From positions 4,875 to 68,874 of the forward strand of contig JBBTUJ010000005.1 of NCBI GenBank assembly GCA_038063815.1: a DNA stretch of 64,000 nucleotides, read 5' to 3'. Source of the stretch: Patescibacteria group bacterium (GTDB lineage Bacteria; Patescibacteriota; Minisyncoccia; Phycocordibacterales; EsbW-18). This document shows, in pieces, positions 1 to 64,000 of the stretch. The notes beneath the pieces were generated by a model, which worked only from the letters and a program-made list of their open reading frames with translations, was not told the DNA's origin and ran no database searches. The first letter of the stretch is position 1. Every line of letters starts with the position of its first letter. Both the position numbers and the translations under genes were made by a program.

Positions 1-520
1 AGAACTGAACCATTGACGAGATAGGGGGTTATAAAATCAAGAACGTCGCGTGTCGGCTCATACAAATCGCAATCAACATAGACGATTGCCGCTTTGGTAG
101 AACCGATCTTGTGTATCGTCTCATCTCGCTTAGCCCCGACAAGAGTTTCTTCAAAAAAGCCGGGAATAGTTGTCACACCGTTATCTTTTGCACCAACGGC
201 ACGCATCCCCCTCATGAAATCTTCTTCACTGCATGCTCGACCACCCTCGACGAGAATCCCCGTCGTATCATCTTTGCCTGTGGGACGACCAAATCCTTTG
301 AATGAATCAAATGCATAGATATGAAAAGGAGACATACGACGAAGTCGTGCGGCACGAAATATATATTGCGTAACCGCTCCTTGAAAAACACCGAACTCAA
401 AATAGTCCCCTTTGACATGGGTATGTTTCCAAAAATCCAATGCGCGATTGATGATCATGCCTCGCGCCATATTACCTCGGTATTGATACCGAAGGACGAG
501 TTGTTTGAGAAGTCCAATCA
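1..520 (-). CDS. TylF/MycF-like macrocin O-methyltransferase family protein (C-terminal part runs off window start)
   Basis: Minus-strand translation from ATG at 520-518 reads MIGLLKQLVLRYQYRGNMARG...FDSFKGFGRPT...VYVDCDLYEPT, the TylF-type class I SAM methyltransferase signature. The ORF is not in the ORF track because it has no stop inside the window. Confidence 0.55.
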
Positions 521-551
521 TACGGGGGCGATTATAGCACGCACCACAAAA

Positions 552-1577
552 CTACGATCGGGGTCGCTTATGAAGTCCAAGATACTGATACCCACGAACA
601 AGAACGGAACGGCAGTACGCTTGTATGTTTGAGATAAGGTGGAAAACCCGATAGACAAAAGCGTTTTCACTAAAGTCGCCACGCATATACATTGGTATGA
701 CAATACCCATATCGCGGATAGAATTGATTGTTGGGTCAACCGCCGTAACAAGCCTCAACGCGTCTTGAGCGGTATGTAGATAGAGTTGATACATTTCCCA
801 CGAATCCTGTTTCGTGCGACGGCGGTTGAAATCAGAACCCTTGAGTAAGATGTCATGCCAGATACTCTTGTAATGGATAACATGCATTTCGTCAGTAATT
901 GGTTTTGAATTTGTCTCATTGAGAAGCGAGCATGGGAACGCGTGGACTCTAATCGGATGTCCTTTCGTCGAAATTGTGTAATCGGCCTTCGAGGGGTCGT
1001 ACGCAATCATCTCCCAATACGCCATTTGCTCTGGAGCGCCATAGGGGTAGGCACGTGTTGTCGATTGTTCTCGAAGCTCGGGGATGTTGGTGATATGAAT
1101 CGTTCGTTCGTTCAACTCCTCGAGAAACGCGGCAGCGGCTTCTGATGCACGCATGAGGTAGACACCACCATTGAGTGGGTATACTTCACCGGGCTTATGG
1201 GTGAACGCAACGTCGAATGGTATCTCAAAGAAGTGCCTAAGATCTTTTCTGACAAGCATGTCCACATCAAGAAAAACAAAGTTTTCTCCGATATGCTGAC
1301 GAATCGCCTCGGTCCAAAACTTGGGGCGGTTTGCGATACGTTCGATGAAATCGCCCTTGATCGAAGTCCCCGTGTCGACGAACTCGAATTGCGGAAATGC
1401 TTTTTCCAAAAGGCGCGTCCTCGGTGTCACATCATCCCAGAAGATAGTTGCCCGCGCCATCGGATTTGACTTTGAGATTGAGTACAATAAAACCAAAAGC
1501 ATTCCCCCGTACTTCTTCCCATAGACAGATGTCACGAAATGGATTGGTTCCTGTTCATTTTTTTGCATGAAAACCAC
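552..1577 (-). CDS. GT-A fold glycosyltransferase with DXD motif (nucleotide-diphospho-sugar transferase, family uncertain)
   Basis: 341 aa ORF with FVFLDVDMLV (DXD) and a GT8/GT-A-like sequence pattern. Confidence 0.5.
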   Translation of the reverse strand: MVFMQKNEQEPIHFVTSVYGKKYGGMLLVLLYSISKSNPMARATIFWDDVTPRTRLLEKAFPQFEFVDTGTSIKGDFIERIANRPKFWTEAIRQHIGENFVFLDVDMLVRKDLRHFFEIPFDVAFTHKPGEVYPLNGGVYLMRASEAAAAFLEELNERTIHITNIPELREQSTTRAYPYGAPEQMAYWEMIAYDPSKADYTISTKGHPIRVHAFPCSLLNETNSKPITDEMHVIHYKSIWHDILLKGSDFNRRRTKQDSWEMYQLYLHTAQDALRLVTAVDPTINSIRDMGIVIPMYMRGDFSENAFVYRVFHLISNIQAYCRSVLVRGYQYLGLHKRPRS

Positions 1578-1765
1578 TATAGCACGGGATATACAAGCAT
1601 CGTGTACACGCCCGTATTAACAAAAACAAAGAGGTTTGTGGCCACCCGGATCAAAAAGAAAGACCGTAGTACGCCAAAATATGACATGCTATACTCCGCG
1701 CGGACGCCCTTTGGCAGAACTGTCCTAACCAATACCACGAGCCATTTACCCCCAAGGAGACCCCC

Positions 1766-3277
1766 GTGAACAGCGTGTGCCTTATCATTCCACCGTCGGT
1801 GTTCCTCACCGATGAGCGAGTGTTCATGACACTCGGCATCCTCAAGGTCGCCGCGGTGCTTGAGGCCCGCGGTGTTCCAGTTGAGGTCCTCGACCTGTCC
1901 GGCATAAACAACTTCGAAGAGGCCGCCAGAGACCATGCAGCCGCAACAACTGCGACTGTCTTTGGTCTAACGGCAACGACGCCACAACTGCCGGCAACGA
2001 TGGTCATAACCAAAGCCATCCGGTCTGTGCGTAAAGACGCGCGAATCATGCTCGGCGGGCCACACATCACACTGACGAACGCCGCCTACAAACGTGAACA
2101 GACGCACGGAATTCTCGGAGGACGGGCCGTGCCGGCAATGCGACAACTCGTCGAGTCATTCGACGTGCTTGTTGCAGGTGACGGAGAAGATGCCGTCTTC
2201 CTCGCACTGGCAGAAGATGCGCCGCAACTCATCGACGCCGATGATCCTGCGTCACCGCTTTTCCTCACCAATGAGCGCCTCACATCACTTCCGTTCCCCG
2301 CACGTCACCTCGTTGACGTCGGGAGTTACCACTACGCGATCGAGGGCGTTCCAGCCCTTTCCATGATCGCGCAGTTGGGATGTCCATTCGCGTGCGGTTT
2401 CTGTGGCGGAAGGGAATCCGCCATGCTTCGCCGCATTCGAATGCGGACTTCAGAGAACATCGTCGAAGAGATGGTGCACCTCTACACAACGTACGGGTGC
2501 AATGCGTTCATGATGTACGACGATGAACTCAACGTGAACAGAGGGATGCTTGACCTCATGCACCAGATCAGTGAGGCACAGGAGCGCCTCGGTGCGTCCT
2601 GGAAGCTGCGTGGGTTCATCAAGTCCCAACTCTTCACCGACGAGCAGGCATCGGCAATGCACCGAGCCGGATTCCGGTGGATTTTGACCGGGTTCGAGTC
2701 GGGCTCTCCGCGAATCCTGGAGAACATCAACAAGCGGTCAACGCGCGACGAAAACACTCGTTGCGTTGAGATTGCGCGCCGACACAATCTCAAGGTGAAG
2801 GCGCTGATGTCAATCGGACATCCCGGCGAAACGCCGGAAACGGTCGCGGACACAGAGCAATGGCTTGTCGAAGTGGCACCAGACGATTTCGATGTCAGCA
2901 TCATCACGTGTTATCCCGGGACACCCTACTACGATCACGCAGTACGTCATGCGACGCTTCCCGGAGTTTGGACCTACACGTACGAGAAGAATGGTGATCA
3001 ACTTCACCAAATCGAGGTCGACTACGCCACGGTCGCTGACTACTACAAAGGCGACCCCGACGGAGGATACACCGCGTACGTCTTCACTGACGCCCTGTCG
3101 GCAAACGAGCTCGTCGCCGCACGCAATGCCATCGAGCGAAATGTTCGCGCTCGTTTTGGCATCCCGTTCAGTCCGAGCGCTCCCGCGATCAGGTACGAGC
3201 ACTCGATGGGGCAGTTTCCCCCATTCGTTCTGCAGCATCCGCTTCCTGGCGGAACACGGAAGGACAGTTCATCCTGA
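1766..3277 (+). CDS. B12-binding domain radical SAM protein (class B radical SAM, putative C-methyltransferase)
   Basis: 503 aa with an N-terminal Rossmann-like B12-binding region and a CPFACGFC (CX3CX2C) radical SAM cluster motif. GTG start preceded by AAGGAGA 6 nt upstream. The gene is about 60% GC versus roughly 47% in its neighbours. Confidence 0.8.
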   Translation: MNSVCLIIPPSVFLTDERVFMTLGILKVAAVLEARGVPVEVLDLSGINNFEEAARDHAAATTATVFGLTATTPQLPATMVITKAIRSVRKDARIMLGGPHITLTNAAYKREQTHGILGGRAVPAMRQLVESFDVLVAGDGEDAVFLALAEDAPQLIDADDPASPLFLTNERLTSLPFPARHLVDVGSYHYAIEGVPALSMIAQLGCPFACGFCGGRESAMLRRIRMRTSENIVEEMVHLYTTYGCNAFMMYDDELNVNRGMLDLMHQISEAQERLGASWKLRGFIKSQLFTDEQASAMHRAGFRWILTGFESGSPRILENINKRSTRDENTRCVEIARRHNLKVKALMSIGHPGETPETVADTEQWLVEVAPDDFDVSIITCYPGTPYYDHAVRHATLPGVWTYTYEKNGDQLHQIEVDYATVADYYKGDPDGGYTAYVFTDALSANELVAARNAIERNVRARFGIPFSPSAPAIRYEHSMGQFPPFVLQHPLPGGTRKDSSS

Positions 3278-3362
3278 AAACTCGTCGCCACTTCGCGCGA
3301 CGGAGGGCCGCCCAGCGTTGCTGGTCGGCCTTCTCTTTTTATGTACCAAGGACATCATCTTT

Positions 3363-4697
3363 TCAGAGAATGTCGTGTACGCTAAATCCTCCTTGCGCCC
3401 TGATACGCGACACGTAGCCAGTGATTGCGAGAATGAGGAGGAGTGGAGTGATGGGTACCAAAAAACCATTCGCAAGCGATATCGAATCGAAACTTGAGAG
3501 TGTTGCTGTTGAGATGATCGCAACGAAGATGTATACCGTCAGAAGGAATACAAGGAGAGAGAACCCGCGAATCCGTAGCCGGATACATGTCACAAGCGCT
3601 CCAACCAAAACCGCAAGGTGTAGTATGGTGAGCAGAATCTTAACAATAAAAATATTTCGTTCTTTTGGTGAGAAATCTGCAATCCCCTGCTGTCCTCTTA
3701 GAATCTCAACACCACGTTCTTTGTACGAGAATGTCGCGCCACTATCGAGCGTGTGAAGCCCGACAGGAAATGAGAACACCCTCACAAAACCTTCCCGGAA
3801 CATCGGCTCACCGATAGCAAAAAGCGAGCGCGTTGTCTTCCGTATGCTCTCGGGCCTAAGATAGTTCTGCTCACCTTTTGCGATAACAGGCGCAACTGAA
3901 AAATCTTCGTACAGGAATATATTCCTGTATGTCCACGGCAGGATAACGAGAGCGACAGCGGAGCACATGATCGCAACAATCACCACACGTTTTCCTATTC
4001 TCTCCCGCTTTTCTTTTTCACGAACACCATCGACGAGAGCCCACAGGGCGAACACAATAGGCAAGAAAAGGGCGATAACATCAGTAAGCGCGCCGAGACC
4101 GAGAAGGATGCCGCAGACGAGTGCTCGCCAGACACTTTCTTCTTTGAGTGCCCGGATAAAAAAGAAGACCGCGGCCGTAAATACAACGGCATACAAGAGA
4201 GCCGAACTTCCGTGCCGTATCTGAAAGAGGAACGATGGCCACACCGCTGCAAGAAGCGCCACAATCCAAGGGATCCTACCACTTGCCACTTCTTTTGCGA
4301 TCGCATAGATAAGAAGTACGAACACGATGTGGAGCAGTATCTGCGAGATTGCGAGCGCTGTTCCGCTTGACCCGATCGTTAGGTAGATGAACGCGAGGTA
4401 CAAGGGCCAACCCGGAGCGTTCCGACCGAACTCGTGCAGAACAAAATCTCCATCAAGGATATGGTGTGCTGCGGCATCGTAGAGCGGAAAATCTTGATTC
4501 AATCGCAGATCATCTACCCGAGGAACCATGACGCACGTCGCAACAACGCACGCGAGAAGAAGAGCGAGGAGAAGCGCCCGATGATCTCTATACCAATGAT
4601 TCGTACGGTCCATACAAATATGAGCGTGACAGATGTATATGATACACTCGACCGATATATGCAGCCAGACATATCTCGCATCGTCGATGCCCATCAC
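3363..4697 (-). CDS. polytopic membrane glycosyltransferase, GT-C fold (PMT/ArnT-like, GT39/GT83-type), putative
   Basis: 444 aa, multiple hydrophobic helices, N-terminal DDARY motif resembling the loop-1 DE motif of PMT/ArnT enzymes. Start uncertain: the GTG/ATG at 4697 would overlap the divergent gene, and MDRTNHW at 4613 is an alternative. Confidence 0.4.
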   Translation of the reverse strand: MMGIDDARYVWLHISVECIIYICHAHICMDRTNHWYRDHRALLLALLLACVVATCVMVPRVDDLRLNQDFPLYDAAAHHILDGDFVLHEFGRNAPGWPLYLAFIYLTIGSSGTALAISQILLHIVFVLLIYAIAKEVASGRIPWIVALLAAVWPSFLFQIRHGSSALLYAVVFTAAVFFFIRALKEESVWRALVCGILLGLGALTDVIALFLPIVFALWALVDGVREKEKRERIGKRVVIVAIMCSAVALVILPWTYRNIFLYEDFSVAPVIAKGEQNYLRPESIRKTTRSLFAIGEPMFREGFVRVFSFPVGLHTLDSGATFSYKERGVEILRGQQGIADFSPKERNIFIVKILLTILHLAVLVGALVTCIRLRIRGFSLLVFLLTVYIFVAIISTATLSSFDSISLANGFLVPITPLLLILAITGYVSRIRAQGGFSVHDIL

Positions 4698-5246
4698 GGA
4701 TCGTCCTCAGGATTCAGTCGTCACTATCTGACGCTCTATTCGATTATCCTTGGTATAGAAGCGAAGAGTGTGCTTGAGGTTGGTGCCGGATTCTCGACGC
4801 AGACGATACTTGCCGCGCTCAAAGAGACCGGAGGGAAGCTCATGACATTCGATATGCGTGACCTCAAGGGCACCGGCAATCCGGAGAGTCTTCGAACAGA
4901 GTTCGCAAATGCATGGACATACGTGCAGGGAGATACTCGGAATACATTGCACACGATCGAAAAGATGACATTTGACGTGATCCTCCATGACGGATCGCAT
5001 GAGTGGCGTGTCGTTCTGAAAGACCTTCGAAAAATACTCCCGCACATAAAACAGAATGGGCTTCTTCTCGTCCACGACACCGAACACCCGGCATTCCGTC
5101 TCAAATTCGCAACACGGCTCGCGCTCATCGGGTATCGACACGAAATAGTCACGCTCCCCTATGGCTACGGCCTCACGATTGTCCGTATCCTCGGCAACAA
5201 ACGAAACGGCTCAGTGAGAACGACCTGGGAAAAGAACAGAAAATAG
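4581..5246 (+). CDS. class I SAM-dependent methyltransferase (O-methyltransferase-like)
   Basis: VLEVGAGFSTQ motif I and DVILHDGSH. The ORF track starts at 4434, but that extension overlaps the divergent membrane glycosyltransferase gene, so an internal start (4581 or 4620) is more likely. Confidence 0.55.
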   Translation: MISIPMIRTVHTNMSVTDVYDTLDRYMQPDISRIVDAHHGSSSGFSRHYLTLYSIILGIEAKSVLEVGAGFSTQTILAALKETGGKLMTFDMRDLKGTGNPESLRTEFANAWTYVQGDTRNTLHTIEKMTFDVILHDGSHEWRVVLKDLRKILPHIKQNGLLLVHDTEHPAFRLKFATRLALIGYRHEIVTLPYGYGLTIVRILGNKRNGSVRTTWEKNRK

Positions 5247-6089
5247 AAGCGCTGCATACGAGCGAGGTGAAAGCGGCGCGTGCTTCCACACTTCGCACGC
5301 ATACATGCGTGCTTTTGCTTTCATGCCAGCACACGCACACGCGATCGATGTTCCATACACAATCTGTACGTAGCGTGCCTTACATTCTTTTTTGAGAATG
5401 TGACCAAAATCGACAAGAAACGCATCGAGGTGTGGGGCACGATTCGCCGAGCGTGCATAATCGAATTTTTTCCGTCCCTGCGTGAGTGAGCCCGGCGTAT
5501 CAAGAAACACATCCCCCAGCGGTTCCTGAGAATGGAACCACTGACCCTGCGCAGCAAGACGTGCAGCAACGATGAAATCGACATTGCGTGATACATACGG
5601 CGCTTTTAGATACGCATCCTTTCGCGCAAGACGAACCTTCTCGTTATTCCCGAGATATTTGCAGAGAGTTTGTTGAAGTGAGACGTACCCGCTCGTGCGT
5701 ACAGGAAACGGGACCTCCTTGTCCCCGCGCATCATCCGCGCGGGCACTGAAACAACAATGGCATCGGGGTGCGCTTCCACGAGCAAGCGAAGAAAAGCGA
5801 GCGCGTTGGGGTAGAGAGTGTCATCACTGTCCCACACAAGGACGTACTCCCCTTTTGCTTCTTTGATTCCTTGATTGCGCGCAAATGATGCGCCCTTATT
5901 CTCCGGCAATTGAACAGTCCGCAGACGTGAGTCCGTGAATCCGGCAAGGATATCCTTCGTCCCATCCGTCGAACCATCATCAACGACAATGATTTCAAAA
6001 CCCATATCTGTTTGTGAAAGAACGCTCGCAAGACATGCCTGAAGCGTGTGAGATCTATTGTATGTTGCTATGACAATGCTGAGCATCAT
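5211..6089 (-). CDS. glycosyltransferase family 2
   Basis: MLSIVIATYNRSHTLQ...IIVVDDGSTDGT...VWDSDD are typical GT2 motifs. Confidence 0.8.
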   Translation of the reverse strand: MMLSIVIATYNRSHTLQACLASVLSQTDMGFEIIVVDDGSTDGTKDILAGFTDSRLRTVQLPENKGASFARNQGIKEAKGEYVLVWDSDDTLYPNALAFLRLLVEAHPDAIVVSVPARMMRGDKEVPFPVRTSGYVSLQQTLCKYLGNNEKVRLARKDAYLKAPYVSRNVDFIVAARLAAQGQWFHSQEPLGDVFLDTPGSLTQGRKKFDYARSANRAPHLDAFLVDFGHILKKECKARYVQIVYGTSIACACAGMKAKARMYACEVWKHAPLSPRSYAALLFSVLFPGRSH

Positions 6090-7222
6090 ATGTTTTCCGC
6101 AGCTTCTTCTAATACGTTCATGTATTTCTCCGCCACCTTTTCAATACTGAACCCCTTTGCTGTCTTTTGTGCTTCTTGTGCAACGCTATTTCTTTTCTCT
6201 ACAGACAAGTGAGCAACATGCGCGAGCGTGGTAGCAACACTTTCTGGAGTATGTTCAATGAAGAAACCGTTGATCCCCTCGCGTATATACTCGTTAACAC
6301 CGGCAATCCTCGTCGAGAGAACAGGGAGACCGAATGCGATTGCTTCAAGCACAGCATTAGGTCCACCTTCATGCCGCGACGAGAGCACAAAGATGTCCGC
6401 CGCAGCATAAAAAGCATACGCATCGTCACGGTGTCCTAATAACTTTACAAAAGGAAGACCGCCCCGAAGAGAGAGTAGCCGCTCGAGATTCGATCGCTCT
6501 ATCCCATCTCCCAAGATAACCAAAACGTACTCCGGATTTTCTTTGTGGAATGTAAGAAAACCTTCAATGAGAAGCGCCTGATTTTTTTGAGGTTTAAGCC
6601 GACCCACGTTAAGAACTATTTTTTTCTCTTTCGTTAAACCAAGCTCTGCTCGAAGACGCGCCACCACCTCTTCAGACCCCACCCTAAAGTGCTCAATCTC
6701 ATCGACATCAACCCCGTTCAAAATCACAAGAAATTTTGACAAAGGGATACAAGCTTGTTTACTTGCAAATTCTGCAACCACTGCAGATATGGCAATAATT
6801 CGGTATGACATGTAGGAAAGTACATGATCAATCACTTTTTGAAAAAAATTCTTCTCAATATATGTGTTATGTTCCCGAGTGATGCTCGTGTAGCCAAAAA
6901 ATGGCTTTAAAAGGCGGAATATTGTATTCGCCCAAAAGGCACTCGACACCACGACGTGAGGTTTCGCCCTACGTAGAGACGCGAACAATTTCCTCCACAT
7001 GGCAAAGTCCAGATTGGAGGTAAAGGTCAATCGCACTACTTTCACTTCGGGTGGGAGCTGATGATAAAGGGTTTTTTTGTCAGGGTATTCAAAAAAGGTG
7101 AAGAGGGAGACATCGAACATCTCATAGTCATACACCCTCATCTGCTTCAGCAATTGTCGTTCTGTTCCGCCCACAACAAAGCTTGGAAGCGCAAATACGA
7201 CCCGAATCTTTTCTTTTCTCAT
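6086..7222 (-). CDS. glycosyltransferase family 4
   Basis: EGGPNAVLEAIAFGLPVLSTRIAGVNEYI (GT4 E-X7-E region). The N-terminal extension in the ORF track (to 7432) is implausible, and MRKEKIRVVF at 7222 is the likely start. It overlaps the downstream GT2 by 4 nt. Confidence 0.8.
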   Translation of the reverse strand: MRKEKIRVVFALPSFVVGGTERQLLKQMRVYDYEMFDVSLFTFFEYPDKKTLYHQLPPEVKVVRLTFTSNLDFAMWRKLFASLRRAKPHVVVSSAFWANTIFRLLKPFFGYTSITREHNTYIEKNFFQKVIDHVLSYMSYRIIAISAVVAEFASKQACIPLSKFLVILNGVDVDEIEHFRVGSEEVVARLRAELGLTKEKKIVLNVGRLKPQKNQALLIEGFLTFHKENPEYVLVILGDGIERSNLERLLSLRGGLPFVKLLGHRDDAYAFYAAADIFVLSSRHEGGPNAVLEAIAFGLPVLSTRIAGVNEYIREGINGFFIEHTPESVATTLAHVAHLSVEKRNSVAQEAQKTAKGFSIEKVAEKYMNVLEEAAENI

Positions 7223-7274
7223 GAAATTGACTATATCCTTCAGAAATGATGAACACAATGGTACTCTTAGAATA

Positions 7275-8207
7275 ATGTCTACCCACAAGAGAGAGAGTAG
7301 AGAAAACACCGTCTCAGTTGGCCTTATTGGAATCGGCCCGTGGGGAATGAAACTTGCCTCACGATTCGATGCACAGGCAAATCTGCGAGGATTCACTGCG
7401 AAAGGAAATGCGGAGAGAGTCGAGATCTTCAAAAAAGAATTCCCCTCTGTTACCCACTACTCAAGTACCGAGGCTCTTTTAGAGGATACAAGCATCCAAG
7501 CAGTTGTGATCGCGACACCAATCGAAACACACTTCGAGATGGCCCGCTTGGCGCTCAACCACGGAAAACATGTTTTTGTAGAAAAACCCGCCGCACTCGA
7601 CCAGACGAGCGTACGCGAGCTCATCGGACTCGCCCAGAAGCATAACCGGGTACTCTTTACTGGCTACACATTCCTCTATCATCCCGTGTACAAGCACCTG
7701 CGAGAGTTGATAAAAGATACACCCCCGCAACGCATCATCTTCTCATGGCAGAAGCTCGGGAGCTTCCGAGAATCCGGCATCCTCAATCTCATCTGCCACG
7801 ATGTGGCGCTTTTCGCTGATCTCGTGGGCGAGCTTCGGGGAAGCCACATCTTCTTTCGGGCCGATATCATCGGTAAGGACGATATTGCCCAGATAGGGTC
7901 TTCATTCGGAACTGCCGGATCAGCACTCTTCACAATCAACCGTGTGTTCCCCGGAATACCGACGAAATCCGTCGTCGTGATGACCGATTCTGAAACCTAT
8001 GTATGGGAAAATGATGCCTTGTACAAAGCATCCGATGGATCGCTTCATGACATCACGGAGAAGGTCATCGCATCGCAACCGCTCGAGCAAGAATGCTCGC
8101 ACTTCCTCGAACGTGTCGCCGAGGACACATACTGGTCTCGCTCTGACGGAGTTCACGATATGGAAGTTGCTCGTTTCTTTGAGGAAGTCATGCCGCCATC
8201 GGCTTAA
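7275..8207 (+). CDS. Gfo/Idh/MocA family NAD(P)-dependent oxidoreductase
   Basis: VGLIGIGPWG Rossmann motif, EKP motif and the overall pattern. Likely start MSTHKRE at 7275, divergent from the GT4 gene. Confidence 0.75.
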   Translation: MSTHKRESRENTVSVGLIGIGPWGMKLASRFDAQANLRGFTAKGNAERVEIFKKEFPSVTHYSSTEALLEDTSIQAVVIATPIETHFEMARLALNHGKHVFVEKPAALDQTSVRELIGLAQKHNRVLFTGYTFLYHPVYKHLRELIKDTPPQRIIFSWQKLGSFRESGILNLICHDVALFADLVGELRGSHIFFRADIIGKDDIAQIGSSFGTAGSALFTINRVFPGIPTKSVVVMTDSETYVWENDALYKASDGSLHDITEKVIASQPLEQECSHFLERVAEDTYWSRSDGVHDMEVARFFEEVMPPSA

Positions 8208-9316
8208 CCCGTGCTCGAGCCACCATCTCGAACAATCCGAACAATCTCCTCTGCGACGTCAATGCAGGTTCCGATCTTTCCCGAGAAAACCGTAACGATA
8301 CGGTCGTTGATCTTTTGGACGATTGTCGGACGTTCATCAGTATGATCCTTGAATGGAAGAACTGAACGAATGGTGTAAAAAGATCCGATATGTTCAACGT
8401 CTCCAAGGGACGGGATGAACTCACGGATAAGACCGAGGAAGGCTTCTATGTTGCTATGAGACGGCACTGAAATAAGCCCACGGTGCAAAAAATCAGCAAG
8501 ATGCGTCGGGGTGTGCATACCTTTACTGGTCTCACGGTGATGAATTGCATGTTCAACGCTACCGAGCAAATGGAGCCCCGTCGTGCCGTACGGATCAAGG
8601 CAAAAAAACGGACCGTCAATGATAACAAGGCTGATATCTTTAAATTCCTCGGGAAGCCGAACAAGAGGTTTTTCGCAGAGCTCATATTGATATACCTTCT
8701 GATGCTCGGAATTCTCACCGAAGAACTCGTTGAGGTGCCCATATGCAGCAACAATCACCGTGTCGTATGCTTGTGTGGTCTGTTCAGTTGCGGTGGTGTT
8801 GAATATCATTCTCACTCTGCTCGCATCTAAACGCTGTTTGAACTCTCTTTTCAGAGCATGAATATCAATCGCATGTTCCTTAACCTCGATTACAAGAGAT
8901 ATTTTTGACGGATCGAGTAGGACACATTCTGAGACTGTGTATGGAAGCTGGTGTTCGTCGAGAATCCGCAAATACTCTTCGGGACGCACCCGTGATCCTT
9001 CCGTTGGAATCGCATAGAAACGTTTTGCGTCTTTGACTATGGCCGAGGAGAAGGCTTCTTCAAAACGCGGCGTTGATTGGTTACACGATATAATCGTCTC
9101 AGAACTCCGGGGATAGTGATAGCCACGGTGAGATCGCAGTTGATTCGCCCCAGAAGCTCCGAGGAGAATATCCTCTCGAGACTCGTAGACATCGACTGCG
9201 AATCCAGCCGCATCAAGCCAGAGCGCCGCCGTAAGACCAAATATGCCGCCGCCGACGACAGCAATCCTCTTATTTGAGTTGTTTTTAGGAATGGGGCTCA
9301 TAAACAACAATCGCAT
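8204..9316 (-). CDS. FAD-dependent oxidoreductase (DAO-like family)
   Basis: RIAVVGGGIFGLTAALWL dinucleotide-binding motif and GASGANQLRSHRGYHY. Confidence 0.65.
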   Translation of the reverse strand: MRLLFMSPIPKNNSNKRIAVVGGGIFGLTAALWLDAAGFAVDVYESREDILLGASGANQLRSHRGYHYPRSSETIISCNQSTPRFEEAFSSAIVKDAKRFYAIPTEGSRVRPEEYLRILDEHQLPYTVSECVLLDPSKISLVIEVKEHAIDIHALKREFKQRLDASRVRMIFNTTATEQTTQAYDTVIVAAYGHLNEFFGENSEHQKVYQYELCEKPLVRLPEEFKDISLVIIDGPFFCLDPYGTTGLHLLGSVEHAIHHRETSKGMHTPTHLADFLHRGLISVPSHSNIEAFLGLIREFIPSLGDVEHIGSFYTIRSVLPFKDHTDERPTIVQKINDRIVTVFSGKIGTCIDVAEEIVRIVRDGGSSTG

Positions 9317-10091
9317 ACCCCATCGGACACAACGGCGCGAATCGATCTGCTTGCATGCACCACGCGACCACGCGCGGGTACCATGGACGATTGCGGAAGA
9401 TAATTTTTCCCGTTGTCCGCTCGGGGATAGTTATCAAAAAGAAATGTGCGAGAAATGACGCGATGCCTCCCAGAGGATACACGGCATAGTGTGATCCGGC
9501 AAAGAGTCTCTTGATCCGCCGTGGGGTGTACTGCCGGTACCCGTGCCACACATACAAAAAAAGACACCAAAATGACGGCACGACGTGCACCTCGATTCCC
9601 TCTGGAGCCCGGGATGCATGCGCAATACGAACTGCGTTTGCATCATCGGGTATATGCTCAAGAGAGGTATTCGAGATGACGAAATCAAATGTTTGTTCTG
9701 GAGAAAACCTCTCGATTCCCTTTTCTATGAACGTAGTGATAAAAAGAGGCGTGTCAAATCGTGCAAATCGTTCTTCATGAACAACATCTATGCCGGTATA
9801 TTCCCCCGAGTACCCCCTTGATGTAAGAAGTGTTCGAACGTATCCACTTCCACATCCAATATCAAGAATACGAACCACTCGTTTCGGAAAAATCTTTGGC
9901 ACTTCATACAGAAAAAAAGTGTCGATATATATTCGAAAGAAGGAAGATTCTCCCCTCTCTTGAGGTGGGGGATGAAAGCGTTTTTTAGGAACGCGGGCAA
10001 AAAGACCCGTCATACCACGAGCAAGGTTGTGAAAAAGGTAGCGAACCTGTTGAGGACGGGAAAGAGGTATATCACCGGAGATTTCACGCAT
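9285..10091 (-). CDS. class I SAM-dependent methyltransferase
   Basis: RILDIGCGSGYV motif I and the SNTSLEHI region. Confidence 0.7.
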   Translation of the reverse strand: MREISGDIPLSRPQQVRYLFHNLARGMTGLFARVPKKRFHPPPQERGESSFFRIYIDTFFLYEVPKIFPKRVVRILDIGCGSGYVRTLLTSRGYSGEYTGIDVVHEERFARFDTPLFITTFIEKGIERFSPEQTFDFVISNTSLEHIPDDANAVRIAHASRAPEGIEVHVVPSFWCLFLYVWHGYRQYTPRRIKRLFAGSHYAVYPLGGIASFLAHFFLITIPERTTGKIIFRNRPWYPRVVAWCMQADRFAPLCPMGYAIVVYEPHS

Positions 10092-10112
10092 ACAAGATAG
10101 TATAGTTGTTTT

Positions 10113-10835
10113 CTAGGATTGCTTTTTCGGACGGGACAGAAGAACAAAAAACCTTGGCTCAAACACACGACTGTCATAGGGCACGACTTCCGACCCTGTG
10201 GGAGTGTCATAGATACCGAACCGACGACGCATCACGATCTCGCAAAGACGCACTGCACGTCGCACGAAATAATTCGTAAGCCAGCGAGAAACGAGTCGCT
10301 GGCCAAACATTTTCTCAACGATAAGATACGGAGAGAGTTCAGCGATAAGTTCGTCGTATCGATACTCGAGAACATGGAATTGATTGAGTGGGTGGATACT
10401 GAATGGGGATGTCACTTTTTTGTTCGGTGTCGAAATGATGACGAGCCCGTCCGGCGCGAGCCAGCGAGAGAGGTTCGCAAGATATGCGCGCCGCACCTCC
10501 TCTTCGAGATGTTCTATCGTTTCGAATGAGCAGATGATATCAAAGGATGCGTCGGGAAAAAGAGTATCACCCGCAGATGCTTCGATAAATTCGACACCGG
10601 CCTGCGCAAAATGTGTTTGCGCGTAGAGAATGGATTCGTGCGAAACGTCGACACCGGTATACGAAGTAGCCCCTGCGACAATGCACGTCGGGGCTCCGTA
10701 CCCTGTACCACATGCAATATCAAGGACCCGCTTTCCTTTGACAAACGCGGTCGCGAAAGCGTACCGTGCTTGGTGCTCTGCTTCCGTCCGTTCGGATGAT
10801 TCTCCGATAATAACTTGTTCCCCTGTCGCTTTCAT
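10113..10835 (-). CDS. class I SAM-dependent methyltransferase (Methyltransf_11/23-like)
   Basis: VLDIACGTGYG motif I, DIICSFETIEHL and LAPDGLVIIS. Confidence 0.75.
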   Translation of the reverse strand: MKATGEQVIIGESSERTEAEHQARYAFATAFVKGKRVLDIACGTGYGAPTCIVAGATSYTGVDVSHESILYAQTHFAQAGVEFIEASAGDTLFPDASFDIICSFETIEHLEEEVRRAYLANLSRWLAPDGLVIISTPNKKVTSPFSIHPLNQFHVLEYRYDELIAELSPYLIVEKMFGQRLVSRWLTNYFVRRAVRLCEIVMRRRFGIYDTPTGSEVVPYDSRVFEPRFFVLLSRPKKQS

Positions 10836-10842
10836 GTGTCCT

Positions 10843-11880
10843 CTACGATATCACACGCTCGATAACGCGCTTCAGGTCTTCCGCGATCTTCTCGGGAGTC
10901 CCGCGTGACATAAAAAGTTCGTATCCACCACCACCAATCCGCTTTGCAAGACCTGAGTCGTCGCGGAGAGAAAGTACCGCACGCGCAAGGTCATTCGAAT
11001 CTCCTGGAATACAGAGAAGAACGTTCTGCCCATCCTGTGCAATCTCTTCTATCGCCTCAGTACGTGCGGTAACAACAGGCTTCCGACATGCCCACGCCTC
11101 ATACACTTTGTTGGGAATAACGAGATGTATTTTGTGAGTCGTCCCGGCAATACCGATCGATACATCCGCTCGATTGATATATTCACGAAGATCTTCGTAC
11201 AGAACATCATCATGAAAAGATACCTCTGGATATTCCTTCTCATACATCCGCTTTATGCTTGTGCCAACAACTGAGATCTGTATCCCCTGTGCTGAAAGCA
11301 TCTTCCCCGCAGCAAGTACGGTAGGAACACCATGAAGCGGAATGTTCGTTCCGTGAAAGTGGACCGTGAAAGGGTGTGGCGACGAGGAATCATTTGCATC
11401 CGGATAAAAAACCGACGGATCGGATCCGACAAGAATGCGATGACTCCGTTCTGGGTCACACCCGAATTTGTTCACAAAAAAGTCGCGGTGGGCGAATGTG
11501 TCAAAAAGATATGCGTGCGCAAGGTGACATGAGAGAAGATCGAGGAGATAGTAGTATGCCGCGTGCAGACCTACACGTGAGTATTTCTGTCGGTCATCAA
11601 CAAGCGTCATGTGTAAAGAGAAAAACGGATCAAAAATAATCTTCTTTGACGATATAAGTCGCGCTAGTATGAGTGCCTGCTGTCCCGGAAACGCAACGAA
11701 CATGATGTCGTACCTGCCACGAATCTGAGCGTGCTTCCGAATGAGGTCTCTGTATTTTCCTACTCCCTTTTTGTTTGTTCTGCATTCGACAACTGTGTGC
11801 CCGCTTAACTCAAATGCACGCTTGAGGATGCGGTTCCTGGGGTAGGTGGGATCATAAATCCCAAAAAAACATATCTTCAT
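10843..11880 (-). CDS. GT-B fold glycosyltransferase (GT1/GT4-like)
   Basis: 345 aa with a GT-B pattern. It overlaps the upstream GT4 gene by 4 nt. Confidence 0.6.
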   Translation of the reverse strand: MKICFFGIYDPTYPRNRILKRAFELSGHTVVECRTNKKGVGKYRDLIRKHAQIRGRYDIMFVAFPGQQALILARLISSKKIIFDPFFSLHMTLVDDRQKYSRVGLHAAYYYLLDLLSCHLAHAYLFDTFAHRDFFVNKFGCDPERSHRILVGSDPSVFYPDANDSSSPHPFTVHFHGTNIPLHGVPTVLAAGKMLSAQGIQISVVGTSIKRMYEKEYPEVSFHDDVLYEDLREYINRADVSIGIAGTTHKIHLVIPNKVYEAWACRKPVVTARTEAIEEIAQDGQNVLLCIPGDSNDLARAVLSLRDDSGLAKRIGGGGYELFMSRGTPEKIAEDLKRVIERVIS

Positions 11881-12935
11881 ATATGCGCGTCGTTCAAAAT
11901 ACCAACCATCCGCTCTATGAGAGATTGGAGACGATGTTCCGATGCAATCTTTTGGACCAACACACGCAAGGATTGGAACTCTCCATCGCTACGTTGTGCC
12001 ATTTGTAGAAGTGCATTTGCAAGTGTTTGGGCGTCACCTTGAGGAAATGCGACGACACCGGGCCGACCGACGCTCACTGAAAGCGTTCCCTCATTACACG
12101 TCACGACAGGAAGACCTGCCGCCATCGCTTCAAGAGGAGCCTTATCAAGCGCGCCCGTCGTGCTAGCGCTCACAAACACGTGTGCCTTATGAAGATACGG
12201 GAGAATATCCTTTTGGGGGACAGGCCCAACAAATGTTATTTTCTCTGACAAACCGAGTTCTTTCACTCGATCGTGAAGTTTCTTTTCATATGCTACCTGG
12301 TCCGGCGTTCCGGGTCCGCCGATGATAGAAAGAATGATTGAAGTTCCACGCTCCGTAACAATACGGATTGCGTCGATGAGTGTCTCATATCCTTTTACCC
12401 GAGAGATCCTACCGAATGTTACTACGCGGAGAACATCGCGCGGGAGGATTTCGGTAGAAGGAATGAATCGTTCCAGATCGATGCCGTGGCCGACAATGTG
12501 CGTTTTGTTCGATTGAATACGAAAGCTCTCTGTGGTCGATGTAAAAATATCGTGAGCAAGAATGGTGGCGAGGCGAAGTGAGGCGCTGACCGATCCGTGG
12601 GTATACCAAAGACCGATACGTTTCTTGAGTGCGCGCCACACAACACCACCTAAAACCACATAGATTGGGTTCATGTGTACAAAAACCGCGTCATAGTTTT
12701 TTCTTTCCCGCCATATATATGCATAGAACCGACGCAGGTATTTGAAGTGCGAGGGGCCCTTTTCTTTTCCGAGAGAAAGGACATGAACATTCTTTGGAAG
12801 CGCGTGCACGCCTTCATACAAACAGATGACGACTACCGACTCGCACTTTTGTGCAAACTCTTCAATCCATCGGTGAAAAAATCCGAGATTGTCATCTGCG
12901 CTATCAACTTTTTGTGTAAGGATAAGAAGTTTCAT
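11877..12935 (-). CDS. glycosyltransferase family 4
   Basis: RISRVKGYETLIDA...LEAMAAGLPVV, with 4 nt overlaps to both neighbours. Confidence 0.8.
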   Translation of the reverse strand: MKLLILTQKVDSADDNLGFFHRWIEEFAQKCESVVVICLYEGVHALPKNVHVLSLGKEKGPSHFKYLRRFYAYIWRERKNYDAVFVHMNPIYVVLGGVVWRALKKRIGLWYTHGSVSASLRLATILAHDIFTSTTESFRIQSNKTHIVGHGIDLERFIPSTEILPRDVLRVVTFGRISRVKGYETLIDAIRIVTERGTSIILSIIGGPGTPDQVAYEKKLHDRVKELGLSEKITFVGPVPQKDILPYLHKAHVFVSASTTGALDKAPLEAMAAGLPVVTCNEGTLSVSVGRPGVVAFPQGDAQTLANALLQMAQRSDGEFQSLRVLVQKIASEHRLQSLIERMVGILNDAHI

Positions 12936-14071
12936 CTTCGGGAACTGACGAATTCAACCAGCGGACGCTGATAATCAAGAACGGTCTTTCCTCCATACTC
13001 TTTTTGGAACGCCTCTTTGATATTCCGTGAAAACCCTTCAAGAACATCCCTGTGTGAAGAGAGGTGTGTGATTTTTTCTGCATACGCTTCAGATTTTGCT
13101 TCCTGAGAAAGCACGTACCCTGTTTTTTCATCCATAACGAGGCCCTTGATTCCACCAACCTCTGCAGCAATAACAGGCATACCAGCAACAGCCGCTTCCA
13201 TGAATACGCGGGGGAATCCTTCATAGCGGGATGGCAAGAGAAGTACATGATGCGAAGAAAAGAGTCCTACAATATCGTGACGCGACACAACACCGCGCAT
13301 ATCGCACACACCATCAAGACCGCGTCGGTGTACCTGTTGTTCAAACCACGCACGCTCTCTACCCTTGCCGACAATAGTAAACCGCACACCGTTCCCCGTC
13401 GCACGTTTTGTTGTATCAATGATTTCGAGCAGAAGAGGAATATTCTTCTGCAAAACGAACCTTCCCATAAACAAAATCCTGAACGGAGATTCCGAGAGAT
13501 TCCTGGACAACGTCTGCAAAGCATCGAGATCCGTTGGCATCATCGGTTTGAAAAAAACTTTCTTACCATATTCTTCTTTAAGACGCTCCACGGTTTCAGG
13601 ACCATCTGTCTGGATCGCATCCGCCCTCTTGAGAACATGCGGTGCAAGAAGCGTATAGAATCTATGTTTGAGTGATTCCGTTCGAATAAAGACGTTGTGT
13701 ATGTCTGTACCAAAAACACCAGCAACCATGGGTATGTGAAAATGTTTTCCCACCAAGAGTCCTACCAGACCAAAAAGAAATGGGTCTTGTGTGATGATGC
13801 TCCCGGGGCGGATTTTCCTTACAACACGCCCAAGTGTTGTGGATACCCTTAAAAGACCGAGAAGTTTTGATCGGTACGGGACAGGATGCACAAAAACCCG
13901 CGGGAGAACTTCTCGCACTTCACGAAGCGGTGTCGGCGCTGAGAGTATCACGTGCACCGACGCGTAGAGTTCTGTGTACACCTGCATACGACGTGCCGTG
14001 TCACTTGTTGCGTCACCGACAGAGGCGTCGGTCGAGAGCATTACTACGGGTTGTTTTTCTAATGAGGGCAT
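12932..14071 (-). CDS. glycosyltransferase family 4
   Basis: EGFPRVFMEAAVAGMPVIAAEVGGI. The alternative start MLSTDAS at 14041 would avoid overlap with the upstream gene. Confidence 0.8.
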   Translation of the reverse strand: MPSLEKQPVVMLSTDASVGDATSDTARRMQVYTELYASVHVILSAPTPLREVREVLPRVFVHPVPYRSKLLGLLRVSTTLGRVVRKIRPGSIITQDPFLFGLVGLLVGKHFHIPMVAGVFGTDIHNVFIRTESLKHRFYTLLAPHVLKRADAIQTDGPETVERLKEEYGKKVFFKPMMPTDLDALQTLSRNLSESPFRILFMGRFVLQKNIPLLLEIIDTTKRATGNGVRFTIVGKGRERAWFEQQVHRRGLDGVCDMRGVVSRHDIVGLFSSHHVLLLPSRYEGFPRVFMEAAVAGMPVIAAEVGGIKGLVMDEKTGYVLSQEAKSEAYAEKITHLSSHRDVLEGFSRNIKEAFQKEYGGKTVLDYQRPLVEFVSSRR

Positions 14072-15078
14072 AGGGCAAGAAATTCGTGTGCGATATCTTT
14101 GTACGAGTGGATGAATGAAAGTGCGCGGACACGGAGGGCATACTCACGATAGTGGGTTTCGTCAGCAAGCGTCAGAAATGCGTTCGCTATTTCGTCTTCA
14201 TTAAGAGGGTCTACCAAAAATGCCGCGTTCCCAATACGATTTGTTATACCATTTTCACGAGTTAAAATGACTGGTTTTCCAAATGAGAGAGCTTCAAGAA
14301 TAAAGTTCGGTCCTATATCTCCGAGAGACACGAGAACCGCAGCATAACAATTTTTGAGTGCTTCGATAACTTCATCGTGTGGACGATTAAACCGAAGCGT
14401 GAGCGATATGCGCGGGAATTTCTCTTGTGCTTTTTTGAATGCGCGCTCTAATGTGTCCGTATTTTTCCACTTAAGATCTCGGACTATGCATACAAAATTT
14501 TTCTCTGCATCGGGAGATGGTGTTTCTACGACAGACACCGGCTCATAATTGTTCTCAATGACTGAAACCTTTGTTGAATCGACGATATATACAGGAACCC
14601 AGATATCACGCTGATATGTCGTATTAAATACGATTTTGTCCATTTGTTTCAATGCCCATCGCGTCAGTGTAAAAACCATTTTTTCTTTTTGTGTAAAATT
14701 TCGTTCTGCGCTATAAAATTCTGAAAAGAGTATTTTTTCTCCTGTCCGCTCCACATACTGCTCCCATAAAAAATCACCTCCCGTTCGAAGGATGACGTGC
14801 CCACCAAATATCTTTCTAAGAAGCGCCACCGGAAGACCGACGCTAAACGTGTCAAGTGTAATCGTTATATCCGCACGTATGAATCCCAAGATAGATTTTA
14901 AAAAATAGACAGCGTGGCGGATTCCCGTCGGAAGATGGTGCTCAATCGTGTATGTCCGCACAAAAACAGTATGCCCAAGAGATTCAAGGGCTGCTTTAAG
15001 TTGTGATGCGTAATGTCCCGTTCCCCCGGTCTTTGGGGGATAGATTCCTGTCGCAATAAGGATACGCATGCTTTTCAT
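14059..15078 (-). CDS. glycosyltransferase family 4
   Basis: MKSMRILIATGIYPPKTGGTGHY. The ORF track begins at 15135, but MKSM at 15078 is the likely start. Confidence 0.75.
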   Translation of the reverse strand: MKSMRILIATGIYPPKTGGTGHYASQLKAALESLGHTVFVRTYTIEHHLPTGIRHAVYFLKSILGFIRADITITLDTFSVGLPVALLRKIFGGHVILRTGGDFLWEQYVERTGEKILFSEFYSAERNFTQKEKMVFTLTRWALKQMDKIVFNTTYQRDIWVPVYIVDSTKVSVIENNYEPVSVVETPSPDAEKNFVCIVRDLKWKNTDTLERAFKKAQEKFPRISLTLRFNRPHDEVIEALKNCYAAVLVSLGDIGPNFILEALSFGKPVILTRENGITNRIGNAAFLVDPLNEDEIANAFLTLADETHYREYALRVRALSFIHSYKDIAHEFLALCPH

Positions 15079-15178
15079 GGTTGCATAAGTGAGTGAAAAA
15101 GGGAAAGCCGGACGCCAACTGCGCGCCCGGCTCAATTCTCCCCAAAGATCTGCTGACCCGAGCTCACTTAGGCCGTGG

Positions 15179-15667
15179 TTAGGCGATGCACATCCGGAGG
15201 AGAGGTGCGAACTTCTGGTTGCCGCTCAACGCAGCGATCTCACGGGCCTCGTCGAGCGTCATGAGACCAGCATTGACTGCCGCGACAAGAACAACCGCTT
15301 CATCGGCGTCCTCGGGGAGACCCGAGAATGCCATCACGAGGTTCTTAGCCGCACGAATCCCCCCGCCCCACTCGTTGCGTTCCGGATTGCGGCTCTCCGC
15401 GCTTGACCGAAGATTGTCCTGGATGATGCGCAAAACCTTCTCCACACAGTAGTCGACCGAGGGAGAGGTTGGTGGAACGTATCCTAGGCGCATCTTGAAG
15501 GGCATCCAGAGTTCCCCCCTCTTGTCTTTGCACCAGTTGAGAAAGAACCACCCCGCAATCTTCCTTCCCCTCTCGGAATCCTCGGTGAGACCATTCGCAA
15601 TGGCCACATCCAGGATCCGAGGGAGTGATCCGAGGATCTGACCCACGTGATCGAGCGTTGCGCGCAC
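15179..15667 (-). CDS. hypothetical protein (GC-rich islet inside the glycosyltransferase cluster)
   Basis: 162 aa ORF with a GTG start. The region is about 58-60% GC against roughly 45% neighbours. A GC hairpin plus U-tract lies downstream at about 15092-15131. No family recognised. Confidence 0.35.
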   Translation of the reverse strand: MRATLDHVGQILGSLPRILDVAIANGLTEDSERGRKIAGWFFLNWCKDKRGELWMPFKMRLGYVPPTSPSVDYCVEKVLRIIQDNLRSSAESRNPERNEWGGGIRAAKNLVMAFSGLPEDADEAVVLVAAVNAGLMTLDEAREIAALSGNQKFAPLLRMCIA

Positions 15668-15743
15668 CGTTGCACCAAACCTTTCCCCCCGATCAATGTC
15701 GGGGCTTGTCTAGACAAGATAATACGTAATGGGGAAGGTTATG

Positions 15744-16964
15744 TCAAATAACTTTCACAAAAACTTTTTCACGCATATCGCGCGCGACAGTGTCCCATCC
15801 GTATTTTACTCGAACCATCTCGCGCGCATTTTTTACAATCTTCTTGCGGAGTACATCATTCTCCATGAGCCGCACGACGGCACTTGCAATCGATTCGGGG
15901 TTTTTTACTTCACAAAACAATCCCGTCGGCGCTACCTTCCCCAGCGGGCTTTCGGGGTCTATCAAAAAATCGGGAATGCCACCGACGCGCGTTGCGACAA
16001 TTGGAATTCCGGCTGCCATTGCCTCAAGAAAACTCGAACCCATTCCTTCGGAGAGTGCTGGACGGACGAAGATGTCTGATACTTGGAGGTATGCGGGAAC
16101 GAGGTCTGTGTCTACTTGGCCGCAGAACCGCACGCGTTTTTGAAGTCCTTTGGACACGACTTCCTTCCACAATCGCTCCCCAAGAGGACCCGCGCCTAAA
16201 ACTAAAAATTTCACGCGCTCCGGCAATTTTGAAAGTGCTGCAATAACATCTCCAAGTGCATTCTTCTCAACAAGGCGTGATGTTGTCACGAGATATACTT
16301 CGTTCGGTTTCTTATTGAGGGCATAGATAAGTTTGTTTGTTTCTTTTGTATGCTTTGTACTTGCAAATCTTTCAAACTCAACTCCATTCGGAATAACAAC
16401 CGGCTCTCCGGGGTATCCCATGTCTTTTGCAAACTGTGCGAGATATTTTGAAATTGCCTGTACGACCGTTGCTTCAGTAAAAATGCGTTTCAAGAGTCCG
16501 GAAAAAAGACGGATGCGGCGGCGTTTCGTGATGTATTCCGTCGTGTCACCATCTTGGAGTGTCAAAATATACGGAGTCATATCCCGAAAAAATTTCCGCA
16601 ACAAAACCACGGGAAATCCCATATTTGTCATAAGAGACCAGTATGCATTGTAGGGTTTCCCCCGCGAAAGGGAGCACGCCTTCAAAACGGCGAGTGGCAC
16701 ATACAGAACCTTCACGAGATACCACGGGAAGCGGGAAAGATCTTCGAATGTAATCCCTTTTTTTGACGGGCCGATACGGTGAATCGTCACATTCCCAACC
16801 CTCTCAATACGTGGAAGGTTCGCGTCCGCGCGAAGAGCGATGAGGTCAAATTCTATCTCCTCCTTTGAGATCTGGTCCGTGATGAATCGCACGGCCATCT
16901 CCGCCCCACTCTCGTAGGGATGGTACATGAGAGAAAAGATGAGGATGCGCTTGGTTGCCATCAA
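15744..16964 (-). CDS. glycosyltransferase family 4
   Basis: EGMGSSFLEAMAAGIPIVATRVGGIPDFL. Confidence 0.8.
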   Translation of the reverse strand: MMATKRILIFSLMYHPYESGAEMAVRFITDQISKEEIEFDLIALRADANLPRIERVGNVTIHRIGPSKKGITFEDLSRFPWYLVKVLYVPLAVLKACSLSRGKPYNAYWSLMTNMGFPVVLLRKFFRDMTPYILTLQDGDTTEYITKRRRIRLFSGLLKRIFTEATVVQAISKYLAQFAKDMGYPGEPVVIPNGVEFERFASTKHTKETNKLIYALNKKPNEVYLVTTSRLVEKNALGDVIAALSKLPERVKFLVLGAGPLGERLWKEVVSKGLQKRVRFCGQVDTDLVPAYLQVSDIFVRPALSEGMGSSFLEAMAAGIPIVATRVGGIPDFLIDPESPLGKVAPTGLFCEVKNPESIASAVVRLMENDVLRKKIVKNAREMVRVKYGWDTVARDMREKVFVKVI

Positions 16965-16991
16965 GGCATCATACCATGCAGTTGTTTTGCT

Positions 16992-18341
16992 TCATGAAGA
17001 CGCTTCTGTCACCTCAATAATCGTGAACGCGTGTGCTGGCGGAAGGCCTGTACCTGAACCGACATCTTTTCTTGTTCTCTGCGTTGTCAAAAAACCAAGA
17101 AGAGCAAGGGTACTTACAATAAGCGTTCCGGCAAGAATATACGGCAACACGCTTTCTGTATGAGACGCTGTCGGAACAACTTCTTCAACATACCCAAGCA
17201 CCTTATTTTCTACTACGGCGTTTGGTTCGTATGTGGCGGCTTTTTTGCCACCGGGATAGAGAAGTTCTACGCGGTCCTCTTTTTGTGGCAAAAGTTCGGT
17301 TACTTCTTCAGGAAACTTCACTGCACTTCGAGGTGCGATCAGAGTATCATCAGGAAACGTGAATGTGTCTCGTGATTTGCTTCCTTTCTCGTACTCAATG
17401 TGTATCTGCCAGCGTGAAAGGTCGAGTTCCGTTTCCGCGCCGTTCGCGACCTCGATGTATCCGCCGTTTCCCCAATCAATGTCGCTTAAGCGGACTTCTG
17501 CTGGAACCGCCGTCACCATGAGCTTATCCTTCGCCCTTTGATTGTCTCCAGAGACATTGAGAACAACCGTATACGTGCCAGGTTTTCGATACGTGTGCGC
17601 TTCTTCTTTTCCTTTTCCCTTTCCACCATCTCCAAATGACCATGCGTAGTTCGCCGCGGAGATTCGTATGTTTTTATCGCTCACGCCATACCCCTCAAAC
17701 AACGCCTGTGCCCCAACCGTCACAAGACGGTCTTCACCTGCATAGGCAAAAACGACCTGCTTATATCCACCCGTTATTGTTTTCTTGGCAGTTGTGCTCG
17801 AGGAGCTCGAGGAAGAAGTAGATGTTCCCGCAACTTCTCCCCCGGTATCCTCCGTGCTGTTAATCGCCTTTGGTGTCGGAACGCCTGTTATCCACGTCCC
17901 ATCGGCCTGACGTTGAGCTGTGTGTTTTGTTGTGTTGTTTCCGCCGAGATTCTCCCAGTTCGCGCCGCCTGAGGCCGTATCGACGACAACACCATCTTTA
18001 TCGAGAATCTTCAATGTCTCGCCCGTATTTCCCAAATCGCCCGTATATATCTTGTCTGCAGGAATTCCAGAAACACTTTCATCGTCTGTCCGTTCAAGTA
18101 AATAATAGCCACTAGCGGATATCGAACCAGAAAGCGCTATTGACGGACTTCCATCCTCTGCGATAAGTTTCCACCCAGTGAGTGAAACGAGATCTGCGCC
18201 ATCGTTCACGATCTCAATCCATTCATCTGTTGCTGACGTTACAGTTCCCATCCAAGCAACTTCGTTTATAAAAAGGGCTGCAAATGTTTGCGTTGGTGCG
18301 AGCGCCACAAACAAAACAAAAAGAAAAAGCTTCCGTTTCAT
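16992..18341 (-). CDS. secreted/anchored surface protein with two lamin-tail domains flanking a PKD domain
   Basis: N-terminal signal peptide MKRKLFLFVLFVALAPTQTFA. LTD-like LFINEV...WIEIVN and RLSDIDW...YIEVANG segments. PKD-like WSFGDGG...HTYRKPGTYTVVLNVSGDN segment. Poly-Ser/Thr stretch TSTSSSSSSSTT. C-terminal TM helix. Confidence 0.7.
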   Translation of the reverse strand: MKRKLFLFVLFVALAPTQTFAALFINEVAWMGTVTSATDEWIEIVNDGADLVSLTGWKLIAEDGSPSIALSGSISASGYYLLERTDDESVSGIPADKIYTGDLGNTGETLKILDKDGVVVDTASGGANWENLGGNNTTKHTAQRQADGTWITGVPTPKAINSTEDTGGEVAGTSTSSSSSSSTTAKKTITGGYKQVVFAYAGEDRLVTVGAQALFEGYGVSDKNIRISAANYAWSFGDGGKGKGKEEAHTYRKPGTYTVVLNVSGDNQRAKDKLMVTAVPAEVRLSDIDWGNGGYIEVANGAETELDLSRWQIHIEYEKGSKSRDTFTFPDDTLIAPRSAVKFPEEVTELLPQKEDRVELLYPGGKKAATYEPNAVVENKVLGYVEEVVPTASHTESVLPYILAGTLIVSTLALLGFLTTQRTRKDVGSGTGLPPAHAFTIIEVTEASS

Positions 18342-18386
18342 GCGAAAACTCTATCTCATGCAAGATAAAGAGGCGTTAAAGAATAC

Positions 18387-20372
18387 TTACTTCTTTTCCC
18401 GGTCAAACAACTTTTTCAAAACGTGTTCAGGAACTTCAGGAAGTGCTTGTTTCTGTTGAGAAAGATTTGGCGCAGGGGGCACGGGGGCACTCTGGGCAGG
18501 TTTCGGTGAAGGATTCTGGACTGGCGGAGGTGGCGGTGTTTGTTTTACTTCCTGCTTCGGTGGCTGGGATTGTTGTGGTTGTTGTTGTGGTTGGACTTGA
18601 GGAGCTGGTCGTGATGAAGGAGTTTGTTGCACGGGTTCTCGCGGAACAGGGGTTATACCCTCATCCGGGGCAACAGGTTGCTGAAGGACTGCCGCCAACG
18701 CGTCGCGTAAATCTTTCAACCGCTCTTCTGACGGTCCTTTTTCTTTCTTTTGGCGCGCACGCTCTTCTTCTTTAAGGCGCGAAAGAGAAACAGCTTGCCG
18801 AACCCGATCTTCACGATTAGAGAAACCTTTTTGTTTTCCTTCTTCTTGACGGGGTTCTCTTCCCTCCGGAGGTTTTACAGGGCTTCTTTGCTCACTGCGG
18901 GGAATTCCGGACTCCTCTTTTCTCTCCGGTGGCCTGCCGCCACGTTGTTCTCCTCGAAAACTACCTCCACCTCGTTGACCACCACGATCTCCCGAAGAAC
19001 TACCCTCCCGGCGAGGCGGCGGAGCAGAACGCGTCTCAGAGCGTCCGCCGCCTCCTTCTCTTTCCTCTCTACCAAACACCTTTTCGTGCCACGTAATGAT
19101 ATCTTCTTCAACGGGACGTCGTGCTCGGGCAAATTGCTCACGTGAACGAGCGATGGCGACATCGCGGTACGAAACAGCTGGTGACGCGATAGGTCCCAGT
19201 GTTCGCGCGGAAAAAGGAGCAGACGACATACCATCAATCATAAGTTTGAGGTATACCTGCGCAAACCCGAGATTCACGAGATCTTCTGCGGTGAAGAGCG
19301 GTGCGAATTCTTTTTCGAGATACTCGGCGTCCGTCGCACCAACACGGAATGTAATCATCGTTCCGACGTTGCCGAAGACGGCGGCACGCACTTCGTCAGA
19401 CATCTGCTCGATGTACTGATGCGCCATCGTGAGATTCAATTTATATTTTCGCGCCTCCGAGAGGATGTCCGCAAAGGACTCGTTCGCAAATGATTGGAAT
19501 TCATCGACGTAGAGATAAAAGTTCGGCAGTTTATTGAGTTCATCCTCACGCAAGTCGGCGCGTGACATCGCGGCAAGGTAAATCTTTGTGATGAGCATCG
19601 AGCCCAAGAGATTCGCGCTATCTTCACCCACCTGCCCTTTCGAAAGGTTAATGATGAGGATCTTGCGCTGATCCATGATCTCGCGAATGTTAAAAGACGA
19701 TTTCGACTGGCCGACGATATTCCGAATGACAGGATTCGCAGTGAATTGTCCAACTTTGTTCTGGATTGCAGGAGTCGCTTCGGCTGCGAATTTATCGGTA
19801 TATCGTGCAAACTCATCTTCCCAAAATGACTTCACACCAGGGTCAGTCACCGACGCGACCACAGCGGCGCGAAATTCCCTGTCAACGAGCATCCGGTTGA
19901 TTCCCAAAAGCGTTGCGCCTGGGTACTCGAGAAGCGCCAGAATCGTATTGTTCAAAATATATTCCATGCGGGCTGACCACGCATCAACCCAGATTTTCTT
20001 AAATGCAGACATGAGACCCGCCGCAACAAGGTGACGTTTGTCCGGACCAATATCTTCCATCACGTTGAATGAAACCGGATTTGCAAGATCAAACGGTGCA
20101 AAATACACGACATCATTGATACGATGCTCGGGAATGTAGTCAAGAAGAAGGTCAGCGGTCTTGCCGTGCGGATCAATGAAGGCGAATCCTTCGCCGTTCT
20201 GGATATCCTGCACCGCCATGTTCTCAAGCAGAGTTGACTTACCGGTTCCGGTCTTTCCGATGACGTAGACGTGACGCGTCCGGTCCTTGGCTTTAATGCC
20301 AAATTTGACGAGTTTATTCCGGTGGTCGGTCTCGCCGATATATGTGATTCTGTTTGGATCAAAAGAACTCAT
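18387..20372 (-). CDS. soluble VirD4/TraD/TrwB-like (type IV coupling protein-like) P-loop ATPase with RGG/PQ-rich C-terminal tail
   Basis: Walker A VIGKTGTGKSTLL, FIDPHGK, Walker B YLYVDEFQ and ARKYKLNLTMAHQYIEQ. No N-terminal TM helices. About 250 aa low-complexity tail. Paralog of 46202-48943. Confidence 0.6.
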   Translation of the reverse strand: MSSFDPNRITYIGETDHRNKLVKFGIKAKDRTRHVYVIGKTGTGKSTLLENMAVQDIQNGEGFAFIDPHGKTADLLLDYIPEHRINDVVYFAPFDLANPVSFNVMEDIGPDKRHLVAAGLMSAFKKIWVDAWSARMEYILNNTILALLEYPGATLLGINRMLVDREFRAAVVASVTDPGVKSFWEDEFARYTDKFAAEATPAIQNKVGQFTANPVIRNIVGQSKSSFNIREIMDQRKILIINLSKGQVGEDSANLLGSMLITKIYLAAMSRADLREDELNKLPNFYLYVDEFQSFANESFADILSEARKYKLNLTMAHQYIEQMSDEVRAAVFGNVGTMITFRVGATDAEYLEKEFAPLFTAEDLVNLGFAQVYLKLMIDGMSSAPFSARTLGPIASPAVSYRDVAIARSREQFARARRPVEEDIITWHEKVFGREEREGGGGRSETRSAPPPRREGSSSGDRGGQRGGGSFRGEQRGGRPPERKEESGIPRSEQRSPVKPPEGREPRQEEGKQKGFSNREDRVRQAVSLSRLKEEERARQKKEKGPSEERLKDLRDALAAVLQQPVAPDEGITPVPREPVQQTPSSRPAPQVQPQQQPQQSQPPKQEVKQTPPPPPVQNPSPKPAQSAPVPPAPNLSQQKQALPEVPEHVLKKLFDREKK

Positions 20373-20420
20373 GCAAAAAGAGATGTACCTTGTGAATGCT
20401 TTCTACAGTATAAAACAGCG

Positions 20421-20461
20421 GAGCAAAAACGAAAGGCCGCCGTTCTCGCGAACGGCGACCA
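20421..20461 (-). terminator. rho-independent terminator after the 94 aa ORF
   Basis: Minus RNA reads GGUCGCCGUUC-GCGAG-GAACGGCGGCC followed by UUUCGUUUUUG. Confidence 0.5.
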
Positions 20462-20484
20462 CCGAGAGAAACGCGAACGACCGT

Positions 20485-20769
20485 TCAGTCGTCCGCACGG
20501 GATGTAACCGTCGCGCTAGGATTCCACACCCTGACGCTCGTCCATCCTCCCTCTTGGACAACGACAGCGGCCGACCATCCGGCCGTCCGGACGAACCCGG
20601 TGATCTCGTAGACCTGACCGACCGTTAGGTACGGACCGAGTTCGACTCGGGCAAATCCGTTGGTCTGAAGCTGGACGCTGATCGCGCCCAGCACCCGCGA
20701 CTTCGCCTCTTCATTCCAGGGAAACCACTTGCCTCCCTGGGTCTTCTCAACTTGTCCTAAGGTGACCAT
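20485..20769 (-). CDS. hypothetical small protein (GC-rich cassette)
   Basis: 94 aa, about 60% GC. SD GGGAGGAA lies 8 nt upstream of the ATG. An intrinsic terminator hairpin plus U-tract sits at 20421-20461. Confidence 0.45.
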   Translation of the reverse strand: MVTLGQVEKTQGGKWFPWNEEAKSRVLGAISVQLQTNGFARVELGPYLTVGQVYEITGFVRTAGWSAAVVVQEGGWTSVRVWNPSATVTSRADD

Positions 20770-20848
20770 CGTTTCTGTTCCTCCCGTAGGTTTGTACTGC
20801 TCGCTGAAAGGGATGGTACTCTTCGAGAAACACTCTGTCTAGAAAATA

Positions 20849-22096
20849 TTATTCATTCAAAAGCGCCCCTCTTGTATAGGTATTCCCCGCATCCCACAGA
20901 GCCCAACTCGTGAGCCCAACATCGTATGTCGCCTGTATCTCCGCACGGACCATCTCCGGCGTGTATGTCGCTCCGAGATCGAAGTCCTGAATCCATGGGC
21001 GAAGTTGTGATTCTTTGATATCCCCGTGTCCTTTCTCTGCCTGCGCTTTCAAAAAGATAATGTCAGTCGTCGTCGCGGGAGACACAACGCTTGCCGCAAC
21101 AACACGCGCGCGCCGCGCGGCCTCCCTCATTGAATATTCGATAACCTCGTACGGATGCGCTGCCGGATCCGCAATACCGATAAAACCATCATTGTAGTGC
21201 GAGGGATACACCATCGGCATCACGTAATGGAAATACGGGAGCGCGCGTTCAAGCACTTGCCCGATACCAAGATCGTCCGTGTTCGTTGTTGTATACCCGA
21301 AGAGGTCAACGGAGAGTTTGGGCGCCGTATCGAATCCACGGGTTGGTTTCGAGAGGTGGTCATACAGGTATGCAAAGAAATCCTCGAGCCGCTCTTCTTT
21401 GTTTTTTCCTTCGCTCCACGTGAACGCGATATCTTTCATCGGACCATCTGATGGGTAGCGGACGTAGTCAAAGTTGAGCTCATCAAATCCGAGCACATAC
21501 GATTCTTCAGAAAGTTCGATGATATAGTCCCAGAACGGTTCCGCACCGACGTCGATGAACGAGAGTCCTTTATTATCTTTCCACGTGCTCCCGTCACTTG
21601 CTTTTTTCACCGCGAGTTCGGGGTGAAGTTTGCTGTAATGAGGGTCCTGAAACACGGTGATACGTCCGATGACGTAAATATTTTTTTCATGGAGCGTTTT
21701 GATGAACTCTTTCATGTCATAGGCGCCGCACGTATCTGAAACAGCATTTGCAAGAATTTCGTTGTCAGTTGTAAATGCAATCCTTCCCGAGAAATCCTTG
21801 ATATCAATAATGACAGCGTTGAGTTCCGTCTCATCAATAAGTTTGACGAGTTTTTCACGGAACGACGGCGTTCCGACAACACACTGCGTCATATAAATCG
21901 CCTTCAAGGGTTCGGGTGTCTCAAGATGGATGACATCGGGCTTCGGTGGTGGTGTTTTGAGTGTCTCGCCTCGGCCCACCAAATCACCATTCATGTACGT
22001 TGACGAAAAGAGTCGTGGTGCGGCAAAAAGAAGTACCCCGACGAGAATAAGGAGGACTATAAAAACAATGCGTCGCGGGGACAAAACTTTTTGCAT
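20849..22096 (-). CDS. membrane-anchored putative glycoside-hydrolase-like TIM-barrel protein (GHL10/DUF4015-like)
   Basis: N-terminal TM MQKVLSPRRIVFIVLLILVGVLLF. The start is taken at 22096 rather than the track's 22213, which would run through a large palindrome. The domain assignment is pattern-level only. Confidence 0.45.
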   Translation of the reverse strand: MQKVLSPRRIVFIVLLILVGVLLFAAPRLFSSTYMNGDLVGRGETLKTPPPKPDVIHLETPEPLKAIYMTQCVVGTPSFREKLVKLIDETELNAVIIDIKDFSGRIAFTTDNEILANAVSDTCGAYDMKEFIKTLHEKNIYVIGRITVFQDPHYSKLHPELAVKKASDGSTWKDNKGLSFIDVGAEPFWDYIIELSEESYVLGFDELNFDYVRYPSDGPMKDIAFTWSEGKNKEERLEDFFAYLYDHLSKPTRGFDTAPKLSVDLFGYTTTNTDDLGIGQVLERALPYFHYVMPMVYPSHYNDGFIGIADPAAHPYEVIEYSMREAARRARVVAASVVSPATTTDIIFLKAQAEKGHGDIKESQLRPWIQDFDLGATYTPEMVRAEIQATYDVGLTSWALWDAGNTYTRGALLNE

Positions 22097-22110
22097 AGAT
22101 GTATGGGCAA

Positions 22111-22157
22111 GTATACCCCAGCTGCTCACTTTTTTAAAAAATAGTGCTGGGGTATAC
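22111..22157. promoter_or_regulatory. 47 bp near-perfect palindrome in divergent intergenic region (operator-like)
   Basis: GTATACCCCAGCTGCTCACTTTTTT|AAAAAATAGTGCTGGGGTATAC, with 12 bp perfect outer arms. Confidence 0.4.
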
Positions 22158-22177
22158 CCCGCCGGACAAGGTTTTGA

Positions 22178-22525
22178 ATGAACGTTTTGGTGCAAGAACA
22201 CACTCTGATACACTCACTTCCAGACAGCACACTATGGGAAGGGGGCGTGGTGGAAAGAAATCCAAAAAAGCGAGTGCTCGATGCGGAGCAAGAAAGAGCG
22301 GCGATTCCGCCCCTGTGCGATTTCATCGACCACTACCTCGACCTCATGAACGAGAGGGAGTTGGTTGAATTTCTTGGCCGTTTCTATGGGAACGAAGCGG
22401 TGGAAGAAGAGATCGCGGCAATGGAGGTTGGGGACAAGGTCTACAAAGAGTACGTGCCGCATCTGAGGCGCGGTCCTCGGCCGCAAAACGGACACGACAC
22501 CGGGCTGAAAGTGAAAGGAGAGTAG
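22178..22525 (+). CDS. hypothetical small protein (GC-rich islet)
   Basis: 115 aa acidic ORF, about 58% GC. GGAAGGGGG lies upstream of the in-frame GTG codons. A second 66 aa ORF (22526-22726) follows, preceded by AAAGGAGAG. Both are weakly supported. Confidence 0.25.
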   Translation: MNVLVQEHTLIHSLPDSTLWEGGVVERNPKKRVLDAEQERAAIPPLCDFIDHYLDLMNERELVEFLGRFYGNEAVEEEIAAMEVGDKVYKEYVPHLRRGPRPQNGHDTGLKVKGE

Positions 22526-22784
22526 GTGCGGACAGAAATAGAAGTGAAGGTCACTCTCCGCTCGGTCGTAACCGAGCAGATGCGCCTGCGACACGGACTC
22601 GACAGGTCCACGTCTTCAGATGCATTGCGGGAAGCGTGGCGACTCGCCACGCTTCCGCCGGAGCAGTGGCCGGATGCGCTCCCATTTCCAACAACAAACC
22701 GTCACCAGCCGAACCCCAACCCGTAGCGAAAAACTCCCACAAAGGGATTACGACCTACCTGTGTCCATTCCAGGAGGTCGTTTT

Positions 22785-23471
22785 CTATTGATGTGCAACG
22801 ATAATCACAAATTCCCCGCGCTGTTTATCTTTTTGTGTTTCAAAATATTCCTGTACTTCTTTTGCGCTTCCCCGTACCACCTCTTCAAAGATTTTTGTGA
22901 GTTCGCGCGCAATGACAACCATACGTTCATCCGGCAATACTCCAACAAGAGAGGCAAGTGTTTTCAAAATGCGGTGTGGTGATTCGTAGAATACGACCGC
23001 GCGTTCTGTTTCTGCGATTTCTTTAAAAAGTGTTTGACGTCCCTTTTTGTGTGGTAAAAATCCGAGAAAAACAAATTCGTGTGTGGAGACCCCGGCAATC
23101 GAGAGCGCGGCAGCAAGAGCGGACGGTCCGGGAATCGCCTCAATTAAAACATCGGGAAGTTTTTCGCGTACGTGTCCAATAACAAGTGAGCCCGGATCAG
23201 ATATTCCCGGTGTTCCTGCATCCGTCACCAAAGCAACCTTCTTCCCTTCTGAAAGCGCTCCGATGATCGAACCCAATTTCACTCGCTCGGTTCGCGCATT
23301 GAGAGGTGTCATCCGCGTTGTTATCTCATAGCGATCAAGGAGCCGCCCCGTCACGCGCATGTCCTCACAGAAAATAACATCCGCCTCCTTGAGAATGCGG
23401 AGTGCCCGAAGCGTTACGTCTTCGAGATTTCCAATAGGTGTCGCAACGACAGATAATTTCGCTTCCTGCAT
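22785..23471 (-). CDS. rsmI: 16S rRNA (cytidine1402-2'-O)-methyltransferase
   Basis: KLSVVATPIGNLEDVTLRAL...EDMRVTGRLL...VALVTDAGTPGISDPG is the RsmI/tetrapyrrole-methylase-fold signature. Confidence 0.85.
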   Translation of the reverse strand: MQEAKLSVVATPIGNLEDVTLRALRILKEADVIFCEDMRVTGRLLDRYEITTRMTPLNARTERVKLGSIIGALSEGKKVALVTDAGTPGISDPGSLVIGHVREKLPDVLIEAIPGPSALAAALSIAGVSTHEFVFLGFLPHKKGRQTLFKEIAETERAVVFYESPHRILKTLASLVGVLPDERMVVIARELTKIFEEVVRGSAKEVQEYFETQKDKQRGEFVIIVAHQ

Positions 23472-23580
23472 GAGAGTAGTGTACGAGTGTGTTCGTTAAA
23501 AACAAGTATGCCCGTCAAACCGAAACGCTTTACTCGAACCATAAAGAAGCGTAGAGTGACCGCGGAAAGGGGGTGCTTCC

Positions 23581-24084
23581 ATGACGGAGCACGTAAAGGT
23601 CAACGGGGCCAATGTCGTCATCGAAGGCCCCGACGAGACGTTCTTGCTTGAATTGGGTTCATACGGTCGTTGGATGCTTCCCGGCGGAGGCGTCGAACGG
23701 GCTGAGTTACCTGTACACGCGGGGATGGACGAGACCCTCGAGGAAACAGGACTCATCGTCGCCCAGGAAGACCTGCAACTGATTGCGCTCCTCGTGCAAA
23801 AAGTCGTCCGAGGTGGGCAAACCATACCAATTTCCGGCATCGTCGCTCTTTACCGTTGCGATAAGTACGATGGGAAACTCCCCACCGAACCCAATGACGA
23901 GGTGGTGGAGTGGAAGTTCGTAACCTTCGAGAGAGCGCTCGAGTTGTACCAGCAAGGAAAGCTGCTTCGAGGATACATGCGGATGTTAGTCATCTATGAC
24001 AACATTCGTCGAGGTCTTCTGAAGCCGGTCTACGAAGCTATCCTCGCCGACCAGGTACCCGTCCGCCCACAACTGTTCATCTGA
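23581..24084 (+). CDS. NUDIX hydrolase
   Basis: Nudix box GGGVERAELPVHAGMDETLEETG. SD GGAAAGGGGG. About 57% GC. Intrinsic terminator at 24111-24150. Confidence 0.8.
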   Translation: MTEHVKVNGANVVIEGPDETFLLELGSYGRWMLPGGGVERAELPVHAGMDETLEETGLIVAQEDLQLIALLVQKVVRGGQTIPISGIVALYRCDKYDGKLPTEPNDEVVEWKFVTFERALELYQQGKLLRGYMRMLVIYDNIRRGLLKPVYEAILADQVPVRPQLFI

Positions 24085-24110
24085 CATCGGTCCGCCGGCC
24101 GACACAACAG

Positions 24111-24150
24111 CGCGCATCCCTCGAGGAAGGGTGCGCGTCTTTCGTTTTTA
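24111..24150 (+). terminator. rho-independent terminator after the NUDIX gene
   Basis: CGCGCATCCCT-cgaggaa-GGGTGCGCG followed by TCTTTCGTTTTTA. Confidence 0.5.
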
Positions 24151-24168
24151 CGATACTGTATACAAACT

Positions 24169-24849
24169 ATGCACGCTGTTATTCTCGCCGCAGGAAAAGG
24201 AACACGACTTGCTTCACTCACGGATGAAACCCCGAAGTCACTTATCTCAATACTTGGAAAACCGGTGCTTGAGAGGATTTTTGAGTCACTTCCTGCAACA
24301 ATCACCGAGATAATTGTCGTCACAAAATATAAAGAAGAACAAATACACGCGTACTGTAAAAATCATCCTCGTGCATCAGACATTGTGTGCATCTCGCAAG
24401 GCGAAATGTCAGGAACGCTCGGTGCCTTGGTCAGTGCCGCCACGCTTGTTTCATCTCCATTCCTTGTGATAAACGGGGACGATATACACTCACAAAAAGA
24501 TCTCTCGCGTCTCCTCGAACATCCACGCGCTTTTGGTGTCACACATCGAAAAAGTCACGGCTATCACGCAATTGAAAAAAACACGGATGGTTATCTTGAA
24601 AACATGCGCCCCCAAACCACTACCGAAGAAACGGCAGGCGTATTCATTGCAACAGGAGCATACATTCTTGACGTCGACTTTTTTGCACTTCCCCCAAAAC
24701 AACTCAAGAATGGTGAGTATGGCATTCCTCACACACTTCTTGGTTCAAAAGAAACATATCCTGTTCGTATTATTGATATGCCTGATTGGATGCCCGTGAA
24801 CACGCCCGAAGATTTGAAAGACGCGGAACGAACAATCACTTCTCAGTAA
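24169..24849 (+). CDS. sugar-phosphate nucleotidyltransferase (NTP_transferase family)
   Basis: MHAVILAAGKGTRL...LVINGDD. Confidence 0.75.
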   Translation: MHAVILAAGKGTRLASLTDETPKSLISILGKPVLERIFESLPATITEIIVVTKYKEEQIHAYCKNHPRASDIVCISQGEMSGTLGALVSAATLVSSPFLVINGDDIHSQKDLSRLLEHPRAFGVTHRKSHGYHAIEKNTDGYLENMRPQTTTEETAGVFIATGAYILDVDFFALPPKQLKNGEYGIPHTLLGSKETYPVRIIDMPDWMPVNTPEDLKDAERTITSQ

Positions 24850-25975
24850 CTCGTTTTAGGTGTGCTGGTATATGTACAAGGATTTCGTACGGAATTGTTC
24901 CGGACGCAACTGCTATCTTTGAGGCGCTATTCCCCGCCTTTGGATCGGCACTTATGACTTCCGCAGAATCTCCCTCTTTCACGTTGGGAATATCCGTCAC
25001 ATCAACCGTCGTCATGTTCATCGAAACGCGGCCGACAATTGGGCACTCGCGATCATTAACGCGTATAACACCCTTGTTTGAGAGTTGACGGCTGATTCCT
25101 TCAAAGTATCCGGCGGGGATTGTTGCTACCTTTGTTTCGCGAGTTGCGGTCCACGTGTTGTTATACCCGACCGATTCTCCGGCAGAAATTGTCCGGAGGG
25201 CAGTAATAGATGTACGAAGAGAAAGCGCGGGCTTGAGATCCTGCACTTCATTTGCAGGATCAATACCGTAAAGTCCCATACCGAGACGAAGGAGATTTGC
25301 ATCGATTTCCTGAATGTATTTAGTTGCCGCCGTCAGAGCGAGATGGTACCAGCGTGTGTCAGGAATCTTTTCTTTCCATATTTTGACGATTCCATTCCAT
25401 GTCTCGATTTGCTTTCGAGTGAATGTTGGATCAGTACCGTCGGCGTCGGAAAGGTGCGAACAAACGCCCTCAATACGGATTTGTGGATTTGCTGTCAAAA
25501 GATGTATTGTTTCAGAAATCTCATCGGGCATAATTCCCTGCCGATGCATTCCTGTATCGATTTTTATATGAAGCGGCGGCGTTTTTTTCTTTTGCTGTGT
25601 AAGTTCTTTAAGTTGTGAAAGTGTTGCAACGGCAAACGCAACATCTTTAAAAGAATTCTCAAGGATCGTTTTTGTCAGCGTGTGTCCGAGCACCAGAAGA
25701 GGCATTGTGATGCCCTCCGTTCTCAAAACACGCGCTTCGAAGTATGAATCAATAGCGAAAAAAGGGATGTCCTTGTTGTCCTGAAGAATCCGAGCCACAG
25801 TGAGAAGCCCGTGCCCGTAGGCGTTTGATTTGAGAACGGGCGCGACCCTCCACGACCCAGCTTTCTTTTTGAAAAGAGAGAGGTTGTGGAGAATATTGCT
25901 TCGCGAGACACAAACAGTAATGAGCGTCTGCGGCGTCGACTTTCTATCGCGAAGTTTTTGAAAAAACGATTTCAT
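24836..25975 (-). CDS. alr: alanine racemase
   Basis: PLP-site APVLKSNAYGHG, 379 aa with an Alr-like pattern throughout. Confidence 0.85.
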   Translation of the reverse strand: MKSFFQKLRDRKSTPQTLITVCVSRSNILHNLSLFKKKAGSWRVAPVLKSNAYGHGLLTVARILQDNKDIPFFAIDSYFEARVLRTEGITMPLLVLGHTLTKTILENSFKDVAFAVATLSQLKELTQQKKKTPPLHIKIDTGMHRQGIMPDEISETIHLLTANPQIRIEGVCSHLSDADGTDPTFTRKQIETWNGIVKIWKEKIPDTRWYHLALTAATKYIQEIDANLLRLGMGLYGIDPANEVQDLKPALSLRTSITALRTISAGESVGYNNTWTATRETKVATIPAGYFEGISRQLSNKGVIRVNDRECPIVGRVSMNMTTVDVTDIPNVKEGDSAEVISADPKAGNSASKIAVASGTIPYEILVHIPAHLKRVTEK

Positions 25976-25983
25976 GCTGTTGT

Positions 25984-26046
25984 GGGCGCGGAGGGACTCG
26001 GACCCTCAAGGATTGCTCCATACGCTCCTGAAGCTAGCGCGCCCAG
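25984..26046 (-). other. tRNA-like fragment (acceptor stem + T-arm only, no D-arm and no proper anticodon arm)
   Basis: Minus RNA reads GGGCGCG...GAGGG-TCCGAGT-CCCTC-CGCGCCC-A. A 7 bp acceptor and 5 bp T-stem pair perfectly, but only 30 nt lie between them and the T-loop has C at position 54. Confidence 0.3.
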
Positions 26047-26058
26047 CACTAAACTCTG

Positions 26059-26142
26059 TGCCGCGGGGGAGACTCGAACTCCCATTCCCTTACGAGAACT
26101 ACGACCTGAACGTAGCGCGTCTACCAATTTCGCCACCGCGGC
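26059..26142 (-). tRNA. tRNA-Leu (anticodon CAG), type II with long variable arm
   Basis: GCCGCGG-TG-GCG-AAATTGGTAGA-CGC-G-CTACG-TTCAGGT-CGTAG-(long var)-GGGAG-TTCGAGT-CTCCC-CGCGGC-A. CCA is not encoded. Confidence 0.85.
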
Positions 26143-26175
26143 AGTTTAGTGCTGGGTAAATCTACCAATTTTTAT

Positions 26176-26234
26176 CCCGTCACTAACGTTGGCATTCTAC
26201 GCGTGCTTTCGCACAATGCCAATGTTAGTGCGGG
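26176..26234. repeat. GC-rich palindromic hairpin element, homologous to the stem of the 16S V2 insertion
   Basis: CCCGTCACTAACGTTGGCATT...AATGCCAATGTTAGTGCGGG is a 20 bp stem with one bulge and one G.U pair. Compare 28512-28533 and 28625-28646. Confidence 0.6.
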
Positions 26235-26269
26235 ACCGCCACGCGCCCAAAACTGACCGAGATATAACT

Positions 26270-26345
26270 GGTGCGCGTGGTAGGACTCGAACCTACGGCC
26301 TCGTCATTATCAGTGACGTGCTCTAACCAGCTGAGCTACACGCGC
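26270..26345 (-). tRNA. tRNA-Ile (anticodon GAT), CCA encoded
   Basis: GCGCGTG-TA-GCTC-AGCTGGTTA-GAGC-A-CGTCA-CTGATAA-TGACG-AGGCC-GTAGG-TTCGAGT-CCTAC-CACGCGC-ACCA. Confidence 0.9.
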
Positions 26346-26398
26346 AAGTGAGGATGACACATGATGTCTTTCGTGCGAGAGCGGAGTCATCGAGGTAA

Positions 26399-26432
26399 GA
26401 GCAAAAAGGAAAGCTCGCTTTCATTTTTGCTC
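26399..26432. terminator. A/T-flanked palindromic hairpin (bidirectional terminator-like) between the small ORF and tRNA-Ile
   Basis: GAGCAAAAAGGAAAGCTCGCTTTCATTTTTGCTC, with 9 bp outer arms plus an inner GAAAG/CTTTC stem. Confidence 0.4.
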
Positions 26433-26593
26433 GACACCGAGATGATGTGAGCTCGAGCCCTCTACACCATGTGGTCCGAATGCCGCGCTTGTATGTATTC
26501 ATACACGCGAAAACGTATATATGCATACCCACGCAAGCAAGAGGCACTATACCAAAAAACCTATGTGTACTCAATGAAATGTGAAACCGCCAC

Positions 26594-26818
26594 CTACAAC
26601 TGGTGTAGGCGGCGGTGCTGCTCGTTCCCCCAGCGCAGAATCGCGCTGAGGAGAACGACGGCCAGGATGTAGATGAGCGCCGTGGCGCACATCACGAGCG
26701 CCTGACCAGCGCTCATCGTCGGCGTCGCCCCATGGAGCGGCGCCGACAAGTTTCCCAGAGCGTGGATGAACACCGACACTCCGGGGACTGAAAATCTGAT
26801 GACAAAACTGCTGATCAT
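26594..26818 (-). CDS. small hydrophobic protein (75 aa) with its own promoter, SD and terminators
   Basis: MISSFVIRFSVPGVSVFIHALGNLSAPLHGATPTMSAGQALVMCATALIYILAVVLLSAILRWGNEQHRRLHQL. Preceded by TTGACT-N16-TATAAT, then AGGAGGTG 6 nt before the ATG. About 62% GC. The ORF track's 115 aa version extends upstream through the promoter. Confidence 0.5.
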   Translation of the reverse strand: MISSFVIRFSVPGVSVFIHALGNLSAPLHGATPTMSAGQALVMCATALIYILAVVLLSAILRWGNEQHRRLHQL

Positions 26819-26837
26819 TGGCCACCTCCTGAGAAGC

Positions 26838-26865
26838 ATTATACCAGCACGTTTGTAAAAGTCAA
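26838..26865 (-). promoter_or_regulatory. sigma70-like promoter TTGACT-N16-TATAAT driving the small ORF
   Basis: Minus-strand sense reads TTGACTTTTACAAACGTGCTGGTATAATGC, followed by SD AGGAGGTG (26823-26830) and the ATG at 26818. Confidence 0.55.
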
Positions 26866-26881
26866 TACCCTGTGGGTAAGC

Positions 26882-26910
26882 AAAAACGGCCTTAGTTAGG
26901 GCCGTTTTTG
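26882..26910. terminator. bidirectional intrinsic terminator (A5-ACGGCC-loop-GGCCGT-T5)
   Basis: AAAAACGGCCTTAGTTAGGGCCGTTTTTG. It lies between the 16S 3' flank and the small-ORF promoter. Confidence 0.55.
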
Positions 26911-27257
26911 CGCTTTGCCATCCTCGCGGATGACCATACATGTGTCTTTTCTTTTGTTCCGTTCATACCGGTCTTTCCCGGCTTGTCCGATTGCTTTAAG
27001 GATATTCAATCATAATCCATCACGTACTCAATTGAGGTACATGATATCGACCGCCTTGATCAAGTATTCAAAAACTGAACACTCGACGATTTGTCATTGG
27101 ACAAAATCCACGAGCAGCTTCCGCTACCCGTGCCTTGTTACGCCTTAACCCTAGTCACCGAACTTGCCTTAGAACATGAGAACCATGTGCTTCGGGCATT
27201 CCCGGCTCCTTTGACTTGGCGGGCGGTGAGTACAAGGCTCGAGAACGTATTCACCGT

Positions 27258-27289
<32 letters not shown>

Positions 27290-27452
27290 ACTTCATGAGG
27301 TCGAGTTGCAGACCTCAATCCGAACTGAGGATGGCTTTCTAAGGATTGGCTCGGGATTACTCCGTCGCGACCTGTTGTACCACCCATTGTATCACGTGTG
27401 TAGCCCGAGGCATCAGAGGGACATGCTGACTTGGCGTCATCCCCGCCTTCCT

Positions 27453-27594
27453 CCCAGCACGAAGCGTACGATGTACGCTTCAAGTTAAAAGTTTGTAAAG
27501 TTATAAAGTTTATAAAGTATTTTTTGTATTCACTTTACGAACTTGATGAACTTTTTACTTTCTACTTGAAGCGCTTCACGCGCTTTGTGCTGGG
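27453..27594. repeat. 16S V7 (h40-loop) insertion containing a copy of the AT-rich dispersed repeat, flanked by GC palindromes
   Basis: CCCAGCAC...GTGCTGGG closes the stem. Inside lie GAAGCGTACGATGTACGCTTC and GAAGCGCTTC hairpins plus the AAGTTATAAAGTTTATAAAGT...GATGAACTTTTTACTTT repeat. Confidence 0.6.
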
Positions 27595-28511
27595 CGGTCT
27601 CGTCTGACACTTATAACAGACGATAGGGGTTGCGTTCGTTACCCCACTTAAGGGAACAGCTCAAGCCACGAACTGACGACAGCCATGCATCACCTGTCCA
27701 GCCGCCCGAAGGCTCGTAAAGTTTCCTCTACGATTCGTCTGGATGTCTAGCCTCGGTGAGGTTCTTCGTTTAGCATCGAATTAAACCACATGATCCACCG
27801 CTTGTGCGAGCCCCCGTCTATTCCTTTGAGTTTTAACCTTGCGGTCGTACTACCCAGGCGGATCACTTAACGCGTTAGCTTCGCCTCTCAGAGGGTCGAT
27901 ACTCCGAAAAGCTAGTGATCATCGTTTAGGGCCAGGACTACTGGGGTATCTAATCCCATTCGCTCCCCTGGCTTTCGTGTTTCAGCGTCAGATATATGCT
28001 AGTGTACTGCCTTCGCTTTTGGCGTTCCCCACGATATCAACGGATTTCACCCCTACACCGTGAGTTCCGTACACCCCTCATACTCTCGTAGTTGTACCGT
28101 TTCCCATGCGGATTTCTGGTTAGGCCAGAAGATTTGACACAGGACTAATACAACCGCCTACACACCCTTTACGCCCAATAATTCCGGATAACGCTCGGGG
28201 CTCTCGTATTACCGCTGCTGCTGGCACGAGATTAGCAGCCCCTTATTCATCGGGTACCGTCAAAATTTCTTCCCCGATAAAAGATCTTTACGTCCCGAAG
28301 GACTTCATCAATCACGCGGCGTCGCTCCGTCACACTTTCGTGCATTGCGGAAGGTTCTTGACTGCAGCCACCCGTAGGTGTCTGGACAGTGTCTCAGTTC
28401 CAGTGGTGGGGGTCAGGCTCTCACCTCCCCTACGCGTCATAGCCTTGGTAAGCCATTACCTTACCAACTAGCTGATACGAGGCAGGCCGTTCTAGAAGCG
28501 ATAAATCTTTA

Positions 28512-28646
28512 CCCGCACACTAACTTTGGCATTGTCTTCAGTACGCCGAGATCATTGTCACATTATCTGTGATAACTATTCGGGAATAACGATAATAAAC
28601 CTTCCACACAACTGCCTTCGGCGTAATGCCAAAGTTAGTGTGCGGG
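28512..28646. repeat. 16S V2 insertion forming a 22 bp perfect stem (CCCGCACACTAACTTTGGCATT / AATGCCAAAGTTAGTGTGCGGG), with a partial third copy at 28664-28690
   Basis: A perfect 22 bp inverted repeat encloses 91 nt, with an inner ACGCCGA/TCGGCGT extension. It is absent from E. coli-type V2. Confidence 0.65.
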
Positions 28647-29042
28647 TTTACTCCGATTTGAAGACCATTACAAAGTTAGTGAGCGGGACCATCAGGTATT
28701 AGCCCATCTTTCGATGAGTTATTCCTGACTTCTAGGTACGTTCCCACCCGTTACTACCCCGTTTGCCGGTTGCCCTTGCGGGCCCCCTTGACTTGCATGC
28801 CTTAACCACGCCGCCAGCGTTCATCCTGAGCTAGGATCAAACTCTACATAAGAATCACAAATTGCTTTGTGATTTTTCTGAACGGAACAAAAGAAACAAC
28901 ACATGTATATCGTTCTTTGTTCTTTTTTTCCAGCACGTAGCTCATGCGTGCCGGACTTAGATACTTTACTTGTTTAGGAATAGACGAGTACTCCCAACAC
29001 TTATTCGAGTGCTGGAAAATCTTGTACTCTCTACTTATTTTA

Positions 29043-29343
29043 TCCAGCACTTAACTTTGCTCTGTCATGGTGAGAAACAATGGTGTATCTCTACCTTATA
29101 CAGAATAAAAGCGGCGCACTCTACTTTGGTGCAACAACTAATTTGCGACAAAGAATTTTTGACCACAATGCAGGTCGTTCTCTTGCCACACAGGGCTCAG
29201 AGTGGCAACTCGTATATTACGAGGCGTTTCGCGCAGAGAAAGATGCTCGTGACCGTGAACATCAAATAAAGTTTCACGGTCAAGCGAAACGACGACTTAA
29301 ACAACGGCTCAAAAATTCTTTAGAGCAAAGTTAAGTGCTGGAT
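29043..29343 (+). mobile_element. putative mini mobile cassette: GIY-YIG gene bounded by perfect 21 bp terminal inverted repeats
   Basis: Left inverted repeat ATCCAGCACTTAACTTTGCTC at 29043-29063. Right inverted repeat GAGCAAAGTTAAGTGCTGGAT at 29323-29343, which contains the gene's stop codon. Confidence 0.4.
29080..29334 (+). CDS. GIY-YIG nuclease family protein (UPF0213/YhbQ-like)
   Basis: VYLYLIQNKSGALYFGATTNLRQRIFDHN...WQLVYYEAF...REHQIK is the GIY-YIG signature. Confidence 0.75.
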   Translation: MVYLYLIQNKSGALYFGATTNLRQRIFDHNAGRSLATQGSEWQLVYYEAFRAEKDARDREHQIKFHGQAKRRLKQRLKNSLEQS

Positions 29344-29493
29344 GAATTGTCAAAGTCCATCAAAAACCCCACCTCAGCCAGTCACGGCCGAAATGGGGTG
29401 ACTAGTTGAATGGACCTCCATTATATTCATAGAAAGGATTGTGTCAAGTTTCAGTGAATCCCTTGCAAACGCCTTTATCTCGCCCTTTTCACT

Positions 29494-31776
29494 ATGCGCT
29501 ACAATACCCCCATGCAGCTCAACGACCCGCTTATAAAAATACTTCGCCTTACCGAGGCACAGAAGAAGGCGCTCAAAAAACTGCATCTCACGAGTGTGTC
29601 AGATGTGCTCTATCACTTCCCCGCTCGATACGTCTCATCAACGGGCGATGGTGTTATTCAAACAACTGCTCCGGGTGACATGGCTTCTGTTGTGGGAGTT
29701 ATTTCAAAAACAAAAGCACGCAAGGCATGGAAAAGCCGTATTCCTATGACCGAAGCAACACTCAAAGATGCGTCAGGAAGCTTGCATCTTTTGTGGCTCC
29801 ACCAGCCATACATCTCAAAAATGTTTCCCGAAGGATCAGCCGTTGTTGTCACAGGAAAAATAAAAGAGAAGGACGGTAAGCGCTCGATGATTAATCCAGA
29901 AATTACACGCGTAAAAACAGGGGGGTTTGGAGGTCCGACCTCCAGGAATTTGGAGGTCGGACCTCCAAATAGAAATAATCTTTTTAATACAACCCCGAAC
30001 TCGGATATACCACTTCTTCCTGTGTACCCCGAGAGTCGCGGTGTCACGTCACGATGGTTCTTCTACACCATTCAAAAGATACTTGCAGACGATGTTGTGA
30101 ACACCGCACACGATCCAATTCCAAAAGACATCTTAAAAAAATATAATCTTCCGGCGCTCGGTACGGCGCTTGTGTGGATGCATGCCCCAAAAAACGAGAC
30201 CGACGCACGTGCCGCACGCAAACGGTTTGCGTTTCAAGAAATCTTTTTTATTCAACTCAAAAAGCAACAAGAGCGACACTTCACCGACTCGCTCCCCACA
30301 TGGGATATCCGACCGTCGCAAGAAAGCATCAACGAGTTTCTTGCAAAGTTTCCCTTTACACCGACAAGTGCCCAATCAAAAGCGCTCACCGATATCTTTA
30401 ATGATTTTGCCGGTACTCGCGCAATGTCACGACTTCTTGAGGGTGATGTTGGTTCGGGTAAAACATTCGTTGCCGCTGCTACCAGTTTCGCTGTGGTTAC
30501 GACGCGTCCGCCAAAGATGGTATCGACAGGTCCTGCGCTTCCCAAAAAATCCGACTTACAAAAACAAGCTGGTCGTGTCGAGGGTAAGCAAGATTTCGGC
30601 AACCTTCAGGTGGCGCTCATGGCCCCTACTGAAATATTGGCAACGCAGCATTTTGAATCGTTTATCGAGCTCTATCGCGGATTGCCGATCAATGTGGCAC
30701 TCATCACTTCATCGGGATGCAAAAAGTTCCCGTCCAAAGTCAATCCCAATTCATGGACCGACATCTCACGCGCACAACTTTTGAAATGGGTGGCAAATGG
30801 TGAGATACCTATCCTCATTGGCACACACGCACTCATTCAAAAAACGGTGGAGTTTAAACATCTGGCGTATGTGATCATTGATGAACAGCACAGGTTTGGA
30901 ACAAAACAGCGCATGACCTTGGCGCGCAAAGACGAAAAGATTCCTCACTTGCTTTCGATGACTGCAACACCGATCCCTCGCACACTCGCGCTCACTATAT
31001 ATGGCGACCTCGATCTCACCCTGCTCGATGTGATGCCTCCCGGGCGCAAACCGATTGTTACAAAAATCGCCACACCACGCGAGCGAAAGGCGGTGTATGA
31101 ACACATCCGTACCGAAGTACAGAGTGGCAGACAAGCGTACATTATTTGCCCACGTATTGACGCGCCCGATGAAAACGACGAAATGGCACTTCAGGCAAAA
31201 TCGGTTGAGGAAGAAACTAAGCACCTTTCGCGCGACGTGTTCCCGGAATTCCGTATTGCATCGCTCCATGGCAAGATGCTTTCGAGCAAAAAAGAAAGCG
31301 TGATGGCCGACTTTGTGTCGGGGGCAATCAACATTCTCGTAGCAACGTCTGTGGTTGAGGTGGGTGTCAATGTTCCCAATGCAACTATCATTATTATCGA
31401 GGGTGCCGAGCGCTTTGGCCTTTCGCAACTTCACCAAATCCGCGGGCGCGTCTTGCGAAGCACGCACCAAGCGCACTGCTATCTCTTTACTGAATCGAAA
31501 TCGCAATCAACGCTCGACCGTCTCAAAGTGCTTGCCGAGGCCGCCAACGGGTTCGAGCTCGCCGAGCACGACCTCGCACTCCGCGGCGCGGGTGGTCTTG
31601 TCGGCCACAAACAGTGGGGTGTTTCCGATGTCGGCATGGAAGCGCTTCAAAATATCAAAATGGTTGAAGCAGCGCGAAACGAGGCGAAGGCGCTCGTTTC
31701 GCGCGACCCGGAACTCTCAGGATTTCCTCTTTTACAATCCGCCCTCACCGAGCGTGGCGAGGTGCATTTTGAGTAA
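29494..31776 (+). CDS. recG: ATP-dependent DNA helicase RecG
   Basis: Walker A LLEGDVGSGKT, DEQH box VIIDEQHRFG, MTATPIPRTL and QLHQIRGRVLR. 760 aa. Confidence 0.9.
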   Translation: MRYNTPMQLNDPLIKILRLTEAQKKALKKLHLTSVSDVLYHFPARYVSSTGDGVIQTTAPGDMASVVGVISKTKARKAWKSRIPMTEATLKDASGSLHLLWLHQPYISKMFPEGSAVVVTGKIKEKDGKRSMINPEITRVKTGGFGGPTSRNLEVGPPNRNNLFNTTPNSDIPLLPVYPESRGVTSRWFFYTIQKILADDVVNTAHDPIPKDILKKYNLPALGTALVWMHAPKNETDARAARKRFAFQEIFFIQLKKQQERHFTDSLPTWDIRPSQESINEFLAKFPFTPTSAQSKALTDIFNDFAGTRAMSRLLEGDVGSGKTFVAAATSFAVVTTRPPKMVSTGPALPKKSDLQKQAGRVEGKQDFGNLQVALMAPTEILATQHFESFIELYRGLPINVALITSSGCKKFPSKVNPNSWTDISRAQLLKWVANGEIPILIGTHALIQKTVEFKHLAYVIIDEQHRFGTKQRMTLARKDEKIPHLLSMTATPIPRTLALTIYGDLDLTLLDVMPPGRKPIVTKIATPRERKAVYEHIRTEVQSGRQAYIICPRIDAPDENDEMALQAKSVEEETKHLSRDVFPEFRIASLHGKMLSSKKESVMADFVSGAINILVATSVVEVGVNVPNATIIIIEGAERFGLSQLHQIRGRVLRSTHQAHCYLFTESKSQSTLDRLKVLAEAANGFELAEHDLALRGAGGLVGHKQWGVSDVGMEALQNIKMVEAARNEAKALVSRDPELSGFPLLQSALTERGEVHFE
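29926..29970. repeat. 45 bp structured palindrome in-frame inside recG
   Basis: TTTGGAGGTCCGACCTCC-aggaattt-GGAGGTCGGACCTCCAAA. Two 18 bp arms, each itself a near-palindrome, encode GGFGGPTSRNLEVGPPN. Confidence 0.6.
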
Positions 31777-31778
31777 AA

Positions 31779-32123
31779 CTAGTTGATTGTTTCCGACGGC
31801 GTTTTCGATGACGGAAGAGTTGGTACCCCTTCTGTCTCTTCTCGATGCTTTCTTTCCAACTCATCTAATTTGCTTTGTTTTTCTTGCTCCTCCTGCCATT
31901 TTGCAGCAGCTTCTGGAGTATCAAAAACGAGTTGCTTTATAGAAACCCCTTTTCCAAATAATACTTCTTTTTTTGTTCCTACAAGACTTCCTGTTTCTCT
32001 ATTAAAGCTATGTGTAGTTTTTATTTTATCTCCGTTTTCTTCTCCCTCTGTTATCACTTCCATAGTTTTCCCTTCCTTTGCATCCTTTGACGGCACGTAT
32101 GCCTTGGGTCCTTCCATTCCCAT
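31779..32123 (-). CDS. hypothetical small acidic protein
   Basis: 114 aa ORF convergent with recG. No family recognised. Confidence 0.35.
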   Translation of the reverse strand: MGMEGPKAYVPSKDAKEGKTMEVITEGEENGDKIKTTHSFNRETGSLVGTKKEVLFGKGVSIKQLVFDTPEAAAKWQEEQEKQSKLDELERKHREETEGVPTLPSSKTPSETIN

Positions 32124-32224
32124 AGTATTGGTAGATCAATTTTAATACCCCCATGCTATCCCCCCCCCGAAAATAAGACAAGCTAGCTGAAAAGGAAGAC
32201 TTTGAGAGTGAGGCGACCACCTCT

Positions 32225-34003
32225 CTACTCCTCCTCCTTCAAGAACCCTCCCGCCTGAATAGACCACAGCTTTTTGTAGAGCTCGTCTTTGGCGAGAAGT
32301 TCGTTGTGCGTTCCCATCGCGCGAATGTTGCCGTCTTCGATGACAATGATACGGTCCATCTTGATGATTGTTGAGAGTCGGTGCGCAATGACAATGACTG
32401 TCTTTCCTTCCATGAGTGTGCGAAGCGCGTCTTGAATAAGATGCTCCGATTCGGAGTCCAAACTCGATGTGGCTTCGTCGAGCACGAGGATCGGCGCGTC
32501 CTTGAGGATCGCGCGAGCGATGGCGACACGTTGGCGCTCACCGCCCGAGAGCTTGATGCCACGCTCGCCGACCATGGTGTCGTAGCCATCGGGAAGCGCT
32601 GCAATGAATTCGTGACAGCGTGCTTTCTTCGCCGCCTCGATTACCTCCTCGTCGGTCGCATCAAGTCGTCCGTAGCGGATGTTGTCTTTGAGCGAGCGAT
32701 GGAAGAGGATCGGCTCTTGCGGCACCAACGCGATCGCGTTACGCAGACTATCCTGCGTGACTTTCGAAATATCCTGCCCATCAATGAAGATCGTGCCCTC
32801 GGTCACGTCATGGAACCGGAAGAGAAGCTTCGTGACGGTCGTCTTCCCTGCTCCTGAAGGACCAATGAACGCGACCTTCTCACCCGGGTTGATAGAAAGC
32901 GAGAAACCATCGAGCACTTTGCGCGTTTCGTTAAAATTGAATGAGACGTCAGTAAACTCGATCTTACCTTTCGTCACCCTGAGCATTCCTGCCCCCGGAA
33001 CATCCTGCACACCGAAGGGCTTGTCGAGTATCTCGACCATCTCTTTTGCATCGGCGAATGCCTGATACAGAGCTTTAAGTACCCATCCAAAACCCCAAAG
33101 GGAGTTCGCGAGCGTGAGAATGTACGCTTGAAACAAGACGAAATCACCGAGAGTGAGAAGGCCTTTTTGATACAGCTGATATGAACCGAACATTACCACG
33201 ACCTCAATCACGAGCGTCAGAAATCCTTGTACGGCCCGCATAGCCTCGTTGATATTCCAGGTGAACAGACGGATTCTGCGGAGAGATTCGATGGCTTGGC
33301 CAAAGAGACTCTTCTCGTGGTGGACTGCCGAAAACAACTTGATTGTCGTGTTGTTGGTAAACGCATCAGAAGCGGTTGCTCCGACTTTTGTATCAGCTGC
33401 TGCACGCTCTTCCTCATATTTCTGTTTCCATTGGATCACCAGATAATTAAGATAAATCAAAATCCCGCACCAGATGAGCAACGCAAAGCCGATCTCTTTT
33501 GAGCGCGAGAAAATGACCACAAGCATGGTAGTCGTCGTCACAAGAAGCGGTATGAGTGAATATGCGAATTGATCAAATATCGTTTCGTACGCCGCAGCGA
33601 ACCTGCTGACCTTGCGGGTCAGTGATCCGACAAATGAGTTCGTGAAGAATTCGTATGAATGTTGGAGGATGTTCGCAAAAGCAGCATTGGACAGATCGGC
33701 CTCAACCCGTGCCTGGATCCAGTTGGAGATGAGGGTGATCGGACGCCATAAAGCCCACCCCACACCTTTAAGAACGAGTCCCAAAACAAGCGCGGTGAAA
33801 GCGGTGCGAGCAACAACTTCCCCAGCCAATGCGTCAAAAAAGTCCTTGTAGTAGAGCGGCGCGAGCGCGCTCACGACGCTTGTACCGATAAGACAGACAA
33901 AAATGACGAAAAGGCGCCACGGGTACTTTTTGGACTCATCGAAAAAGACCTTGAAGATGCGGCTCGTTTTTACCGTTGATTTCTTTCTTTCAGTTGCATT
34001 CAT
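32225..34003 (-). CDS. ABC transporter permease/ATP-binding protein (MsbA-like exporter)
   Basis: N-terminal 6-TM domain, then Walker A GPSGAGKTT, signature LSGGERQRVAIARAIL and Walker B LVLDEATSSLD. Confidence 0.85.
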   Translation of the reverse strand: MNATERKKSTVKTSRIFKVFFDESKKYPWRLFVIFVCLIGTSVVSALAPLYYKDFFDALAGEVVARTAFTALVLGLVLKGVGWALWRPITLISNWIQARVEADLSNAAFANILQHSYEFFTNSFVGSLTRKVSRFAAAYETIFDQFAYSLIPLLVTTTTMLVVIFSRSKEIGFALLIWCGILIYLNYLVIQWKQKYEEERAAADTKVGATASDAFTNNTTIKLFSAVHHEKSLFGQAIESLRRIRLFTWNINEAMRAVQGFLTLVIEVVVMFGSYQLYQKGLLTLGDFVLFQAYILTLANSLWGFGWVLKALYQAFADAKEMVEILDKPFGVQDVPGAGMLRVTKGKIEFTDVSFNFNETRKVLDGFSLSINPGEKVAFIGPSGAGKTTVTKLLFRFHDVTEGTIFIDGQDISKVTQDSLRNAIALVPQEPILFHRSLKDNIRYGRLDATDEEVIEAAKKARCHEFIAALPDGYDTMVGERGIKLSGGERQRVAIARAILKDAPILVLDEATSSLDSESEHLIQDALRTLMEGKTVIVIAHRLSTIIKMDRIIVIEDGNIRAMGTHNELLAKDELYKKLWSIQAGGFLKEEE

Positions 34004-34127
34004 CCCGCAAGAATATCACAATGGCTTAACCCGTGACATTCCGTCCCTTTTACATACTTGACAAACGTCAACAGGATTTGCTATCATCTACTCATCACCA
34101 CGAAAAAGCTCCTGCGAGGTTCCGTCC

Positions 34128-34646
34128 TCACGGGGCCTTTTTCTTTATATGGGTGTATTCGATTTTGTTTTTTGCTTCTTCAAGAAAAACAAGGTATTTC
34201 TCATTCTCGTCATTTATTTTTTTCAAAAGGGCTGAATACTTCCTTTGGTCGGGCACAAGAACCGCTTCAAGTTTTTTATTTCCTTTCAGATATTCTGCTA
34301 AACAATAGAAATCACCGTCGCCTGAAACAATCACGGCTTTTTCATAATTCGGATACTCAATCATTGCATGGAGAACAAGCTCGGCGTCACAATTACCCTT
34401 GGTTGAACCATCTCTATAGACAAGGGTTGGCTTGAAAATCACAATATACCCATTTTCTTGAAGTTCTTTGTACATCTGCTGCTTTCCTTCAACGTATCCC
34501 ACAAAGAGATACGCTTTTGTCACTTTATACTTTTCTCTTAAGTATTTTCTAAATTTTGCAAAATCGAGCTTCCATCCCTGATTTTTAATGCCTAGATACA
34601 CGTTTTGGCTGTCTATAAAAGCACAGTTGAATGACTTATTATCCAT
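34128..34646 (-). CDS. NYN domain (LabA-like PIN-fold) protein
   Basis: GNCDAELVLHAM...AVIVSGDGDF is the NYN/LabA signature. Confidence 0.7.
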   Translation of the reverse strand: MDNKSFNCAFIDSQNVYLGIKNQGWKLDFAKFRKYLREKYKVTKAYLFVGYVEGKQQMYKELQENGYIVIFKPTLVYRDGSTKGNCDAELVLHAMIEYPNYEKAVIVSGDGDFYCLAEYLKGNKKLEAVLVPDQRKYSALLKKINDENEKYLVFLEEAKNKIEYTHIKKKAP

Positions 34647-34742
34647 ACTTGTAATTGTATCAAACCGCTATTCTTTATCTGTATCCACTTTATTTTTTTA
34701 TTAGGAGCGATGTACAAATGGGGCTAAAGCGTGTAAAAGATA

Positions 34743-34814
34743 TATACGGCGGCCCGTAGCTCAATGGTAGAGCGGTCGACTTATATTCGATTGGTTGCAG
34801 GTTCGAGTCCTGCC
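34743..34814 (+). tRNA. tRNA with anticodon TAT (tRNA-Ile(UAU)-like)
   Basis: CGGCCCG-TA-GCTC-AATGGTA-GAGC-G-GTCGA-CTTATAT-TCGAT-TGGTT-GCAGG-TTCGAGT-CCTGC-CGGGCCG-A. CCA is not encoded. Confidence 0.65.
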
Positions 34815-34822
34815 GGGCCGAC

Positions 34823-35983
34823 ATGAAAAACAAATATATCCCATATACATTGCTCGGCGTCGGTATCCTTATACTCGCCATTGTTTTTGTATGGGGCAGA
34901 ACAGACGATTCAACGTATCTCAAAGCGGCGCGCGCCGGGGGTGACTACCTCGTGCGGCAGATGCATGAAGACGGCTCATTCGTATATGAGTATGACCCTA
35001 TCTCGAACAAGGAAGATGATTCATATAACCTCCTCCGACACGCCGGCACGACATATTCTCTTCTTGAACTCTATGAAGTAACACGGGACACAAAATATCT
35101 CACTGCAGCCGAAAGGGCGCTCACGTATCTTCGCGAATCAGCTATTCCCTGCCCTGTGTATAAAGATGCGCTCTGTATCCTTGAAGAAAACGAGATAAAA
35201 CTCGGCGGAAACGGACTCGCAATCCTTGCGCTTGCAAAATATATGGAAGTCACCTCTTCACGAGATGATTTGGAACTCGCGGAAGGTCTTGCGCGATTTG
35301 CTCAAGCGATCCAAGCAAAAAACGGAAAGTTTCTTTTCTACAAAATGGACAAGGACGGTGTACCCGATTCAGAATTTGTCTCCGAGTACTACCCCGGAGA
35401 AGCGATGTTTGGACTTGCGCGTCTCTCAGGGCTCTCCGACAACAAAGAGTGGCTCAATGTCGCACACAAAGGAGCGGAGTGGATTATCTTGGTACGTGAT
35501 GCAAAAGTTCCAACAGACGACCTGCCCCATGATCACTGGCTGCTCTATGCCTTAAACGAACTCTACGCGGACACGCCAAACCAAATCTATGCTGATCACA
35601 CAAAACGGCTCGTGGAAGCAATTGTCTCCTTACAACACCGCGACAAAGTAGGCGAAGAGGCCGTATGGAACGGCGGCTATTACAACCCTCCCCGCTCAAC
35701 CCCAACCGCAACGCGAAGCGAAGGATTAGGGGCCGCGTATTATCTTTTAAACCGCGCAGGTGACCCTATCTACGCAGGAGTCGCAAAAAACGCAATGGAG
35801 AAGGGAGTCGAGTTTCAACTCCGTACCCAGATGACATCCCAAAAAATTCATGCGTTAAACGCAAGCGGACGCGCTCTCGGTGGATTCCACGAAACGCTTG
35901 ATGACTACACAATCCGTATCGACTACGTCCAGCACAATATCTCTGCGCTCCTCGCGCTTGAAGAGATCGTGAATATTGAATAG
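34823..35983 (+). CDS. membrane-anchored hypothetical protein, alpha/alpha-toroid-like (six-hairpin glycosidase / prenyltransferase-repeat-like)
   Basis: N-terminal TM helix, then repeated aromatic/Gly-rich helical hairpin pattern. The family is not securely recognised. Confidence 0.45.
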   Translation: MKNKYIPYTLLGVGILILAIVFVWGRTDDSTYLKAARAGGDYLVRQMHEDGSFVYEYDPISNKEDDSYNLLRHAGTTYSLLELYEVTRDTKYLTAAERALTYLRESAIPCPVYKDALCILEENEIKLGGNGLAILALAKYMEVTSSRDDLELAEGLARFAQAIQAKNGKFLFYKMDKDGVPDSEFVSEYYPGEAMFGLARLSGLSDNKEWLNVAHKGAEWIILVRDAKVPTDDLPHDHWLLYALNELYADTPNQIYADHTKRLVEAIVSLQHRDKVGEEAVWNGGYYNPPRSTPTATRSEGLGAAYYLLNRAGDPIYAGVAKNAMEKGVEFQLRTQMTSQKIHALNASGRALGGFHETLDDYTIRIDYVQHNISALLALEEIVNIE

Positions 35984-35986
35984 TCC

Positions 35987-37264
35987 TTATTCGACAAATG
36001 TAATTGCGGCTCCTCCCTTTCCTGCGCGGCCGGTGCGGCCGATGCGGTGCACATAATCATCGTGTGTCTGCGGAATGGTGTAATTGATGACGTGTGAGAT
36101 GTCTTTGATATCAAGACCACGCGCAGCAACATCCGTCGCAACGAGAATCTTCACCTTTCCGTCGCGGAAAAGCGTCAAAGAGTGTGTGCGTTCACGCTGA
36201 CGTTTGTCACCGTGAATCGATTCGGCGGTAAACCCTTTGCGTACCAATTCTTTTGCAAGCCGTTCAACATCACGCTTCGTTTCGCTGAAGATGAGAACTT
36301 TTTCGAGTTCCTTGCGCCCTAAAAGCCGTTCGAGCTCTTCAAATTTCTTTGTGTGGTCAGAGACACGAACGATGTCCTGTTTAATATTTACTGTTCGGTG
36401 TGGCGCCGCGATCTCAACAGCGATCGGGTCAGTAAGAAAGCTCTTTGTAAGTTCGCGAATCTTCGGTGGCATCGTTGCGGAGAAAAAGAGCGTCTGACGC
36501 TTCGGCGGAACGGCAGCCATGATTCTTTTGATGTCATCAACGAATCCCATGTCGAGCATCTGATCCACTTCGTCAAGCACGACGTATGAGAATGCGGAGA
36601 GCGGAAGTGAACCGCGCTCGGTCAAGTCCTTGATACGTCCGACAGTTCCGATAACAAATGCCGGTGCGCGGCGAAGGTCAGCGAGCTGTCGTCCAATCGG
36701 CATACCACCAACACATACCGCGGCATACATGTGACGTCCCGCGGAGAATTTCTTGAATTCGCTTTCGATTTGCATCGCAAGTTCGCGAGTCGGAGCAAGA
36801 ATAAGAGCATGTTCACGCGGTTCTTTGGTGATCTTTTCAATAAGTGGAATCAGAAACGCTGCGGTTTTTCCTGTTCCCGTGTTCGCTTTACCAATAAGAT
36901 CACGGCCGTCAAGAATATACGGAATCGCTTCAAACTGTATTGGCATCGCATTCTCGTATCCTTCTTTTGCGAGAAGATCGAGCATGGGACGCGAAAGGTC
37001 GAGTTGTGAGAATGGCCGTGCTGTCTCTTTTGTTTCTGTGTGGATTGTCTCAAGGGGCGTGTGGATAAAGCGGGAGATATCGATGTGTTCTCCTCGTTGT
37101 CGGCGTGCGCCCCCTCGGGGTGCGCCAAAGCGGCGTCCTCCGTGGGAAGGGTGTGCTGTGTGTCTCTGGGGCCGTCCACCACGGAAGGTGGAAGCGCCTC
37201 GAGAGCGAGAACCGGCTCTGGGGCCGGTATGAGTGCGTGTGTACATAAATCTCTGTCCGGTCAA
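35987..37264 (-). CDS. DEAD-box ATP-dependent RNA helicase with Arg/Gly-rich N-terminal extension
   Basis: Q-motif, GKANTGTGKT, PTRELA, DEVD, SAT and HRIGRTGRAG. The first roughly 85 aa are RG-rich. Confidence 0.85.
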   Translation of the reverse strand: MTGQRFMYTRTHTGPRAGSRSRGASTFRGGRPQRHTAHPSHGGRRFGAPRGGARRQRGEHIDISRFIHTPLETIHTETKETARPFSQLDLSRPMLDLLAKEGYENAMPIQFEAIPYILDGRDLIGKANTGTGKTAAFLIPLIEKITKEPREHALILAPTRELAMQIESEFKKFSAGRHMYAAVCVGGMPIGRQLADLRRAPAFVIGTVGRIKDLTERGSLPLSAFSYVVLDEVDQMLDMGFVDDIKRIMAAVPPKRQTLFFSATMPPKIRELTKSFLTDPIAVEIAAPHRTVNIKQDIVRVSDHTKKFEELERLLGRKELEKVLIFSETKRDVERLAKELVRKGFTAESIHGDKRQRERTHSLTLFRDGKVKILVATDVAARGLDIKDISHVINYTIPQTHDDYVHRIGRTGRAGKGGAAITFVE

Positions 37265-37347
37265 AAGGACCGGTACCGATACGTAATAATCTCAATTGCT
37301 GTATAGAACATTGAGAGATCCGTATCTATCAGAAATCTATAGAACAA

Positions 37348-37388
37348 TTAGTATTTGAATACTAACATACTCCTGCCCAAAAAGCAAG
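37348..37388 (-). promoter_or_regulatory. promoter TTGCTT-N17-TAGTAT with an overlapping 18 bp palindrome (TTAGTATTTGAATACTAA), upstream of the DEAD-box helicase
   Basis: The palindrome at 37348-37365 overlaps the -10. Direct repeats CTATAGAACA lie at 37336 and 37305. Confidence 0.35.
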
Positions 37389-37398
37389 TTTTAGAAAA

Positions 37399-37635
37399 CT
37401 ATACGGTTTCTTCGCCCCACTTTAAACGCGGGCTCTTTTGAGTAGTCGCAGAGGGGCGTGCGTTTGGTTTTGCTGGTTCAAATCCTGGCGGTACCGCCTT
37501 ATGCTCAACGCGCTCATTTGTTCCAAACCCTCTTTGCTCAAGTCGTCTGACTTCTTCCATTGCGAGCCGCTTAATTTCTTCTCCTTTTTCGTCACGAGGA
37601 AGTTGTCCGCCAAACACTTCTGAAAAGAATCCCAT
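37399..37635 (-). CDS. hypothetical small protein
   Basis: 78 aa ORF immediately downstream of ftsH. The sequence is protein-like but no family is recognised. Confidence 0.3.
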   Translation of the reverse strand: MGFFSEVFGGQLPRDEKGEEIKRLAMEEVRRLEQRGFGTNERVEHKAVPPGFEPAKPNARPSATTQKSPRLKWGEETV

Positions 37636-37661
37636 GGTTTTTGTTGTATATGATTAAAACA

Positions 37662-39578
37662 CTACACTTTTTTCGCATCTCTTTTCACAATAATACCATG
37701 CGCGCGGAGGATGGCGGCAAATTCTGTTTCTTCTATCGTTTCTTTTTCAAGAAGGACTGTGACGATAACATCAAGAACGGGACGGTGTTTCTTCAAAACC
37801 TCCTCGGCTCGTTCTCGCGCTTTTGAAACAAGCTCTGACACCTCATCGTCTATGAGTGCGGCACTTTTTTCTGAATATTCTTTTCCTTCTCCAAGAAATA
37901 CACCGTGCGGCAAGTGATCATTATCCCCTGTCAGCGCCCACGGTCCGACTTTCTCCGACATTCCGTAGCGCGCGACCATGTCGCGCGCAAGAGCCGCGGC
38001 GACTTGGAGATCATTTGATGGTCCTGTCGTGATGTCTTTGAATATAAGCATCTCCGCCGCGTATCCACCGAGCGTCATCGCAAGGCGATCAAGAAATGCT
38101 TTTCGTGAAAAGAGACGGCGCTCCTCAAGAGGAAGTGCGAGTGTGTACCCGCCAGCATGCCCGCGAGCGATTATGGAAACCTTGTGCACCGGATCGGCGT
38201 GTGTCAGAACAGACGCAACAAGTGCATGCCCCGCTTCGTGATATGCGGTTATCTTCTTTTCTTCATCAGTCAAAATGTGACTCTTCCGCTCCGGTCCGAG
38301 AAGTACTTTTTCAATCGAGCGGACGAGATCGAATTGTGAGACCTGCGTGCGATTTTCTCGTGCCGCAAGGATTGCTGCCTCGTTCATGAGCGACTGGAGA
38401 TCAGCACCCGAGAACCCCGGTGTGCGTTCTGCAATCGTCTTCAAAACAACATCTTCTGCCAAGGGCTTTCCTCGTCCGTGGATTTTCAAAATTTCTTCAC
38501 GACCTGCACGGTCAGGAAGGTCTATGCGAACACGTCTGTCGAATCGTCCCGGACGAAGGAGTGCGGGGTCAAGAACGTCGGGGCGGTTCGTCGCTGCCAT
38601 GACAATCACAGCTTCGTTCTGCTCGAACCCATCCATTTCAACCAATATCTGATTAAGTGTCTGCTCGCGCTCATCGTTTCCACCACCAACACCTGTACCG
38701 CGCACGCGCCCAACAGCGTCAATTTCGTCAATGAAGATAATCGCAGGCGCGGCGCGCTTCACGGTCTGAAACAAATCGCGCACGCGTGACGCTCCGACGC
38801 CGACAAACATCTCGACAAATTCAGAACCGGAGATTGAGAAGAACGGCACGCCTGCTTCTCCCGCAACGGCACGCGCAAGCAATGTCTTCCCCGTTCCTGG
38901 CGCACCCATGAGAAGAACGCCTTTCGGAATCTGTGCGCCCATCTGGATAAATTTTTTCGGATTTTTGAGGAAATCAACAATTTCGAGGAGTTCCTCTTTC
39001 GCTTCCTTCACTCCCGCAACGTCAGCAAATGTCACCTTTTTCTTATCTTTGGGATCAAAGAATCGCGCCTTTGACTGTCCAAACGAGAATGCCTGCATAC
39101 CCGCGCCTTTCACCTGTCGTGTGAGAAGCCAGACGAAAACACCGATGAAGAGAAGTGGAAGAAGCAGTGGTGCCAAGTTCAAAACCCAGAACCAAAACCC
39201 GGATGCGCCCTGAACCGTGATTGCAACACCAGAAAGTGCTTCTGGAGAAACGCCGTATGATGAAAATGTTTCGACAAGAGAAACGCCTGTTTCTTTGTGA
39301 GATGTCTGCGTTGTTCCGTCCTTCTTTGTGATGGTAAGCGTATCGCCTTCAACAACAATCGCGGAGATGGTTCCTGTTGCAACCTCTGCTGCAAGGTCAG
39401 AGATCGCAATCATGTTCTCTGTATCCTCACGATTCGCAAAAAAACTGTAGACAGACGAGAGGAGGAGAAAAATGAGTATCGCAAAAAGCCCGTTCGTAAA
39501 AAGAGACCGTCTTTGTGGCGGTTGTTCTTTTTTCTTCCCGCGTGGAACGGGTGGTTTTTTACCCTGTGCGGATGGCAT
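37662..39578 (-). CDS. ftsH: ATP-dependent zinc metalloprotease FtsH
   Basis: AAA motif [26 protein letters not shown], and zinc site HEAGHAL. Confidence 0.9.
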
Positions 39579-39686
39579 ATAGTTCGCTTCGCGAAAAAAT
39601 CCAATATCCAGTTATCAAATTCCAAACATTGGGATTTCGATCGTTGGGTAGTGTTTGGATTTTGGAGTTTGGAACTTGGTTATTTT

Positions 39687-40034
39687 TTACTTGCTGACTT
39701 CTTTGACGAGACGGTCAAAAACAGCCGGGTGTTCTTCTGCCAAGAGGGCAATCATTTTGCGGTTAAGCAGGATTCCCTTCTTTTTCATCATTCCCATGAA
39801 CTTGCTGTACGAGAGATCGTGCTTCTTGAGCCCCGCTGTCATGCGAACCGTCCAGAGGTGGCGGAAATCGTTCTTCTTATCCTTGCGGTGTGCAAATGCG
39901 TGCGAGCCCGCCTTTACGAGTGCCTCACGTGCCTCGCGCTCTTTTGAACCGCGCTTGTTGCGGAAACCTTTTGTCTGCCGGAGAACATTCCGGCGGCGCT
40001 TCATTGATGTTGTTCCTCGTTTTACTCTCGTCAT
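39687..40034 (-). CDS. rplT: 50S ribosomal protein L20
   Basis: MTRVKRGTTSMKRRRNVLRQTKGFRNKRG... Confidence 0.9.
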   Translation of the reverse strand: MTRVKRGTTSMKRRRNVLRQTKGFRNKRGSKEREAREALVKAGSHAFAHRKDKKNDFRHLWTVRMTAGLKKHDLSYSKFMGMMKKKGILLNRKMIALLAEEHPAVFDRLVKEVSK

Positions 40035-40115
40035 AGGAGTTGGCGGTTAGAAATTAGGTGTTAGTGATTAGTATTGGTTTGGTCTCGTTGTCGGTTGTTG
40101 GTCGTAGGTTGTCGG

Positions 40116-40301
40116 TTACTTCCCTGGAAGGAAACGTGCTCGATTTTTCTTCGTCATCGTGTAAATCTGATTTCGTTTGCGTGCAAGTTGTGTTCCACGC
40201 GATTCTTTCGCGTTATAGTGGTTACCCCCCGGTTTTCGTGAGAGGATTTTACCGTTTTTCGTTACTCGCAATCGTTTTGTGTATGATTTATTCGTTTTCA
40301 T
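40116..40301 (-). CDS. rpmI: 50S ribosomal protein L35
   Basis: MKTNKSYTKRLRVTKNGKILSRKPGGNHY... Confidence 0.85.
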   Translation of the reverse strand: MKTNKSYTKRLRVTKNGKILSRKPGGNHYNAKESRGTQLARKRNQIYTMTKKNRARFLPGK

Positions 40302-40393
40302 AGGAATAGGAGTTGGGGATTGGCCGTGAGATGTTGGTGATTGGTTTTAGTTTTGCTTGGTTTTGTTGTTGGTCGTAGGTTGTTGGTCGTTGG

Positions 40394-40927
40394 TCATTTT
40401 CCCTTTTCTATAACAAGCGCCATTCCCTTCGCACTTTTTGTCGGTGGCTCAGCAACTTTGTAATCAACAGTGAGAAGTTTTAAAAATCTCTGCATGCGCT
40501 CTTCAAGAAACTTCTTGTCGAGATACTTTGCGCGTCCTTGAAGAAAAAGTTCGAATTTGACCCGATGTCCTTCGGAAAGCCACTCGGATGCTTGTTTCGC
40601 TTTGATACCCAAGCTGTGTTCGCTCGTACCGATACGCATCTGCAAACTCTTTGTCTCCGTTGAATGCGATTTTACTTTCTGCTCGCGTTGCTTCTTCTTT
40701 TCAGCGTAGAGATACTTCCCGTACTCCATTATCTTCGCGACGGGCGGACGGGCGGTGGGTGAGATCTCAATCAAATCGAGCCCCACATCCTTCGCGGCAG
40801 TGAGGGCCGCTTCCCGAGAGAGAACACCCAGATTCTCTCCTTCCGCACCAATAACCCGCAATTCGGGAGCGGTGATGCGTTCATTTATCCGAACGCGTAC
40901 GGTGGTTTCTTTGCTGTATTTACCCAA
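40394..40927 (-). CDS. infC: translation initiation factor IF-3
   Basis: VRINERITAPELRVIGAEGENLGVLSREAALTAAKDVGLDLIEISPTARPPVAKIMEYGKY... Confidence 0.85.
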   Translation of the reverse strand: MGKYSKETTVRVRINERITAPELRVIGAEGENLGVLSREAALTAAKDVGLDLIEISPTARPPVAKIMEYGKYLYAEKKKQREQKVKSHSTETKSLQMRIGTSEHSLGIKAKQASEWLSEGHRVKFELFLQGRAKYLDKKFLEERMQRFLKLLTVDYKVAEPPTKSAKGMALVIEKGK

Positions 40928-41002
40928 AGTGACAAAAAATTAGCCGGGTACGAAAACGAGTGTAGCAAATAAAGGGTAAAAAGACAACACGGAAACTCTC
41001 AA

Positions 41003-41035
41003 AAGCAAAACCCGCCTTGGGGGCAGGTTTTGCTT
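41003..41035 (-). terminator. terminator-like hairpin (AAGCAAAACC / GGTTTTGCTT, 13 nt loop) downstream of the zinc-ribbon ORF and tmRNA
   Basis: 10 bp perfect stem, followed on the minus RNA by UUGAGAGUUU. Confidence 0.35.
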
Positions 41036-41060
41036 AATACAGACTTGGGAAGTTCCTCAA

Positions 41061-41282
41061 TTAATATCTAATAGAAACTGTTCCAGATACTGAAGAAACC
41101 GTCGAAGAAACTGTATCTGTCAATTCAAAACTTCTCATTTCAGTATGCAAGTGAGGGTGACTATTGTGTTCTGCACAATCTTCACACAATTCAGAGGGTA
41201 CAAAATTTGCACCATAAACAACTGTAAGGAGACCTGTAGCGAATATCGCACTACATTTTCTACAAACTGATTCTGGGTTCAT
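41061..41282 (-). CDS. hypothetical zinc-ribbon small protein (two CxxC pairs)
   Basis: 73 aa with CRKC...CEDC. It lies directly downstream of the tmRNA. Confidence 0.3.
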   Translation of the reverse strand: MNPESVCRKCSAIFATGLLTVVYGANFVPSELCEDCAEHNSHPHLHTEMRSFELTDTVSSTVSSVSGTVSIRY

Positions 41283-41328
41283 AATCTGCTAAAAGCTAGA
41301 CCTAATAAACTTGGCGGGGTTTTTGTTG

Positions 41329-41706
41329 TGGAGATGGGCGGAATCGAACCGCCGTGCAAAAAGGAAATGAAAGCGCATCTACGATACGTAGGACGTTTTG
41401 GTGTTTAAGCGAGTGAACTCAAAAGCGAGCAAAATATTCATACGCCGATCTTCGGTTGATGTAAGACATCCGTCGAAGCGTCCGGATATCCGAAGTCCCA
41501 TAAGGTTACACCCGAGCATGCGTATGAGACATGGGCATGCCGGATGCCGTTAGGCTACTTTGTACGCAAACTGAAAGTCTGCGGCAGTGTAGAACGGACT
41601 AACAACAGAAGTGTTGCCAGTTGTGTGTTCCGAGATTTTAAAGAAGGTCTCGGGCTTCTGTATCGCGCACAGCCACTTATTCTCTTTGTCGAGGCCAGTC
41701 ATCCCC
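41329..41706 (-). ncRNA. ssrA: tmRNA (SsrA)
   Basis: 5' GGGGATGACTGGCCTCGAC (compare GGGGCTGATTCTGGATTCGAC in E. coli). 3' GGCGGTTCGATTCCGCCCATCTCCA, a tRNA-like T-arm and acceptor. A candidate tag ORF reads ...GCAGACTTTCAGTTTGCGTACAAAGTAGCCTAA (ADFQFAYKVA*). smpB is adjacent. Confidence 0.8.
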
Positions 41707-41720
41707 CCTAAAACAGCAAC

Positions 41721-41801
41721 AGTTTATCAAGTCATAATGTTCATCAAGTTTGTAAAGTAAATTCAAATACTTTATAACTTTACGAACCTTATGAACTTTT
41801 G
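41721..41801. repeat. AT-rich dispersed palindromic repeat copy, upstream of the tmRNA 5' end
   Basis: AGTTTATCAAGTCATAATGTTCATCAAGTTTGTAAAGTAAAT...ACTTTATAACTTTACGAACCTTATGAACTTTTG. Confidence 0.6.
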
Positions 41802-41830
41802 TTTGCTACCTTAGGGCAAACGACTGGTCC

Positions 41831-42277
41831 TTATTCTCTTTTCAATGAACGCTCGATGTCGCGGTCGCTCTCTCGCTTCTTGAGGTCCTCGCGCTTATCG
41901 TACTTTTTCTTTCCGCGCATGATTCCCAAAGAAACCTTCACGAACCGTCCTTTATTATACACCGATAATGGCACAATTGTCAATCCCTTCTGCCCTTCCG
42001 TTTCGGCGATATGGAGCATCTCTTTTTTGTTGAGGAGGAGTTTCCGCGCGCGATCCGGTTCGTAGTCAATTGGGGTGTTTTTCGGCTGATACGGCGCGAT
42101 TGACATCCCAACGAGAAATACCTCGCCGCCACGTGCTACCGCATGCGCGCCCTCGAGTGACCCTTTGCCGGTCCGGAGCGCCTTCACCTCATATCCCGCA
42201 AGAACGATACCCGCCTCAAGCGTTTCAAGGATGGTATAGTCGCGTCGTGCTTTTCTGTTTTCGATGTATGAGGCCAT
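41831..42277 (-). CDS. smpB: SsrA-binding protein SmpB
   Basis: RKARRDYTILETLEAGIVLAGYEVKALR...GKGLTIVPLSVYNKGRFVKVSLG. Confidence 0.9.
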   Translation of the reverse strand: MASYIENRKARRDYTILETLEAGIVLAGYEVKALRTGKGSLEGAHAVARGGEVFLVGMSIAPYQPKNTPIDYEPDRARKLLLNKKEMLHIAETEGQKGLTIVPLSVYNKGRFVKVSLGIMRGKKKYDKREDLKKRESDRDIERSLKRE

Positions 42278-42305
42278 GGGCCAATCATACCACTCGATAT
42301 ATTCT

Positions 42306-42938
42306 TTATCCTCGTACGTCCGCTGCTGGCAAGTCGCTTTCGTCTAAGCGATAGCTGTACGTCATTTTGTTCTCAAGTTTGTCTTTTTTCGCGAGTTCGA
42401 TAACGCGCGCAACAAGATTCTTCGGGTTGGTATCAAAAATTACTTTATTGTGCGAGCGGTTGCTTCGGTCAAGAATCGTGCGAATCGTTTCGTCCATAAC
42501 CCACTCGCCCTCAAGAACACCGATTGGCTTGTTGTCTTCAAATGCGATTGTAAATTCATGAATAGTACCAATGCGTCCACATCCGAAGATGACCGCGTCT
42601 CCCGAGCGCGTCAAAATCAAATCGCGTCCTGAGTATCCGAATCCGGTATAGACAATCAGGTCCATGTAATCAACCGGGAGACGATACGCTTCGATGTGTT
42701 CGCGTTCAGATGCCGCTGGAGAGATACCGATCGATTGTCCACCCGCCTCAACAGCACCGATTGCCGCCCACAGAGGAAATCCTGTTGTCGCACCCGTCAC
42801 GATTGTGGCACCTTGTCGTGCGATTTCACGCCCCGTTTCTTTCGCGACCTCAAATGCGCGCGGACCACACTTCGATGTTTCGGCAGCGCCTGAAACACAG
42901 ATCTTTATCTGGCGATGTTTATGCGGATCGTATGTCAT
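42306..42938 (-). CDS. Rossmann-fold SLOG/LOG-like (TIGR00725-type) protein
   Basis: ICVSGAAETS...GATIVTGATTGFPLWAAIGAVEAGGQSIGISPA pattern. Confidence 0.45.
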   Translation of the reverse strand: MTYDPHKHRQIKICVSGAAETSKCGPRAFEVAKETGREIARQGATIVTGATTGFPLWAAIGAVEAGGQSIGISPAASEREHIEAYRLPVDYMDLIVYTGFGYSGRDLILTRSGDAVIFGCGRIGTIHEFTIAFEDNKPIGVLEGEWVMDETIRTILDRSNRSHNKVIFDTNPKNLVARVIELAKKDKLENKMTYSYRLDESDLPAADVRG

Positions 42939-42963
42939 TTACAGCAAGTATGACGCGATTACG

Positions 42964-43038
42964 CAAGTTTATCAAGTTGAAAGTTATAACGTTACAAGTA
43001 ACTTGATGAACTTTATAACACGGCGAACCTGATGAACT
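42964..43038. repeat. AT-rich dispersed palindromic repeat copy between the LOG-like and MBL-fold genes
   Basis: CAAGTTTATCAAGTTGAAAGTTATAACGTTACAAGTAACTTGATGAACTTTATAACACGGCGAACCTGATGAACT. Confidence 0.6.
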
Positions 43039-44401
43039 ATTCGAGGTCGAACGTCTGCCCGAGTTCGGGATATACGGCATCTACTCCGAGATAATCACGC
43101 AAACGTTGCACAAAAAATTGTGACGCGCGCGGCTCTCCCATTGTGACAAATACCTTTTTGAGCGTGTGGCCTGTCGCCGTAACGAACGCCAAGAGCCCGT
43201 CAACATCGCGATGTCCAGAGAATCCGTGTATCTTTTCTATCTGTGCTCGAACTTGAATTTTTTCTCTTCCAATCGTGACGCTCTTTGCCCCATCCTCCAG
43301 CTGTCGTCCCAAGGACCCCGGTGACTGGTACCCGACAATCAGAAGCGCATTTTTCGGATCACTCAAATAGTGTTTCTCATGACTCACCACCCGTCCTCCG
43401 TGAGACATTCCTGATCCCGCGATGATGATCTTCGGCCCGGGAACCTTTGCAAGCACGTCCGACTTTTCTTTTTCCGAGATAAGGGTCAATTCTGGGAACG
43501 AGAACAGTTTTTCTCCCCGTGCGATTGTTTCTTGTGCTGTCTTATTGAAAATGTCAGATGAGTGTTCATAGATGTGCGTTGCTTTGATCGCCAAGGGCGA
43601 GTCGAGATATACAGGTATCCGCGGGATACGTCCCGCCTTGAGAAGCGCGTGGAGTTCATACAGCACAAGCTGTGAACGTTCAACAGAAAATGCCGGAATG
43701 AGAAGCGTTCCTTTACGCGCCGCGACTTCATTGATAACACTCTCGAGACGCGCGGTCCGATCTTCTCCCGTTTCGTGCCGCCTATCACCATAGACGCTCT
43801 CAATAACGAGGTATGACGCGCTATCGACGATGTCCGTATCGCGAAGAAGGAGTGATGGCGAATTCCCCAAATCACCACTGAAAACGATTGTCCCTGCGGT
43901 GGGATGCGTCGCGAGAACAAGGGCCGACCCAAGGACGTGTCCTGCGTCTTTGAGCGTTATCGAGAAATCACCTATTGAGAACGGCTCATAGTACGGCACC
44001 CCTTTCCAGAGAGGGAACGCCGCTGCAACGTCGGCCGGCTCGTATGGTGGCGTGGTTCCGCATGCAGCCGCCTCGCCAGCGAGAAGATGTGCGGCGTCAA
44101 CGAGAAGAATCTCTGCGAGTTCTTTTGTCTGAGGCGTCGAATAGATCACTCCCTTGAAACCATCCCTCACGAGCTTTGGAATACGGCCGATGTGGTCGAT
44201 ATGTGTGTGCGTGACAATAAGCGCGTCGATATCTTTAGGTTCGTACGGAAAATCCTCGTAGTTTTTCTCATCACACACACGTCTTCCCTGGAAAAGTCCG
44301 CAGTCAACGAGAATCTTCTTCCCGCCGCCCTCCAAAAGAAAGTTTGCGCCCGTCACCGAGCCAACGCCGCCGTAAAATGTAAGTTTGGGAGAAGTGCTCA
44401 T
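43037..44401 (-). CDS. MBL-fold metallo-hydrolase with beta-CASP domain (RNase J / CPSF-like ribonuclease)
   Basis: HTHIDHIG motif and the overall beta-lactamase plus beta-CASP pattern. Likely start MSTSPKLTFYGG at 44401. Confidence 0.7.
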   Translation of the reverse strand: MSTSPKLTFYGGVGSVTGANFLLEGGGKKILVDCGLFQGRRVCDEKNYEDFPYEPKDIDALIVTHTHIDHIGRIPKLVRDGFKGVIYSTPQTKELAEILLVDAAHLLAGEAAACGTTPPYEPADVAAAFPLWKGVPYYEPFSIGDFSITLKDAGHVLGSALVLATHPTAGTIVFSGDLGNSPSLLLRDTDIVDSASYLVIESVYGDRRHETGEDRTARLESVINEVAARKGTLLIPAFSVERSQLVLYELHALLKAGRIPRIPVYLDSPLAIKATHIYEHSSDIFNKTAQETIARGEKLFSFPELTLISEKEKSDVLAKVPGPKIIIAGSGMSHGGRVVSHEKHYLSDPKNALLIVGYQSPGSLGRQLEDGAKSVTIGREKIQVRAQIEKIHGFSGHRDVDGLLAFVTATGHTLKKVFVTMGEPRASQFFVQRLRDYLGVDAVYPELGQTFDLE

Positions 44402-44820
44402 ACAAGAGGTGAAGTTTTTCTGTGTGTAAAGATACCTCTCATCAGATACGCCGCGCACCATGCCCCTGTCATGTCCATTGCCAGATCAACCACTGTATCT
44501 GCGACAATATTTTTCTGCCCCGCAAACATCCCTGTTGCATACTCGAATATCTCCCACCCGATACCGGTTATCAATACCGCAAGTACAATTTGAAAAAAGT
44601 ATGGAAACTTTCCAAAAAATGTCTCGAACCGAAAATATCCCCACGCGGCACATCCGCCAAGCGCAAAACCACTAAGAAAATGCAACGGGGCGAAACACCA
44701 GGGACAGGTCAGGTCTAAAGAATACTTGAGCATTACTTCCTGCACTATAAAAACAAGCCCGACAACAAGAAAAAGGGCAAGGAGCGTGGTTCCAAATCGC
44801 ATCGGCATGATGGTAGACAT
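44398..44820 (-). CDS. VanZ-like family membrane protein
   Basis: Four TM helices with a VanZ-like pattern. The start is uncertain and was taken at MSTIMPMRFG. Confidence 0.45.
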   Translation of the reverse strand: MSTIMPMRFGTTLLALFLVVGLVFIVQEVMLKYSLDLTCPWCFAPLHFLSGFALGGCAAWGYFRFETFFGKFPYFFQIVLAVLITGIGWEIFEYATGMFAGQKNIVADTVVDLAMDMTGAWCAAYLMRGIFTHRKTSPLV

Positions 44821-44830
44821 TTTATCAGAA

Positions 44831-44858
44831 ACAAAAAATCCCCGCTTGAGCGGAGATT
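44831..44858 (-). terminator. rho-independent terminator (AUCUCCGC-UCAA-GCGGGGAU followed by U6)
   Basis: Minus RNA reads AUCUCCGCUCAAGCGGGGAUUUUUUG. Confidence 0.5.
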
Positions 44859-45117
44859 CTTTGTTGGGGGTTATTTCAGACGTGACCCTAGCGTAAACTA
44901 GGTGGGTGTCCTCAGTACGTGAGCCGAAGCGCACGGTTTAAAACAATTCGGACTCCCTTAAAAATTTATTTGATCTAGATTATATCCAAAATAACCCCTA
45001 CGAACATGGTACGCCTCTCCGTGAAAAGGACGCAAGGGGGATATCGCGACGGAATACGGATTTGACTCTCTGTAAAAGAGATTTTGCTACCAAAAAAACT
45101 CTCCCGCCAAAGTATTC

Positions 45118-46173
45118 TTAAATACCAAGCGCTTTTGGAAGTTGCTTCAGGAGTGTCACAACCGCGGGTGGTGCCAGTAAGCTGTGCACCTCATCTCCTT
45201 CATCGTCAAGAATGGTCCAAGGGGACTCTTTGGTGACCGCCTTCAATCCGTCCCATTCGTATGTGTACATAGGAGTAATCTCGTAGTCGTCAAAATATTT
45301 TTTCACGTCTCCGACAGGGACCGCGTTGCGTACCAACACCTTCGGAATACCGTGAAGCGAGAGAAGCTTGTCGATAAGTTCTCCATCACGCACCAAACGA
45401 TCTTTAATGGGTGCAATTCCTTCCGCATCTCCTTCTTTTGGACCCATACGCACCCCATGATCGTCACAGAGAAGGTGAAATGTCTCTGTTACTGCATCAC
45501 GTTCGACATTCTTCGTCGGAAAGAGCTTCGTATTACGCGGCGTTTGGCAGACAGGACAGATAACGCGGAACTTCATGCGCTCATCGATGACTGCTGTCGG
45601 CACGTCAATCGCAATAAAGATGTCTGGGTCTTGTCGGTAGTCCACGAGGTCTCTGAAAAAGAGCGCGTATGAGATTTGATCGAGATCGCGCGGAAAACCA
45701 TCGAGAAAAAGTGTCTTCTTTGGCAGTGCGCTGATTTTTTGTTTCACCAACGCGAGGATGAATTCTGTCGGAAGAAGTTTTGTTTGGCTTTTGCCAATAA
45801 GTGCATCAACCGCATCTTCTAGAGAAATGTATCCGCGATAGAGAGATCGAAGTGATTCTGTAAACGCTTCTTTATCTTTTGTTGCCGCTTCGTGCGCAGC
45901 ACGTACGGTATCCCCAACAGAGATGTGTTCGATGAGATCGTTTCCGAAGATCTCGGCCATCATTTTTGTGTACGTTCCCTTCCCCGCACTCTTTTTTGCA
46001 AGAAGGTATGCAATGAATGTGTTGTCTTTGAAAAAGTCCTTGAGCGCACGGATTTCCGCGCCCGCTTTCGCTTCAAAATATTCTTTACGACCTTCCGGCG
46101 TTGAAAGATCAAACACTTTGGTCACGCCTTCTACCCTTGTTCCCTGCATGGGAAATTCTTTTGTATATTTCAT
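45118..46173 (-). CDS. adenylate kinase-family (NMP kinase) paralog with N- and C-terminal extensions
   Basis: P-loop LLAKKSAGKGTYT, LDGFPR motif and a LID with CPVC...CDDHG. It is about 100 aa longer than the canonical adk at 52993-53631. Start taken at MKYTKEF. Confidence 0.55.
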   Translation of the reverse strand: MKYTKEFPMQGTRVEGVTKVFDLSTPEGRKEYFEAKAGAEIRALKDFFKDNTFIAYLLAKKSAGKGTYTKMMAEIFGNDLIEHISVGDTVRAAHEAATKDKEAFTESLRSLYRGYISLEDAVDALIGKSQTKLLPTEFILALVKQKISALPKKTLFLDGFPRDLDQISYALFFRDLVDYRQDPDIFIAIDVPTAVIDERMKFRVICPVCQTPRNTKLFPTKNVERDAVTETFHLLCDDHGVRMGPKEGDAEGIAPIKDRLVRDGELIDKLLSLHGIPKVLVRNAVPVGDVKKYFDDYEITPMYTYEWDGLKAVTKESPWTILDDEGDEVHSLLAPPAVVTLLKQLPKALGI

Positions 46174-46201
46174 AGAAAAAACACTATAGCACACCTTCCG
46201 T

Positions 46202-48943
46202 TTAGAGATGGTATTTTTCCCCAATTTCTCGCTCCACCTCAGCCCGAGGACGTCCATGGCGCTCAAATGATTCCCGGGCGAGTATTTCCGCGCGAGCACG
46301 ATCGAACTTCGGCGGTGATACCGTCTCAACATTAAAGGGACGTTCCGGGCGACCGTTTGAAAGAAGGCGCAAAAAGGCATTCCTGTTGTCGACGTTCATG
46401 AGATCAGATGCCGTGAACACCGGTGTGAATTGTTTCTCAAGGTACTCCGCGTCATCACTTCCGACACGGAACGCTGCAATTGAGCCCACGTTCCCAAAGA
46501 CCGCATCACGTATTTTTTCATCAAGTTGTTTGATGAACTGGTGAGCGACCGTCAGAGACAGGCGGTATTTCCGTGCCTCAGAGAGAATCGTTGCGATTGA
46601 ATCCGTCGTGACATTCTGAAACTCGTCGATGTAGAGGAAGAAGTCAGGCCGTTCTCCAGCTTCCGCATCAACACGCGAGAGTGATGCCATCAAAATCTTC
46701 CCGACAATGATGAGACCCAAAAGATTCGCATTGATGTCACCCAAGCGGCCCTTCGAGAGATTCACCAGAAGAATCTTCCGTTCGTCCATGATACGACGGA
46801 AGTCGAATGCGGACGTTTTTTGAACAACGATCGGACGCATGATGTCATTCGCGAGGAAGACATCGAATTTCGATGTTATGTAGGGCACAATGTTCGCGAG
46901 AGATGCTTCTCCTCCCGCTTTTTCCGCGACATCACGCCAGAATTGGACAATAATCGGGTTCTTGCAGCGAGAGAGCTTGAGCTCGCGATATGTTTTGTCA
47001 GACATCACACGCGACACGTCAAACAATGTGTTTCCTGTTTCTGGGTCCTCGATGACAAGCATCGTCGCATTCCGGAAATACTGCTCAAACATTGGGCCCA
47101 TCGATTCGGGAACTTTTCCGTAGAGTTTTTGGAAGATAGAAAAGAGCTCGTTCACCACGAACGTCTTCTGCTCCGGATGTGCTGGGTCATACTCGAGCAT
47201 ATTGAGCCCCATCGGACGGTCAACCTGCGAAGGGTCAAAATAAATGACATCATTTCGCCTCTCATCCGGCACGGCCGAGAGGATATCAAAAACGTCGTTC
47301 CCGTGCGGATCAATCATGCAAACCCCGTCGCCATTCGCGATATCTTGGACAATCATGTTCTTGAGTAACGTCGTCTTTCCTGTTCCCGTCTGACCAATCA
47401 CGTACAAGTGCCGCATGCGATCCTCCGGCGTAAAGAATATCTGTGTCTCTGCATTCCTGTATCGATTGATACCAAGCAAAACCCCCTCATGCGGAAGATC
47501 CACAGGGGCGGGCGCGCTTCCGGCCTTTGAACGCTTAAGCTCTCGGGACGATTCGACTCCCGTTGCAGGAAAGTGAAATACCGTTGCAAGTTCCCTGATG
47601 TTGAGAGGGAGTACGAGATCACTCTTGAAGTATCGATAGGTGAAGTCGCGAATGAACTCCTTAAGACCTCGCGAGGAGACACGTACAAATTTGAATTTAT
47701 TTCCCTTTCCCTCTTCAAACTGATTAAATGTTGCCTCCAGATCAGAAAGGATTACTTCACTTCGTGATTCACCACCCGAGGAAGCAAGGAGGCGGATATT
47801 CGTTTCAAGAACGGGGTGTGAAATTTTTTGTTTAATCGATTCAAGTGCAACGTCGTCAATGACTTTCTGCTCTTTTTCTTTTTCTTTCTCGTCCTTCTTT
47901 TTCGACACAAAAAACTCTTTGAACCCTTTGGCGATGTCTTTCACGACCGACTCGTCCGCAAGCGCCTTTTTGAGTTTCTCGCCTTTTTGGAGACGTGTGA
48001 TGACGCGTTTGTATTTCTCCGTATATGAATCGCCTGCGGGTTTGACGACGATTTGAAGCGCCGCCCCTTCTCCTACCCGTGAGAGTTTTGCAAAAGCGGA
48101 GAGTGTGATATTCAAAGGATCATAATCGAGTGTCTCAAATGTCTTCAGGGGAAAAGCGGCGGGGCGAAGAAGCGTTGCGAAGGAAGCCGCAACAGAACCG
48201 TCAGGAACAAAGACGTTGTAGTCGTTCTTTGTTTCAACAAGACGTGCCTGAGGAAAAATCGAGAGAAGTTGTTTTTCAAAGAGTTCTCGTTTTTCGACCG
48301 GTACCGCACAAAAAAGCGTTGCGTGCTCGTGACTCGCTTCTACGGCAAGTTCAAGCGTAAAGTATGCAGACCTCGAGGCCTGTGCCGCAACAGAAGAGAG
48401 TCCGGCGTAGAGTTGTTCCATTGACGAGAGAAGTTCTTTAAGCGGCCTTCGGTCTTCTTTCTCGCGCGCTCCAATAGGAAGAGAGACCTCGAAAAGCGTC
48501 ATGTGAAGCGCTTTCCACATCTCGGACTTTTGCGAAACACCATCTGCCGCGTAGCCCTCTTTCAGATATTCAGCAAGAAATCGGTGAAAATCGTCCGCAA
48601 GGTGTGGGTTGTCGAGTTTTGAGAGAACAGAGAGCGCGTTCCTGACACCTCTCTCGCGCATAATCGAGAGAAGTTCGCTTATCTGTTCATCGTGTTCCTC
48701 GGGCTGAAGATCAAGTACAATCGCGTCAATTTCGGGTTTAAGCATCGCATGACCTTTTTCAAGGACATGTTCCGGGTGGTGTTTTGTATATGCTGCAACA
48801 AGATTCTCGGCTGCCGCTTCGGGCCCGCTCGCTTCCGCAGATGTCATTCCTTTCTCAAGTTCCCGTAGACGCTCTCGCAAAAAAGTTGCCTCCTCGTCAG
48901 GTGTTTTGAATTTTGCTTCAGGCGTAACGCTGAATCGTTCCAT
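46202..48943 (-). CDS. VirD4/TraD/TrwB-like P-loop ATPase with about 480 aa unique N-terminal domain (paralog of 18387-20372)
   Basis: Walker A YVIGQTGTGKTTLL, MIDPHGN, Walker B FLYIDEFQ and ARKYRLSLTVAHQFIKQ. No TM segments. Confidence 0.6.
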   Translation of the reverse strand: MERFSVTPEAKFKTPDEEATFLRERLRELEKGMTSAEASGPEAAAENLVAAYTKHHPEHVLEKGHAMLKPEIDAIVLDLQPEEHDEQISELLSIMRERGVRNALSVLSKLDNPHLADDFHRFLAEYLKEGYAADGVSQKSEMWKALHMTLFEVSLPIGAREKEDRRPLKELLSSMEQLYAGLSSVAAQASRSAYFTLELAVEASHEHATLFCAVPVEKRELFEKQLLSIFPQARLVETKNDYNVFVPDGSVAASFATLLRPAAFPLKTFETLDYDPLNITLSAFAKLSRVGEGAALQIVVKPAGDSYTEKYKRVITRLQKGEKLKKALADESVVKDIAKGFKEFFVSKKKDEKEKEKEQKVIDDVALESIKQKISHPVLETNIRLLASSGGESRSEVILSDLEATFNQFEEGKGNKFKFVRVSSRGLKEFIRDFTYRYFKSDLVLPLNIRELATVFHFPATGVESSRELKRSKAGSAPAPVDLPHEGVLLGINRYRNAETQIFFTPEDRMRHLYVIGQTGTGKTTLLKNMIVQDIANGDGVCMIDPHGNDVFDILSAVPDERRNDVIYFDPSQVDRPMGLNMLEYDPAHPEQKTFVVNELFSIFQKLYGKVPESMGPMFEQYFRNATMLVIEDPETGNTLFDVSRVMSDKTYRELKLSRCKNPIIVQFWRDVAEKAGGEASLANIVPYITSKFDVFLANDIMRPIVVQKTSAFDFRRIMDERKILLVNLSKGRLGDINANLLGLIIVGKILMASLSRVDAEAGERPDFFLYIDEFQNVTTDSIATILSEARKYRLSLTVAHQFIKQLDEKIRDAVFGNVGSIAAFRVGSDDAEYLEKQFTPVFTASDLMNVDNRNAFLRLLSNGRPERPFNVETVSPPKFDRARAEILARESFERHGRPRAEVEREIGEKYHL

Positions 48944-49007
48944 GTGCCCTTATTCTATCATTCCTTCGAATGATAGCTGCCTCTTTTTTAAATGAAGCGC
49001 GTGAGAC

Positions 49008-49226
49008 CTACTCTTCTGCGAGCGCCTTTTTGAACGCGAGGAGGTCCTTTTGGGCTTCCAACTTGTTCTCCATTCCTTCCGCAAAAGCGGCCATTACTAT
49101 TTTTTTCTGCATATCCTCAGGAAAAGAGGAGAAGTGTTCTCGTAGAAACATCTTCGCTTTTTCTTCGTCTCCTTCGCGGAGGATCTTTCTAAAATCCTCA
49201 AATAACTTTGTTGTATCAGGGTTCAT
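49008..49226 (-). CDS. hypothetical small helical protein
   Basis: 72 aa ORF between the 990 aa protein and the ATPase, with a tight spacing of 19 nt. Confidence 0.35.
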   Translation of the reverse strand: MNPDTTKLFEDFRKILREGDEEKAKMFLREHFSSFPEDMQKKIVMAAFAEGMENKLEAQKDLLAFKKALAEE

Positions 49227-49245
49227 GATTGTTGGAGAAATTATC

Positions 49246-52218
49246 CTACTTTAAGTTTTTTGGACCAAAAAAGTCTTTGCACAAGAGGCCGATGATAGAA
49301 GCCCAGAATCCTCCTGTTTGAGGAAAATTGTGCTTTTTCTTGTAGTCCGCCTCAAACGCAGACCGTGCCGTATTTCGTTGCTTACCAGCAGGCATTTTGT
49401 CCCATTTGACTGATTTTTTGTATGTCTCCCATTCCTCCTGAACACCCTCTTCGTCGGGAACAGCGTCGGAGAGCTCCGCGAGAGATACTCTTTTTACTTT
49501 CTCACCGCCAACAACCTTCTCTTTATAGAGCGCTGTCGTGAGCGCTTCGCGCATACGTGGGTCATCAGAGACAAGCGTCGCGATGAATGATCCATTCTCT
49601 TGCATGATACGCGCTCGCTCAGTTCGCAGTCCTTCAAACGTGTCGGCGTGTGCGGATGTCGCTTCCGCCGCACTACGTCTTCCAAAAAGCGTTACGGTTT
49701 TTTTAAACCATCCCATTTCCGAAGAAAATGCTGTACGAAGGGCTTTCTCTCGCTCAGCAGGATCGGTATTGCCCATTGCTTCTACAACGGCGGCAGGTGA
49801 CGAGAGGCCATATTTCGCACACATTTTTTGTATGGACTCATTTACGGGCGCAGCACTTTCCTCAATCTGGACAAGCTCATCATGCCTGCTCGCAAGCTCC
49901 TGAAACTCGTCCGGAGATGCAATCGCCTTATCAATGACTCCTGCTCGTATAATCTTTCGAAGCGCGGGGAGGCCAACAACAGATCGCAAATCTTCAAGCT
50001 CTTCGGAGTATAGTGCGAGTTCAGTAATCTCATCGTCGCTCAGTGCTTCGTTCAGTTTTTCTCCGCTTTCTTTTCGCTGAAGATACTCCTCTCGGTGTTG
50101 TGCGAGCTGTGTCATGTCATCTGGTTCGAGAGTGCGTGAAAGCATCCTTTCACCAAGTGCCGCCACCTCAGGATCTCCAAATGAGTCGAGCATCTGACCA
50201 AATTGTTCCGCCTCTTTTGCAAGGATATCGGCAAGGGTCGGCCTTGCGTCAACCTCTTCACGACGTGCGCTTCCTGCATCTTTCTGTTCTGCATACATTC
50301 TAAATGGATTTTCTGGACTCATGGGGTGTGTATTTTTAATAGTATATGAATTCGTATCTAGTGTACCTCGATGCCTAGGCGTGTCAATTCTGCCGGCAGC
50401 ACTAAGAGGTGTGCCCACCGATGGATTTCGTTTCCGTGTTGTTCGTTCTGTTTTTTTGGGCACTTCCGGTGGTTCTTCTGGAACAGTTTCGCTCGTCATC
50501 ACAACTGGTGGCGTGGTTGGTGCTGTTTCTGTCGAAACGATAGGCGGAGGAACCTCTCGTGTTGGCAGAACCGAATTATTTTCAGGTAACCCTGTGGTTG
50601 GTTGGTGTGGAGGTGTTTCCGATAAAGGGGTGACTTTTTTTGCTTCACCTCTTTGTGGCGCCTGTGATGGTGTTTTTGTTGATTCCGTATCAATAACGGG
50701 TACCTCCACAATGACAGTCCTTGATTTCTTTTCTCCCTTGAAAGAAATCTCGAGATTCCCGTTTTTAATTGTCACGTCATCAATTTGTTCTGGGTATTTT
50801 CCTTGAAGATGCTGTCGGATTTTTGGAATTAAAGATGGAAGGGCTGACTCAAGGGCCGGCTTAATAACAGCTCTTTTAAGAAAAGATGCGTCAATATCAT
50901 AACCCGCTACCGACAGCCCACGCCCACCACCCTGAATCCTCGCGGAAAGACCGAATGCGCCCGCAAGATTGTGTCGTAGCTTTGCCGTCAGGTCTATCGT
51001 ATTACTGTGTCCATTCACCAAAAGGGTGTCCACCGTGGCAAGTCCGCTTAGTAATGACTTAATTTCTAATTGTATCTCACTCGGCGTGAGTACAGCGTTT
51101 TCCCTTTTTACCATTTCCTCAACGACCCTCTCGACTTTTTGCGTCAGTGGCGTGGTTGGTGCTGTTTCTTTTTTACGAACCCGCGGTTGTTTTTGTGGAG
51201 CTTCCAGACCAATGACGGGCTTCGGGGTCTCAGTGCTTGGCGGTTGAACATTTTTGTTCTGAAATCGTTTAGCCCGCGACTCAACAGTCGCCGCGTCAGT
51301 AACCAATGACTCCATCCCAGAACGAACCCGTATGCTTTGCGCATCAAGAGATTCCTTACCTCCCGATTGCACCATAGCAACAGGCGAGACGGGCATCATT
51401 TCAACAATCCTTCGTAACTTTGCGGCGGACTCTCTTCTTTGCTCCACGGTGCTTTGGTCATCTGCAAAAACACGTGCAAGTTCTGGAATACTCCGTATGT
51501 ACCCGCGTATTTCAGCTCGTGCCTTTTTGGTACGCGTTGTATCCATCTCAAGTTTTTCGAGCATGTTGAGAGCATACCTCTCCGCAACAGATGGGTCAGC
51601 GATAATCGCATCGGTCTCGTATTTAAAATGGTGGGCAAGGTCTATTAACCTCTGCTTCTCCCTCCTTTCGGCGTTATCACGAACAGGGTGTTTCTGCGAA
51701 GAATTCGCCTTCTTGCTTTCTCCTCGTGTTTCTTGTTCAGATTTTTCTTTTTTACGAGGTTTTTCTGCAGGCCTTTCGGGAAGTGTGGGTGGTGGAAGTG
51801 CCACATCTTCCCTTCCGCCCGGTCTTCGGCGCTGGCTTTCTCTTCGTTCACTATCACGCGTACTCCTCTTGCGCGATGTTCTTTGACGATCAATCGACGC
51901 AGGCGCATCGCTTCCATACACTTCAAGTTCACTTTCGACGAGGGGTTCAGTGGGTTTTTCTTGCCTACTCTTTTCAACATGACGCACTGCCTCCAAGAGT
52001 GCTTCGGTAAACGTTGTCTGTTCGGACGTGAGCGTTGGCTGTTCTACCTCGACCGCTTGGGCAGCATCGATCGCATCTCTGAGATCTTGTTGTTGTTCGA
52101 GCGAAAGCGGCTTCACGTCAGCGTCAACTCCTTCCAAAGGTGTTTCTGCGCGATGCTCACTATCGTCCCCTCCCGGAACGTTTGGTGGTGGAAATTGATT
52201 AACATCTTCAGGACTCAT
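49246..52218 (-). CDS. large hypothetical protein (990 aa), largely charged/low-complexity with Pro/Thr-rich linkers
   Basis: A long uninterrupted ORF that starts 8 nt after the map stop. No TM helices and no recognisable domain. Confidence 0.55.
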   Translation of the reverse strand: MSPEDVNQFPPPNVPGGDDSEHRAETPLEGVDADVKPLSLEQQQDLRDAIDAAQAVEVEQPTLTSEQTTFTEALLEAVRHVEKSRQEKPTEPLVESELEVYGSDAPASIDRQRTSRKRSTRDSERRESQRRRPGGREDVALPPPTLPERPAEKPRKKEKSEQETRGESKKANSSQKHPVRDNAERREKQRLIDLAHHFKYETDAIIADPSVAERYALNMLEKLEMDTTRTKKARAEIRGYIRSIPELARVFADDQSTVEQRRESAAKLRRIVEMMPVSPVAMVQSGGKESLDAQSIRVRSGMESLVTDAATVESRAKRFQNKNVQPPSTETPKPVIGLEAPQKQPRVRKKETAPTTPLTQKVERVVEEMVKRENAVLTPSEIQLEIKSLLSGLATVDTLLVNGHSNTIDLTAKLRHNLAGAFGLSARIQGGGRGLSVAGYDIDASFLKRAVIKPALESALPSLIPKIRQHLQGKYPEQIDDVTIKNGNLEISFKGEKKSRTVIVEVPVIDTESTKTPSQAPQRGEAKKVTPLSETPPHQPTTGLPENNSVLPTREVPPPIVSTETAPTTPPVVMTSETVPEEPPEVPKKTERTTRKRNPSVGTPLSAAGRIDTPRHRGTLDTNSYTIKNTHPMSPENPFRMYAEQKDAGSARREEVDARPTLADILAKEAEQFGQMLDSFGDPEVAALGERMLSRTLEPDDMTQLAQHREEYLQRKESGEKLNEALSDDEITELALYSEELEDLRSVVGLPALRKIIRAGVIDKAIASPDEFQELASRHDELVQIEESAAPVNESIQKMCAKYGLSSPAAVVEAMGNTDPAEREKALRTAFSSEMGWFKKTVTLFGRRSAAEATSAHADTFEGLRTERARIMQENGSFIATLVSDDPRMREALTTALYKEKVVGGEKVKRVSLAELSDAVPDEEGVQEEWETYKKSVKWDKMPAGKQRNTARSAFEADYKKKHNFPQTGGFWASIIGLLCKDFFGPKNLK

Positions 52219-52226
52219 ACAAAAAA

Positions 52227-53027
52227 TTATACACCCTCTGTCAAAATCTCGGGGGCACCGCTCGTGATAAGAATCGTGTGCTCGAACTGGGCTGTGCGAG
52301 AGCCGTCTTTCGTACGATACGTGTATCCGTCGTCCGCAAGAACTATTTCTGTTCCGCCTTCGGAAACAGTTGGTTCGATTGTAATGACCATTCCAGGAAT
52401 GAGTTCAGCTCCTGTTCCCTTTCTCCCGAAGTGAAAAATATGCGGTGCCTCGTGTACGCTATGTCCAACACCATGTCCTCCCAAATCAGGCACAACGGAG
52501 AATTCCGTACCCTTGAGGGATGATTCAATCGCTTCCCCGATATCTCCGAGGTGTGCACCGCCACGCGCCGCGGCAATACCTGCATCACGCGCTTTTTCCG
52601 CCTCTGCAATAAGCCGAGTCCCCCGTTCATCAAGAGCGCCAACGGAAATGGTCACGCACATGTCTGTTATAAGACCCTTGTGTGTCAAACCGGTATCAAG
52701 CGAAACAATATCTCCTTCCTTGATGACCTCGGTATGTTCTTCGGGAACCCCGTGAACCGCTTCGTCGTTTACTGACACGCAGAGAGTTGCGGGATACGGA
52801 TGTTTTGCGCCCGCCGGTTTGTAATTCAAAAATGCTGGGACGTCGCCACCTTCGGTGATAAGACGATGCGCGAGAACATCTAATTCACGCGGATGAACTC
52901 CGGGCGCGACTGCATCCTCGATTTTTCGCACAACAGCCGCCAAACGTCGCCCCCCTTCACGGAGAATCTCAATCTCTTCTGGTGTTTTTATCTTACTCAT
53001 GGAGAGTCGAAGGAAACAATTCTTCAA
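52227..53027 (-). CDS. map: type I methionyl aminopeptidase
   Basis: HGVGHSVHEAPHIFHFG...GMVITIEP, the metal-ligand pattern. Confidence 0.9.
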   Translation of the reverse strand: MKNCFLRLSMSKIKTPEEIEILREGGRRLAAVVRKIEDAVAPGVHPRELDVLAHRLITEGGDVPAFLNYKPAGAKHPYPATLCVSVNDEAVHGVPEEHTEVIKEGDIVSLDTGLTHKGLITDMCVTISVGALDERGTRLIAEAEKARDAGIAAARGGAHLGDIGEAIESSLKGTEFSVVPDLGGHGVGHSVHEAPHIFHFGRKGTGAELIPGMVITIEPTVSEGGTEIVLADDGYTYRTKDGSRTAQFEHTILITSGAPEILTEGV

Positions 53028-53631
53028 ATTTCTTCATGATTTCTTCGTGGATCTTCTCGATCGAACCTTCACCATTAATCTGTACGAGATGTCCCTTGTC
53101 GTTGAAAAACTCAAGTGACTTCTCCGTATGTTTTTTGTATTCTTCCATCCGTTCCAAAAGCGTCTCGTCCGTATCATCTGTCCTATTCTCCTTGCCCGCT
53201 CTCTTTTCGATACGATCTTTCATCTCTCCATCGCTTACCTCCAGTGAAAACACCTTATACGGACGCTCAATCCACTCAAGAACGCCGTGGAATAATTCGG
53301 CTTCTTTTAACTGGCGCACAGCACCATCGATGATGAGACCTTGCGACAGAGGGTGAGAGAATATCTCGTCGAGCCACAAATGCATGATGAGCCATGCCGG
53401 AAGCAGGTGGCCGTGATCCATTATCTTCAAAATCTTTTCGCCGACGTGTTTATTCTCCGCAGCAAAAGACCGAAGTCCGCCGCTTGTTTTAAAAAGAGAA
53501 AAACCCGTTTTTTTAGAAAACATCTCTGCCTGAGTTCCCTTTCCTGACCCGGGTTTCCCCAAAAAGACGATTATAGGTGCGTTCATAACAAAGAGTATAC
53601 CCGAGCACGCTTTAAAAAGCATGAGATGCAA
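52993..53631 (-). CDS. adk: adenylate kinase
   Basis: IVFLGKPGSGKGTQAEMF and the LID region. Confidence 0.9.
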   Translation of the reverse strand: MHLMLFKACSGILFVMNAPIIVFLGKPGSGKGTQAEMFSKKTGFSLFKTSGGLRSFAAENKHVGEKILKIMDHGHLLPAWLIMHLWLDEIFSHPLSQGLIIDGAVRQLKEAELFHGVLEWIERPYKVFSLEVSDGEMKDRIEKRAGKENRTDDTDETLLERMEEYKKHTEKSLEFFNDKGHLVQINGEGSIEKIHEEIMKKFEELFPSTLHE

Positions 53632-53685
53632 GGCGCGAGTGAGGACCGGAACGAGTAACGCAGCAGATCGGCTTTTTAAGGCGCG

Positions 53686-54957
53686 CTAATACTCGCGAAG
53701 AGAGAGTTGTGCATCCACTTTCTTGATGAGATCAATCACAACCGAGACAACGATGAGGAGTCCCGTACCACCAATCGCAAGGGACGTGATACCGGTCACC
53801 GACTGCATGATGAGAGGAAGGACGGCAATGATACCGAGGAAGAGGGCACCGAACATCGTAAGACGGGTCAGGATTGAAGCGATATATGCGGATGTTGATT
53901 GCCCCGGACGAACACCTGGAATGAAGGCACCGCCGCGCTGAAGGTTCTTTGAGATCGCATCCGGGTCAAACGTGACCGCGGTGTAGAAGTATGTGAAAAG
54001 AAAGACGAGAGCAAAATATGCGATCCCGTATACCCACCCATTCGTCACCAATGACAAGAGAAATACAGATGCCTTCTGTGCGATGGGGTTGCTTGCCGCC
54101 GCAAGAAAATTACCGATCATCTGCGGGAAGAGAAGGATCGAGAGCGCGAAAATGATTGGCATCACGCCCGCCTGGTTCAAACGAAGCGGAAGGTATGTCG
54201 AAACGCCACCGTACACCTTGTTGCCGCGGATTTGTCGTGCATACGTGATCGGAATTGGACGCTCGGATTCGGTAATGATGACAACACCCAAGACAACAAG
54301 AAGCGAGATGACGAGAAAAATAATATAGAGAGGGATCTGCTCAGGTGTGAATGTGAATTTGAGCTGTTGAAGTGTCGACGGCAAGCCAGCAACGATACCT
54401 GCAAAGATGATGACTGAAACGCCGTTCCCGAATCCGAATTCCGAAATAAGTTCTCCGATCCATGTCAAAAGGAATGACCCCGCGACGATAACCGTAATGT
54501 TTGTGATGAGATCAAATGAGGAGAGTTCAGGAATGATGCCGTTTTTCTGGAAGAGAACGATGAATCCAAATGCCTGAAGCGCTGCCAAAGGAAGCGTCAA
54601 AAGACGTGAGTACTGCGAGATCTTTTTGCGTCCCGCCTCTCCTTCTTCGTGGTACATCGCCTTCAGTTTCGGCGAAAGAATCGTCAAAAGTTGCATGATG
54701 ATCGATGCGGTGATGTACGGTCCAACACCGAGCATGATGATCGAGAGTCCCGAGAGTCCACCTCCAGAAAAGAGGTTAAGCAACCCGAAGAATTGGTTCG
54801 AGCCAAAGAATTGGTCAAGTGCAAGCGTGTTAATGCCAGGAACAGGAATCGCGGAGAGAACACGCATGATGAAAAGTGCTCCGAGAATAAAAAGAACACG
54901 CCGACGCAATTGCGGATCCGCGAAGAGCATCTTTAGTTTTTGTGTGAACTCGTTCAT
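53686..54957 (-). CDS. secY: preprotein translocase subunit SecY
   Basis: 423 aa, 10 TM helices, with a SecY pattern throughout. Confidence 0.9.
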   Translation of the reverse strand: MNEFTQKLKMLFADPQLRRRVLFILGALFIMRVLSAIPVPGINTLALDQFFGSNQFFGLLNLFSGGGLSGLSIIMLGVGPYITASIIMQLLTILSPKLKAMYHEEGEAGRKKISQYSRLLTLPLAALQAFGFIVLFQKNGIIPELSSFDLITNITVIVAGSFLLTWIGELISEFGFGNGVSVIIFAGIVAGLPSTLQQLKFTFTPEQIPLYIIFLVISLLVVLGVVIITESERPIPITYARQIRGNKVYGGVSTYLPLRLNQAGVMPIIFALSILLFPQMIGNFLAAASNPIAQKASVFLLSLVTNGWVYGIAYFALVFLFTYFYTAVTFDPDAISKNLQRGGAFIPGVRPGQSTSAYIASILTRLTMFGALFLGIIAVLPLIMQSVTGITSLAIGGTGLLIVVSVVIDLIKKVDAQLSLREY

Positions 54958-54961
54958 AGGT

Positions 54962-55390
54962 TTACTCTACCACTTTCTTCACGCTTGCAGACATCGTCAC
55001 GTTCTCAAACGAGAGTTTCTTCGAAAGCGTTCCCCCTCCCAATATCTTGACCTGGGGCGGGATACCCCGTCGCATCTTGATGATGCCCTTTTCTGCGAGT
55101 GTTTTTGGAGAAACGGTCTCTCCTGCGGCAAATGCCTTTTCGATTGCGCCTATTGAAACAACGACTGGGCGAATAGTGCCATCATTGATGCTGTCTGCAC
55201 GATGCTTACCATATCCACGGCGTTTCGGGAGCTTCTTGATGATGTCACGCGATTCCGGTCGCATGCGGTGTCCCGCGCGCGCTTTTTGTCCCTTGTGACC
55301 TTTGCCGGATGTTTTACCACGCTTTCCTCCGCGTCCGACACGCTTTTTGAATGTGCGAGGTGTTGTTGGTTTTAATGTGTGAAGTTGCAT
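54962..55390 (-). CDS. rplO: 50S ribosomal protein L15
   Basis: RVGRGGKRGKTSGKGHKGQKARAG... Confidence 0.9.
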   Translation of the reverse strand: MQLHTLKPTTPRTFKKRVGRGGKRGKTSGKGHKGQKARAGHRMRPESRDIIKKLPKRRGYGKHRADSINDGTIRPVVVSIGAIEKAFAAGETVSPKTLAEKGIIKMRRGIPPQVKILGGGTLSKKLSFENVTMSASVKKVVE

Positions 55391-55408
55391 ATGGAAAGTT
55401 ACAATTCG

Positions 55409-56065
55409 TTATACGCTATTTTTTGTTCGAGAAACACGTCGAGAGTGTTGCAAAAGTTGCTGGAGTGCCTTCAGAGCCGCTTGTGCGTTGTTGAGTTTAT
55501 TCTTCGACGGTGAAAGGATTTTTGCACCAATGTCACGCAACCCTCCCAACTCAAGAACGTCACGCACTGCTCCTCCTGCAACAATACCTCGTCCTGGTGC
55601 TGGGTAAATAAGAACCGAACCACTTGAGTATTTCGCACGAACTTCGTGTGGAATCGAGTTTGTCTTCGTAAGAGGAATCTGGATCTTGTGTTTGACCGCG
55701 TTTCGGTATGCTTTATCAACCGCAAGGGCCGTGTCGCCCGCCTTGCCTGTACCAACACCAACCACTCCACGGCGGTTTCCCGCGACGAGAGTGACACTGA
55801 AACTGAAGCGGCGTCCTCCGGCAACAACACGCGTCACACGGCGGATACCAAGGATACGCTGATCAAATTCCGCTTTGACGCGCTCCGGTCGGCCGCGTCC
55901 ACGAGAACGGCGCGGGTTTTTTGAAAATTCTTTTCCTCCGCGTCCGCCCCCATCGCGTGAGTGGTCTCCACCGACCGCAGTCGTTGGTCTTGCTTCTTGC
56001 GGCGCTGAAACAGGAGCAGGTGTTGGTGCTGGAGTTACAGGGTCTGTGTGTGGTGTGTCATTCAT
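55409..56065 (-). CDS. rpsE: 30S ribosomal protein S5 with low-complexity N-terminal extension
   Basis: RVTRVVAGGRRFSFSVTLVAGNRRGVVGVGTGKAGD... The start is taken at MNDTPH (56065), which avoids overlap with L18. Confidence 0.85.
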   Translation of the reverse strand: MNDTPHTDPVTPAPTPAPVSAPQEARPTTAVGGDHSRDGGGRGGKEFSKNPRRSRGRGRPERVKAEFDQRILGIRRVTRVVAGGRRFSFSVTLVAGNRRGVVGVGTGKAGDTALAVDKAYRNAVKHKIQIPLTKTNSIPHEVRAKYSSGSVLIYPAPGRGIVAGGAVRDVLELGGLRDIGAKILSPSKNKLNNAQAALKALQQLLQHSRRVSRTKNSV

Positions 56066-56069
56066 ATAA

Positions 56070-56417
56070 TTAAAATACAAGTCCTTCTGCACGAGCTGAA
56101 TCAGCAAGACGTTTCACAAGTCCTCCGTATGAAAATCCTCCACGATCGAACACGACCGTTGTGATCTTCTTCTCTTTTCCCGCAAGAGCAATCGCTTTCC
56201 CAACCTTCTCCGCCTTCTCGGTCATCTTTCCTTTCATGCCTTTTGATGATGCCGCGGCAACAGTGATACCTTTCGTATCGTCGATCATCTGTGCGTACAC
56301 CTCTTTGTTGGAACGAAATACCGAGAGACGTGGACGCGCTTCGGTGCCCGAAATCTTCGCGCGGATGCGTGCTTGTCGTCGTACTCTCTTTTCTTTTTTT
56401 GTTTGAACGATCGTCAT
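56070..56417 (-). CDS. rplR: 50S ribosomal protein L18
   Basis: RRQARIRAKISGTEARPRLSVFRSNKEVYAQMIDD... Confidence 0.9.
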   Translation of the reverse strand: MTIVQTKKEKRVRRQARIRAKISGTEARPRLSVFRSNKEVYAQMIDDTKGITVAAASSKGMKGKMTEKAEKVGKAIALAGKEKKITTVVFDRGGFSYGGLVKRLADSARAEGLVF

Positions 56418-56425
56418 ATGGTTCG

Positions 56426-56959
56426 TTATGCTGCGCGCTTACCTTCCTTGCGACGAATAACTTCGGTATCGTAGCGGATTCCTTTTCCCTTGTATGGTTC
56501 CGGTGGCTTCTGATCGCGGATACGTGCTGCAAATTGTCCGACGAGTTCCTTATCAATTCCGGAAAGTGTAATCGTGCCTTTTTCAACGGTGAGTGTGATG
56601 CCGGCGGGAATCTCCATAACGACAGGGTGTGAAAATCCGAGTTGCATCGTGAGTTTATTCGCCGACGCTTCTGCGCGGAATCCAACTCCTTCAACGATGA
56701 GTTTCTTTTGGTACGCCGCGTTTACACCCTTCACCATGTTCGCGATGTGCGAGCCATATGTTCCCCACAACGGCGAGAGGTCGGTTTCCTCGTGTGCGGG
56801 TTTCAAAGTGACTTCACCGTTCTCAACAGCGATCAAGATGTCCGACTTGAAGCTTCGTGAGAGTTCTCCGAGAGGTCCTTTAACAGTTACCAACGGACCG
56901 TTAACGGTGACGGTTGTTTTCTCAGGTATCTTGATGTTTTGTTTTCCAATACGGGACAT
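56426..56959 (-). CDS. rplF: 50S ribosomal protein L6
   Basis: MSRIGKQNIKIPEKTTVTVNGPLVTVKGPLGEL... Start taken at M28 of the track ORF. Confidence 0.85.
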   Translation of the reverse strand: MSRIGKQNIKIPEKTTVTVNGPLVTVKGPLGELSRSFKSDILIAVENGEVTLKPAHEETDLSPLWGTYGSHIANMVKGVNAAYQKKLIVEGVGFRAEASANKLTMQLGFSHPVVMEIPAGITLTVEKGTITLSGIDKELVGQFAARIRDQKPPEPYKGKGIRYDTEVIRRKEGKRAA

Positions 56960-56987
56960 AGAATTACTTGTGGTGAGCGTTATCGGT

Positions 56988-57383
56988 CTACCAGATTTCG
57001 AAAAGGGCTTCGCCACCGACTTTTTCTTTTCGTGCAGCATCTCCCGTCAAAACACCTTTTGGTGTCGAGAGAATGACGCGTCCGTATCCGCGACGAACAG
57101 GAACGATATCTTTTACTGCGTAGTACACGCGCCGTGACGGTTTTGAAACGCGCTTTACGTCATGAACACGTGACCCCATGTCATCCGTTGCAACAGTAAC
57201 TTCGAGAGAGGGGCGCCCTCCTTTCTTTCCCTTTTTTGAAACATCAGAAAGAAATCCTTCTTTTTGTAAAACCTCCGCGATCGACTGTTTAATCTGAGAG
57301 TACGGAGTACGCACGACACCCTTACCTCCCTGTGCGGCATTCTTGATAGCAGTTATGAAATTTGCGATTGGATCGGTTACCAT
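56988..57383 (-). CDS. rpsH: 30S ribosomal protein S8
   Basis: [39 protein letters not shown]... Confidence 0.9.
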
Positions 57384-57646
57384 GATGCTTTTTTAACGCC
57401 AGGAATCATTCCTTTGTTTGCGAGCTCTCGAAAACAGATACGGCAGAGACCGAAGTCCCGCATGAATCCACGAGAGCGACCGCATTTAAAACAACGGTTT
57501 TTTGAACGCACCGGCGATGCGTTCTTCTTGAGCGCTTGAAGTCCCTCATGGTCATGTGCAACCTTGAGCGCCGTGCGCTTTTCGCGGTTCTTTGCTATGA
57601 GCGTGTGCCGTTTTCGGTCTCGCGCTTTGAGGGCTGTGCGTGCCAT
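57377..57646 (-). CDS. rpsN: 30S ribosomal protein S14 (type Z, zinc-binding)
   Basis: 89 aa with [25 protein letters not shown]. Confidence 0.9.
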
Positions 57647-57812
57647 GAATAGTTGGTTGTAGGTCGTTGGTTGTCTGTTTTGCGACGACAGTCACAATAA
57701 AACACCTGCCTTTCTTGATACCCATGGATCACGCTGAGCGGGACCGGCTGGTATCTAAAGGCGGATAAGTCCCCCGCAAAGCGGGGCAAGCTCTCGAAAC
57801 GAAAGCCCAGCT

Positions 57813-57841
57813 ATCCTAGCAAAAAACGACCCCTCTGTCAA
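57813..57841 (-). promoter_or_regulatory. promoter-like TTGACA-N17-TAGGAT inside the rplE-rpsN spacer
   Basis: Minus-strand sense reads TTGACAGAGGGGTCGTTTTTTGCTAGGAT, directly after the L5 terminator. Confidence 0.4.
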
Positions 57842-57844
57842 AAA

Positions 57845-57880
57845 CGAAAGTCCGCTCCCTTGCGGAGCGGACTTTCACGT
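57845..57880 (-). terminator. rho-independent terminator immediately after rplE
   Basis: Minus RNA reads AAAGUCCGCUCC-GCAA-GGGAGCGGACUUU, a 12 bp perfect stem, followed by CGUUUUUG. Confidence 0.6.
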
Positions 57881-57882
57881 TC

Positions 57883-58467
57883 TTATGACTCTTTGTTTTT
57901 CTTTCCTTTCTTTTTCTTCGGTTCGGATTCCTTTTTGAAAGGGATGCCCATGTATTCAAGATATTTTTCTGCCTGTTCGCGATTCTTTGCCGTTGTGACG
58001 ATTGTCACTGCCAAACTGAATACGTCTTTCAGTTCCTCGTCTGCCGTTTCGGGGAAAATGCTGTGCTCCTTGATACCAATTGTGATATTTCCCATCGGAT
58101 CGATCGATTCACGCGCAATGCCACGAAAGTCGCGGCTTCGAGGAAGCGCGATATTGATCAGGCGATCGAGAAAATCGTGCATACGCACACCACGGAGGGT
58201 CACTTGGTATCCGATTACTGTTCCCTCACGAAGCTTGAACGATGCGATCGATTTCTTTGCCGCGCGCGGTGCGGGTTTCTGTCCCGTGATCTTCGCAAGT
58301 CGGTCCTCGATAACTTCGATCTTTTTCTTGTCCTTCACCGATCCAACACCGACAGACACGACCACTTTTGTGACATGTGGAAGTGCCATTGTGTTCTTGA
58401 CGGAAAGTGCTTCAGCGATCGTGCTGAATGCTTTTTTCTGTTTTTCTTTTATTGAAAGGGTGCTCAT
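57883..58467 (-). CDS. rplE: 50S ribosomal protein L5
   Basis: An L5 pattern throughout, with a KK-rich C-terminal tail. Confidence 0.9.
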   Translation of the reverse strand: MSTLSIKEKQKKAFSTIAEALSVKNTMALPHVTKVVVSVGVGSVKDKKKIEVIEDRLAKITGQKPAPRAAKKSIASFKLREGTVIGYQVTLRGVRMHDFLDRLINIALPRSRDFRGIARESIDPMGNITIGIKEHSIFPETADEELKDVFSLAVTIVTTAKNREQAEKYLEYMGIPFKKESEPKKKKGKKNKES

Positions 58468-58492
58468 ACCAGTTCGTTAGTTCATTAGTTGC

Positions 58493-58711
58493 TTAGTTTG
58501 TTTTCTTTACATTTGAAACGTGAATCGGCATCGACTTATCTAAGATCTGCCCCTTCTTTGTTCCCTTTCGCGCTTTCTGATGACGCTTCACAACGTTTAC
58601 ACCCTCGATCAAAACCATGTCTCTCTTGGGAAATGCTTGGAGAATCGTGCCTGTCGCACCTTTATCCTTCCCCGCAATAACTGTTATTTTGTCTCCTTTT
58701 TTGACGTGCAT
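58493..58711 (-). CDS. rplX: 50S ribosomal protein L24
   Basis: [27 protein letters not shown]... Start taken at MHVKKGD. Confidence 0.85.
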
Positions 58712-58815
58712 GTTTTTAAGTTCCAAGTTCCAAAATCCAAATTCCAATCTAGGGTATCATTGTTTGGAGTTTAGTTAGTGTTTGGTATTTGGTAGTTGGA
58801 TTTTGGATTTTATTC

Positions 58816-59187
58816 TTATACAACTTCAGGCGCAAGAGAAATGATCTTCTGATATCCACGCTCACCGAGTTCGCGTGGGATGGGACCGAAGATACGGTTT
58901 GCCTTTGGTTCGGGCTTTACTTTATCAACGAGAACAACCGCGTTCTCATCAAAACGAACGTATGATCCATCCTTGCGACGGAATGCTTTCGTTTGACGAA
59001 CCACAACAGCGTGGACGACCTCCTTTTTCTTGACCGCTTTGCGGGGTTGTGCGAGCTGAATCGAGATCACCACCTTGTCCCCGATTGAAGCGTAGCGTTT
59101 ACGTGATCCGCCCAATACCTTGAACACACGACCCAATGTCGCACCTGAGTTGTCAGCAATATTCACGATGGAACGAGGTTGGATCAT
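58816..59187 (-). CDS. rplN: 50S ribosomal protein L14
   Basis: MIQPRSIVNIADNSGATLGRVFKVLGG... Confidence 0.9.
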   Translation of the reverse strand: MIQPRSIVNIADNSGATLGRVFKVLGGSRKRYASIGDKVVISIQLAQPRKAVKKKEVVHAVVVRQTKAFRRKDGSYVRFDENAVVLVDKVKPEPKANRIFGPIPRELGERGYQKIISLAPEVV

Positions 59188-59189
59188 AA

Positions 59190-59438
59190 CTATGCAACTA
59201 CTTTAAAGTGCTTATCTTTTGAGATCGGGCGCGTTTCGACGATTGTTACCTTGTCTCCGACTGCAAGCGTGTTCCCAGGATTGTGCGCCTTGTATCGCTT
59301 TCGTGTCTGCATGTACTTTCCGTACTTCGGGTGCTTCACGTACCGCTCAACAATGACAACAACCGTGTCTTTCATCTTGTTTGATACGACGACACCTGAG
59401 AGCGTTTTTGTTTTTTTAACTGTGTTTTCCATATGCAT
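59190..59438 (-). CDS. rpsQ: 30S ribosomal protein S17
   Basis: TLSGVVVSNKMKDTVVVIVERYVKHPKYGKY... Confidence 0.9.
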   Translation of the reverse strand: MHMENTVKKTKTLSGVVVSNKMKDTVVVIVERYVKHPKYGKYMQTRKRYKAHNPGNTLAVGDKVTIVETRPISKDKHFKVVA

Positions 59439-59632
59439 TATGCGTTCCGTCGCGCCGACATGGCTGTTAATGCACGGGCGATATCCTTGCGGTTCTCACG
59501 TACTTTCTTCACATCTCTTCCCTTACTCCCTGCAACAACGAATCGTTCACGGCGAATCGCCTCTCGTGTCTCATCAACGAGAGAGAAGAGTTCTTTGTCA
59601 TTTTTCTTTTGTATATCGGTCATGGATGCCAT
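59438..59632 (-). CDS. rpmC: 50S ribosomal protein L29
   Basis: 64 aa, ...ELFSLVDETREAIRRERF... Confidence 0.8.
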   Translation of the reverse strand: MASMTDIQKKNDKELFSLVDETREAIRRERFVVAGSKGRDVKKVRENRKDIARALTAMSARRNA

Positions 59633-59650
59633 GTGGAGTGGAAAGTTGCA

Positions 59651-59737
59651 GGTTATAAGGTTTATAAAGTAAATGCAAGGTTTTTTTCTTTATGAACTTT
59701 ATAACTTGATAAACTTTATGAACTTTTATTTTAGTGT
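59651..59737. repeat. AT-rich dispersed palindromic repeat (one of 6 copies), rpmC-rplP spacer
   Basis: GGTTATAAGGTTTATAAAGT...TTTATGAACTTTATAACTTGATAAACTTTATGAACTTTT. The other copies are at 27481-27566, 41721-41801, 42964-43038, 61281-61386 and 63716-63808. Confidence 0.65.
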
Positions 59738-60153
59738 GTGCGCGAAACAATCTTTGTAATGACGGGCATCTTTGCTCCACCCTTGCGCAACACCTCTCGC
59801 GCAAGCACCTCGTCAACTCCGTCAACTTCAAAAAGCATTCGTCCTGCTTGAATCGGTGCCACAAAACCAACAGGTGCCCCTTTTCCTTTACCCATGCCGA
59901 CTTCCGATCCTTTTGCCGTCACCGGTCGGTCAGGAAAAATCCGCGTCCAGATTGTTCCGTTCTTTCCAAGTGCGCGACGCATCACACGGCGAGATGCTTC
60001 AATCTGGTTACTGGTGATGCGACCAGGGGCCATCGCTTTCAAACCATACGCACCGAAAGAGAGTTTGACGCCACGCCCAGCAAGACCAACACGCAAAGGA
60101 TTGCGCCGTCCTGTCTGCCACTTTCTGTATTTTACTTTTTTAGGAAACAACAT
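59731..60153 (-). CDS. rplP: 50S ribosomal protein L16
   Basis: MLFPKKVKYRKWQTGRRNPLRVGLAGRG... Confidence 0.9.
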   Translation of the reverse strand: MLFPKKVKYRKWQTGRRNPLRVGLAGRGVKLSFGAYGLKAMAPGRITSNQIEASRRVMRRALGKNGTIWTRIFPDRPVTAKGSEVGMGKGKGAPVGFVAPIQAGRMLFEVDGVDEVLAREVLRKGGAKMPVITKIVSRTH

Positions 60154-60176
60154 ATACGTTCAAAGTATGAAAAAAT

Positions 60177-60863
60177 CTATCGTTTTGCGGCTGCCGCTTT
60201 TTCTGCTTCTTGTGCAAAGATCTCTCCGCGGTAGATCCATACACGGATACCGATTTGTCCCTGCGGAATGTGCGCCTCATCATGCGCGTAATCAATGTCT
60301 GCGCGGAATGTCTGAAGCGGAATACGACCTCGTTTGATCTGTTCCCTGCGTGCCATGTCAGCACCGCCCAATCGTCCTGCAAGGTGGATACGCACTCCTT
60401 CAACATCCCTGTTTGCCATCACTTTCTCTGCTGTTTGTTTGAGGACGCGGCGGAATGGGAGACGTTTCTCGATACCTTCACGAACCATGAGCGCAACAAT
60501 CGCCGCATTTGATTCAGGGGACTTGATTTCTTCAACATCAAATTTGACCGTTTCTGCACCAGCAAGTTTATTGTCGAGAATGAATGCTTCAAGCAACTTC
60601 CGGATACGTGAGATACCCTCTCCGCTCTTTCCGATGATAAGACCGGGGCGTGATGTTTTGACGAGAATCTTCAATTGGTTTCCGTGTCGTTCCATCTCGA
60701 TGCCACCAACGTGCATCTCGCGCATGAGTTTGTGGAGAAAGCCGCGCACGAGAACGTCCGTTTTGAGGAATGCCTGATAGTCACCATTACGCGCGAACCA
60801 ACGCGACTGCCAATCGCGCAAAATTCCGAGGCGGTGTGCAAATGGATGAACGTGGTGTGTCAT
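60177..60863 (-). CDS. rpsC: 30S ribosomal protein S3
   Basis: KH domain LIIGKSGEGISRIRKLL plus an S3 C-terminal pattern. Confidence 0.9.
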   Translation of the reverse strand: MTHHVHPFAHRLGILRDWQSRWFARNGDYQAFLKTDVLVRGFLHKLMREMHVGGIEMERHGNQLKILVKTSRPGLIIGKSGEGISRIRKLLEAFILDNKLAGAETVKFDVEEIKSPESNAAIVALMVREGIEKRLPFRRVLKQTAEKVMANRDVEGVRIHLAGRLGGADMARREQIKRGRIPLQTFRADIDYAHDEAHIPQGQIGIRVWIYRGEIFAQEAEKAAAAKR

Positions 60864-60890
60864 AAATAATAGAAGTGAGAGGGTTTGAAG

Positions 60891-61277
60891 TTAGGCGTTA
60901 GCGGCTGGTTTGGTCTTGGATTTTTTTGGTTTTTGAATTTTGGATTTTGGATTTTCTTGTGCGAGAACAAGGATGATATTGCTTGCGTGCTTGTCAATCC
61001 GTGTTGCCCGTCCTTGTGCTCGAGGAATCGAGCGACGCATCGTGAGACCCTTATCAACCCGGATTTCTTTGATGATGAGCGACTCAACACCGATACCATC
61101 TTTGCTTTTTGCATTTGCGATTGCTGACTCCACCAATTTTTTGAGCGCGCCCGTTGCACGCTTCGGTGTTGTATCCAAAAGAAGAAGCGCTCGGGTAACC
61201 GACTTTCCTTTGATGAGATCGGCGACAAGACGCACCTTTCTCGGCGATTGTCTGTAGTTTTTAAGGTACGCGCGCAT
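60891..61277 (-). CDS. rplV: 50S ribosomal protein L22 with Lys/Pro-rich C-terminal tail
   Basis: MRAYLKNYRQSPRKVRLVADLIKGKSVTRALLLL... The tail is encoded by a CA-rich AAATCCAAAATCCAAA repeat. Confidence 0.9.
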   Translation of the reverse strand: MRAYLKNYRQSPRKVRLVADLIKGKSVTRALLLLDTTPKRATGALKKLVESAIANAKSKDGIGVESLIIKEIRVDKGLTMRRSIPRAQGRATRIDKHASNIILVLAQENPKSKIQKPKKSKTKPAANA

Positions 61278-61280
61278 GGT

Positions 61281-61386
61281 AGTTATAAAGTTCGAAAGTT
61301 ATAAAGTTCATCAAGTTCGTATAGGAATTTGAGATTGAAGAGATTTTGACTTTATAACTTTATAAACCTGATAAACTTTTTACTTT
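61281..61386. repeat. AT-rich dispersed palindromic repeat copy, rpsS-rplV spacer
   Basis: AGTTATAAAGTTCGAAAGTTATAAAGTTCATCAAGTT...GACTTTATAACTTTATAAACCTGATAAACTTTTTACTTTTT. Confidence 0.65.
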
Positions 61387-61736
61387 TTGGCTGCCGGTGC
61401 TGCTGCAGTATCCGCTGCGGCCTTCGCCCCCTTCGCTGCTGCGATCTCTGCGTCCTTCTTCGCTTGGTCGAGTGCCTTTTGCATCTGTCCTCCGTGTCGG
61501 CGGAATGTCTTTGTTGGTGAAAATTCACCAAGACGGTGTCCAACCATTTCTTCGGTTACAAACACATCGAGAAAACTCTTCCCGTTGTGTACACCAAATG
61601 TATATCCGACCATTTCAGGCGCAATGATACTCGCGCGAGCCCATGTTTTGATGGTCGCACCACCGGCTTTTCCGGCAGCAACCTTCTTCATGAGTTTCGC
61701 GTTCAAATATGGTCCTTTCTTGAGGGATCGGGTCAT
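61380..61736 (-). CDS. rpsS: 30S ribosomal protein S19 with Ala/Lys-rich C-terminal tail
   Basis: [19 protein letters not shown]...[18 protein letters not shown]. The start is taken at M17 of the track ORF. The stop codon lies inside an AT-rich repeat copy. Confidence 0.85.
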
Positions 61737-61895
61737 GGATGTTGAACAAAAAGAGCCCCAGTGGCTCGCAAAGTATCGTAGCAAAAAATAAGGAAATGTA
61801 AACCCCTACCACAACATCCTGACTAAACACTCGGTGTCCGGTCAAACTGACCGGACACCGAGTGTTGCACGTACCGATGTAATGTCTGTAAAACC

Positions 61896-61924
61896 TTGTG
61901 GAGGTGTGCAAAACGAGGTATAGT
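61896..61924 (+). promoter_or_regulatory. plus-strand promoter-like TTGTGG-N17-TATAGT inside the rplB-rpsS spacer
   Basis: TTGTGGAGGTGTGCAAAACGAGGTATAGT. It would drive the antisense 66 aa minigene. Confidence 0.4.
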
Positions 61925-62006
61925 TTTTGTTGGGCACAGTTCTTTGTTTTTTGTAGTTTGGAATCACCTTTTCCGCATGGAGCGGAAGGGTTCGCAGGAG
62001 AAGCAC

Positions 62007-62207
62007 ATGAAGGATGCGGAGCGGAACGAAACCGACCAGCCATGCCTTTGCGAAAAGAGTCACGCCGTCATGCAGCGGCATGGCAAACCGACCGAGGTTC
62101 GAATTCTGAGCCTCAGCCACCGCAGAGGAACTGCCTGCGTCCGACCGCTCAAGGGAGCGTCGGGGACACTGGTCGTCTCAATCGCTGCCCTCGTCGCTCT
62201 CACGTAA
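62007..62207 (+). CDS. hypothetical small protein (66 aa) encoded antisense within the rplB-rpsS spacer
   Basis: MKDAERNETDQPCLCEKSHAVMQRHGKPTEVRILSLSHRRGTACVRPLKGASGTLVVSIAALVALT. SD AGGAGA lies 5 nt upstream. About 60% GC. A promoter sits upstream and an intrinsic terminator at 62241-62270 downstream. Confidence 0.4.
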   Translation: MKDAERNETDQPCLCEKSHAVMQRHGKPTEVRILSLSHRRGTACVRPLKGASGTLVVSIAALVALT

Positions 62208-62240
62208 CACCCCCCCTCGCACTACCCCCCACCCCCCGAA

Positions 62241-62270
62241 GGCGCCGCAAGTAGTACGCGGCGCCTTTTC
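62241..62270 (+). terminator. plus-strand intrinsic terminator (GGCGCCGC-loop-GCGGCGCC-TTTTCTC)
   Basis: 8 bp GC stem, 9 nt loop and a T-tract, 34 nt after the stop of the 66 aa ORF. Confidence 0.5.
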
Positions 62271-62275
62271 TCATT

Positions 62276-62309
62276 CACAAAACCACCCCCGCCTTTCGGC
62301 GGGGGTGGT
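62276..62309 (-). terminator. minus-strand intrinsic terminator directly after rplB
   Basis: Minus RNA reads ACCACCCCCGCC-GAAA-GGCGGGGGUGGU followed by UUUUGUG, 16 nt after the L2 stop. Confidence 0.55.
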
Positions 62310-62325
62310 CTCTTTCAATTTATTT

Positions 62326-63180
62326 TTACTGGTTCCGTTTCTTTCCAACACGTCGCCTCTCTGAAATGAGGTGGTCTGAGTATTTGTTGTGGCGGCGCGT
62401 CTTGTGTCCCTTTCCTGTGTTCTTTCCGTGTCGTGTTCGTGCGCGTCGGTGTCCACGTCCTTGTCGTCCTTCACCACCACCGTGTGGGTGATCAACTGGG
62501 TTCATCGCAGTACCACGCACCTTCGGACGGATTCCCATCCAACGTGAGCGTCCCGCTTTTCCAAGAACCTGCAAACGAAATTCAGGATTTGAGACCTCAC
62601 CAATTGATGCCCATGCGCCTTCAGGAACTCTTCGGATTTCTGTTGACGGCATTTTGAGAAGTGTGTACCCCCCGTCGTGCGCAACGACTTCCGCATAGTT
62701 TCCTGCCGAGCGGCTCAATTTTGCACCGCCATTTGATTTGAGTTCGATGTTGTAGACGAATGTACCAACAACAATCTTTGCGAGGGGCAATCGGTTGCCC
62801 GGAGTTACGGGAGCACTCTCGGATGTAAGAACTGTTGCGCCAACTTTGAGCGATTGCGGAGCGAGAATGTAGCGGCGCTCGCCATCTTTATACAAAAGAA
62901 GTGCAATGAATCCCGTGCGGTTCGGATCATATTCGATCGCTTCAACGCGCGCAGGAATATCTTTTTTGTTATACATGAAATCAACATCACGGAATCGGCG
63001 CTTGTGCCCTCCACCTGTTGAGCGCGTCGTCAAACGTCCGCGTGAGTTACGACCGACCGCAGGAGAAAATCCTTTGGTGAGTGCCTTGTGCGGCTTTCCA
63101 GACGTCGAGGTCAAAACACCGCGATACGTCACGGTAGACATTCCTCTTCGGCCTGCTGATGTTGGTTTGTGGTGCTTCAT
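62326..63180 (-). CDS. rplB: 50S ribosomal protein L2
   Basis: 284 aa, ...GGGHKRRFRDVDF...HPHGGGEGR... Confidence 0.9.
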   Translation of the reverse strand: MKHHKPTSAGRRGMSTVTYRGVLTSTSGKPHKALTKGFSPAVGRNSRGRLTTRSTGGGHKRRFRDVDFMYNKKDIPARVEAIEYDPNRTGFIALLLYKDGERRYILAPQSLKVGATVLTSESAPVTPGNRLPLAKIVVGTFVYNIELKSNGGAKLSRSAGNYAEVVAHDGGYTLLKMPSTEIRRVPEGAWASIGEVSNPEFRLQVLGKAGRSRWMGIRPKVRGTAMNPVDHPHGGGEGRQGRGHRRARTRHGKNTGKGHKTRRHNKYSDHLISERRRVGKKRNQ

Positions 63181-63243
63181 GACAGTTTGTAAGTTTTTTA
63201 GTTTATTGGTTTTGAACTAAAGCGTAGCGTAACTAATAAACTA

Positions 63244-63708
63244 TTAAACTAATTCTATGGTTTCTCCTTTTTTCAACTGCACGTATGCTTTCTTGCCGCC
63301 CTGTTGTACTCCGGCGATACCACGACGATTCACCCGACGTTTTGCAGGAATCGTCACGACACGAATCGAAACGGGTGTGACATTGTAGACATCCTTAATC
63401 GCATTCGCAATCTGACGTTTTCCCGCAGCCGGCAATACATCAAATGTATACACGTTGTTTCCCGTGTGCATCGTGGCTTTCTCGGTGATACGCGGACGAC
63501 GAAGGATATTCGCGTTTGTTTTTCCTGTTCCGTGTCCTGCGGAAATCGTTTTTGCCTGTGCATTCTCCCCATCACCTGGTGTACGTGCAACATCAGCGGA
63601 TTTTGCATCGTGCGCTGCCTCGCGGTTTTCATCTTGTTTCGCACGACGAACAAACATCGATGTTTTCGCTTTTGCACTGTCTTTTGATTCTTTTCGTTTA
63701 AAAAGCAT
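63244..63708 (-). CDS. rplW: 50S ribosomal protein L23 with about 65 aa charged N-terminal extension
   Basis: The C-terminal roughly 95 aa reads ILRRPRITEKATM...VVTIPAKRRVNRRGIAGVQQGGKKAYVQL. It is unclear whether the N-terminal extension is real. Confidence 0.75.
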   Translation of the reverse strand: MLFKRKESKDSAKAKTSMFVRRAKQDENREAAHDAKSADVARTPGDGENAQAKTISAGHGTGKTNANILRRPRITEKATMHTGNNVYTFDVLPAAGKRQIANAIKDVYNVTPVSIRVVTIPAKRRVNRRGIAGVQQGGKKAYVQLKKGETIELV

Positions 63709-63715
63709 ATCAGTG

Positions 63716-63808
63716 AGTTATAAAGTTGAAGGTTATAAGGTTTATCAAGTTAGAAATAGATTGCGTATGAACTTTATGAACTTGACGGACCTGATGAACT
63801 TTTTACTT
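63716..63808. repeat. AT-rich dispersed palindromic repeat copy, rplD-rplW spacer
   Basis: GAGTTATAAAGTTGAAGGTTATAAGGTTTATCAAGTT...ATGAACTTTATGAACTTGACGGACCTGATGAACTTTTTACTTTTT. Confidence 0.65.
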
Positions 63809-64000
63809 TTTCTTCAAGTGTCTTTACTGCCTCTTCTGGATTTTCGATTATGAGGTAGGTACTTGCGAGCACGTCAACAACGTTCACGTTTCGAACCTCT
63901 TCAACAGAGATGCTTCCGATGTTCTGGAAACTCTTCTTTGCGGCAACATTGTTGCCTGAGAGAAGGATGAGCGCTGCGTTCGTGTTCTTTGTTGTGAGTT
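63774..64000 (-). CDS. rplD: 50S ribosomal protein L4 (C-terminal part; gene continues beyond the window end)
   Basis: Minus frame reads ...AALILLSGNNVAAKKSFQNIGSISVEEVRNVNVVDVLASTYLIIENPEEAVKTLEEK... The stop lies inside an AT-rich repeat copy. Confidence 0.55.
   Translation of the reverse strand, partial: LTTKNTNAALILLSGNNVAAKKSFQNIGSISVEEVRNVNVVDVLASTYLIIENPEEAVKTLEEKVKSSSGPSSS

Follow-up and report, generated by a model that had tools for sequence, protein, structure and literature searches.

A Parcubacteria 16S rRNA gene without the anti-Shine-Dalgarno core and sequence signs of translation initiation without rRNA-mRNA pairing

The 13-nt 3' tail GAUCACCUCCUUA, with its CCUCC anti-Shine-Dalgarno (anti-SD) core, is near-universal in bacterial small-subunit (SSU) rRNA, although it is not strictly defining. 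Bacteroidetes keep the anti-SD but hold it sequestered and unused, and they initiate translation on unstructured, A-rich leaders. Mammalian mitochondria combine a 12S rRNA with leaderless mRNAs and tRNA punctuation. Bacteria without an anti-SD are reportedly also a subject of Lim et al. in 2012. The rRNA of mammalian mitochondria carries no anti-SD (PMC10582724). Amin et al. (2018) counted 128 taxids in which the motif is convincingly missing, compared with ∼20,500 that had it (PMC6107228). Their cases include Flavobacteriia (Chryseobacterium, Elizabethkingia, Riemerella, and Blattabacterium), Mycoplasma, Carsonella, and Hodgkinia, and the organisms concerned generally also lack SDs, with no variant SD fitting a variant anti-SD (PMC6107228). 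Leaderless mRNAs are abundant in Mycobacterium, Streptomyces, and Deinococcus (e.g., PMC4633059). The closest described system is in the Parcubacteria: according to the portions of Tsurumaki, Saito, Tomita, and Kanai (2022, RNA 28:1041; PMC9297842) drawn on here, the anti-SD motif was detected in 48% of Parcubacteria, and its loss falls in a subgroup that overlaps the group lacking uL1.

We analyzed a 64-kb stretch of DNA (the window) that, on sequence grounds, we assign to a member of the Parcubacteria (CPR; GTDB Paceibacteria-type) from Hainich groundwater, near Campbellbacteria and Kaiserbacteria. An exact copy of its uL2 was found in Hainich groundwater contigs from the 0.1-µm filter fraction and in an NCBI MAG, GCA_964355065.1. 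The closest named uL2 homologues were those of Campbellbacteria (77% identity), Kaiserbacteria (70%), and Wolfebacteria (66%), which we take to be members of the uL1-lacking Parcubacteria, and in this the window is like the published subgroup. The L11-L1-L10 region lies outside the window. The ribosomal protein operon (L23, L2, S19, L22, S3, L16, L14, L24, L5, S14, S8, L6, L18, S5, L15, and SecY by Pfam; 53686..63708, minus strand) has no L30: uS5 (55409-56107) and uL15 (54962-55390) are separated by a gap of 18 nt, and the adjacency of these genes without uL30 is given as a CPR hallmark in the portions of PMC9297842 used here. Similarly, uS19 (118 aa) has an Ala/Lys-rich C-terminal extension of the Parcubacteria type, as described for Parcubacteria in the same portions of Tsurumaki et al. 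(PMC9297842). The window thus resembles the subgroup, as far as those portions characterize it, in having a CPR 16S rRNA without CCUCCU, an Ala/Lys tail on uS19, and no uL30 (PMC9297842). Anti-SD loss in Parcubacteria has been published before; the window confirms it and adds detail, and it is no new kind of system. The replacement tails, erosion pattern, hairpin tendency, SD statistics, and leaderless signatures described here go beyond the portions of PMC9297842 on which we draw.

The window contains one 16S rRNA gene (27096..28852, minus strand), which scored 1362.9 bits over the whole length of the Rfam covariance model RF00177 (model positions 1-1533), compared with a gathering score of 50, and is a bacterial SSU rRNA. 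The gene is full length and carries two large insertions, also on the minus strand. One, of ∼155 nt, lies near model position 188 in the Rfam alignment (approximately 28522..28676), and the other is a long hairpin of 9-nt-periodic AAGTTnATn repeats (27453..27594; folding energy, −62 kcal/mol). Based on the same alignment, helix 45 (CACGGGUAGC-GGAA-GCUGCUCGUG; 27109..27132, minus strand) has 10 bp and the universal GGAA loop, and all 10 pairs were kept across 6 relatives in RNAalifold. The 13 nt that follow (27096..27108, minus strand), up to the mature 3' end as predicted from the sequence, form a 3' tail, GAUUUUGUCCAAU, that replaces GAUCACCUCCUUA. Aligned column for column with the final 13 positions of the model (RF00177 consensus, GAUCACCUCCUUu), this tail retains only U-C-C of the core, at the last three core positions, so that CCUCC has become UGUCC. 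The SSU-typical tail with CCUCC is absent from the window 16S gene, and a direct scan of the rRNA-sense strand from 27140 to tRNA-Ile at 26345 returned no CCTCC.

A sequence-only reading of the window had recognized helix 45 followed by GGAU and had reported that the canonical anti-SD was missing from the 16S 3' end. The Rfam alignment (27132-27109) bears out the first observation, and the alignment together with the CCTCC scan bears out the second. The interval it singled out, 27040-27130, takes in most of helix 45 (which reaches 27132) as well as the 3' tail and the first part of the trailer. Its author had allowed that an anti-SD within ∼60 nt 3' of helix 45 would overturn the claim; there is none as far as tRNA-Ile. 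The same reading had stated that neither CCUCC nor GGAGG occurs on the coding strand as far as tRNA-Ile, which is correct for CCUCC but not for GGAGG, found once at 26829-26825. Because this GGAGG is an SD-like box rather than an anti-SD and CCUCC is absent, the substance of the statement stands.

The small hairpin that had been described after GGAU was recovered with RNAfold (UUUGUC-CAAU-GACAAA, 6 bp; 27090..27105, minus strand) and overlaps the tail. Across 119 lineage tails, hairpins at this site were ∼1.7-fold commoner than in shuffled sequences (stems of at least 5 bp, 70 versus 41), a count taken from related, AT-rich sequences. A conserved tail helix was rejected, as RNAalifold on the window and five close relatives found no single consensus tail structure and returned helix 45 alone. 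The tail hairpin is a recurrent tendency in the lineage, neither strictly conserved nor a defined helix.

Scanning a genome collection with a helix 45 pattern yielded 120 loci, mostly from Actinomycetota and Chloroflexota, which we used as canonical-tail controls. Loci from other lineages numbered 109 (Actinomycetota, Chloroflexota, Magasanikbacteria, true Saccharimonadales, and others); each of them had GGATCACCTCCTT or GGATTACCTCCTT, and CCTCC stood at the canonical place in 109 of 109, compared with 0 of 12 loci with the exact helix 45 of the window. The 11 relatives in the genome collection that share this helix all lacked CCTCC, and none had it within 400 nt downstream; one Paceibacterota MAG (L100) carries the helix. 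When metagenomes were scanned with the same helix, the search returned 120 contigs, 116 of which had no CCTCC at the canonical place, while the other 4 kept CACCTCCTTT and were 76 to 79% identical to the window 16S rRNA. The nearest relatives (84 to 86% 16S identity) had tails such as CAATTCCAAA and TAATTCAATT. The profile over 115 distinct tails was GGAU-[C/U]-A-[A/U]-U-U-C-A-A-U-U, which corresponds to the canonical GGAU-C-A-C-C-U-C-C-U-U-U after replacement of the core C residues, a pattern of C-to-U/A erosion. For instance, the tail of one subgroup, CAUUUUUUUA, differs from the canonical one simply in having U at the core C positions. Judging from these alignments, the window tail is the positional homologue of the canonical tail and appears to have decayed by substitution at fixed length. 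The comparison with a covariance model and with related 16S sequences, which had been proposed as a check on the original observation, thus gave a tail collinear with the model and a loss common to relatives. As in other bacteria that lack the anti-SD, there is no CCUCCU after helix 45, there are no SDs and no compensating SD, and the losses are phylogenetically clustered. The lineage differs from those bacteria in belonging to another phylum and in the extent of the loss, which takes in a deep environmental clade with many species, not scattered genera or insect endosymbionts.

SD usage in the window agrees with the state of the rRNA. Each gene was assumed to begin at the first start codon of its longest ORF, with the presence of a Pfam domain as the sole check. 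A number of these starts are probably misplaced, and this makes the −10 statistics given below, like the SD count, less sharp. In the SD count, GGAG, GAGG, or AGGA occurred at −20 to −4 in 5 of 50 Pfam-validated window genes, compared with ∼13% of internal controls. Across the lineage (426 ORFs from 115 related contigs), SD 4-mers were found at 13%, the same as in the control (13%). Applied to other bacteria as a positive control, this crude method gave 22% versus 14% (P = 2e-4), a weak separation through which low-level SD use could escape detection. The genes of the ribosomal protein operon likewise have no SDs. These counts support the sequence-only claim that the genes of the window lack SDs, since 5 of 50 is the background rate, and the SD motif statistics it had recommended as a check gave no enrichment in the 50 window genes or the 426 lineage genes. 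The sequence statistics indicate that SDs are not used.

We consider it about 80% probable that the window carries a functional 16S gene whose CCUCC anti-SD core was lost through point substitutions deep in the lineage and that translation is initiated without rRNA-mRNA pairing. With the anti-SD lost, no SD enrichment, and no enriched motif complementary to the tail, the ribosome would have to select start codons without such pairing. The suggestion, already made from the sequence alone, that this organism initiates without SD:anti-SD pairing is supported by the precursor without the core, the lineage-wide loss, and the lack of SD enrichment.

A few strong SD-like boxes are left unexplained by this account. 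They had been described as sitting on GC-rich cassettes, which is broadly right: the boxes at 1766 (a B12 radical SAM enzyme; GC, 0.58), 20769 (a 94-aa ORF; GC, 0.61), and 26818 (a 74-aa ORF; local GC, 0.645) all lie in DNA richer in GC than the window as a whole (0.49). The last of these is the source of the only GGAGG in the spacer (26829-26825), which is in the SD sense before the ATG at 26818. There, an AGGAGGT box (26830-26824) and a GC-rich, hydrophobic ORFan of 74 aa (together 26594..26830, minus strand; sequence scan) are preceded by a sigma-70-type promoter, TTGACT-16-TATAAT with an extended TG (26838..26865, minus strand), that matches the consensus at 11 of 12 positions. The sole database match of the 74-aa ORF was its own protein, NCBI AAB460_02235 (Patescibacteria group bacterium). 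Neither the 74-aa nor the 94-aa protein had homologues beyond its own species, except for one 76% relative of the 94-aa protein. No donor could be named for a foreign origin of these ORFs, with homologues nearly confined to their own species. The three boxes may be relics, chance occurrences, or foreign DNA.

How starts would be recognized without pairing is suggested by the sequence around them. In 13 of 50 window genes, a TANNNT hexamer ends 4 to 9 nt before the start (5% expected; P = 1e-6), and several of these −10-like hexamers have an extended TG. Examples are TATAAT-7-ATG at 52218, TAGAGT-6-ATG at SecY, and TATGAT-6-ATG at SmpB; the 13 genes include those at 10091, 18341, 23471, 34003, 34646, 42277, 48943, and 54957. 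Across the 426 lineage genes, the −10-like hexamers peak at a distance of 6 (53 versus ∼15). At position −1, 80% of genes carry a pyrimidine (C or T). Moreover, the 60 nt around starts are less stably folded than gene interiors (P = 0.004), the leaders of ribosomal protein genes are A-rich and G-poor (G, 14% versus 26% in coding sequence), and several neighboring gene pairs overlap by 4 nt.

Under initiation without rRNA-mRNA pairing, these features would correspond to two routes. The first would be leaderless mRNAs, with a −10-like hexamer 4 to 9 nt before about one-quarter of starts and a pyrimidine at −1, which is the geometry expected if transcription begins at the A of AUG; such mRNAs would serve many of the genes that stand first in operons. 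We infer this leaderless mechanism from promoter geometry. About three-quarters of genes have no −10 box by the start, so leaderless initiation must be only part of the picture, and the second route, for internal cistrons, would use unstructured, A-rich, G-poor leaders and translational coupling through stop-start overlaps. The window is like leaderless-rich bacteria in having a −10 hexamer ∼6 to 7 nt before the start in a sizeable fraction of genes, and the same −10 peak was seen in the Actinomycetota and Chloroflexota control loci. Leaderless-rich bacteria, however, keep the canonical anti-SD and use SDs for leadered genes, whereas the window lineage has neither. The window is also like Bacteroidetes in that its genes lack SDs and have A-rich, unstructured leaders, but Bacteroidetes keep CCUCC in the rRNA, and in the window 16S gene it is destroyed.

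The alternative that survives best also dispenses with SDs but keeps the mRNAs leadered. The 30S subunit would load with the help of bS1 on unstructured A/U-rich 5' UTRs, as it does in Bacteroidetes and chloroplasts, leaderless mRNAs would be minor, and the −10-like hexamers would be AT-rich leader sequence or promoters of mRNAs with short leaders. The A-rich, G-poor leaders of the ribosomal protein genes, the weaker structure of start regions relative to gene interiors, and the three-quarters of genes without a −10 box at leaderless distance all fit this explanation. Nevertheless, AT-richness alone is insufficient to produce the sharp peak at distance 6 in the lineage, the 80% pyrimidine at −1 is what would be expected for a transcription start before the A of AUG, and start codons in the lineage adjoin tRNA 3' ends above chance. 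We regard a predominantly leadered mode as possible but rather unlikely.

A more far-reaching proposal, which we hold tentatively and consider doubtful, is that Parcubacteria without an anti-SD have a mitochondria-like regime, in which a 3'-terminal hairpin replaces the tail and mRNAs mostly are leaderless or have processed 5' ends at start codons. A short 3'-terminal hairpin would stand in for the single-stranded anti-SD tail, and the 5' ends of mRNAs would coincide with start codons, either through promoters at leaderless distance or through RNA processing. Processing might take the form of tRNA 3'-end cleavage where an ATG adjoins a tRNA (tRNA punctuation) or of cleavage at inverted-repeat hairpins peculiar to the species, which stop a few nucleotides short of ribosomal protein starts. 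The lineage is like mammalian mitochondria in having no anti-SD, sequence signs of leaderless mRNAs, and some starts that abut tRNA 3' ends. Unlike the mitochondrial one, the genome here is bacterial and free-standing, with ordinary promoters, operons, and initiation factor IF3 (40394..40927, minus strand; Pfam IF3_N and IF3_C), and abutment concerns ∼5% of tRNAs.

The tRNA-abutting starts and the inverted repeats were observed as follows. In the window, tRNA-Ile(UAU) (34750-34822) directly abuts the ATG of an ORF of 386 aa whose N terminus resembles a signal peptide. Across the lineage, the ATG of an ORF of at least 100 aa lies 0 to 3 nt from the tRNA 3' end for 6 of 125 tRNAs (background, 0.28 per offset), compared with 0 of 66 tRNAs in other bacteria; the cases include tRNA-Ala followed by the ATG of YchF on two contigs. 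In the literature searched, no description of such tRNA-abutting start codons in bacteria turned up. The repeats belong to a species-specific family with a 9-nt period (AAGTTnATn; 8 matches to the pattern versus 0.03 expected) that folds into inverted-repeat hairpins. One copy is the second 16S insertion (27453-27594), and others lie after SmpB and before tmRNA, at 42960-43030, and between ribosomal protein genes, where the right arm stops 3 to 8 nt before the ATG of L22 and L23. The family was absent from the relatives examined. The tRNA-abutting starts and the 9-nt-periodic repeat family are more novel than the loss of the anti-SD itself.

Pairing might instead have been re-coded, with the tail serving as an altered anti-SD (UGUCC or UUUUGUCCAAU) and mRNAs carrying a coevolved motif (GGACA or AUUGGACAAAA). 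The tail is partly conserved in the closest subgroup (consensus, U-A-A-U-U-C-A-A-U), which could reflect function. However, k-mers complementary to the native tail were not enriched at −20 to −1 (4-mers, 94 observed versus 101 expected; 5-mers, 17 versus 25; 6-mers, 4 versus 6.5), and the duplex energies of the native tail upstream of starts were no better than those inside genes. Likewise, k-mers complementary to the canonical tail were not enriched upstream of starts. With neither complement enriched in duplex energies or k-mers, an altered SD:anti-SD pair was rejected. Further, tails vary widely among relatives (48 different 10-mers among 120 contigs), and Amin et al. (2018) found no variant anti-SD with a matching variant SD (PMC6107228). 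We consider re-coded pairing very unlikely.

The sequence-only reading had offered a further option, that an intervening element has displaced the 3' terminus, so that an intron, intervening sequence, or other insertion parts helix 45 from a true anti-SD tail further 3'. Insertions are known in CPR 16S genes, the window gene has two of them, and the spacer to tRNA-Ile is long (∼750 nt). The architecture of the precursor argues otherwise. A leader-trailer processing stem usually flanks bacterial 16S precursors, and here the 5' strand in the leader (28880..28912, minus strand) pairs with a 3' strand in the trailer (26931..26962, minus strand) over ∼30 bp, with a duplex energy of −45.5 kcal/mol compared with −21.4 ± 3.2 kcal/mol for shuffled trailers. 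Between the tail and this stem, RNAfold placed a second trailer hairpin in the region GAGUGUUCAG-UUUUU-GAAUACUUGAUC (27057..27086, minus strand; −19.3 kcal/mol for 27040-27110). Beyond the stem, a hairpin resembling an intrinsic terminator, A5-CGGCC...GGCCG-U5 (26880..26911, minus strand; RNAfold, −20.6 kcal/mol), closes the 16S transcription unit, and CCUCC was not found in the 16S precursor up to this terminator. The small ORF is followed by further promoters, tRNA-Ile(GAU) (26269..26345), and tRNA-Leu(CAG) (26058..26142; both tRNAs minus strand, ARAGORN and Rfam), and an Rfam search found no 23S rRNA anywhere in the 64-kb window. In the spacer (26340-27110), a search for introns or other Rfam families at E values up to 1 returned chance subthreshold matches only. 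The 13 nt after helix 45 match the canonical tail position for position, with U-C-C kept, and CCTCC occurs nowhere between helix 45 and tRNA-Ile in the window or within 400 nt in 11 relatives. A displaced terminus was rejected on the collinear 13-nt tail, the processing stem, the terminator, and the lack of downstream CCTCC; the intervening element was not borne out, and we consider it extremely unlikely.

Finally, with the small spacer ORF as bait, we retrieved three short contigs assembled independently from other H41 samples of Hainich groundwater; two of the three (L246 and L247) extend across helix 45, the tail, and the trailer, and over this region neither differs from the window. A second 16S copy with a canonical tail, outside the 64 kb of the window, is improbable: it was sought among the metagenome contigs and rejected, as the four candidate contigs are 76 to 79% identical to the window 16S rRNA and so belong to other organisms. 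The least credible explanation is that the tail arose through misassembly or a chimera, or that it belongs to a decaying pseudogene with a canonical 16S gene elsewhere in the genome: rRNA regions often break short-read assemblies, an ENA contig with the neighboring alr gene stops just short of the region (59 nt from alr), and the tip of helix 44 is not the same in L247 as in the window, but the tail, trailer, and small ORF are exactly reproduced in two independent assemblies, the gene scores 1362.9 bits across the full model, the loss is equal in 127 related sequences, the contigs with the same helix 45 and a canonical tail are too distant from the window 16S rRNA (just 76 to 79% identical), and the genes lack SD motifs, as expected of a real loss.

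The loss of the 16S tail has consequences for the factors that read it and for the way such genomes are annotated. Era recognizes GAUCACCUCC (PMC10582724), and era is missing from most CPR (PMC10582724, PMC12641178); factors that read the 16S tail, such as Era, are expected to be absent or altered in this lineage. Gene finders built on an SD model will misplace starts in such genomes, and annotation of 16S 3' ends will fail where it presupposes GATCACCTCCTT, as will primers and probes designed on that assumption. Of the signals described here, those of leaderless mRNAs and tRNA abutment are the ones that merit follow-up. Few bacteria have lost the anti-SD, and in the present case the loss characterizes a large, uncultured clade that branches deeply, not a handful of endosymbionts, so that the lineage would be a natural case of bacterial translation without any rRNA-mRNA pairing.

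The 16S rRNA gene of the window (27096 to 28852, minus strand), which lacks the CCUCC anti-Shine-Dalgarno (anti-SD) sequence, is an isolated transcription unit and carries two large insertions: one measures ∼155 nt and falls near model position 188; the other, of ∼140 nt, occupies 27453 to 27594. No 23S rRNA was found within the 64-kb window, and the rRNA genes are therefore unlinked. Some relatives (L114, L066, and the Paceibacterota MAG L100) have kept the 16S-tRNA-23S linkage, with long spacers. In a related Hainich MAG (L118), the 16S 3′ end is followed, after ∼230 nt, by a fragment of group II intron domains D1 to D4 (RF01998, 40.8 bits; positions 2700 to 2776).

Helix 45 (27109 to 27132) followed by a U-run (tail, 27096 to 27108) received a terminator-like score in a simple scan. 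Among the tails of the lineage in 120 metagenome contigs (L126 to L245), the eroded tail CAUUUUUUUA, found in one subgroup, was the commonest 10-mer (16 of the 120 contigs), and its close variants CATTTATTTT and CATTTTTTTT were present in 8 and 4 contigs, respectively. In the subgroup with the CAUUUUUUUA tail, 16S 3′ ends might conceivably be made by termination.

One of the 16S insertions is also a copy of an inverted-repeat family built of 9-nt units, AAGTTnATn, for which we counted 8 pattern matches versus 0.03 expected. Copies are located at 27453 to 27594 (the 16S insertion), 41740 to 41800, 42960 to 43030, 59660 to 59725, 61290 to 61378, and 63724 to 63775; one lies between SmpB and the tmRNA, and others occupy intergenic spacers of the ribosomal-protein operon, where they end 3 to 8 nt ahead of the ATG codons of L22 and L23. 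The family is species-specific; it was not detected in any related contig from another species. Further, the L2-L22 spacer is rich in these elements, and the L2-L22 interval in the MAG GCA_964355065.1 (L002:2037-3239), where S19 was not called, exceeds that of the window (61278 to 62325) and of the ENA contig L001 by 155 nt. The comparison suggests a strain-level insertion or deletion in the repeat-rich spacer.

The SmpB gene (41831 to 42277) is immediately upstream of the tmRNA (41328 to 41706, minus strand), whose predicted tag peptide, GNTSVVSPFYTAADFQFAYKVA, terminates in KVA. This ending looks unusual because common tmRNA tags end in ALAA.

Two GC-rich ORFan cassettes on the minus strand, of 74 aa (26594 to 26865) and 94 aa (20420 to 20790), have strong SD-like boxes in a genome whose ribosome lacks the anti-SD. 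Both are followed by a terminator-like hairpin, and the 74-aa cassette additionally has a near-consensus sigma-70 promoter. Beyond the species, the 74-aa protein had no homologues and the 94-aa protein had a single one, a 76% relative. Also on the minus strand are two VirD4/TraG-like coupling-protein genes (46202 to 48943 and 18387 to 20372) and an ORF of 990 aa (49246 to 52218) that matched no Pfam family and immediately follows Map, a gene of the ribosomal-protein operon.

On the plus strand, the 3′ end of a tRNA-Ile (34750 to 34822) is directly adjoined by the ATG of a 386-aa ORF (34750 to 34825 for the junction). The anticodon of this tRNA, UAU, which is rare in bacteria, was predicted by ARAGORN alone. 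Across the anti-SD-less lineage, 6 of 125 tRNAs had the ATG of an ORF of at least 100 aa within 0 to 3 nt of their end (background, ∼0.28 per offset), versus 0 of 66 tRNAs of other bacteria. Besides the window, such abutment was noted at L153:1168-1242, L186:1750-1825, and L042:7034-7109 and in L190, L066, and L152, and two contigs of the lineage share a tRNA-Ala|ATG-YchF arrangement. The abutment resembles mitochondrial tRNA punctuation, a source of leaderless mRNAs.

Follow-up and report, generated by a model that had tools for sequence, protein, structure and literature searches.

The 16S rRNA gene examined here, from a groundwater bacterium of the Patescibacteria (CPR), carries, in the loop of helix 40, a 126-nt block whose AT-rich core belongs to a family of six palindromic repeats, the five other members of which occupy gene spacers in the same 64,000-nt stretch of DNA (hereafter the window). 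The likeness of this core, copy A, to the other copies goes beyond AT-richness, and copy A is an ordinary member of the family. The block is probably a short rRNA insertion of the intervening-sequence type, devoid of an ORF, with a core formed by a MITE-like palindromic repeat whose family has spread. Insertions have been described in nearly half of CPR 16S genes; those that are homing-endonuclease introns have been explained, and the short ORF-less ones have been designated "uncharacterized" (Tsurumaki et al, 2024; PMC11270868). Interrupted CPR rRNA genes, intervening sequences, and MITE-like repeats are each already known, and the present locus ties one short CPR rRNA insertion to a repeat family that also occurs outside rRNA. 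Above all, the literature searched contained no case of an rRNA insertion whose core recurs in intergenic repeats of its own genome, nor any precedent for MITE or palindromic elements in rRNA genes or for helix-40 intervening sequences. Comparison with other genomes adds a recurrent insertion site at the helix-40 tip, a common rod design, and evidence that two helices within a single 16S gene can carry the same duplicated module; a helix-40 hot spot, a rod built of unit arrays, and between-helix module duplication were likewise not found in the literature searched.

The Rfam search identified the 16S gene as a complete bacterial SSU rRNA (Table). It spans 1,757 nt compared with the 1,533 positions of the model, the difference in length being because of two insertions. 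According to the cmscan structure line, the hairpin loop of helix 40 (model position ~1,158) contains 130 nt in this gene and three in RF00177. The original prediction of 126 extra nucleotides in this loop was exact, and its closing stem, CCCAGCAC/GTGCTGGG, could be read directly; the insert is bounded by CCCAGCAC/GUGCUGGG. Also as described in that prediction, the insert contains an AT-rich core and two GC palindromes, GAAGCGTACGATGTACGCTTC at 27461–27481 and GAAGCGCTTC at 27568–27577, the latter within the GC-rich base. Folded in the RNA sense, the insert and its stem form a single rod that prolongs helix 40 (MFE −61.3 kcal/mol, z −8.56); 200 shuffled sequences all folded less well. The rod comprises roughly 60 bp: the two palindromes form its GC-rich base, and the distal half is AU-rich (27481–27563; 20% GC). 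Equivalent GC hairpins are present in relatives (UUUGCGC-ACAA-GCGCAAA and similar). The other insertion in this 16S gene measures 155 nt and is situated near model position 188 (about 28519–28680).

Table. Features of the 16S gene, its helix-40 insertion, and the repeat family, in window coordinates.
Feature	Position	Strand	Evidence
16S rRNA gene	27096..28852	-	Rfam RF00177, 1362.9 bits, model positions 1-1533
Helix-40 stem, 3' strand in RNA (CCCAGCAC as + strand)	27453..27460	-	cmscan structure line, inverted repeat
Helix-40 loop insertion, 126 nt	27461..27586	-	130 vs 3 nt in model; fold
GC palindrome GAAGCGTAC-GAT-GTACGCTTC, rod base, 3' side in RNA	27461..27481	-	9-nt inverted repeat, 100% complementary
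Copy A, AT-rich palindromic repeat, in 16S helix 40	27481..27563	.	profile of five other copies, leave-one-out, pairwise identity
GC-rich rod base, 5' side in RNA, AAAGCGCGUGAAGCGCUUCAA	27565..27586	-	sequence, fold
Helix-40 stem, 5' strand in RNA (GTGCTGGG as + strand)	27587..27594	-	cmscan structure line, inverted repeat
Copy B, smpB stop (41831) to tmRNA 5' end (41706)	41720..41807	+	nhmmer; smpB Pfam match; tmRNA
Copy C, beta-CASP RNase gene (43037-44461) to SLOG/LOG-family gene (42306-42938)	42962..43047	+	nhmmer, Pfam
Copy D, rplP (L16, 59731-60153) to rpmC (L29, 59438-59632) spacer, filled	59635..59733	+	nhmmer, Pfam
Copy E, rpsS (S19, 61380-61736) to rplV (L22, 60891-61277) spacer, filled	61278..61389	+	nhmmer, Pfam
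Copy F, rplD (L4, stop 63774-63776) to rplW (L23, 63244-63708)	63715..63811	+	nhmmer, Pfam

A BLAST comparison of the insert with the window returned clustered matches at five other places. Runs of AAGTT or ARGTT followed by runs of AACTT or AACYT occur at six places only in the 64 kb, and these correspond to copies A–F. The family members are imperfect palindromes of 83–112 bp, with AAGTT units in one arm and AACTT units in the other; the arm units are 8–9 nt long, and the GC content of the core is 20% in copy A and 24% in copy D. A profile constructed from copies B–F alone matched the 16S insert with E = 6.8e-9 (31.3 bits) and had no other match at E < 2 in the 64-kb window. The top score among 3,000 shuffles of the copy A core was 4.5 bits, and leave-one-out scores for copies A–F were 31, 42, 30, 43, 37, and 50 bits, respectively. 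The 16S insert also shares exact matches of 18–19 nt with copies E and F. In local alignments, nearly all pairs show 67–77% identity, with or without copy A; one short 26-nt alignment, between copies C and E, is above this range. Copies B–F thus represent the five further copies of the core that the original prediction had announced, and their similarity to it exceeds that of low-complexity sequence. The intergenic location that had been assigned to them requires some qualification: although all five are intergenic, three of them abut or run into the stop codon with which the upstream gene ends. Copy C overlaps the stop of the beta-CASP RNase gene by about 10 nt, the S19 stop codon TAA is located inside the copy E end AAAAAGTAAAAAG, and one arm of copy F encodes the last ~9 codons of L4. 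The genes flanking the copies are all on the minus strand, according to Pfam matches and gene calls for the same organism.

The spread of the family is best documented by the three copies at ribosomal-protein junctions, which are clean insertions flanked by protein ends that are conserved among relatives. We compared the S10 operon of the window with those of five relatives (L125, L127, L129, L171, and L172; S3 identity 61–80%), the closest S3 proteins, at 79–80% identity, being labelled Parcubacteria/Paceibacteria. The spacer between S19 and L22 measures 11, 3, 2, 29, and 14 nt in these relatives and 102 nt in the window, where it consists entirely of the element. The L16/L29 spacer measures 39, 63, 4, 14, and 45 nt in the relatives and 98 nt in the window, and the L4/L23 spacer 20, 10, 8, 6, and 7 nt compared with 65 nt, with the L4 frame continuing for ~9 codons into copy F. 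The element profile had no match in the S10-operon loci of the five relatives. Because the three junctions are element-free in all five, the family spread in the lineage of the window. The C-terminus of S19 (..KK and stop) and the N-terminus of L22, M(K/R)AYLKNYRQ, are conserved in all genomes compared, which indicates that copy E is a clean insertion extending from stop codon to start codon. No unambiguous direct repeat that could represent a target-site duplication was seen; the flanks are AT-rich and the element ends overlap stop codons. Since the copies are just 67–77% identical to one another, the spread is old and the family not young; current mobility is not implied. Among ~50 ORFs of the 64-kb window, Pfam searches identified no transposase, RAYT-like, Y1 transposase, or RNase III (rnc) gene.

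Scanning a species-representative genome collection with the 20-mer just 3′ of helix 40 identified 120 loci, mostly from Patescibacteria with some from Chloroflexota, and the distance across helices 39 and 40 was measurable in 110. This distance was 57–59 nt in 77 of the 110 and 77–225 nt in the remaining 33, and it is 185 nt in the window. The helix-40 tip is therefore a recurrent insertion site in Patescibacteria, with rods in ~30% of the sampled 16S genes of this group. Such inserts add 100–200 nt to V7, which affects 16S amplicon surveys and the classification of these groundwater bacteria. The nearest 16S relatives of the window, L026 and L023 (89–90% identity), carry helix-40 rods of 165–167 nt. 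L023 originates from the same groundwater well as the organism of the window. An exact match to the L14 protein of the window is present on ENA contigs (ERZ1292625) from this well, Hainich H41 (0.1 µm fraction); a search for exact matches to the 474-aa RNase returned none. A metagenome scan for the helix-40 stem of the window identified 28 loci with 16S sequences 77–89% identical to that of the window and helix-40 contents of 50–242 nt. Of 28 helix-40 inserts folded, 23 adopt a rod as their MFE structure. Across unrelated lineages, the rods follow the same design, featuring a GC-rich base, arms of inverted tandem 7–9-nt units and, frequently, a small conserved apex, whereas the units themselves are lineage-specific (GGGTAGA, GATTTAA, GGAGTAA, GGTATAA, GAAACTC, GTGAAAA, and others). 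Of 28 distinct inserts measuring 100 nt or more, 23 fold better as sense RNA than as antisense, and the G-U pairs of helix-40 inserts are concentrated on the sense strand, which indicates that helix-40 rods in general have been shaped by transcript-level selection.

These comparisons bear directly on the element mobility that had been proposed from the window. For the family, mobility is supported by the three junctions that are empty in five relatives and by a module duplicated between helices 6 and 40 in the 16S gene of another genome (L147, discussed below). The placement of an intergenic repeat in rRNA, however, would not be a simple jump into a normal rRNA gene, given the rods in the nearest relatives and in ~30% of the sampled genes. 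Relatives are thus expanded at the same site, but the core in the window resembles the intergenic repeats of its own genome far beyond low complexity, and so the finding stands.

The presence of helix-40 rods in the nearest relatives is also what gives weight to a different account, which we consider possible but clearly less probable than the one proposed above. In this account the rod is the source of the family: it is ancestral, having grown in place by compensatory slippage, and the intergenic copies descend from it via recombination or via excised rod RNA or DNA. Cores composed of AAAGTT or AAAGTC units were identified in several of the same-stem loci, in lineages 77–83% identical to the window in 16S, and the profile of the window's intergenic copies matches foreign helix-40 cores (L162, E = 9e-8; L151, 3e-6; L143; and L147). 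Furthermore, lineages with the same apex and base differ in their internally homogeneous 7-nt arm units, a pattern that has been ascribed to compensatory slippage, and the GC base is missing from the intergenic copies, which are restricted to the lineage of the window. Nevertheless, the 16S copy does not occupy a basal position within the family, all pairs being about equally distant, and L023, L026, and L164, which are the nearest relatives, have cores that the profile does not match. The 16S core also shares with the intergenic copies a fold that favours the antisense strand, in contrast to most helix-40 rods.

This strand asymmetry was analysed across the family. The intergenic copies fold weakly as sense RNA, with spacer z values of −3.7 (B), −1.3 (C), −2.1 (D), −2.2 (E), and −0.7 (F). 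Five of the six cores, that of the 16S copy included, have the more favourable fold on the + strand, the antisense of all host transcripts, and the whole helix-40 insert of the window is among the four of 28 that favour the antisense fold. Such a preference would be unexpected for a rod under rRNA-level selection or for one serving as an RNase III substrate. It is difficult to reconcile with the proposal that the copies were recruited for a function, and are not selfish repeats, each being under selection as a double-stranded RNA signal for processing (by RNase III, for instance) or stability in highly expressed translation-related transcripts, namely pre-16S rRNA, the pre-tmRNA leader, and S10-operon mRNA; we regard this proposal as unlikely. 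Its appeal lies in the distribution of the copies, as all six are situated in transcribed regions of translation-related loci and copies B–F share one orientation relative to their genes; this uniformity has a chance probability of 1 in 16, which leaves room for coincidence. Given a perfect sigma-70 consensus promoter within smpB (41983–41954), copy B would form part of the tmRNA leader, and other Patescibacteria have periodic hairpins in the leaders and trailers of their rRNAs and downstream of a tRNA. On the other hand, copies D, E, and F are among those that fold weakly in the sense direction and better in antisense, no compensatory base changes were identified among the six copies, and the five relatives lack the element at the same junctions.

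A role at the DNA level, with the elements acting as promoters, terminators, or protein-binding arrays and the 16S copy being incidental, is very unlikely. TATAA-like and TTGAT-like strings are present in the units, and one weak promoter-like match (9 of 12) begins within copy C. Neither a sigma-70-like promoter nor an intrinsic terminator was identified in copies A, B, D, E, or F, and promoter-like totals were at or below the shuffled expectation. Terminator-like sites in the ribosomal-protein region numbered 14 against 7.1 (sd 2.9) in shuffled sequence, which is not clearly above expectation. The irregular spacing of the units (7, 9, 8, and 9 nt) does not suit a binding array, and such a signal would be purposeless within a 16S helix. 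Least credible of all is a chance likeness between AT-rich low-complexity sequences or an assembly chimera with a foreign 16S gene in the contig, since, even though the core is poor in GC and made of short units and the rRNA region coincides with a contig break in an independent ENA assembly, chance is countered by the leave-one-out profile (E = 7e-9), the low shuffle scores and the exact matches to copies E and F, and a foreign 16S gene would not carry the genome's own repeat family.

Returning to the interpretation of the block as an intervening-sequence-type insertion with a MITE-like core, we propose the following sequence of events. Helix 40 in the clade of the window would already have borne a short ORF-less insertion rod, transcribed together with the 16S rRNA and prolonging the helix. 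The palindrome family has copied itself within this lineage, reaching five short spacers of co-transcribed, mostly translation-related genes and one rRNA rod. This copying was presumably a DNA-level, non-autonomous process resembling that of MITEs and small palindromes, and it would rely on an enzyme whose gene lies in another part of the genome. On the small-subunit head, the helix-40 tip projects into the solvent. The rod might accordingly be tolerated at a solvent-exposed position, or a double-strand-specific RNase might cut it from the precursor, as RNase III does with classical intervening sequences, leaving a 16S rRNA in two pieces. We lean somewhat towards excision from precursor rRNA, because transcripts were reported to lack CPR rRNA insertions (Brown, 2015, as cited in PMC9297842) and because of the long double-stranded stem. 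Excision, which the original prediction had also offered as a possibility, would agree with how CPR rRNA insertions are viewed in publications (PMC9297842, PMC11270868). With regard to the core, the occurrence of helix-40 rods in relatives and of AAAGTT cores in distant lineages means that movement could have proceeded in either direction: the core may have entered helix 40, may have replaced an older core there, or may have left it.

Well-known intervening sequences (IVSs) interrupt helices 25 and 45 of 23S rRNA in Salmonella, Leptospira, and Coxiella, and 16S rRNA in Campylobacter and Helicobacter; to our knowledge, helix 40 of 16S rRNA is not among the classical sites. The IVS of Coxiella has been described and the excision of intervening sequences by RNase III is documented (PMC4990558). 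Short ORF-less, intron-less "uncharacterized ISs" are frequent in CPR 16S genes and have been suggested to be similar to RNase III-processed IVSs (Tsurumaki et al, 2024; PMC11270868). Like these IVSs, the helix-40 insert replaces a conserved helix tip, has ends that pair in a long stem, and occurs sporadically among relatives, and in these respects it resembles a tolerated or selfish insert. It differs in that its stem is composed of inverted tandem 7–9-nt units and that its core is common to intergenic repeats of the same genome. CPR group I and group II introns with homing endonucleases occur in the same group of hosts and likewise interrupt rRNA genes, although helix 40 is not among the sites that PMC11270868 lists for introns. 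No intron family reached the gathering score in the window, whereas the same search identified introns in L147 and L151, and the 126-nt insert contains no ORF of a size relevant to a homing endonuclease; both kinds of intron were consequently rejected.

The repeat family also shares several traits with MITEs and other small bacterial palindromic repeats, including Correia/CREE, ERIC, RUP, and Nezha (reviewed in PMC3184786). The elements are ~100 bp long, contain no ORF, feature inverted repeats, and are dispersed in operon spacers, with orthologous sites either occupied or empty. As differences from MITEs, no defined terminal inverted repeats with a target duplication were recognised, the arms are arrays of short units, one copy resides inside a structural rRNA helix, and no partner transposase was identified among ~50 ORFs of the 64-kb window. 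A copy of the Rickettsia palindromic elements (RPE) can run into a coding end, and the tail of L4 encoded by copy F is similar in this respect. REP/BIME elements mobilised by RAYT were considered and rejected: these are GC-rich palindromes of 20–40 nt, whereas the present elements span 83–112 bp, are AT-rich in copies A and D, and contain repeated units, and no Y1 transposase was identified in the window.

The architecture of the helix-40 rods is further reminiscent of eukaryotic rRNA expansion segments, whose arms of inverted short motifs Hancock & Dover (1990, as cited in PMC1888808) explained by compensatory slippage. In both cases, a rod grows out from a helix tip, motifs in one arm face their complements in the other, with a period of 7–9 nt in the window and in many other lineages, conservation is higher in the base and apex than in the arms, and G-U pairs are enriched on the sense strand. 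The rods are distinguished from expansion segments by their bacterial host, their length of 100–240 nt, the duplication of a module between helices (L147), and the sharing of sequence with mRNA spacers.

Based on these comparisons, we tentatively suggest a broader generalisation: the short ORF-less rRNA insertions of CPR might constitute a class of small palindromic mobile modules, in each of which a GC base carries arms of inverted tandem units that end in a small apex. Such modules would copy among the tips of rRNA helices 6 and 40, leaders, and trailers and, in the lineage of the window, would also have reached the stop-start spacers of ribosomal-protein operons and the tmRNA leader. If the link between the present insertion and its repeat family holds up, it would provide a concrete origin for such insertions, namely spreading palindromic repeats that are tolerated at solvent-exposed tips or cut out, as well as a testable fate. 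The asymmetry of the folds hints at the form in which such modules would be copied, which may be a strand-specific hairpin of single-stranded DNA, as for IS200/IS605 ends, REP elements, and attC sites; with five of six cores, the trend is suggestive and not statistically strong.

In ~1.2 Mb of Patescibacteria DNA examined, the family itself was identified only in loci of the same organism, in the 16S gene of the window and, as weaker matches, in a few other Patescibacteria rRNA regions. BLAST of the helix-40 cores of relatives against their own 8-kb loci revealed no dispersed copies; in the window, too, the nearest copy lies 14 kb from the 16S gene, so that this result carries little weight. 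A 20-mer from the element had 11 matches in viral contigs, all at the same orthologous position within one family of AT-rich phages, and because these were accompanied by neither a hairpin nor a profile match, we attribute them to chance. The 16S helix-40 stem was not found in viral contigs.

The clearest instance of module duplication is the 16S gene of L147 (FLOH01000029.1; 10527–12188), which contains a near-identical module in both helix 6 and helix 40. The two show a mean column identity of 90% over 166 columns, flanks included, with an identical core of ~85 nt and similar closing stems. L097 also carries modules in helices 6 and 40, with different units. Periodic hairpins were located by a sliding-fold scan with a periodicity filter. 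One is situated 43 nt past the 16S 3′ end in L092 and another follows the tRNA downstream of the 16S gene in L007; the L092 trailer hairpin shares eight 7-mers with the helix-40 rod of the same genome, a number equal to the background maximum and not significant. A module is positioned in the 16S leader of L118, directly upstream of the 16S 5′ end, and helix 6 of a Chloroflexota 16S gene (L031) contains a module as well.

At another Patescibacteria locus (L147; FLOH01000029.1, 10527-12188), we identified one ~130-nt module in both h6 and h40 of the 16S gene, and its core is identical in the two helices. Elsewhere this locus also carries a group I intron. The unit-array rod design, with arms of inverted tandem units, is not limited to Patescibacteria because a 16S gene from a Chloroflexota MAG (JAYEMR010000039, locus L031, 3273-3361) contains an h6 hairpin whose arms show a 7-nt periodicity. 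In the window itself, the 155-nt insertion that comes first in the 16S gene, near position 188 of the bacterial SSU rRNA model, folds into a branched rod with a free energy of -75.6 kcal/mol (z -7.5). The stem of this rod, CCCGCACACUAACUUUGGCAUU, is similar to that of a long spacer hairpin (17/18 nt), a match of marginal significance (E=0.036).

The L4 reading frame enters copy F of the repeat family, which lies between L4 and L23, and terminates in ..EEKVKSSSGPSSS*. This end differs from those in relatives (..PKTK*, ..AKTQ* and ..IAKA*); therefore, copy F provides the final L4 residues and the stop codon. Copy B is located between smpB and tmRNA, and a perfect sigma-70 consensus (TTGACA, 18 nt, TATAAT; 12/12) was found inside smpB, with the start of tmRNA lying ~250 nt further downstream. 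Judged from its sequence, this promoter-like site would place copy B in the pre-tmRNA leader.

Features of the window discussed in this section
Feature	Position	Strand	Remark
TrwB/VirD4-like ATPases (two) and 990-aa protein	18387-20372, 46202-48943, 49246-52218		
16S gene to alr	26058-28852		16S, small ORF, tRNA-Ile(GAT) and tRNA-Leu(CAG), alr
Long hairpin	26176-26236		tRNA-Ile/tRNA-Leu spacer, downstream of 16S
16S 3' tail	27096-27115	minus	
515F primer site	28208-28227		
First 16S insertion	28519-28680		
tRNA-Ile, anticodon TAT (UAU)	34750-34822		
Sigma-70 consensus	41954-41983	minus	inside smpB
rplB-rpsS gap	61737-62325		between L2 and S19 genes
End of L4 frame within repeat copy F	63774-63811		whole copy at 63715-63811

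The 16S gene also departs from the model at its 3' end, where the tail reads GGAUUUUGUCCAAU and the model has GGAUCACCUCCUUU. No CCUCC was found within 60 nt downstream of this tail, and GGAGG was absent at the gene starts adjoining repeat elements. Loss of the anti-Shine-Dalgarno motif has been described for a Parcubacteria subgroup (PMC9297842). In the alignment to the model, the 515F primer site reads GUGCCAGCAGCAGCGGUAA as opposed to the consensus ..GCCGCGG.., a mismatch that would hamper standard amplicon detection of this organism.

The small ORF following the 16S gene has no Pfam match. Neither a 23S nor a 5S gene is present anywhere in the 64-kb window, and thus the rRNA genes are unlinked. 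The window also encodes a tRNA-Ile with a UAU anticodon; in most bacteria, AUA is decoded by a CAU tRNA carrying the lysidine modification.

The gap of ~590 nt between rplB and rpsS is unusual in an otherwise tightly packed operon. A gap of ~500-770 nt occupies the same position in four of the five relatives compared (L125, L127, L129 and L172, not L171), and these gaps contain small ORFs on either strand, all lacking Pfam matches. Directly 3' of the spc operon, adk and map, we identified one of the two large TrwB/VirD4-like coupling-protein ATPases together with the 990-aa protein, which has no Pfam match; L171 and L172, two of the relatives, also have a similar large protein after map.

Follow-up and report, generated by a model that had tools for sequence, protein, structure and literature searches.

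Six AT-rich palindromes in a Patescibacteria contig as probable ORF-less members of an inverted-array element family associated with PF05635 genes

The window analysed here, a 64-kb stretch of one contig from a groundwater member of the Patescibacteria (CPR), carries six related AT-rich palindromic copies of 80–110 bp each (Table 1). Each arm is built from four to five tandem units of 7–9 nt, whose core is AAGTT in the left arm and AACTT in the right one, and the two arms are separated by a loop of 10–35 nt. An earlier note on this DNA had placed one copy inside the 16S rRNA gene, one beside the tmRNA gene, and three in the S10 operon; all six were read at the positions it gave, and these settings are as it described. 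The genes flanking all copies lie on the minus strand, and each of copies 2–6 occupies the gap between co-directional genes.

Table 1. Palindromic copies in the 64-kb window, with the genes beside them whose limits are used in the text; E-values refer to the nhmmer profile built from the six copies.
Feature	Position	Strand	Setting	Left arm	Right arm	E-value
Copy 1	27481..27567	+	Core of 130-nt insertion in helix-40 loop of 16S rRNA (gene on -)	27482-27518	27532-27567	
Copy 2	41721..41801	+	Between smpB stop and tmRNA (ssrA) 5' end			2e-17
Copy 3	42964..43042	+	Gap between RNase J-like and SLOG genes			3e-14
Copy 4	59642..59737	+	Whole rplP-rpmC junction, S10 operon	59643-59681	59696-59725	1.5e-16
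Copy 5	61281..61386	+	Whole rpsS-rplV junction, S10 operon	61288-61316	61349-61385	5e-21
Copy 6	63716..63808	+	Whole rplD-rplW junction, S10 operon	63723-63750	63771-63808	1.5e-19
16S rRNA gene	27096-28852	-	Contains copy 1			
tmRNA gene	41326-41706	-	Next to copy 2			
SLOG/LOG-like gene	42306-42938	-	Next to copy 3			
RNase J-like beta-CASP gene	43037-44461	-	Next to copy 3			

The six copies are a real family with a common polarity. Repeat-finding sorted them into families D1, D2, and D4, and the sequences AAGTTNNNNAAGTT and AAGTTNNNAAGTT occur nine and four times in the window against expectations of 0.25 and 0.23, respectively. Their similarity is positional rather than merely compositional, as 30 columns of a MAFFT alignment of the six are invariant, with the clearest agreement in the right arm (ACTTTATAACTTTACGAACCTGATGAACTTTTTACTTT), and the nhmmer profile built from them gives plus-strand E-values of 5e-21 to 3e-12 in the 64 kb. 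On the minus strand, the same profile reaches 4e-7 to 1e-4, and because the plus-strand values are far better, the copies share one polarity. The profile found no match beyond these six in the 64 kb, and exactly six sequences share the positional similarity. A regular expression for arrays (at least three units with a period of 8–9 nt; 0 matches in 50 shuffles) returned one further match at 25601–25622, which is partial, was not found by the nhmmer profile, and lies within a 379-aa ORF that we take, from reading its sequence, to be an alanine racemase. This match was rejected as a seventh copy, being inside a coding ORF and outside the nhmmer set.

The copies fit closely into their host sites. 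Copy 1, with five units in each arm, is flanked within its insertion by two small GC hairpins, and the Rfam alignment places the insertion at model positions 1157–1161 of the 16S rRNA. Copy 2 ends 15 nt upstream of the tmRNA, and an outer stem enlarges its structure to 41707–41815, with the stem end adjoining the tmRNA 5' end at 41706. The TAG stop of the RNase J-like gene (43037–43039) lies inside the terminal unit of copy 3, GAACTA, while the rplP stop (59731–59733) lies at the edge of copy 4. In copy 5, the last unit is 3 nt from the rplV ATG (61277), and the rpsS stop is at 61380–61382. The rplD frame, as called and as read from the sequence, continues 11 codons into copy 6 and stops at 63774–63776. 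The earlier note had read the stops of rpsS and rplD as lying inside the repeat, which suggested insertion into gene ends. This is borne out for rplD, whose stop is deep inside copy 6 and whose product ends with 11 foreign codons, but the rpsS stop is only in or at the outermost unit, as are those of rplP and the RNase J-like gene, and the K-K-stop ending of rpsS is native, judging from the relatives.

The copies are lineage-specific insertions. The four nearest relatives, whose S3 proteins are 76–80% identical, were compared at the three S10-operon junctions, and none has an array at any of them. Their junctions measure 2–63 nt (rplP-rpmC, 4–63 nt; rpsS-rplV, 2–11 nt; rplD-rplW, 8–20 nt in three of four relatives), save one unrelated 175-nt spacer, and the profile of the window copies has no match in the relatives' S10 loci. 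Since the orthologous spacers are short and free of arrays, the window copies are insertions, and the presence/absence check in related genomes proposed in the earlier note thus finds the elements absent from the relatives' orthologous S10 spacers. Comparable insertions occur in other 16S rRNA genes. A distant Magasanikbacteria 16S (L023) carries a 134-nt insertion of the same build and at the same site as copy 1; a further one sits at the tip of helix 44, the gene is flanked by two others, and one such insertion is found in the 16S 5' domain at a further locus (L100). The borders of all six copies were inspected by eye for a target-site duplication, the mark that the earlier note had named, and none was seen, nor were sharply defined termini; copy 1 has flanks in inverted rather than direct orientation (CTTCAAGT / ACTTGAAG).

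The array family is abundant in genomes other than that of the window. A scan of a sequence collection found the same arrays at more than 120 loci from many phyla, and the arm order in its palindromes was AAGTT then AACTT in 21 cases and the reverse in none. Arrays without an ORF are far commoner among these loci than arrays carrying one. At six loci, however, an array pair brackets an ORF of 114–120 aa that matches PF05635 (E 5e-36 to 4e-33), and at L122 a second ORF lies between the arrays besides the PF05635 gene. The arrays are associated with PF05635 genes also where loci were picked by the protein alone. In 80 metagenomic loci of the PF05635/TIGR02436 subfamily first met beside such arrays, the gene is bracketed by AAGTT/AACTT-type arrays. 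Directly upstream of it, ARGTY pentamers reach 1.65 per 20 nt and, directly downstream, RACYT pentamers reach 1.38, against a background of about 0.08, with no enrichment in the wrong orientation around the genes of these 80 loci. A profile made from the window copies only has 47 matches at E<0.01 in the same loci, of which 37 lie at most 160 nt from the borders of the PF05635 gene, a zone that makes up 13% of the sequence.

These full-length elements and the window copies have the same geometry. Full-length elements run in the same direction as the gene on either side (52:6 and 52:8), with a median of about 5 nt from the upstream stop to the first unit and about 13 nt from the last unit to the next start, and the bracketing arrays agree with the window copies in unit period and unit number. 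Their arms co-vary (Fisher 5e-8), GACTT accompanying AAGTC, and the pairing energy is about -40 kcal/mol versus -22 with a shuffled partner. The start (ATGAAGTTT) and stop (AAAACTTTATAA) of the PF05635 gene are array units themselves, and the unit sequence varies with the protein lineage, which argues that gene and arrays are one entity. More distant PF05635 genes in MAGs are surrounded by inverted arrays of CACGGTR, GCGAA, and GCTGGAT, arrays being missing around one of five such homologues. In finished Nostoc and Riemerella plasmids, PF05635 genes lie inside inverted AGGAGTC, GGGAAAA, and AAGGTTY arrays, with one of four having an array on one side only. As the units are short and AT-rich, part of the likeness across phyla could be convergent. 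No PF05635 homologue was detected by hmmsearch in 70 kb, that is, the window and 6 kb beyond (six-frame fragments, window and L001). With no PF05635 ORF between the arms and loops of 10–35 nt, the copies are classed as ORF-less derivatives, not as full elements.

By sequence and architecture, the six copies belong to this family. We consider it probable that they represent non-autonomous, MITE-like forms, lacking an ORF, of a widespread inverted-array family of intervening-sequence (IVS) type that is tied to PF05635. [quoted passage not shown] The elements may settle at places that best tolerate a self-pairing insert, either at an rRNA helix tip, as copy 1, or in the exact gap between the stop and start of co-directional genes, as copies 2–6. 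Transcribed together with the host gene, the arms would pair into a long AU-rich stem that closes off the insert and brings its host flanks back together, whether the two strands of an rRNA helix or a stop and a start codon. If the classical rRNA intervening sequences are a guide, this stem is probably a substrate of RNase III. The elements themselves would be selfish or neutral, and one may guess that the tandem units are what the PF05635 pentamer recognises. PF05635 proteins are not known to have transposition activity.

The folding of the copies bears on whether they serve the host. All six are computed to fold as hairpins. The insertion holding copy 1 reaches -39.7 kcal/mol in the rRNA sense (z -6.0) and copy 2 reaches -32.7 kcal/mol in the host sense (z -5.7), while copies 3–6 have z-scores of -1.6 to -3.7 in the host sense. 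In 68 full-length elements, sense and antisense folding are equal (38 vs 29, p=0.23), and hence G:U pairing gives no sign that selection acts on the RNA. The 'RNA-processing module' reading offered in the earlier note is plausible only by likeness to the rRNA intervening sequences cleaved by RNase III. The 16S rRNA gene lies within a 30-nt inverted repeat, which suggests that RNase III-type processing exists in the organism. The copies could be imagined as functional RNA modules of the host, namely inter-cistronic hairpins for processing, stabilisation, or translational coupling, kept by selection in an organism without Shine-Dalgarno pairing. Besides the inverted repeat around 16S, the 16S 3' end without CCUCC, the lack of a Shine-Dalgarno sequence in all 27 genes, the stop and start codons at the feet of the stems, and the location of all copies in highly expressed, translation-related transcription units fit such a role. 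However, the element occupies only three of about 25 ribosomal-protein junctions, and the closest relatives are without it there. The hairpins of copies 4–6 are weak in the host sense (-13 to -19.5 kcal/mol) and better in the antisense (-22 to -29.5), copy 6 lengthens rplD by 11 foreign codons, and such arrays turn up, joined to a PF05635 gene, in phyla and settings that are unrelated. We therefore regard a host function as unlikely.

It is quite improbable that the copies are ordinary MITE- or REP-like elements moved by a DDE or HUH/RAYT transposase encoded elsewhere, with the PF05635 link arising from mutual insertion. Their palindromic build and several dispersed copies would suit that origin, as would the large excess of ORF-less over ORF-bearing arrays, and the single orientation of six of six copies fits HUH-type single-strand transposition biased by replication direction. 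Yet no target-site duplication is visible, no transposase was seen among the ORFs of any array pair inspected, and the PF05635 start and stop are array units that change with the protein lineage. A classical MITE derived from a DDE transposon was rejected on the missing duplication and because the only gene found by inspection between matching arrays is PF05635, not a transposase. REP/BIME-RAYT was rejected since the copies are AT-rich, 80–110 bp long, and made of tandem units, and the ORFs inspected between arrays are PF05635, not HUH. From the proposal of a 'MITE/REP-like mobile element' in the earlier note, the mobile part is retained, with lineage-specific insertions that match the ends of a gene-carrying element in many phyla, but these are neither REP/RAYT nor transposase-derived MITEs.

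We see very little chance that the copies are promoter or UP-element modules driving the downstream genes, as the earlier note had also considered. Their last units do resemble -10 elements (TATAAC, TGATAAACT) and end 3–25 nt before starts, 15 nt before tmRNA, and in other genomes the AACTT end is often 0–20 nt before a start codon. However, that end is next to starts and next to stops of convergent ORFs with about equal frequency, one copy lies within 16S, and the relatives are without elements at these junctions. A sigma-70 scan (-35 and -10 hexamers at 16–18 nt spacing) was empty for copies 1, 2, 4, 5, and 6 and gave one weak 9/12 site in copy 3, whereas canonical 12/12 promoters (TTGACA/TATAAT) lie ahead of 16S and also ahead of copy 2 and tmRNA. 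The second of these, a perfect consensus at 41983–41954 (-), would make copy 2 part of the pre-tmRNA leader. Intrinsic terminators or attenuators are hardly credible: the plus-strand hairpins are each followed by a T-rich run (e.g., GAACTTTTTACTTTTT), but with all flanking genes on the minus strand the transcripts have this run ahead of the hairpin, the stems are AU-rich, a terminator scan finds none in any copy, and a stop of transcription inside the S10 operon or 16S would be harmful.

Membership in the PF05635-linked inverted-array family would concretely identify a class of short rRNA insertions left unclassified in the CPR, with rRNA as only one niche of an element that also colonises stop/start junctions in essential operons. 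It ties a 30-year-old orphan family (23S rRNA IVS protein/S23p, a relative of the DGR protein Avd) to a DNA signature that consists of short tandem repeats, specific to each lineage, in inverted arrays. The signature extends from the Patescibacteria to Nostoc and Riemerella, and as it occurs in cultured organisms, the function of PF05635 proteins can be tested directly there. The arrays also break assemblies, make the 16S gene longer, and lengthen or shorten genes as called (rplD, L24 start). A far broader possibility, which we offer tentatively and with considerable doubt, is that PF05635/TIGR02436 four-helix-bundle proteins are the dedicated partners of a large undescribed class of selfish elements, whose ends are inverted arrays of lineage-specific 7–9 nt repeats and in which each subunit of the pentamer would read one of about four to five units. 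One system, spreading without a transposase or homing endonuclease, might then underlie the classical ORF-bearing rRNA intervening sequences, the short unclassified CPR rRNA insertions, dispersed AT-rich palindromes like these six, and much STRR-type heptamer DNA of cyanobacteria and Bacteroidota.

Several known systems share features with the window copies. Correia elements (CREE) of Neisseria are dispersed palindromes of about 100–150 bp, lying by or between genes, that are co-transcribed and processed as hairpins by RNase III. They resemble the window copies as dispersed palindromes beside or between genes, but have 26-bp terminal inverted repeats, a TA target duplication, and an origin from IS-type transposons, none of which was found for the window copies. 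REP/BIME sequences, which have a cognate HUH (RAYT) gene, are palindromes of some 35 bp that are rich in GC and carry a conserved 5' tetranucleotide. Like the window copies, they are intergenic palindromes in operons, with many copies and no target duplication, but their GC-richness and HUH gene contrast with AT-rich unit arrays tied to PF05635. The cyanobacterial STRR heptamers and small dispersed repeats were reportedly treated by Mazel in 1990 and Elhai in 2008. In STRR, 7-nt units are repeated in tandem between genes, and small hairpin repeats are often nested with them; the arrays are not known to be linked to PF05635 genes in that literature. Their unit sequences are unlike those of the window copies. 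Nostoc plasmids carry inverted heptamer arrays around PF05635 genes, as in the array family. Avd is an accessory protein of diversity-generating retroelements, whose partners there are a reverse transcriptase and a template repeat. The product of the full-length element is of the same family, like Avd a pentameric, basic, nucleic-acid-binding four-helix bundle, and the related structures 2GSC and 2RLD have five chains each. PF05635 is listed in this Avd/diversity-generating retroelement context (PMC10053308). No reverse transcriptase was seen beside the inspected array-flanked genes or in the window, and the window has no template repeat.

The closest parallels are found in rRNA. Intervening sequences with an S23p/23S_rRNA_IVP ORF are said to have been described by Ralph and McClelland in 1993. 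The S23p/IVP ORFs reside in rRNA intervening sequences whose bordering inverted repeats are cleaved by RNase III, stem cleavage being known for those of Coxiella, Leptospira, and Salmonella (PMC4990558), and the classical hosts include Leptospira, Coxiella, Brucella, and Xanthomonas (Warrier et al., 2016, PMC4990558). Like copy 1, the classical sequences insert at an rRNA helix tip; like the copies in general, they have complementary ends that form a long stem, ORF-less variants, a sporadic distribution, and suspected mobility; and like the array family, they are tied to a PF05635 four-helix-bundle gene. They differ in occupying helices 9, 25, and 45 of 23S rRNA, whereas the rRNA copy here is in helix 40 of 16S and five of the six copies lie outside rRNA, between protein or tmRNA genes. 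Their ends are, by description, simple inverted repeats instead of arrays of four to five tandem 7–9 nt units, and RNase III excision has been demonstrated for them, while for the window copies it is inferred. In the rRNA genes of the CPR, IVP ORFs occur alongside many uncharacterised insertions that are below 200 bp and have no ORF (Tsurumaki et al., 2024, PMC11270868), and insertions of 16S as well as of 23S are reported to hold 23S_rRNA_IVP ORFs (PMC11270868). That study is restricted to rRNA genes and leaves the insertions unclassified; the non-rRNA copies and the array build are not covered, and the words repeat, palindrom(e), and hairpin do not occur in its main text. The insertions it describes are like copy 1 in occurring in the same organisms, at the same type of site, at less than 200 bp, and with no ORF.

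All six AT-rich palindromic repeats that an earlier note had claimed for this groundwater Patescibacteria (CPR) DNA (also deposited as ENA ERZ1292625, Hainich well H41, and NCBI GCA_964355065.1) are present where it placed them, as seen by reading the sequence and by a repeat search that joins them into common families. They are best described as ORF-less members of a family of inverted-array elements of the rRNA intervening sequence (IVS) type that is associated with PF05635 (23S_rRNA_IVP). Alignment with MAFFT brings conserved columns of the copies into register, and their arms consist of 4–5 units of 7–9 nt, with the core AAGT(T) on the left and its complement on the right. The spaced motif AAGTT-N4-AAGTT occurs nine times in the window against 0.25 expected, and an nhmmer profile made from the six copies (the copy profile) matches only these six in the 64 kb; shuffles and the profile search ruled out chance or composition as the source of the repeats. 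A regex match at 25601 is not a seventh copy, since it lies inside a 379-aa ORF, which we take from its sequence to be an alanine racemase. Though palindromic, the copies have a common polarity, as the profile scores far higher on the + strand than on the − strand. Owing to G:U pairs, the + strand of copies 4–6, which is antisense to the host genes, gives folds 6–14 kcal/mol more stable than those of the host-sense RNA. Between copies 4 and 6, the left arms share 93% identity but the right arms are different, a pattern suggestive of arm exchange.

Positions of the repeat copies and other features in the window and in retrieved loci (L-numbers; L001 reaches about 6 kb past the window)
Feature	Position	Strand	Location or remark
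Copy 1	27481-27567		bulk of 130-nt insertion, helix 40 loop, 16S
Copy 2	41721-41801		smpB–ssrA spacer
Copy 3	42964-43042		between RNase J-like gene and SLOG-family gene
Copy 4	59642-59737		fills rplP–rpmC junction; folded as 59638-59737
Copy 5	61281-61386		fills rpsS–rplV junction; folded as 61278-61392
Copy 6	63716-63808		fills rplD–rplW junction; folded as 63712-63813
16S rRNA	27096-28852	-	
16S 3' end	27096-27140	-	reads ...GGAUUUUGUCCAAU
Second 16S insertion	28511-28687		155 nt, about model position 189; perfect 23-bp inverted repeat (ACCCGCACACTAACTTTGGCATT / complement)
16S, then tRNA-Ile(GAT), tRNA-Leu(CAG)	26058-28908		
30-nt inverted repeat	26936-26965 / 28879-28908		brackets 16S; 93% complementary
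Perfect sigma-70 consensus	29420-29447		upstream of 16S
tRNA-Ile, anticodon TAT (UAU)	34750-34822		
tmRNA	41326-41706	-	
Perfect TTGACA-N18-TATAAT	41954-41983	-	within 3' part of smpB, about 250 nt upstream of tmRNA
CCAAA(A/C)T / ATTTGG arrays	58712-58815		L14–L24 spacer
CCAAA(A/C)T / ATTTGG arrays	39600-39700		just past end of last ORF, about 39700
rplB–rpsS gap	61737-62325		about 590 nt; 79-aa ORF, terminator-like hairpins, weak promoter-like site
rpsJ–rplC gap	L001 2692-4911		419-aa ORF on opposite strand, no Pfam match
Structured-core loci	L030 3647-3790; L064 5335-5467; L073 139-273; L085 6955-7093; L089 6458-6609; L116 1924-2054		Butyricimonas/Odoribacter

The window genes discussed here (among them 16S rRNA, tmRNA and the S10/spc ribosomal-protein operon) all lie on the − strand. 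In four of the five copies outside rRNA, the outermost unit contains or adjoins the upstream gene's stop codon, and the next start codon follows 3–25 nt past the last unit; the rplD frame extends 11 codons into copy 6. The nearest S3 proteins in the database are only 76–80% identical, the named ones coming from Parcubacteria-group organisms. In four relatives (L126–L129), the S19–L22 junction measures 2–11 nt, the L16–L29 junction 4–63 nt, and the L4–L23 junction 8–20 nt in three, the fourth having an unrelated 175-nt spacer. No arrays were found at these three junctions, and the copy profile has no match in these loci. Judged by this comparison, the window copies are insertions. S19 ends in K-K-stop in the window and in all four relatives, which marks the rpsS stop as native and places the beginning of copy 5 directly behind it. 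At strain level, the sole variant population (L005, 98.6% identical) spans copy 4 unchanged and stops at the edge of copy 5; an apparent polymorphism of rpsS in L002 is merely a run of N in the scaffold.

A scan of one genome per species with a pattern from the right arm detected at least 120 array loci. Among the matches listed, they occur in Patescibacteria, Bacteroidota, Ignavibacteria, Chloroflexota, cyanobacteria and other groups, the positions left unconstrained by the pattern again read AACTTTAYR, and many matches are palindromic, with AAGTT preceding AACTT in 21 cases against none reversed, a fixed order that a bare hairpin requirement does not predict. At its outer end, an array adjoins either the start of a gene or the stop codon of an ORF running towards it, so the arrays act as termini rather than as oriented promoters. 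A Magasanikbacteria rRNA operon (L023) carries four array palindromes, located upstream of 16S, in helix 40 (the window's site, 134 nt), at the tip of helix 44 (107 nt) and in the 16S-tRNA spacer; L100 carries one in the 5' domain of 16S. Two small GC hairpins flank the palindrome in the helix-40 inserts of both the window and L023. Phage carriage was rejected, since a collection of 2.9 million viral contigs held only five array matches and no close PF05635 relatives.

In six of the 120 loci listed, the arrays stand 370–900 nt apart around an ORF of 114–120 aa (MKFxKFED..WQK..NNIAEG[FY]ER..KGS.GE.RSM..SGLIKTL), with the AAGTT array invariably upstream and the AACTT array downstream of the gene; in L122, an extra ORF of no assigned family precedes it. 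The enclosed ORF matches Pfam PF05635 (E 5e-36 to 4e-33) and TIGR02436 ('four helix bundle protein'), and two relatives of solved structure, 2GSC and 2RLD, each have five chains in the deposited entry. In 80 metagenomic loci picked by the protein alone, ARGTY pentamers peak directly upstream of the gene (1.65 per 20 nt) and RACYT pentamers directly downstream (1.38 per 20 nt) over a background of about 0.08, and wrong-orientation pentamers are not enriched at the gene borders. A strict three-unit regex detected the expected array in 27/73 and 35/73 loci and the wrong one in two each, with 17 arrays per 146 kb elsewhere in those loci; by eye, nearly all have at least two units on each side. The copy profile, made from window copies only, placed 37 of its 47 matches on PF05635 gene borders. 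By sequence and architecture, the copies thus belong to this family and its arrays are associated with PF05635. The gene itself merges with the arrays, as its start (ATGAAGTTT) includes a unit and its end, AAA-ACT-TTA-TAA (K-T-L-stop), is the first downstream unit. It is co-directional with its neighbours (52:6 upstream, 52:8 downstream), and the full-length element begins a median of about 5 nt behind the upstream stop and leaves a median of about 13 nt to the following start codon, which is the geometry of the window copies. No PF05635 gene stands within 8 kb of most array loci, as a surplus of ORF-less over full copies would predict; none was found in the 70 kb examined here (window plus adjoining DNA), which counts against the family assignment. 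In Butyricimonas/Odoribacter, a conserved structured core of about 66–90 nt (ACGGGTGTCCTTCGGACA...CGGCAGC-loop-GCTGCCG...) takes the place of a PF05635 gene between the AAGTT/AACTT arms; this core may be an alternative RNA cargo. Neither the elements nor these structured cores from Odoribacteraceae match any Rfam family.

Around more distant PF05635 genes, the inverted arrays consist of quite different units: CACGGTR/ACCGTG, GCGAA/TTCGC and GCTGGAT/ATCCAGC in Bacteroidales MAGs, and, on finished plasmids from cultured bacteria, AGGAGTC/GACTCCT (Nostoc punctiforme pNPUN01), GGGAAAA/TTTTCCC (Nostoc sp. ATCC 53789) and AAGGTTY/RAACCTT (Riemerella anatipestifer). Exceptions occur: arrays are missing around one of the five MAG homologues, and one of the four plasmid genes is flanked on a single side. 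The shift of unit sequence with protein lineage suggests that a pentameric PF05635 protein might recognise the units; array sizes (mode four units, mostly 3–5) fit one unit per subunit only loosely. In Bacteroidales loci (L016, L035, L036, L120, L025, L010, L026), AACTT arrays are often nested beside other tandem 7–8-mers (GCTGGAT, GGCAATA, CTGGTGAA) and small GC hairpins (GGATTCCCGC...GCGGGAATGAC); in L036, a distant PF05635 gene has the GCTGGAT heptamers as its inverted arrays, and an AACTT array is nested inside.

Co-variation links the two arrays of full-length elements, AAGTC going with GACTT (Fisher 5e-8), and their computed pairing energy is about −40 kcal/mol. The copies would be transcribed along with their host genes, and the arms would then pair, closing the insert on itself and rejoining the host flanks, which would explain tolerance at rRNA helix tips and between stop and start codons. 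The consensus within smpB is likely the ssrA promoter, in which case copy 2 would belong to a long pre-tmRNA leader. Full-length elements show no folding asymmetry between sense and antisense in a G:U test of RNA-level selection, so the complementarity could equally be kept at the DNA level.

The elements may have a secondary role as a host-beneficial processing or coupling module. The anti-Shine-Dalgarno CCUCC is absent from the 16S 3' end, and SD-like sequence precedes none of the 27 genes of the tuf-S10-spc region (L001 1-20423), whose leaders are G-poor and A/C/U-rich; however, the relatives live without these elements, which occupy just three of about 25 junctions. The MITE/REP-like mobile element proposed in the earlier note holds as far as insertion relative to the relatives is concerned, but a conventional MITE or REP fails both the target duplication and the partner-gene tests: no target duplication was seen at the copies, and no transposase between the array pairs inspected. 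Another of its proposals, a promoter or UP-element module, fails on the consensus scan and on the location of copy 1 inside 16S. A terminator fails too, with the T-run on the wrong strand and AU-rich stems. DnaA boxes, IHF, boxA/NusB, Rho rut sites, the T7 epsilon enhancer, RHH operator heptads and integrase arm sites were considered and dropped for want of a supporting test.

The window has other insertions and repeats. The second 16S insertion has no AAGTT arrays and appears to be a different kind of insert. The 23S gene was not found in the window, so the rRNA genes appear unlinked. The repeat bracketing 16S resembles an RNase III processing stem, suggesting that RNase III-type processing exists in the organism. 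CCAAA(A/C)T / ATTTGG forms a second, smaller family of inverted short-unit arrays; the called TTG start of L24 (58747) falls inside one, and translation probably begins at the ATG at 58711 (MHVKKGD). The S10 operon is interrupted twice, at rpsJ–rplC and rplB–rpsS, and relatives have unrelated extra ORFs at S10–L3, L2–S19 and L5–S14, sites that thus look like recurrent hot spots of insertion. The window also encodes a tRNA-Ile with a UAU anticodon, which is unusual in bacteria, where AUA is normally read by a modified CAU anticodon.

The PF05635 family and short tandem-repeat arrays may together form one widespread selfish system, an implication that is broader and more novel than the family assignment and is testable in cultured bacteria. 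Literature searches of incomplete coverage (S23p/IVP with tandem repeats or STRR, and sequence strings) found no description of the array build or of ORF-less copies outside rRNA. IVP genes have been observed wedged between cas genes (PMC3936711). CPR rRNA genes have insertions with IVP ORFs, in 16S as well as 23S, and many ORF-less insertions below 200 bp are still 'uncharacterized'; that study concerns rRNA genes, and repeat, palindrom(e) and hairpin are absent from its main text (PMC11270868). S23p/IVP ORFs were first discovered in Leptospira 23S intervening sequences. A mobile nature of the IVS, with its ORF acting in mobility, was proposed and never settled, and the Coxiella IVS has a 28-bp inverted-repeat stem at its borders that is cut by RNase III (PMC4990558). 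By analogy with these classical IVSs, the stems of the window copies would probably be RNase III substrates too.
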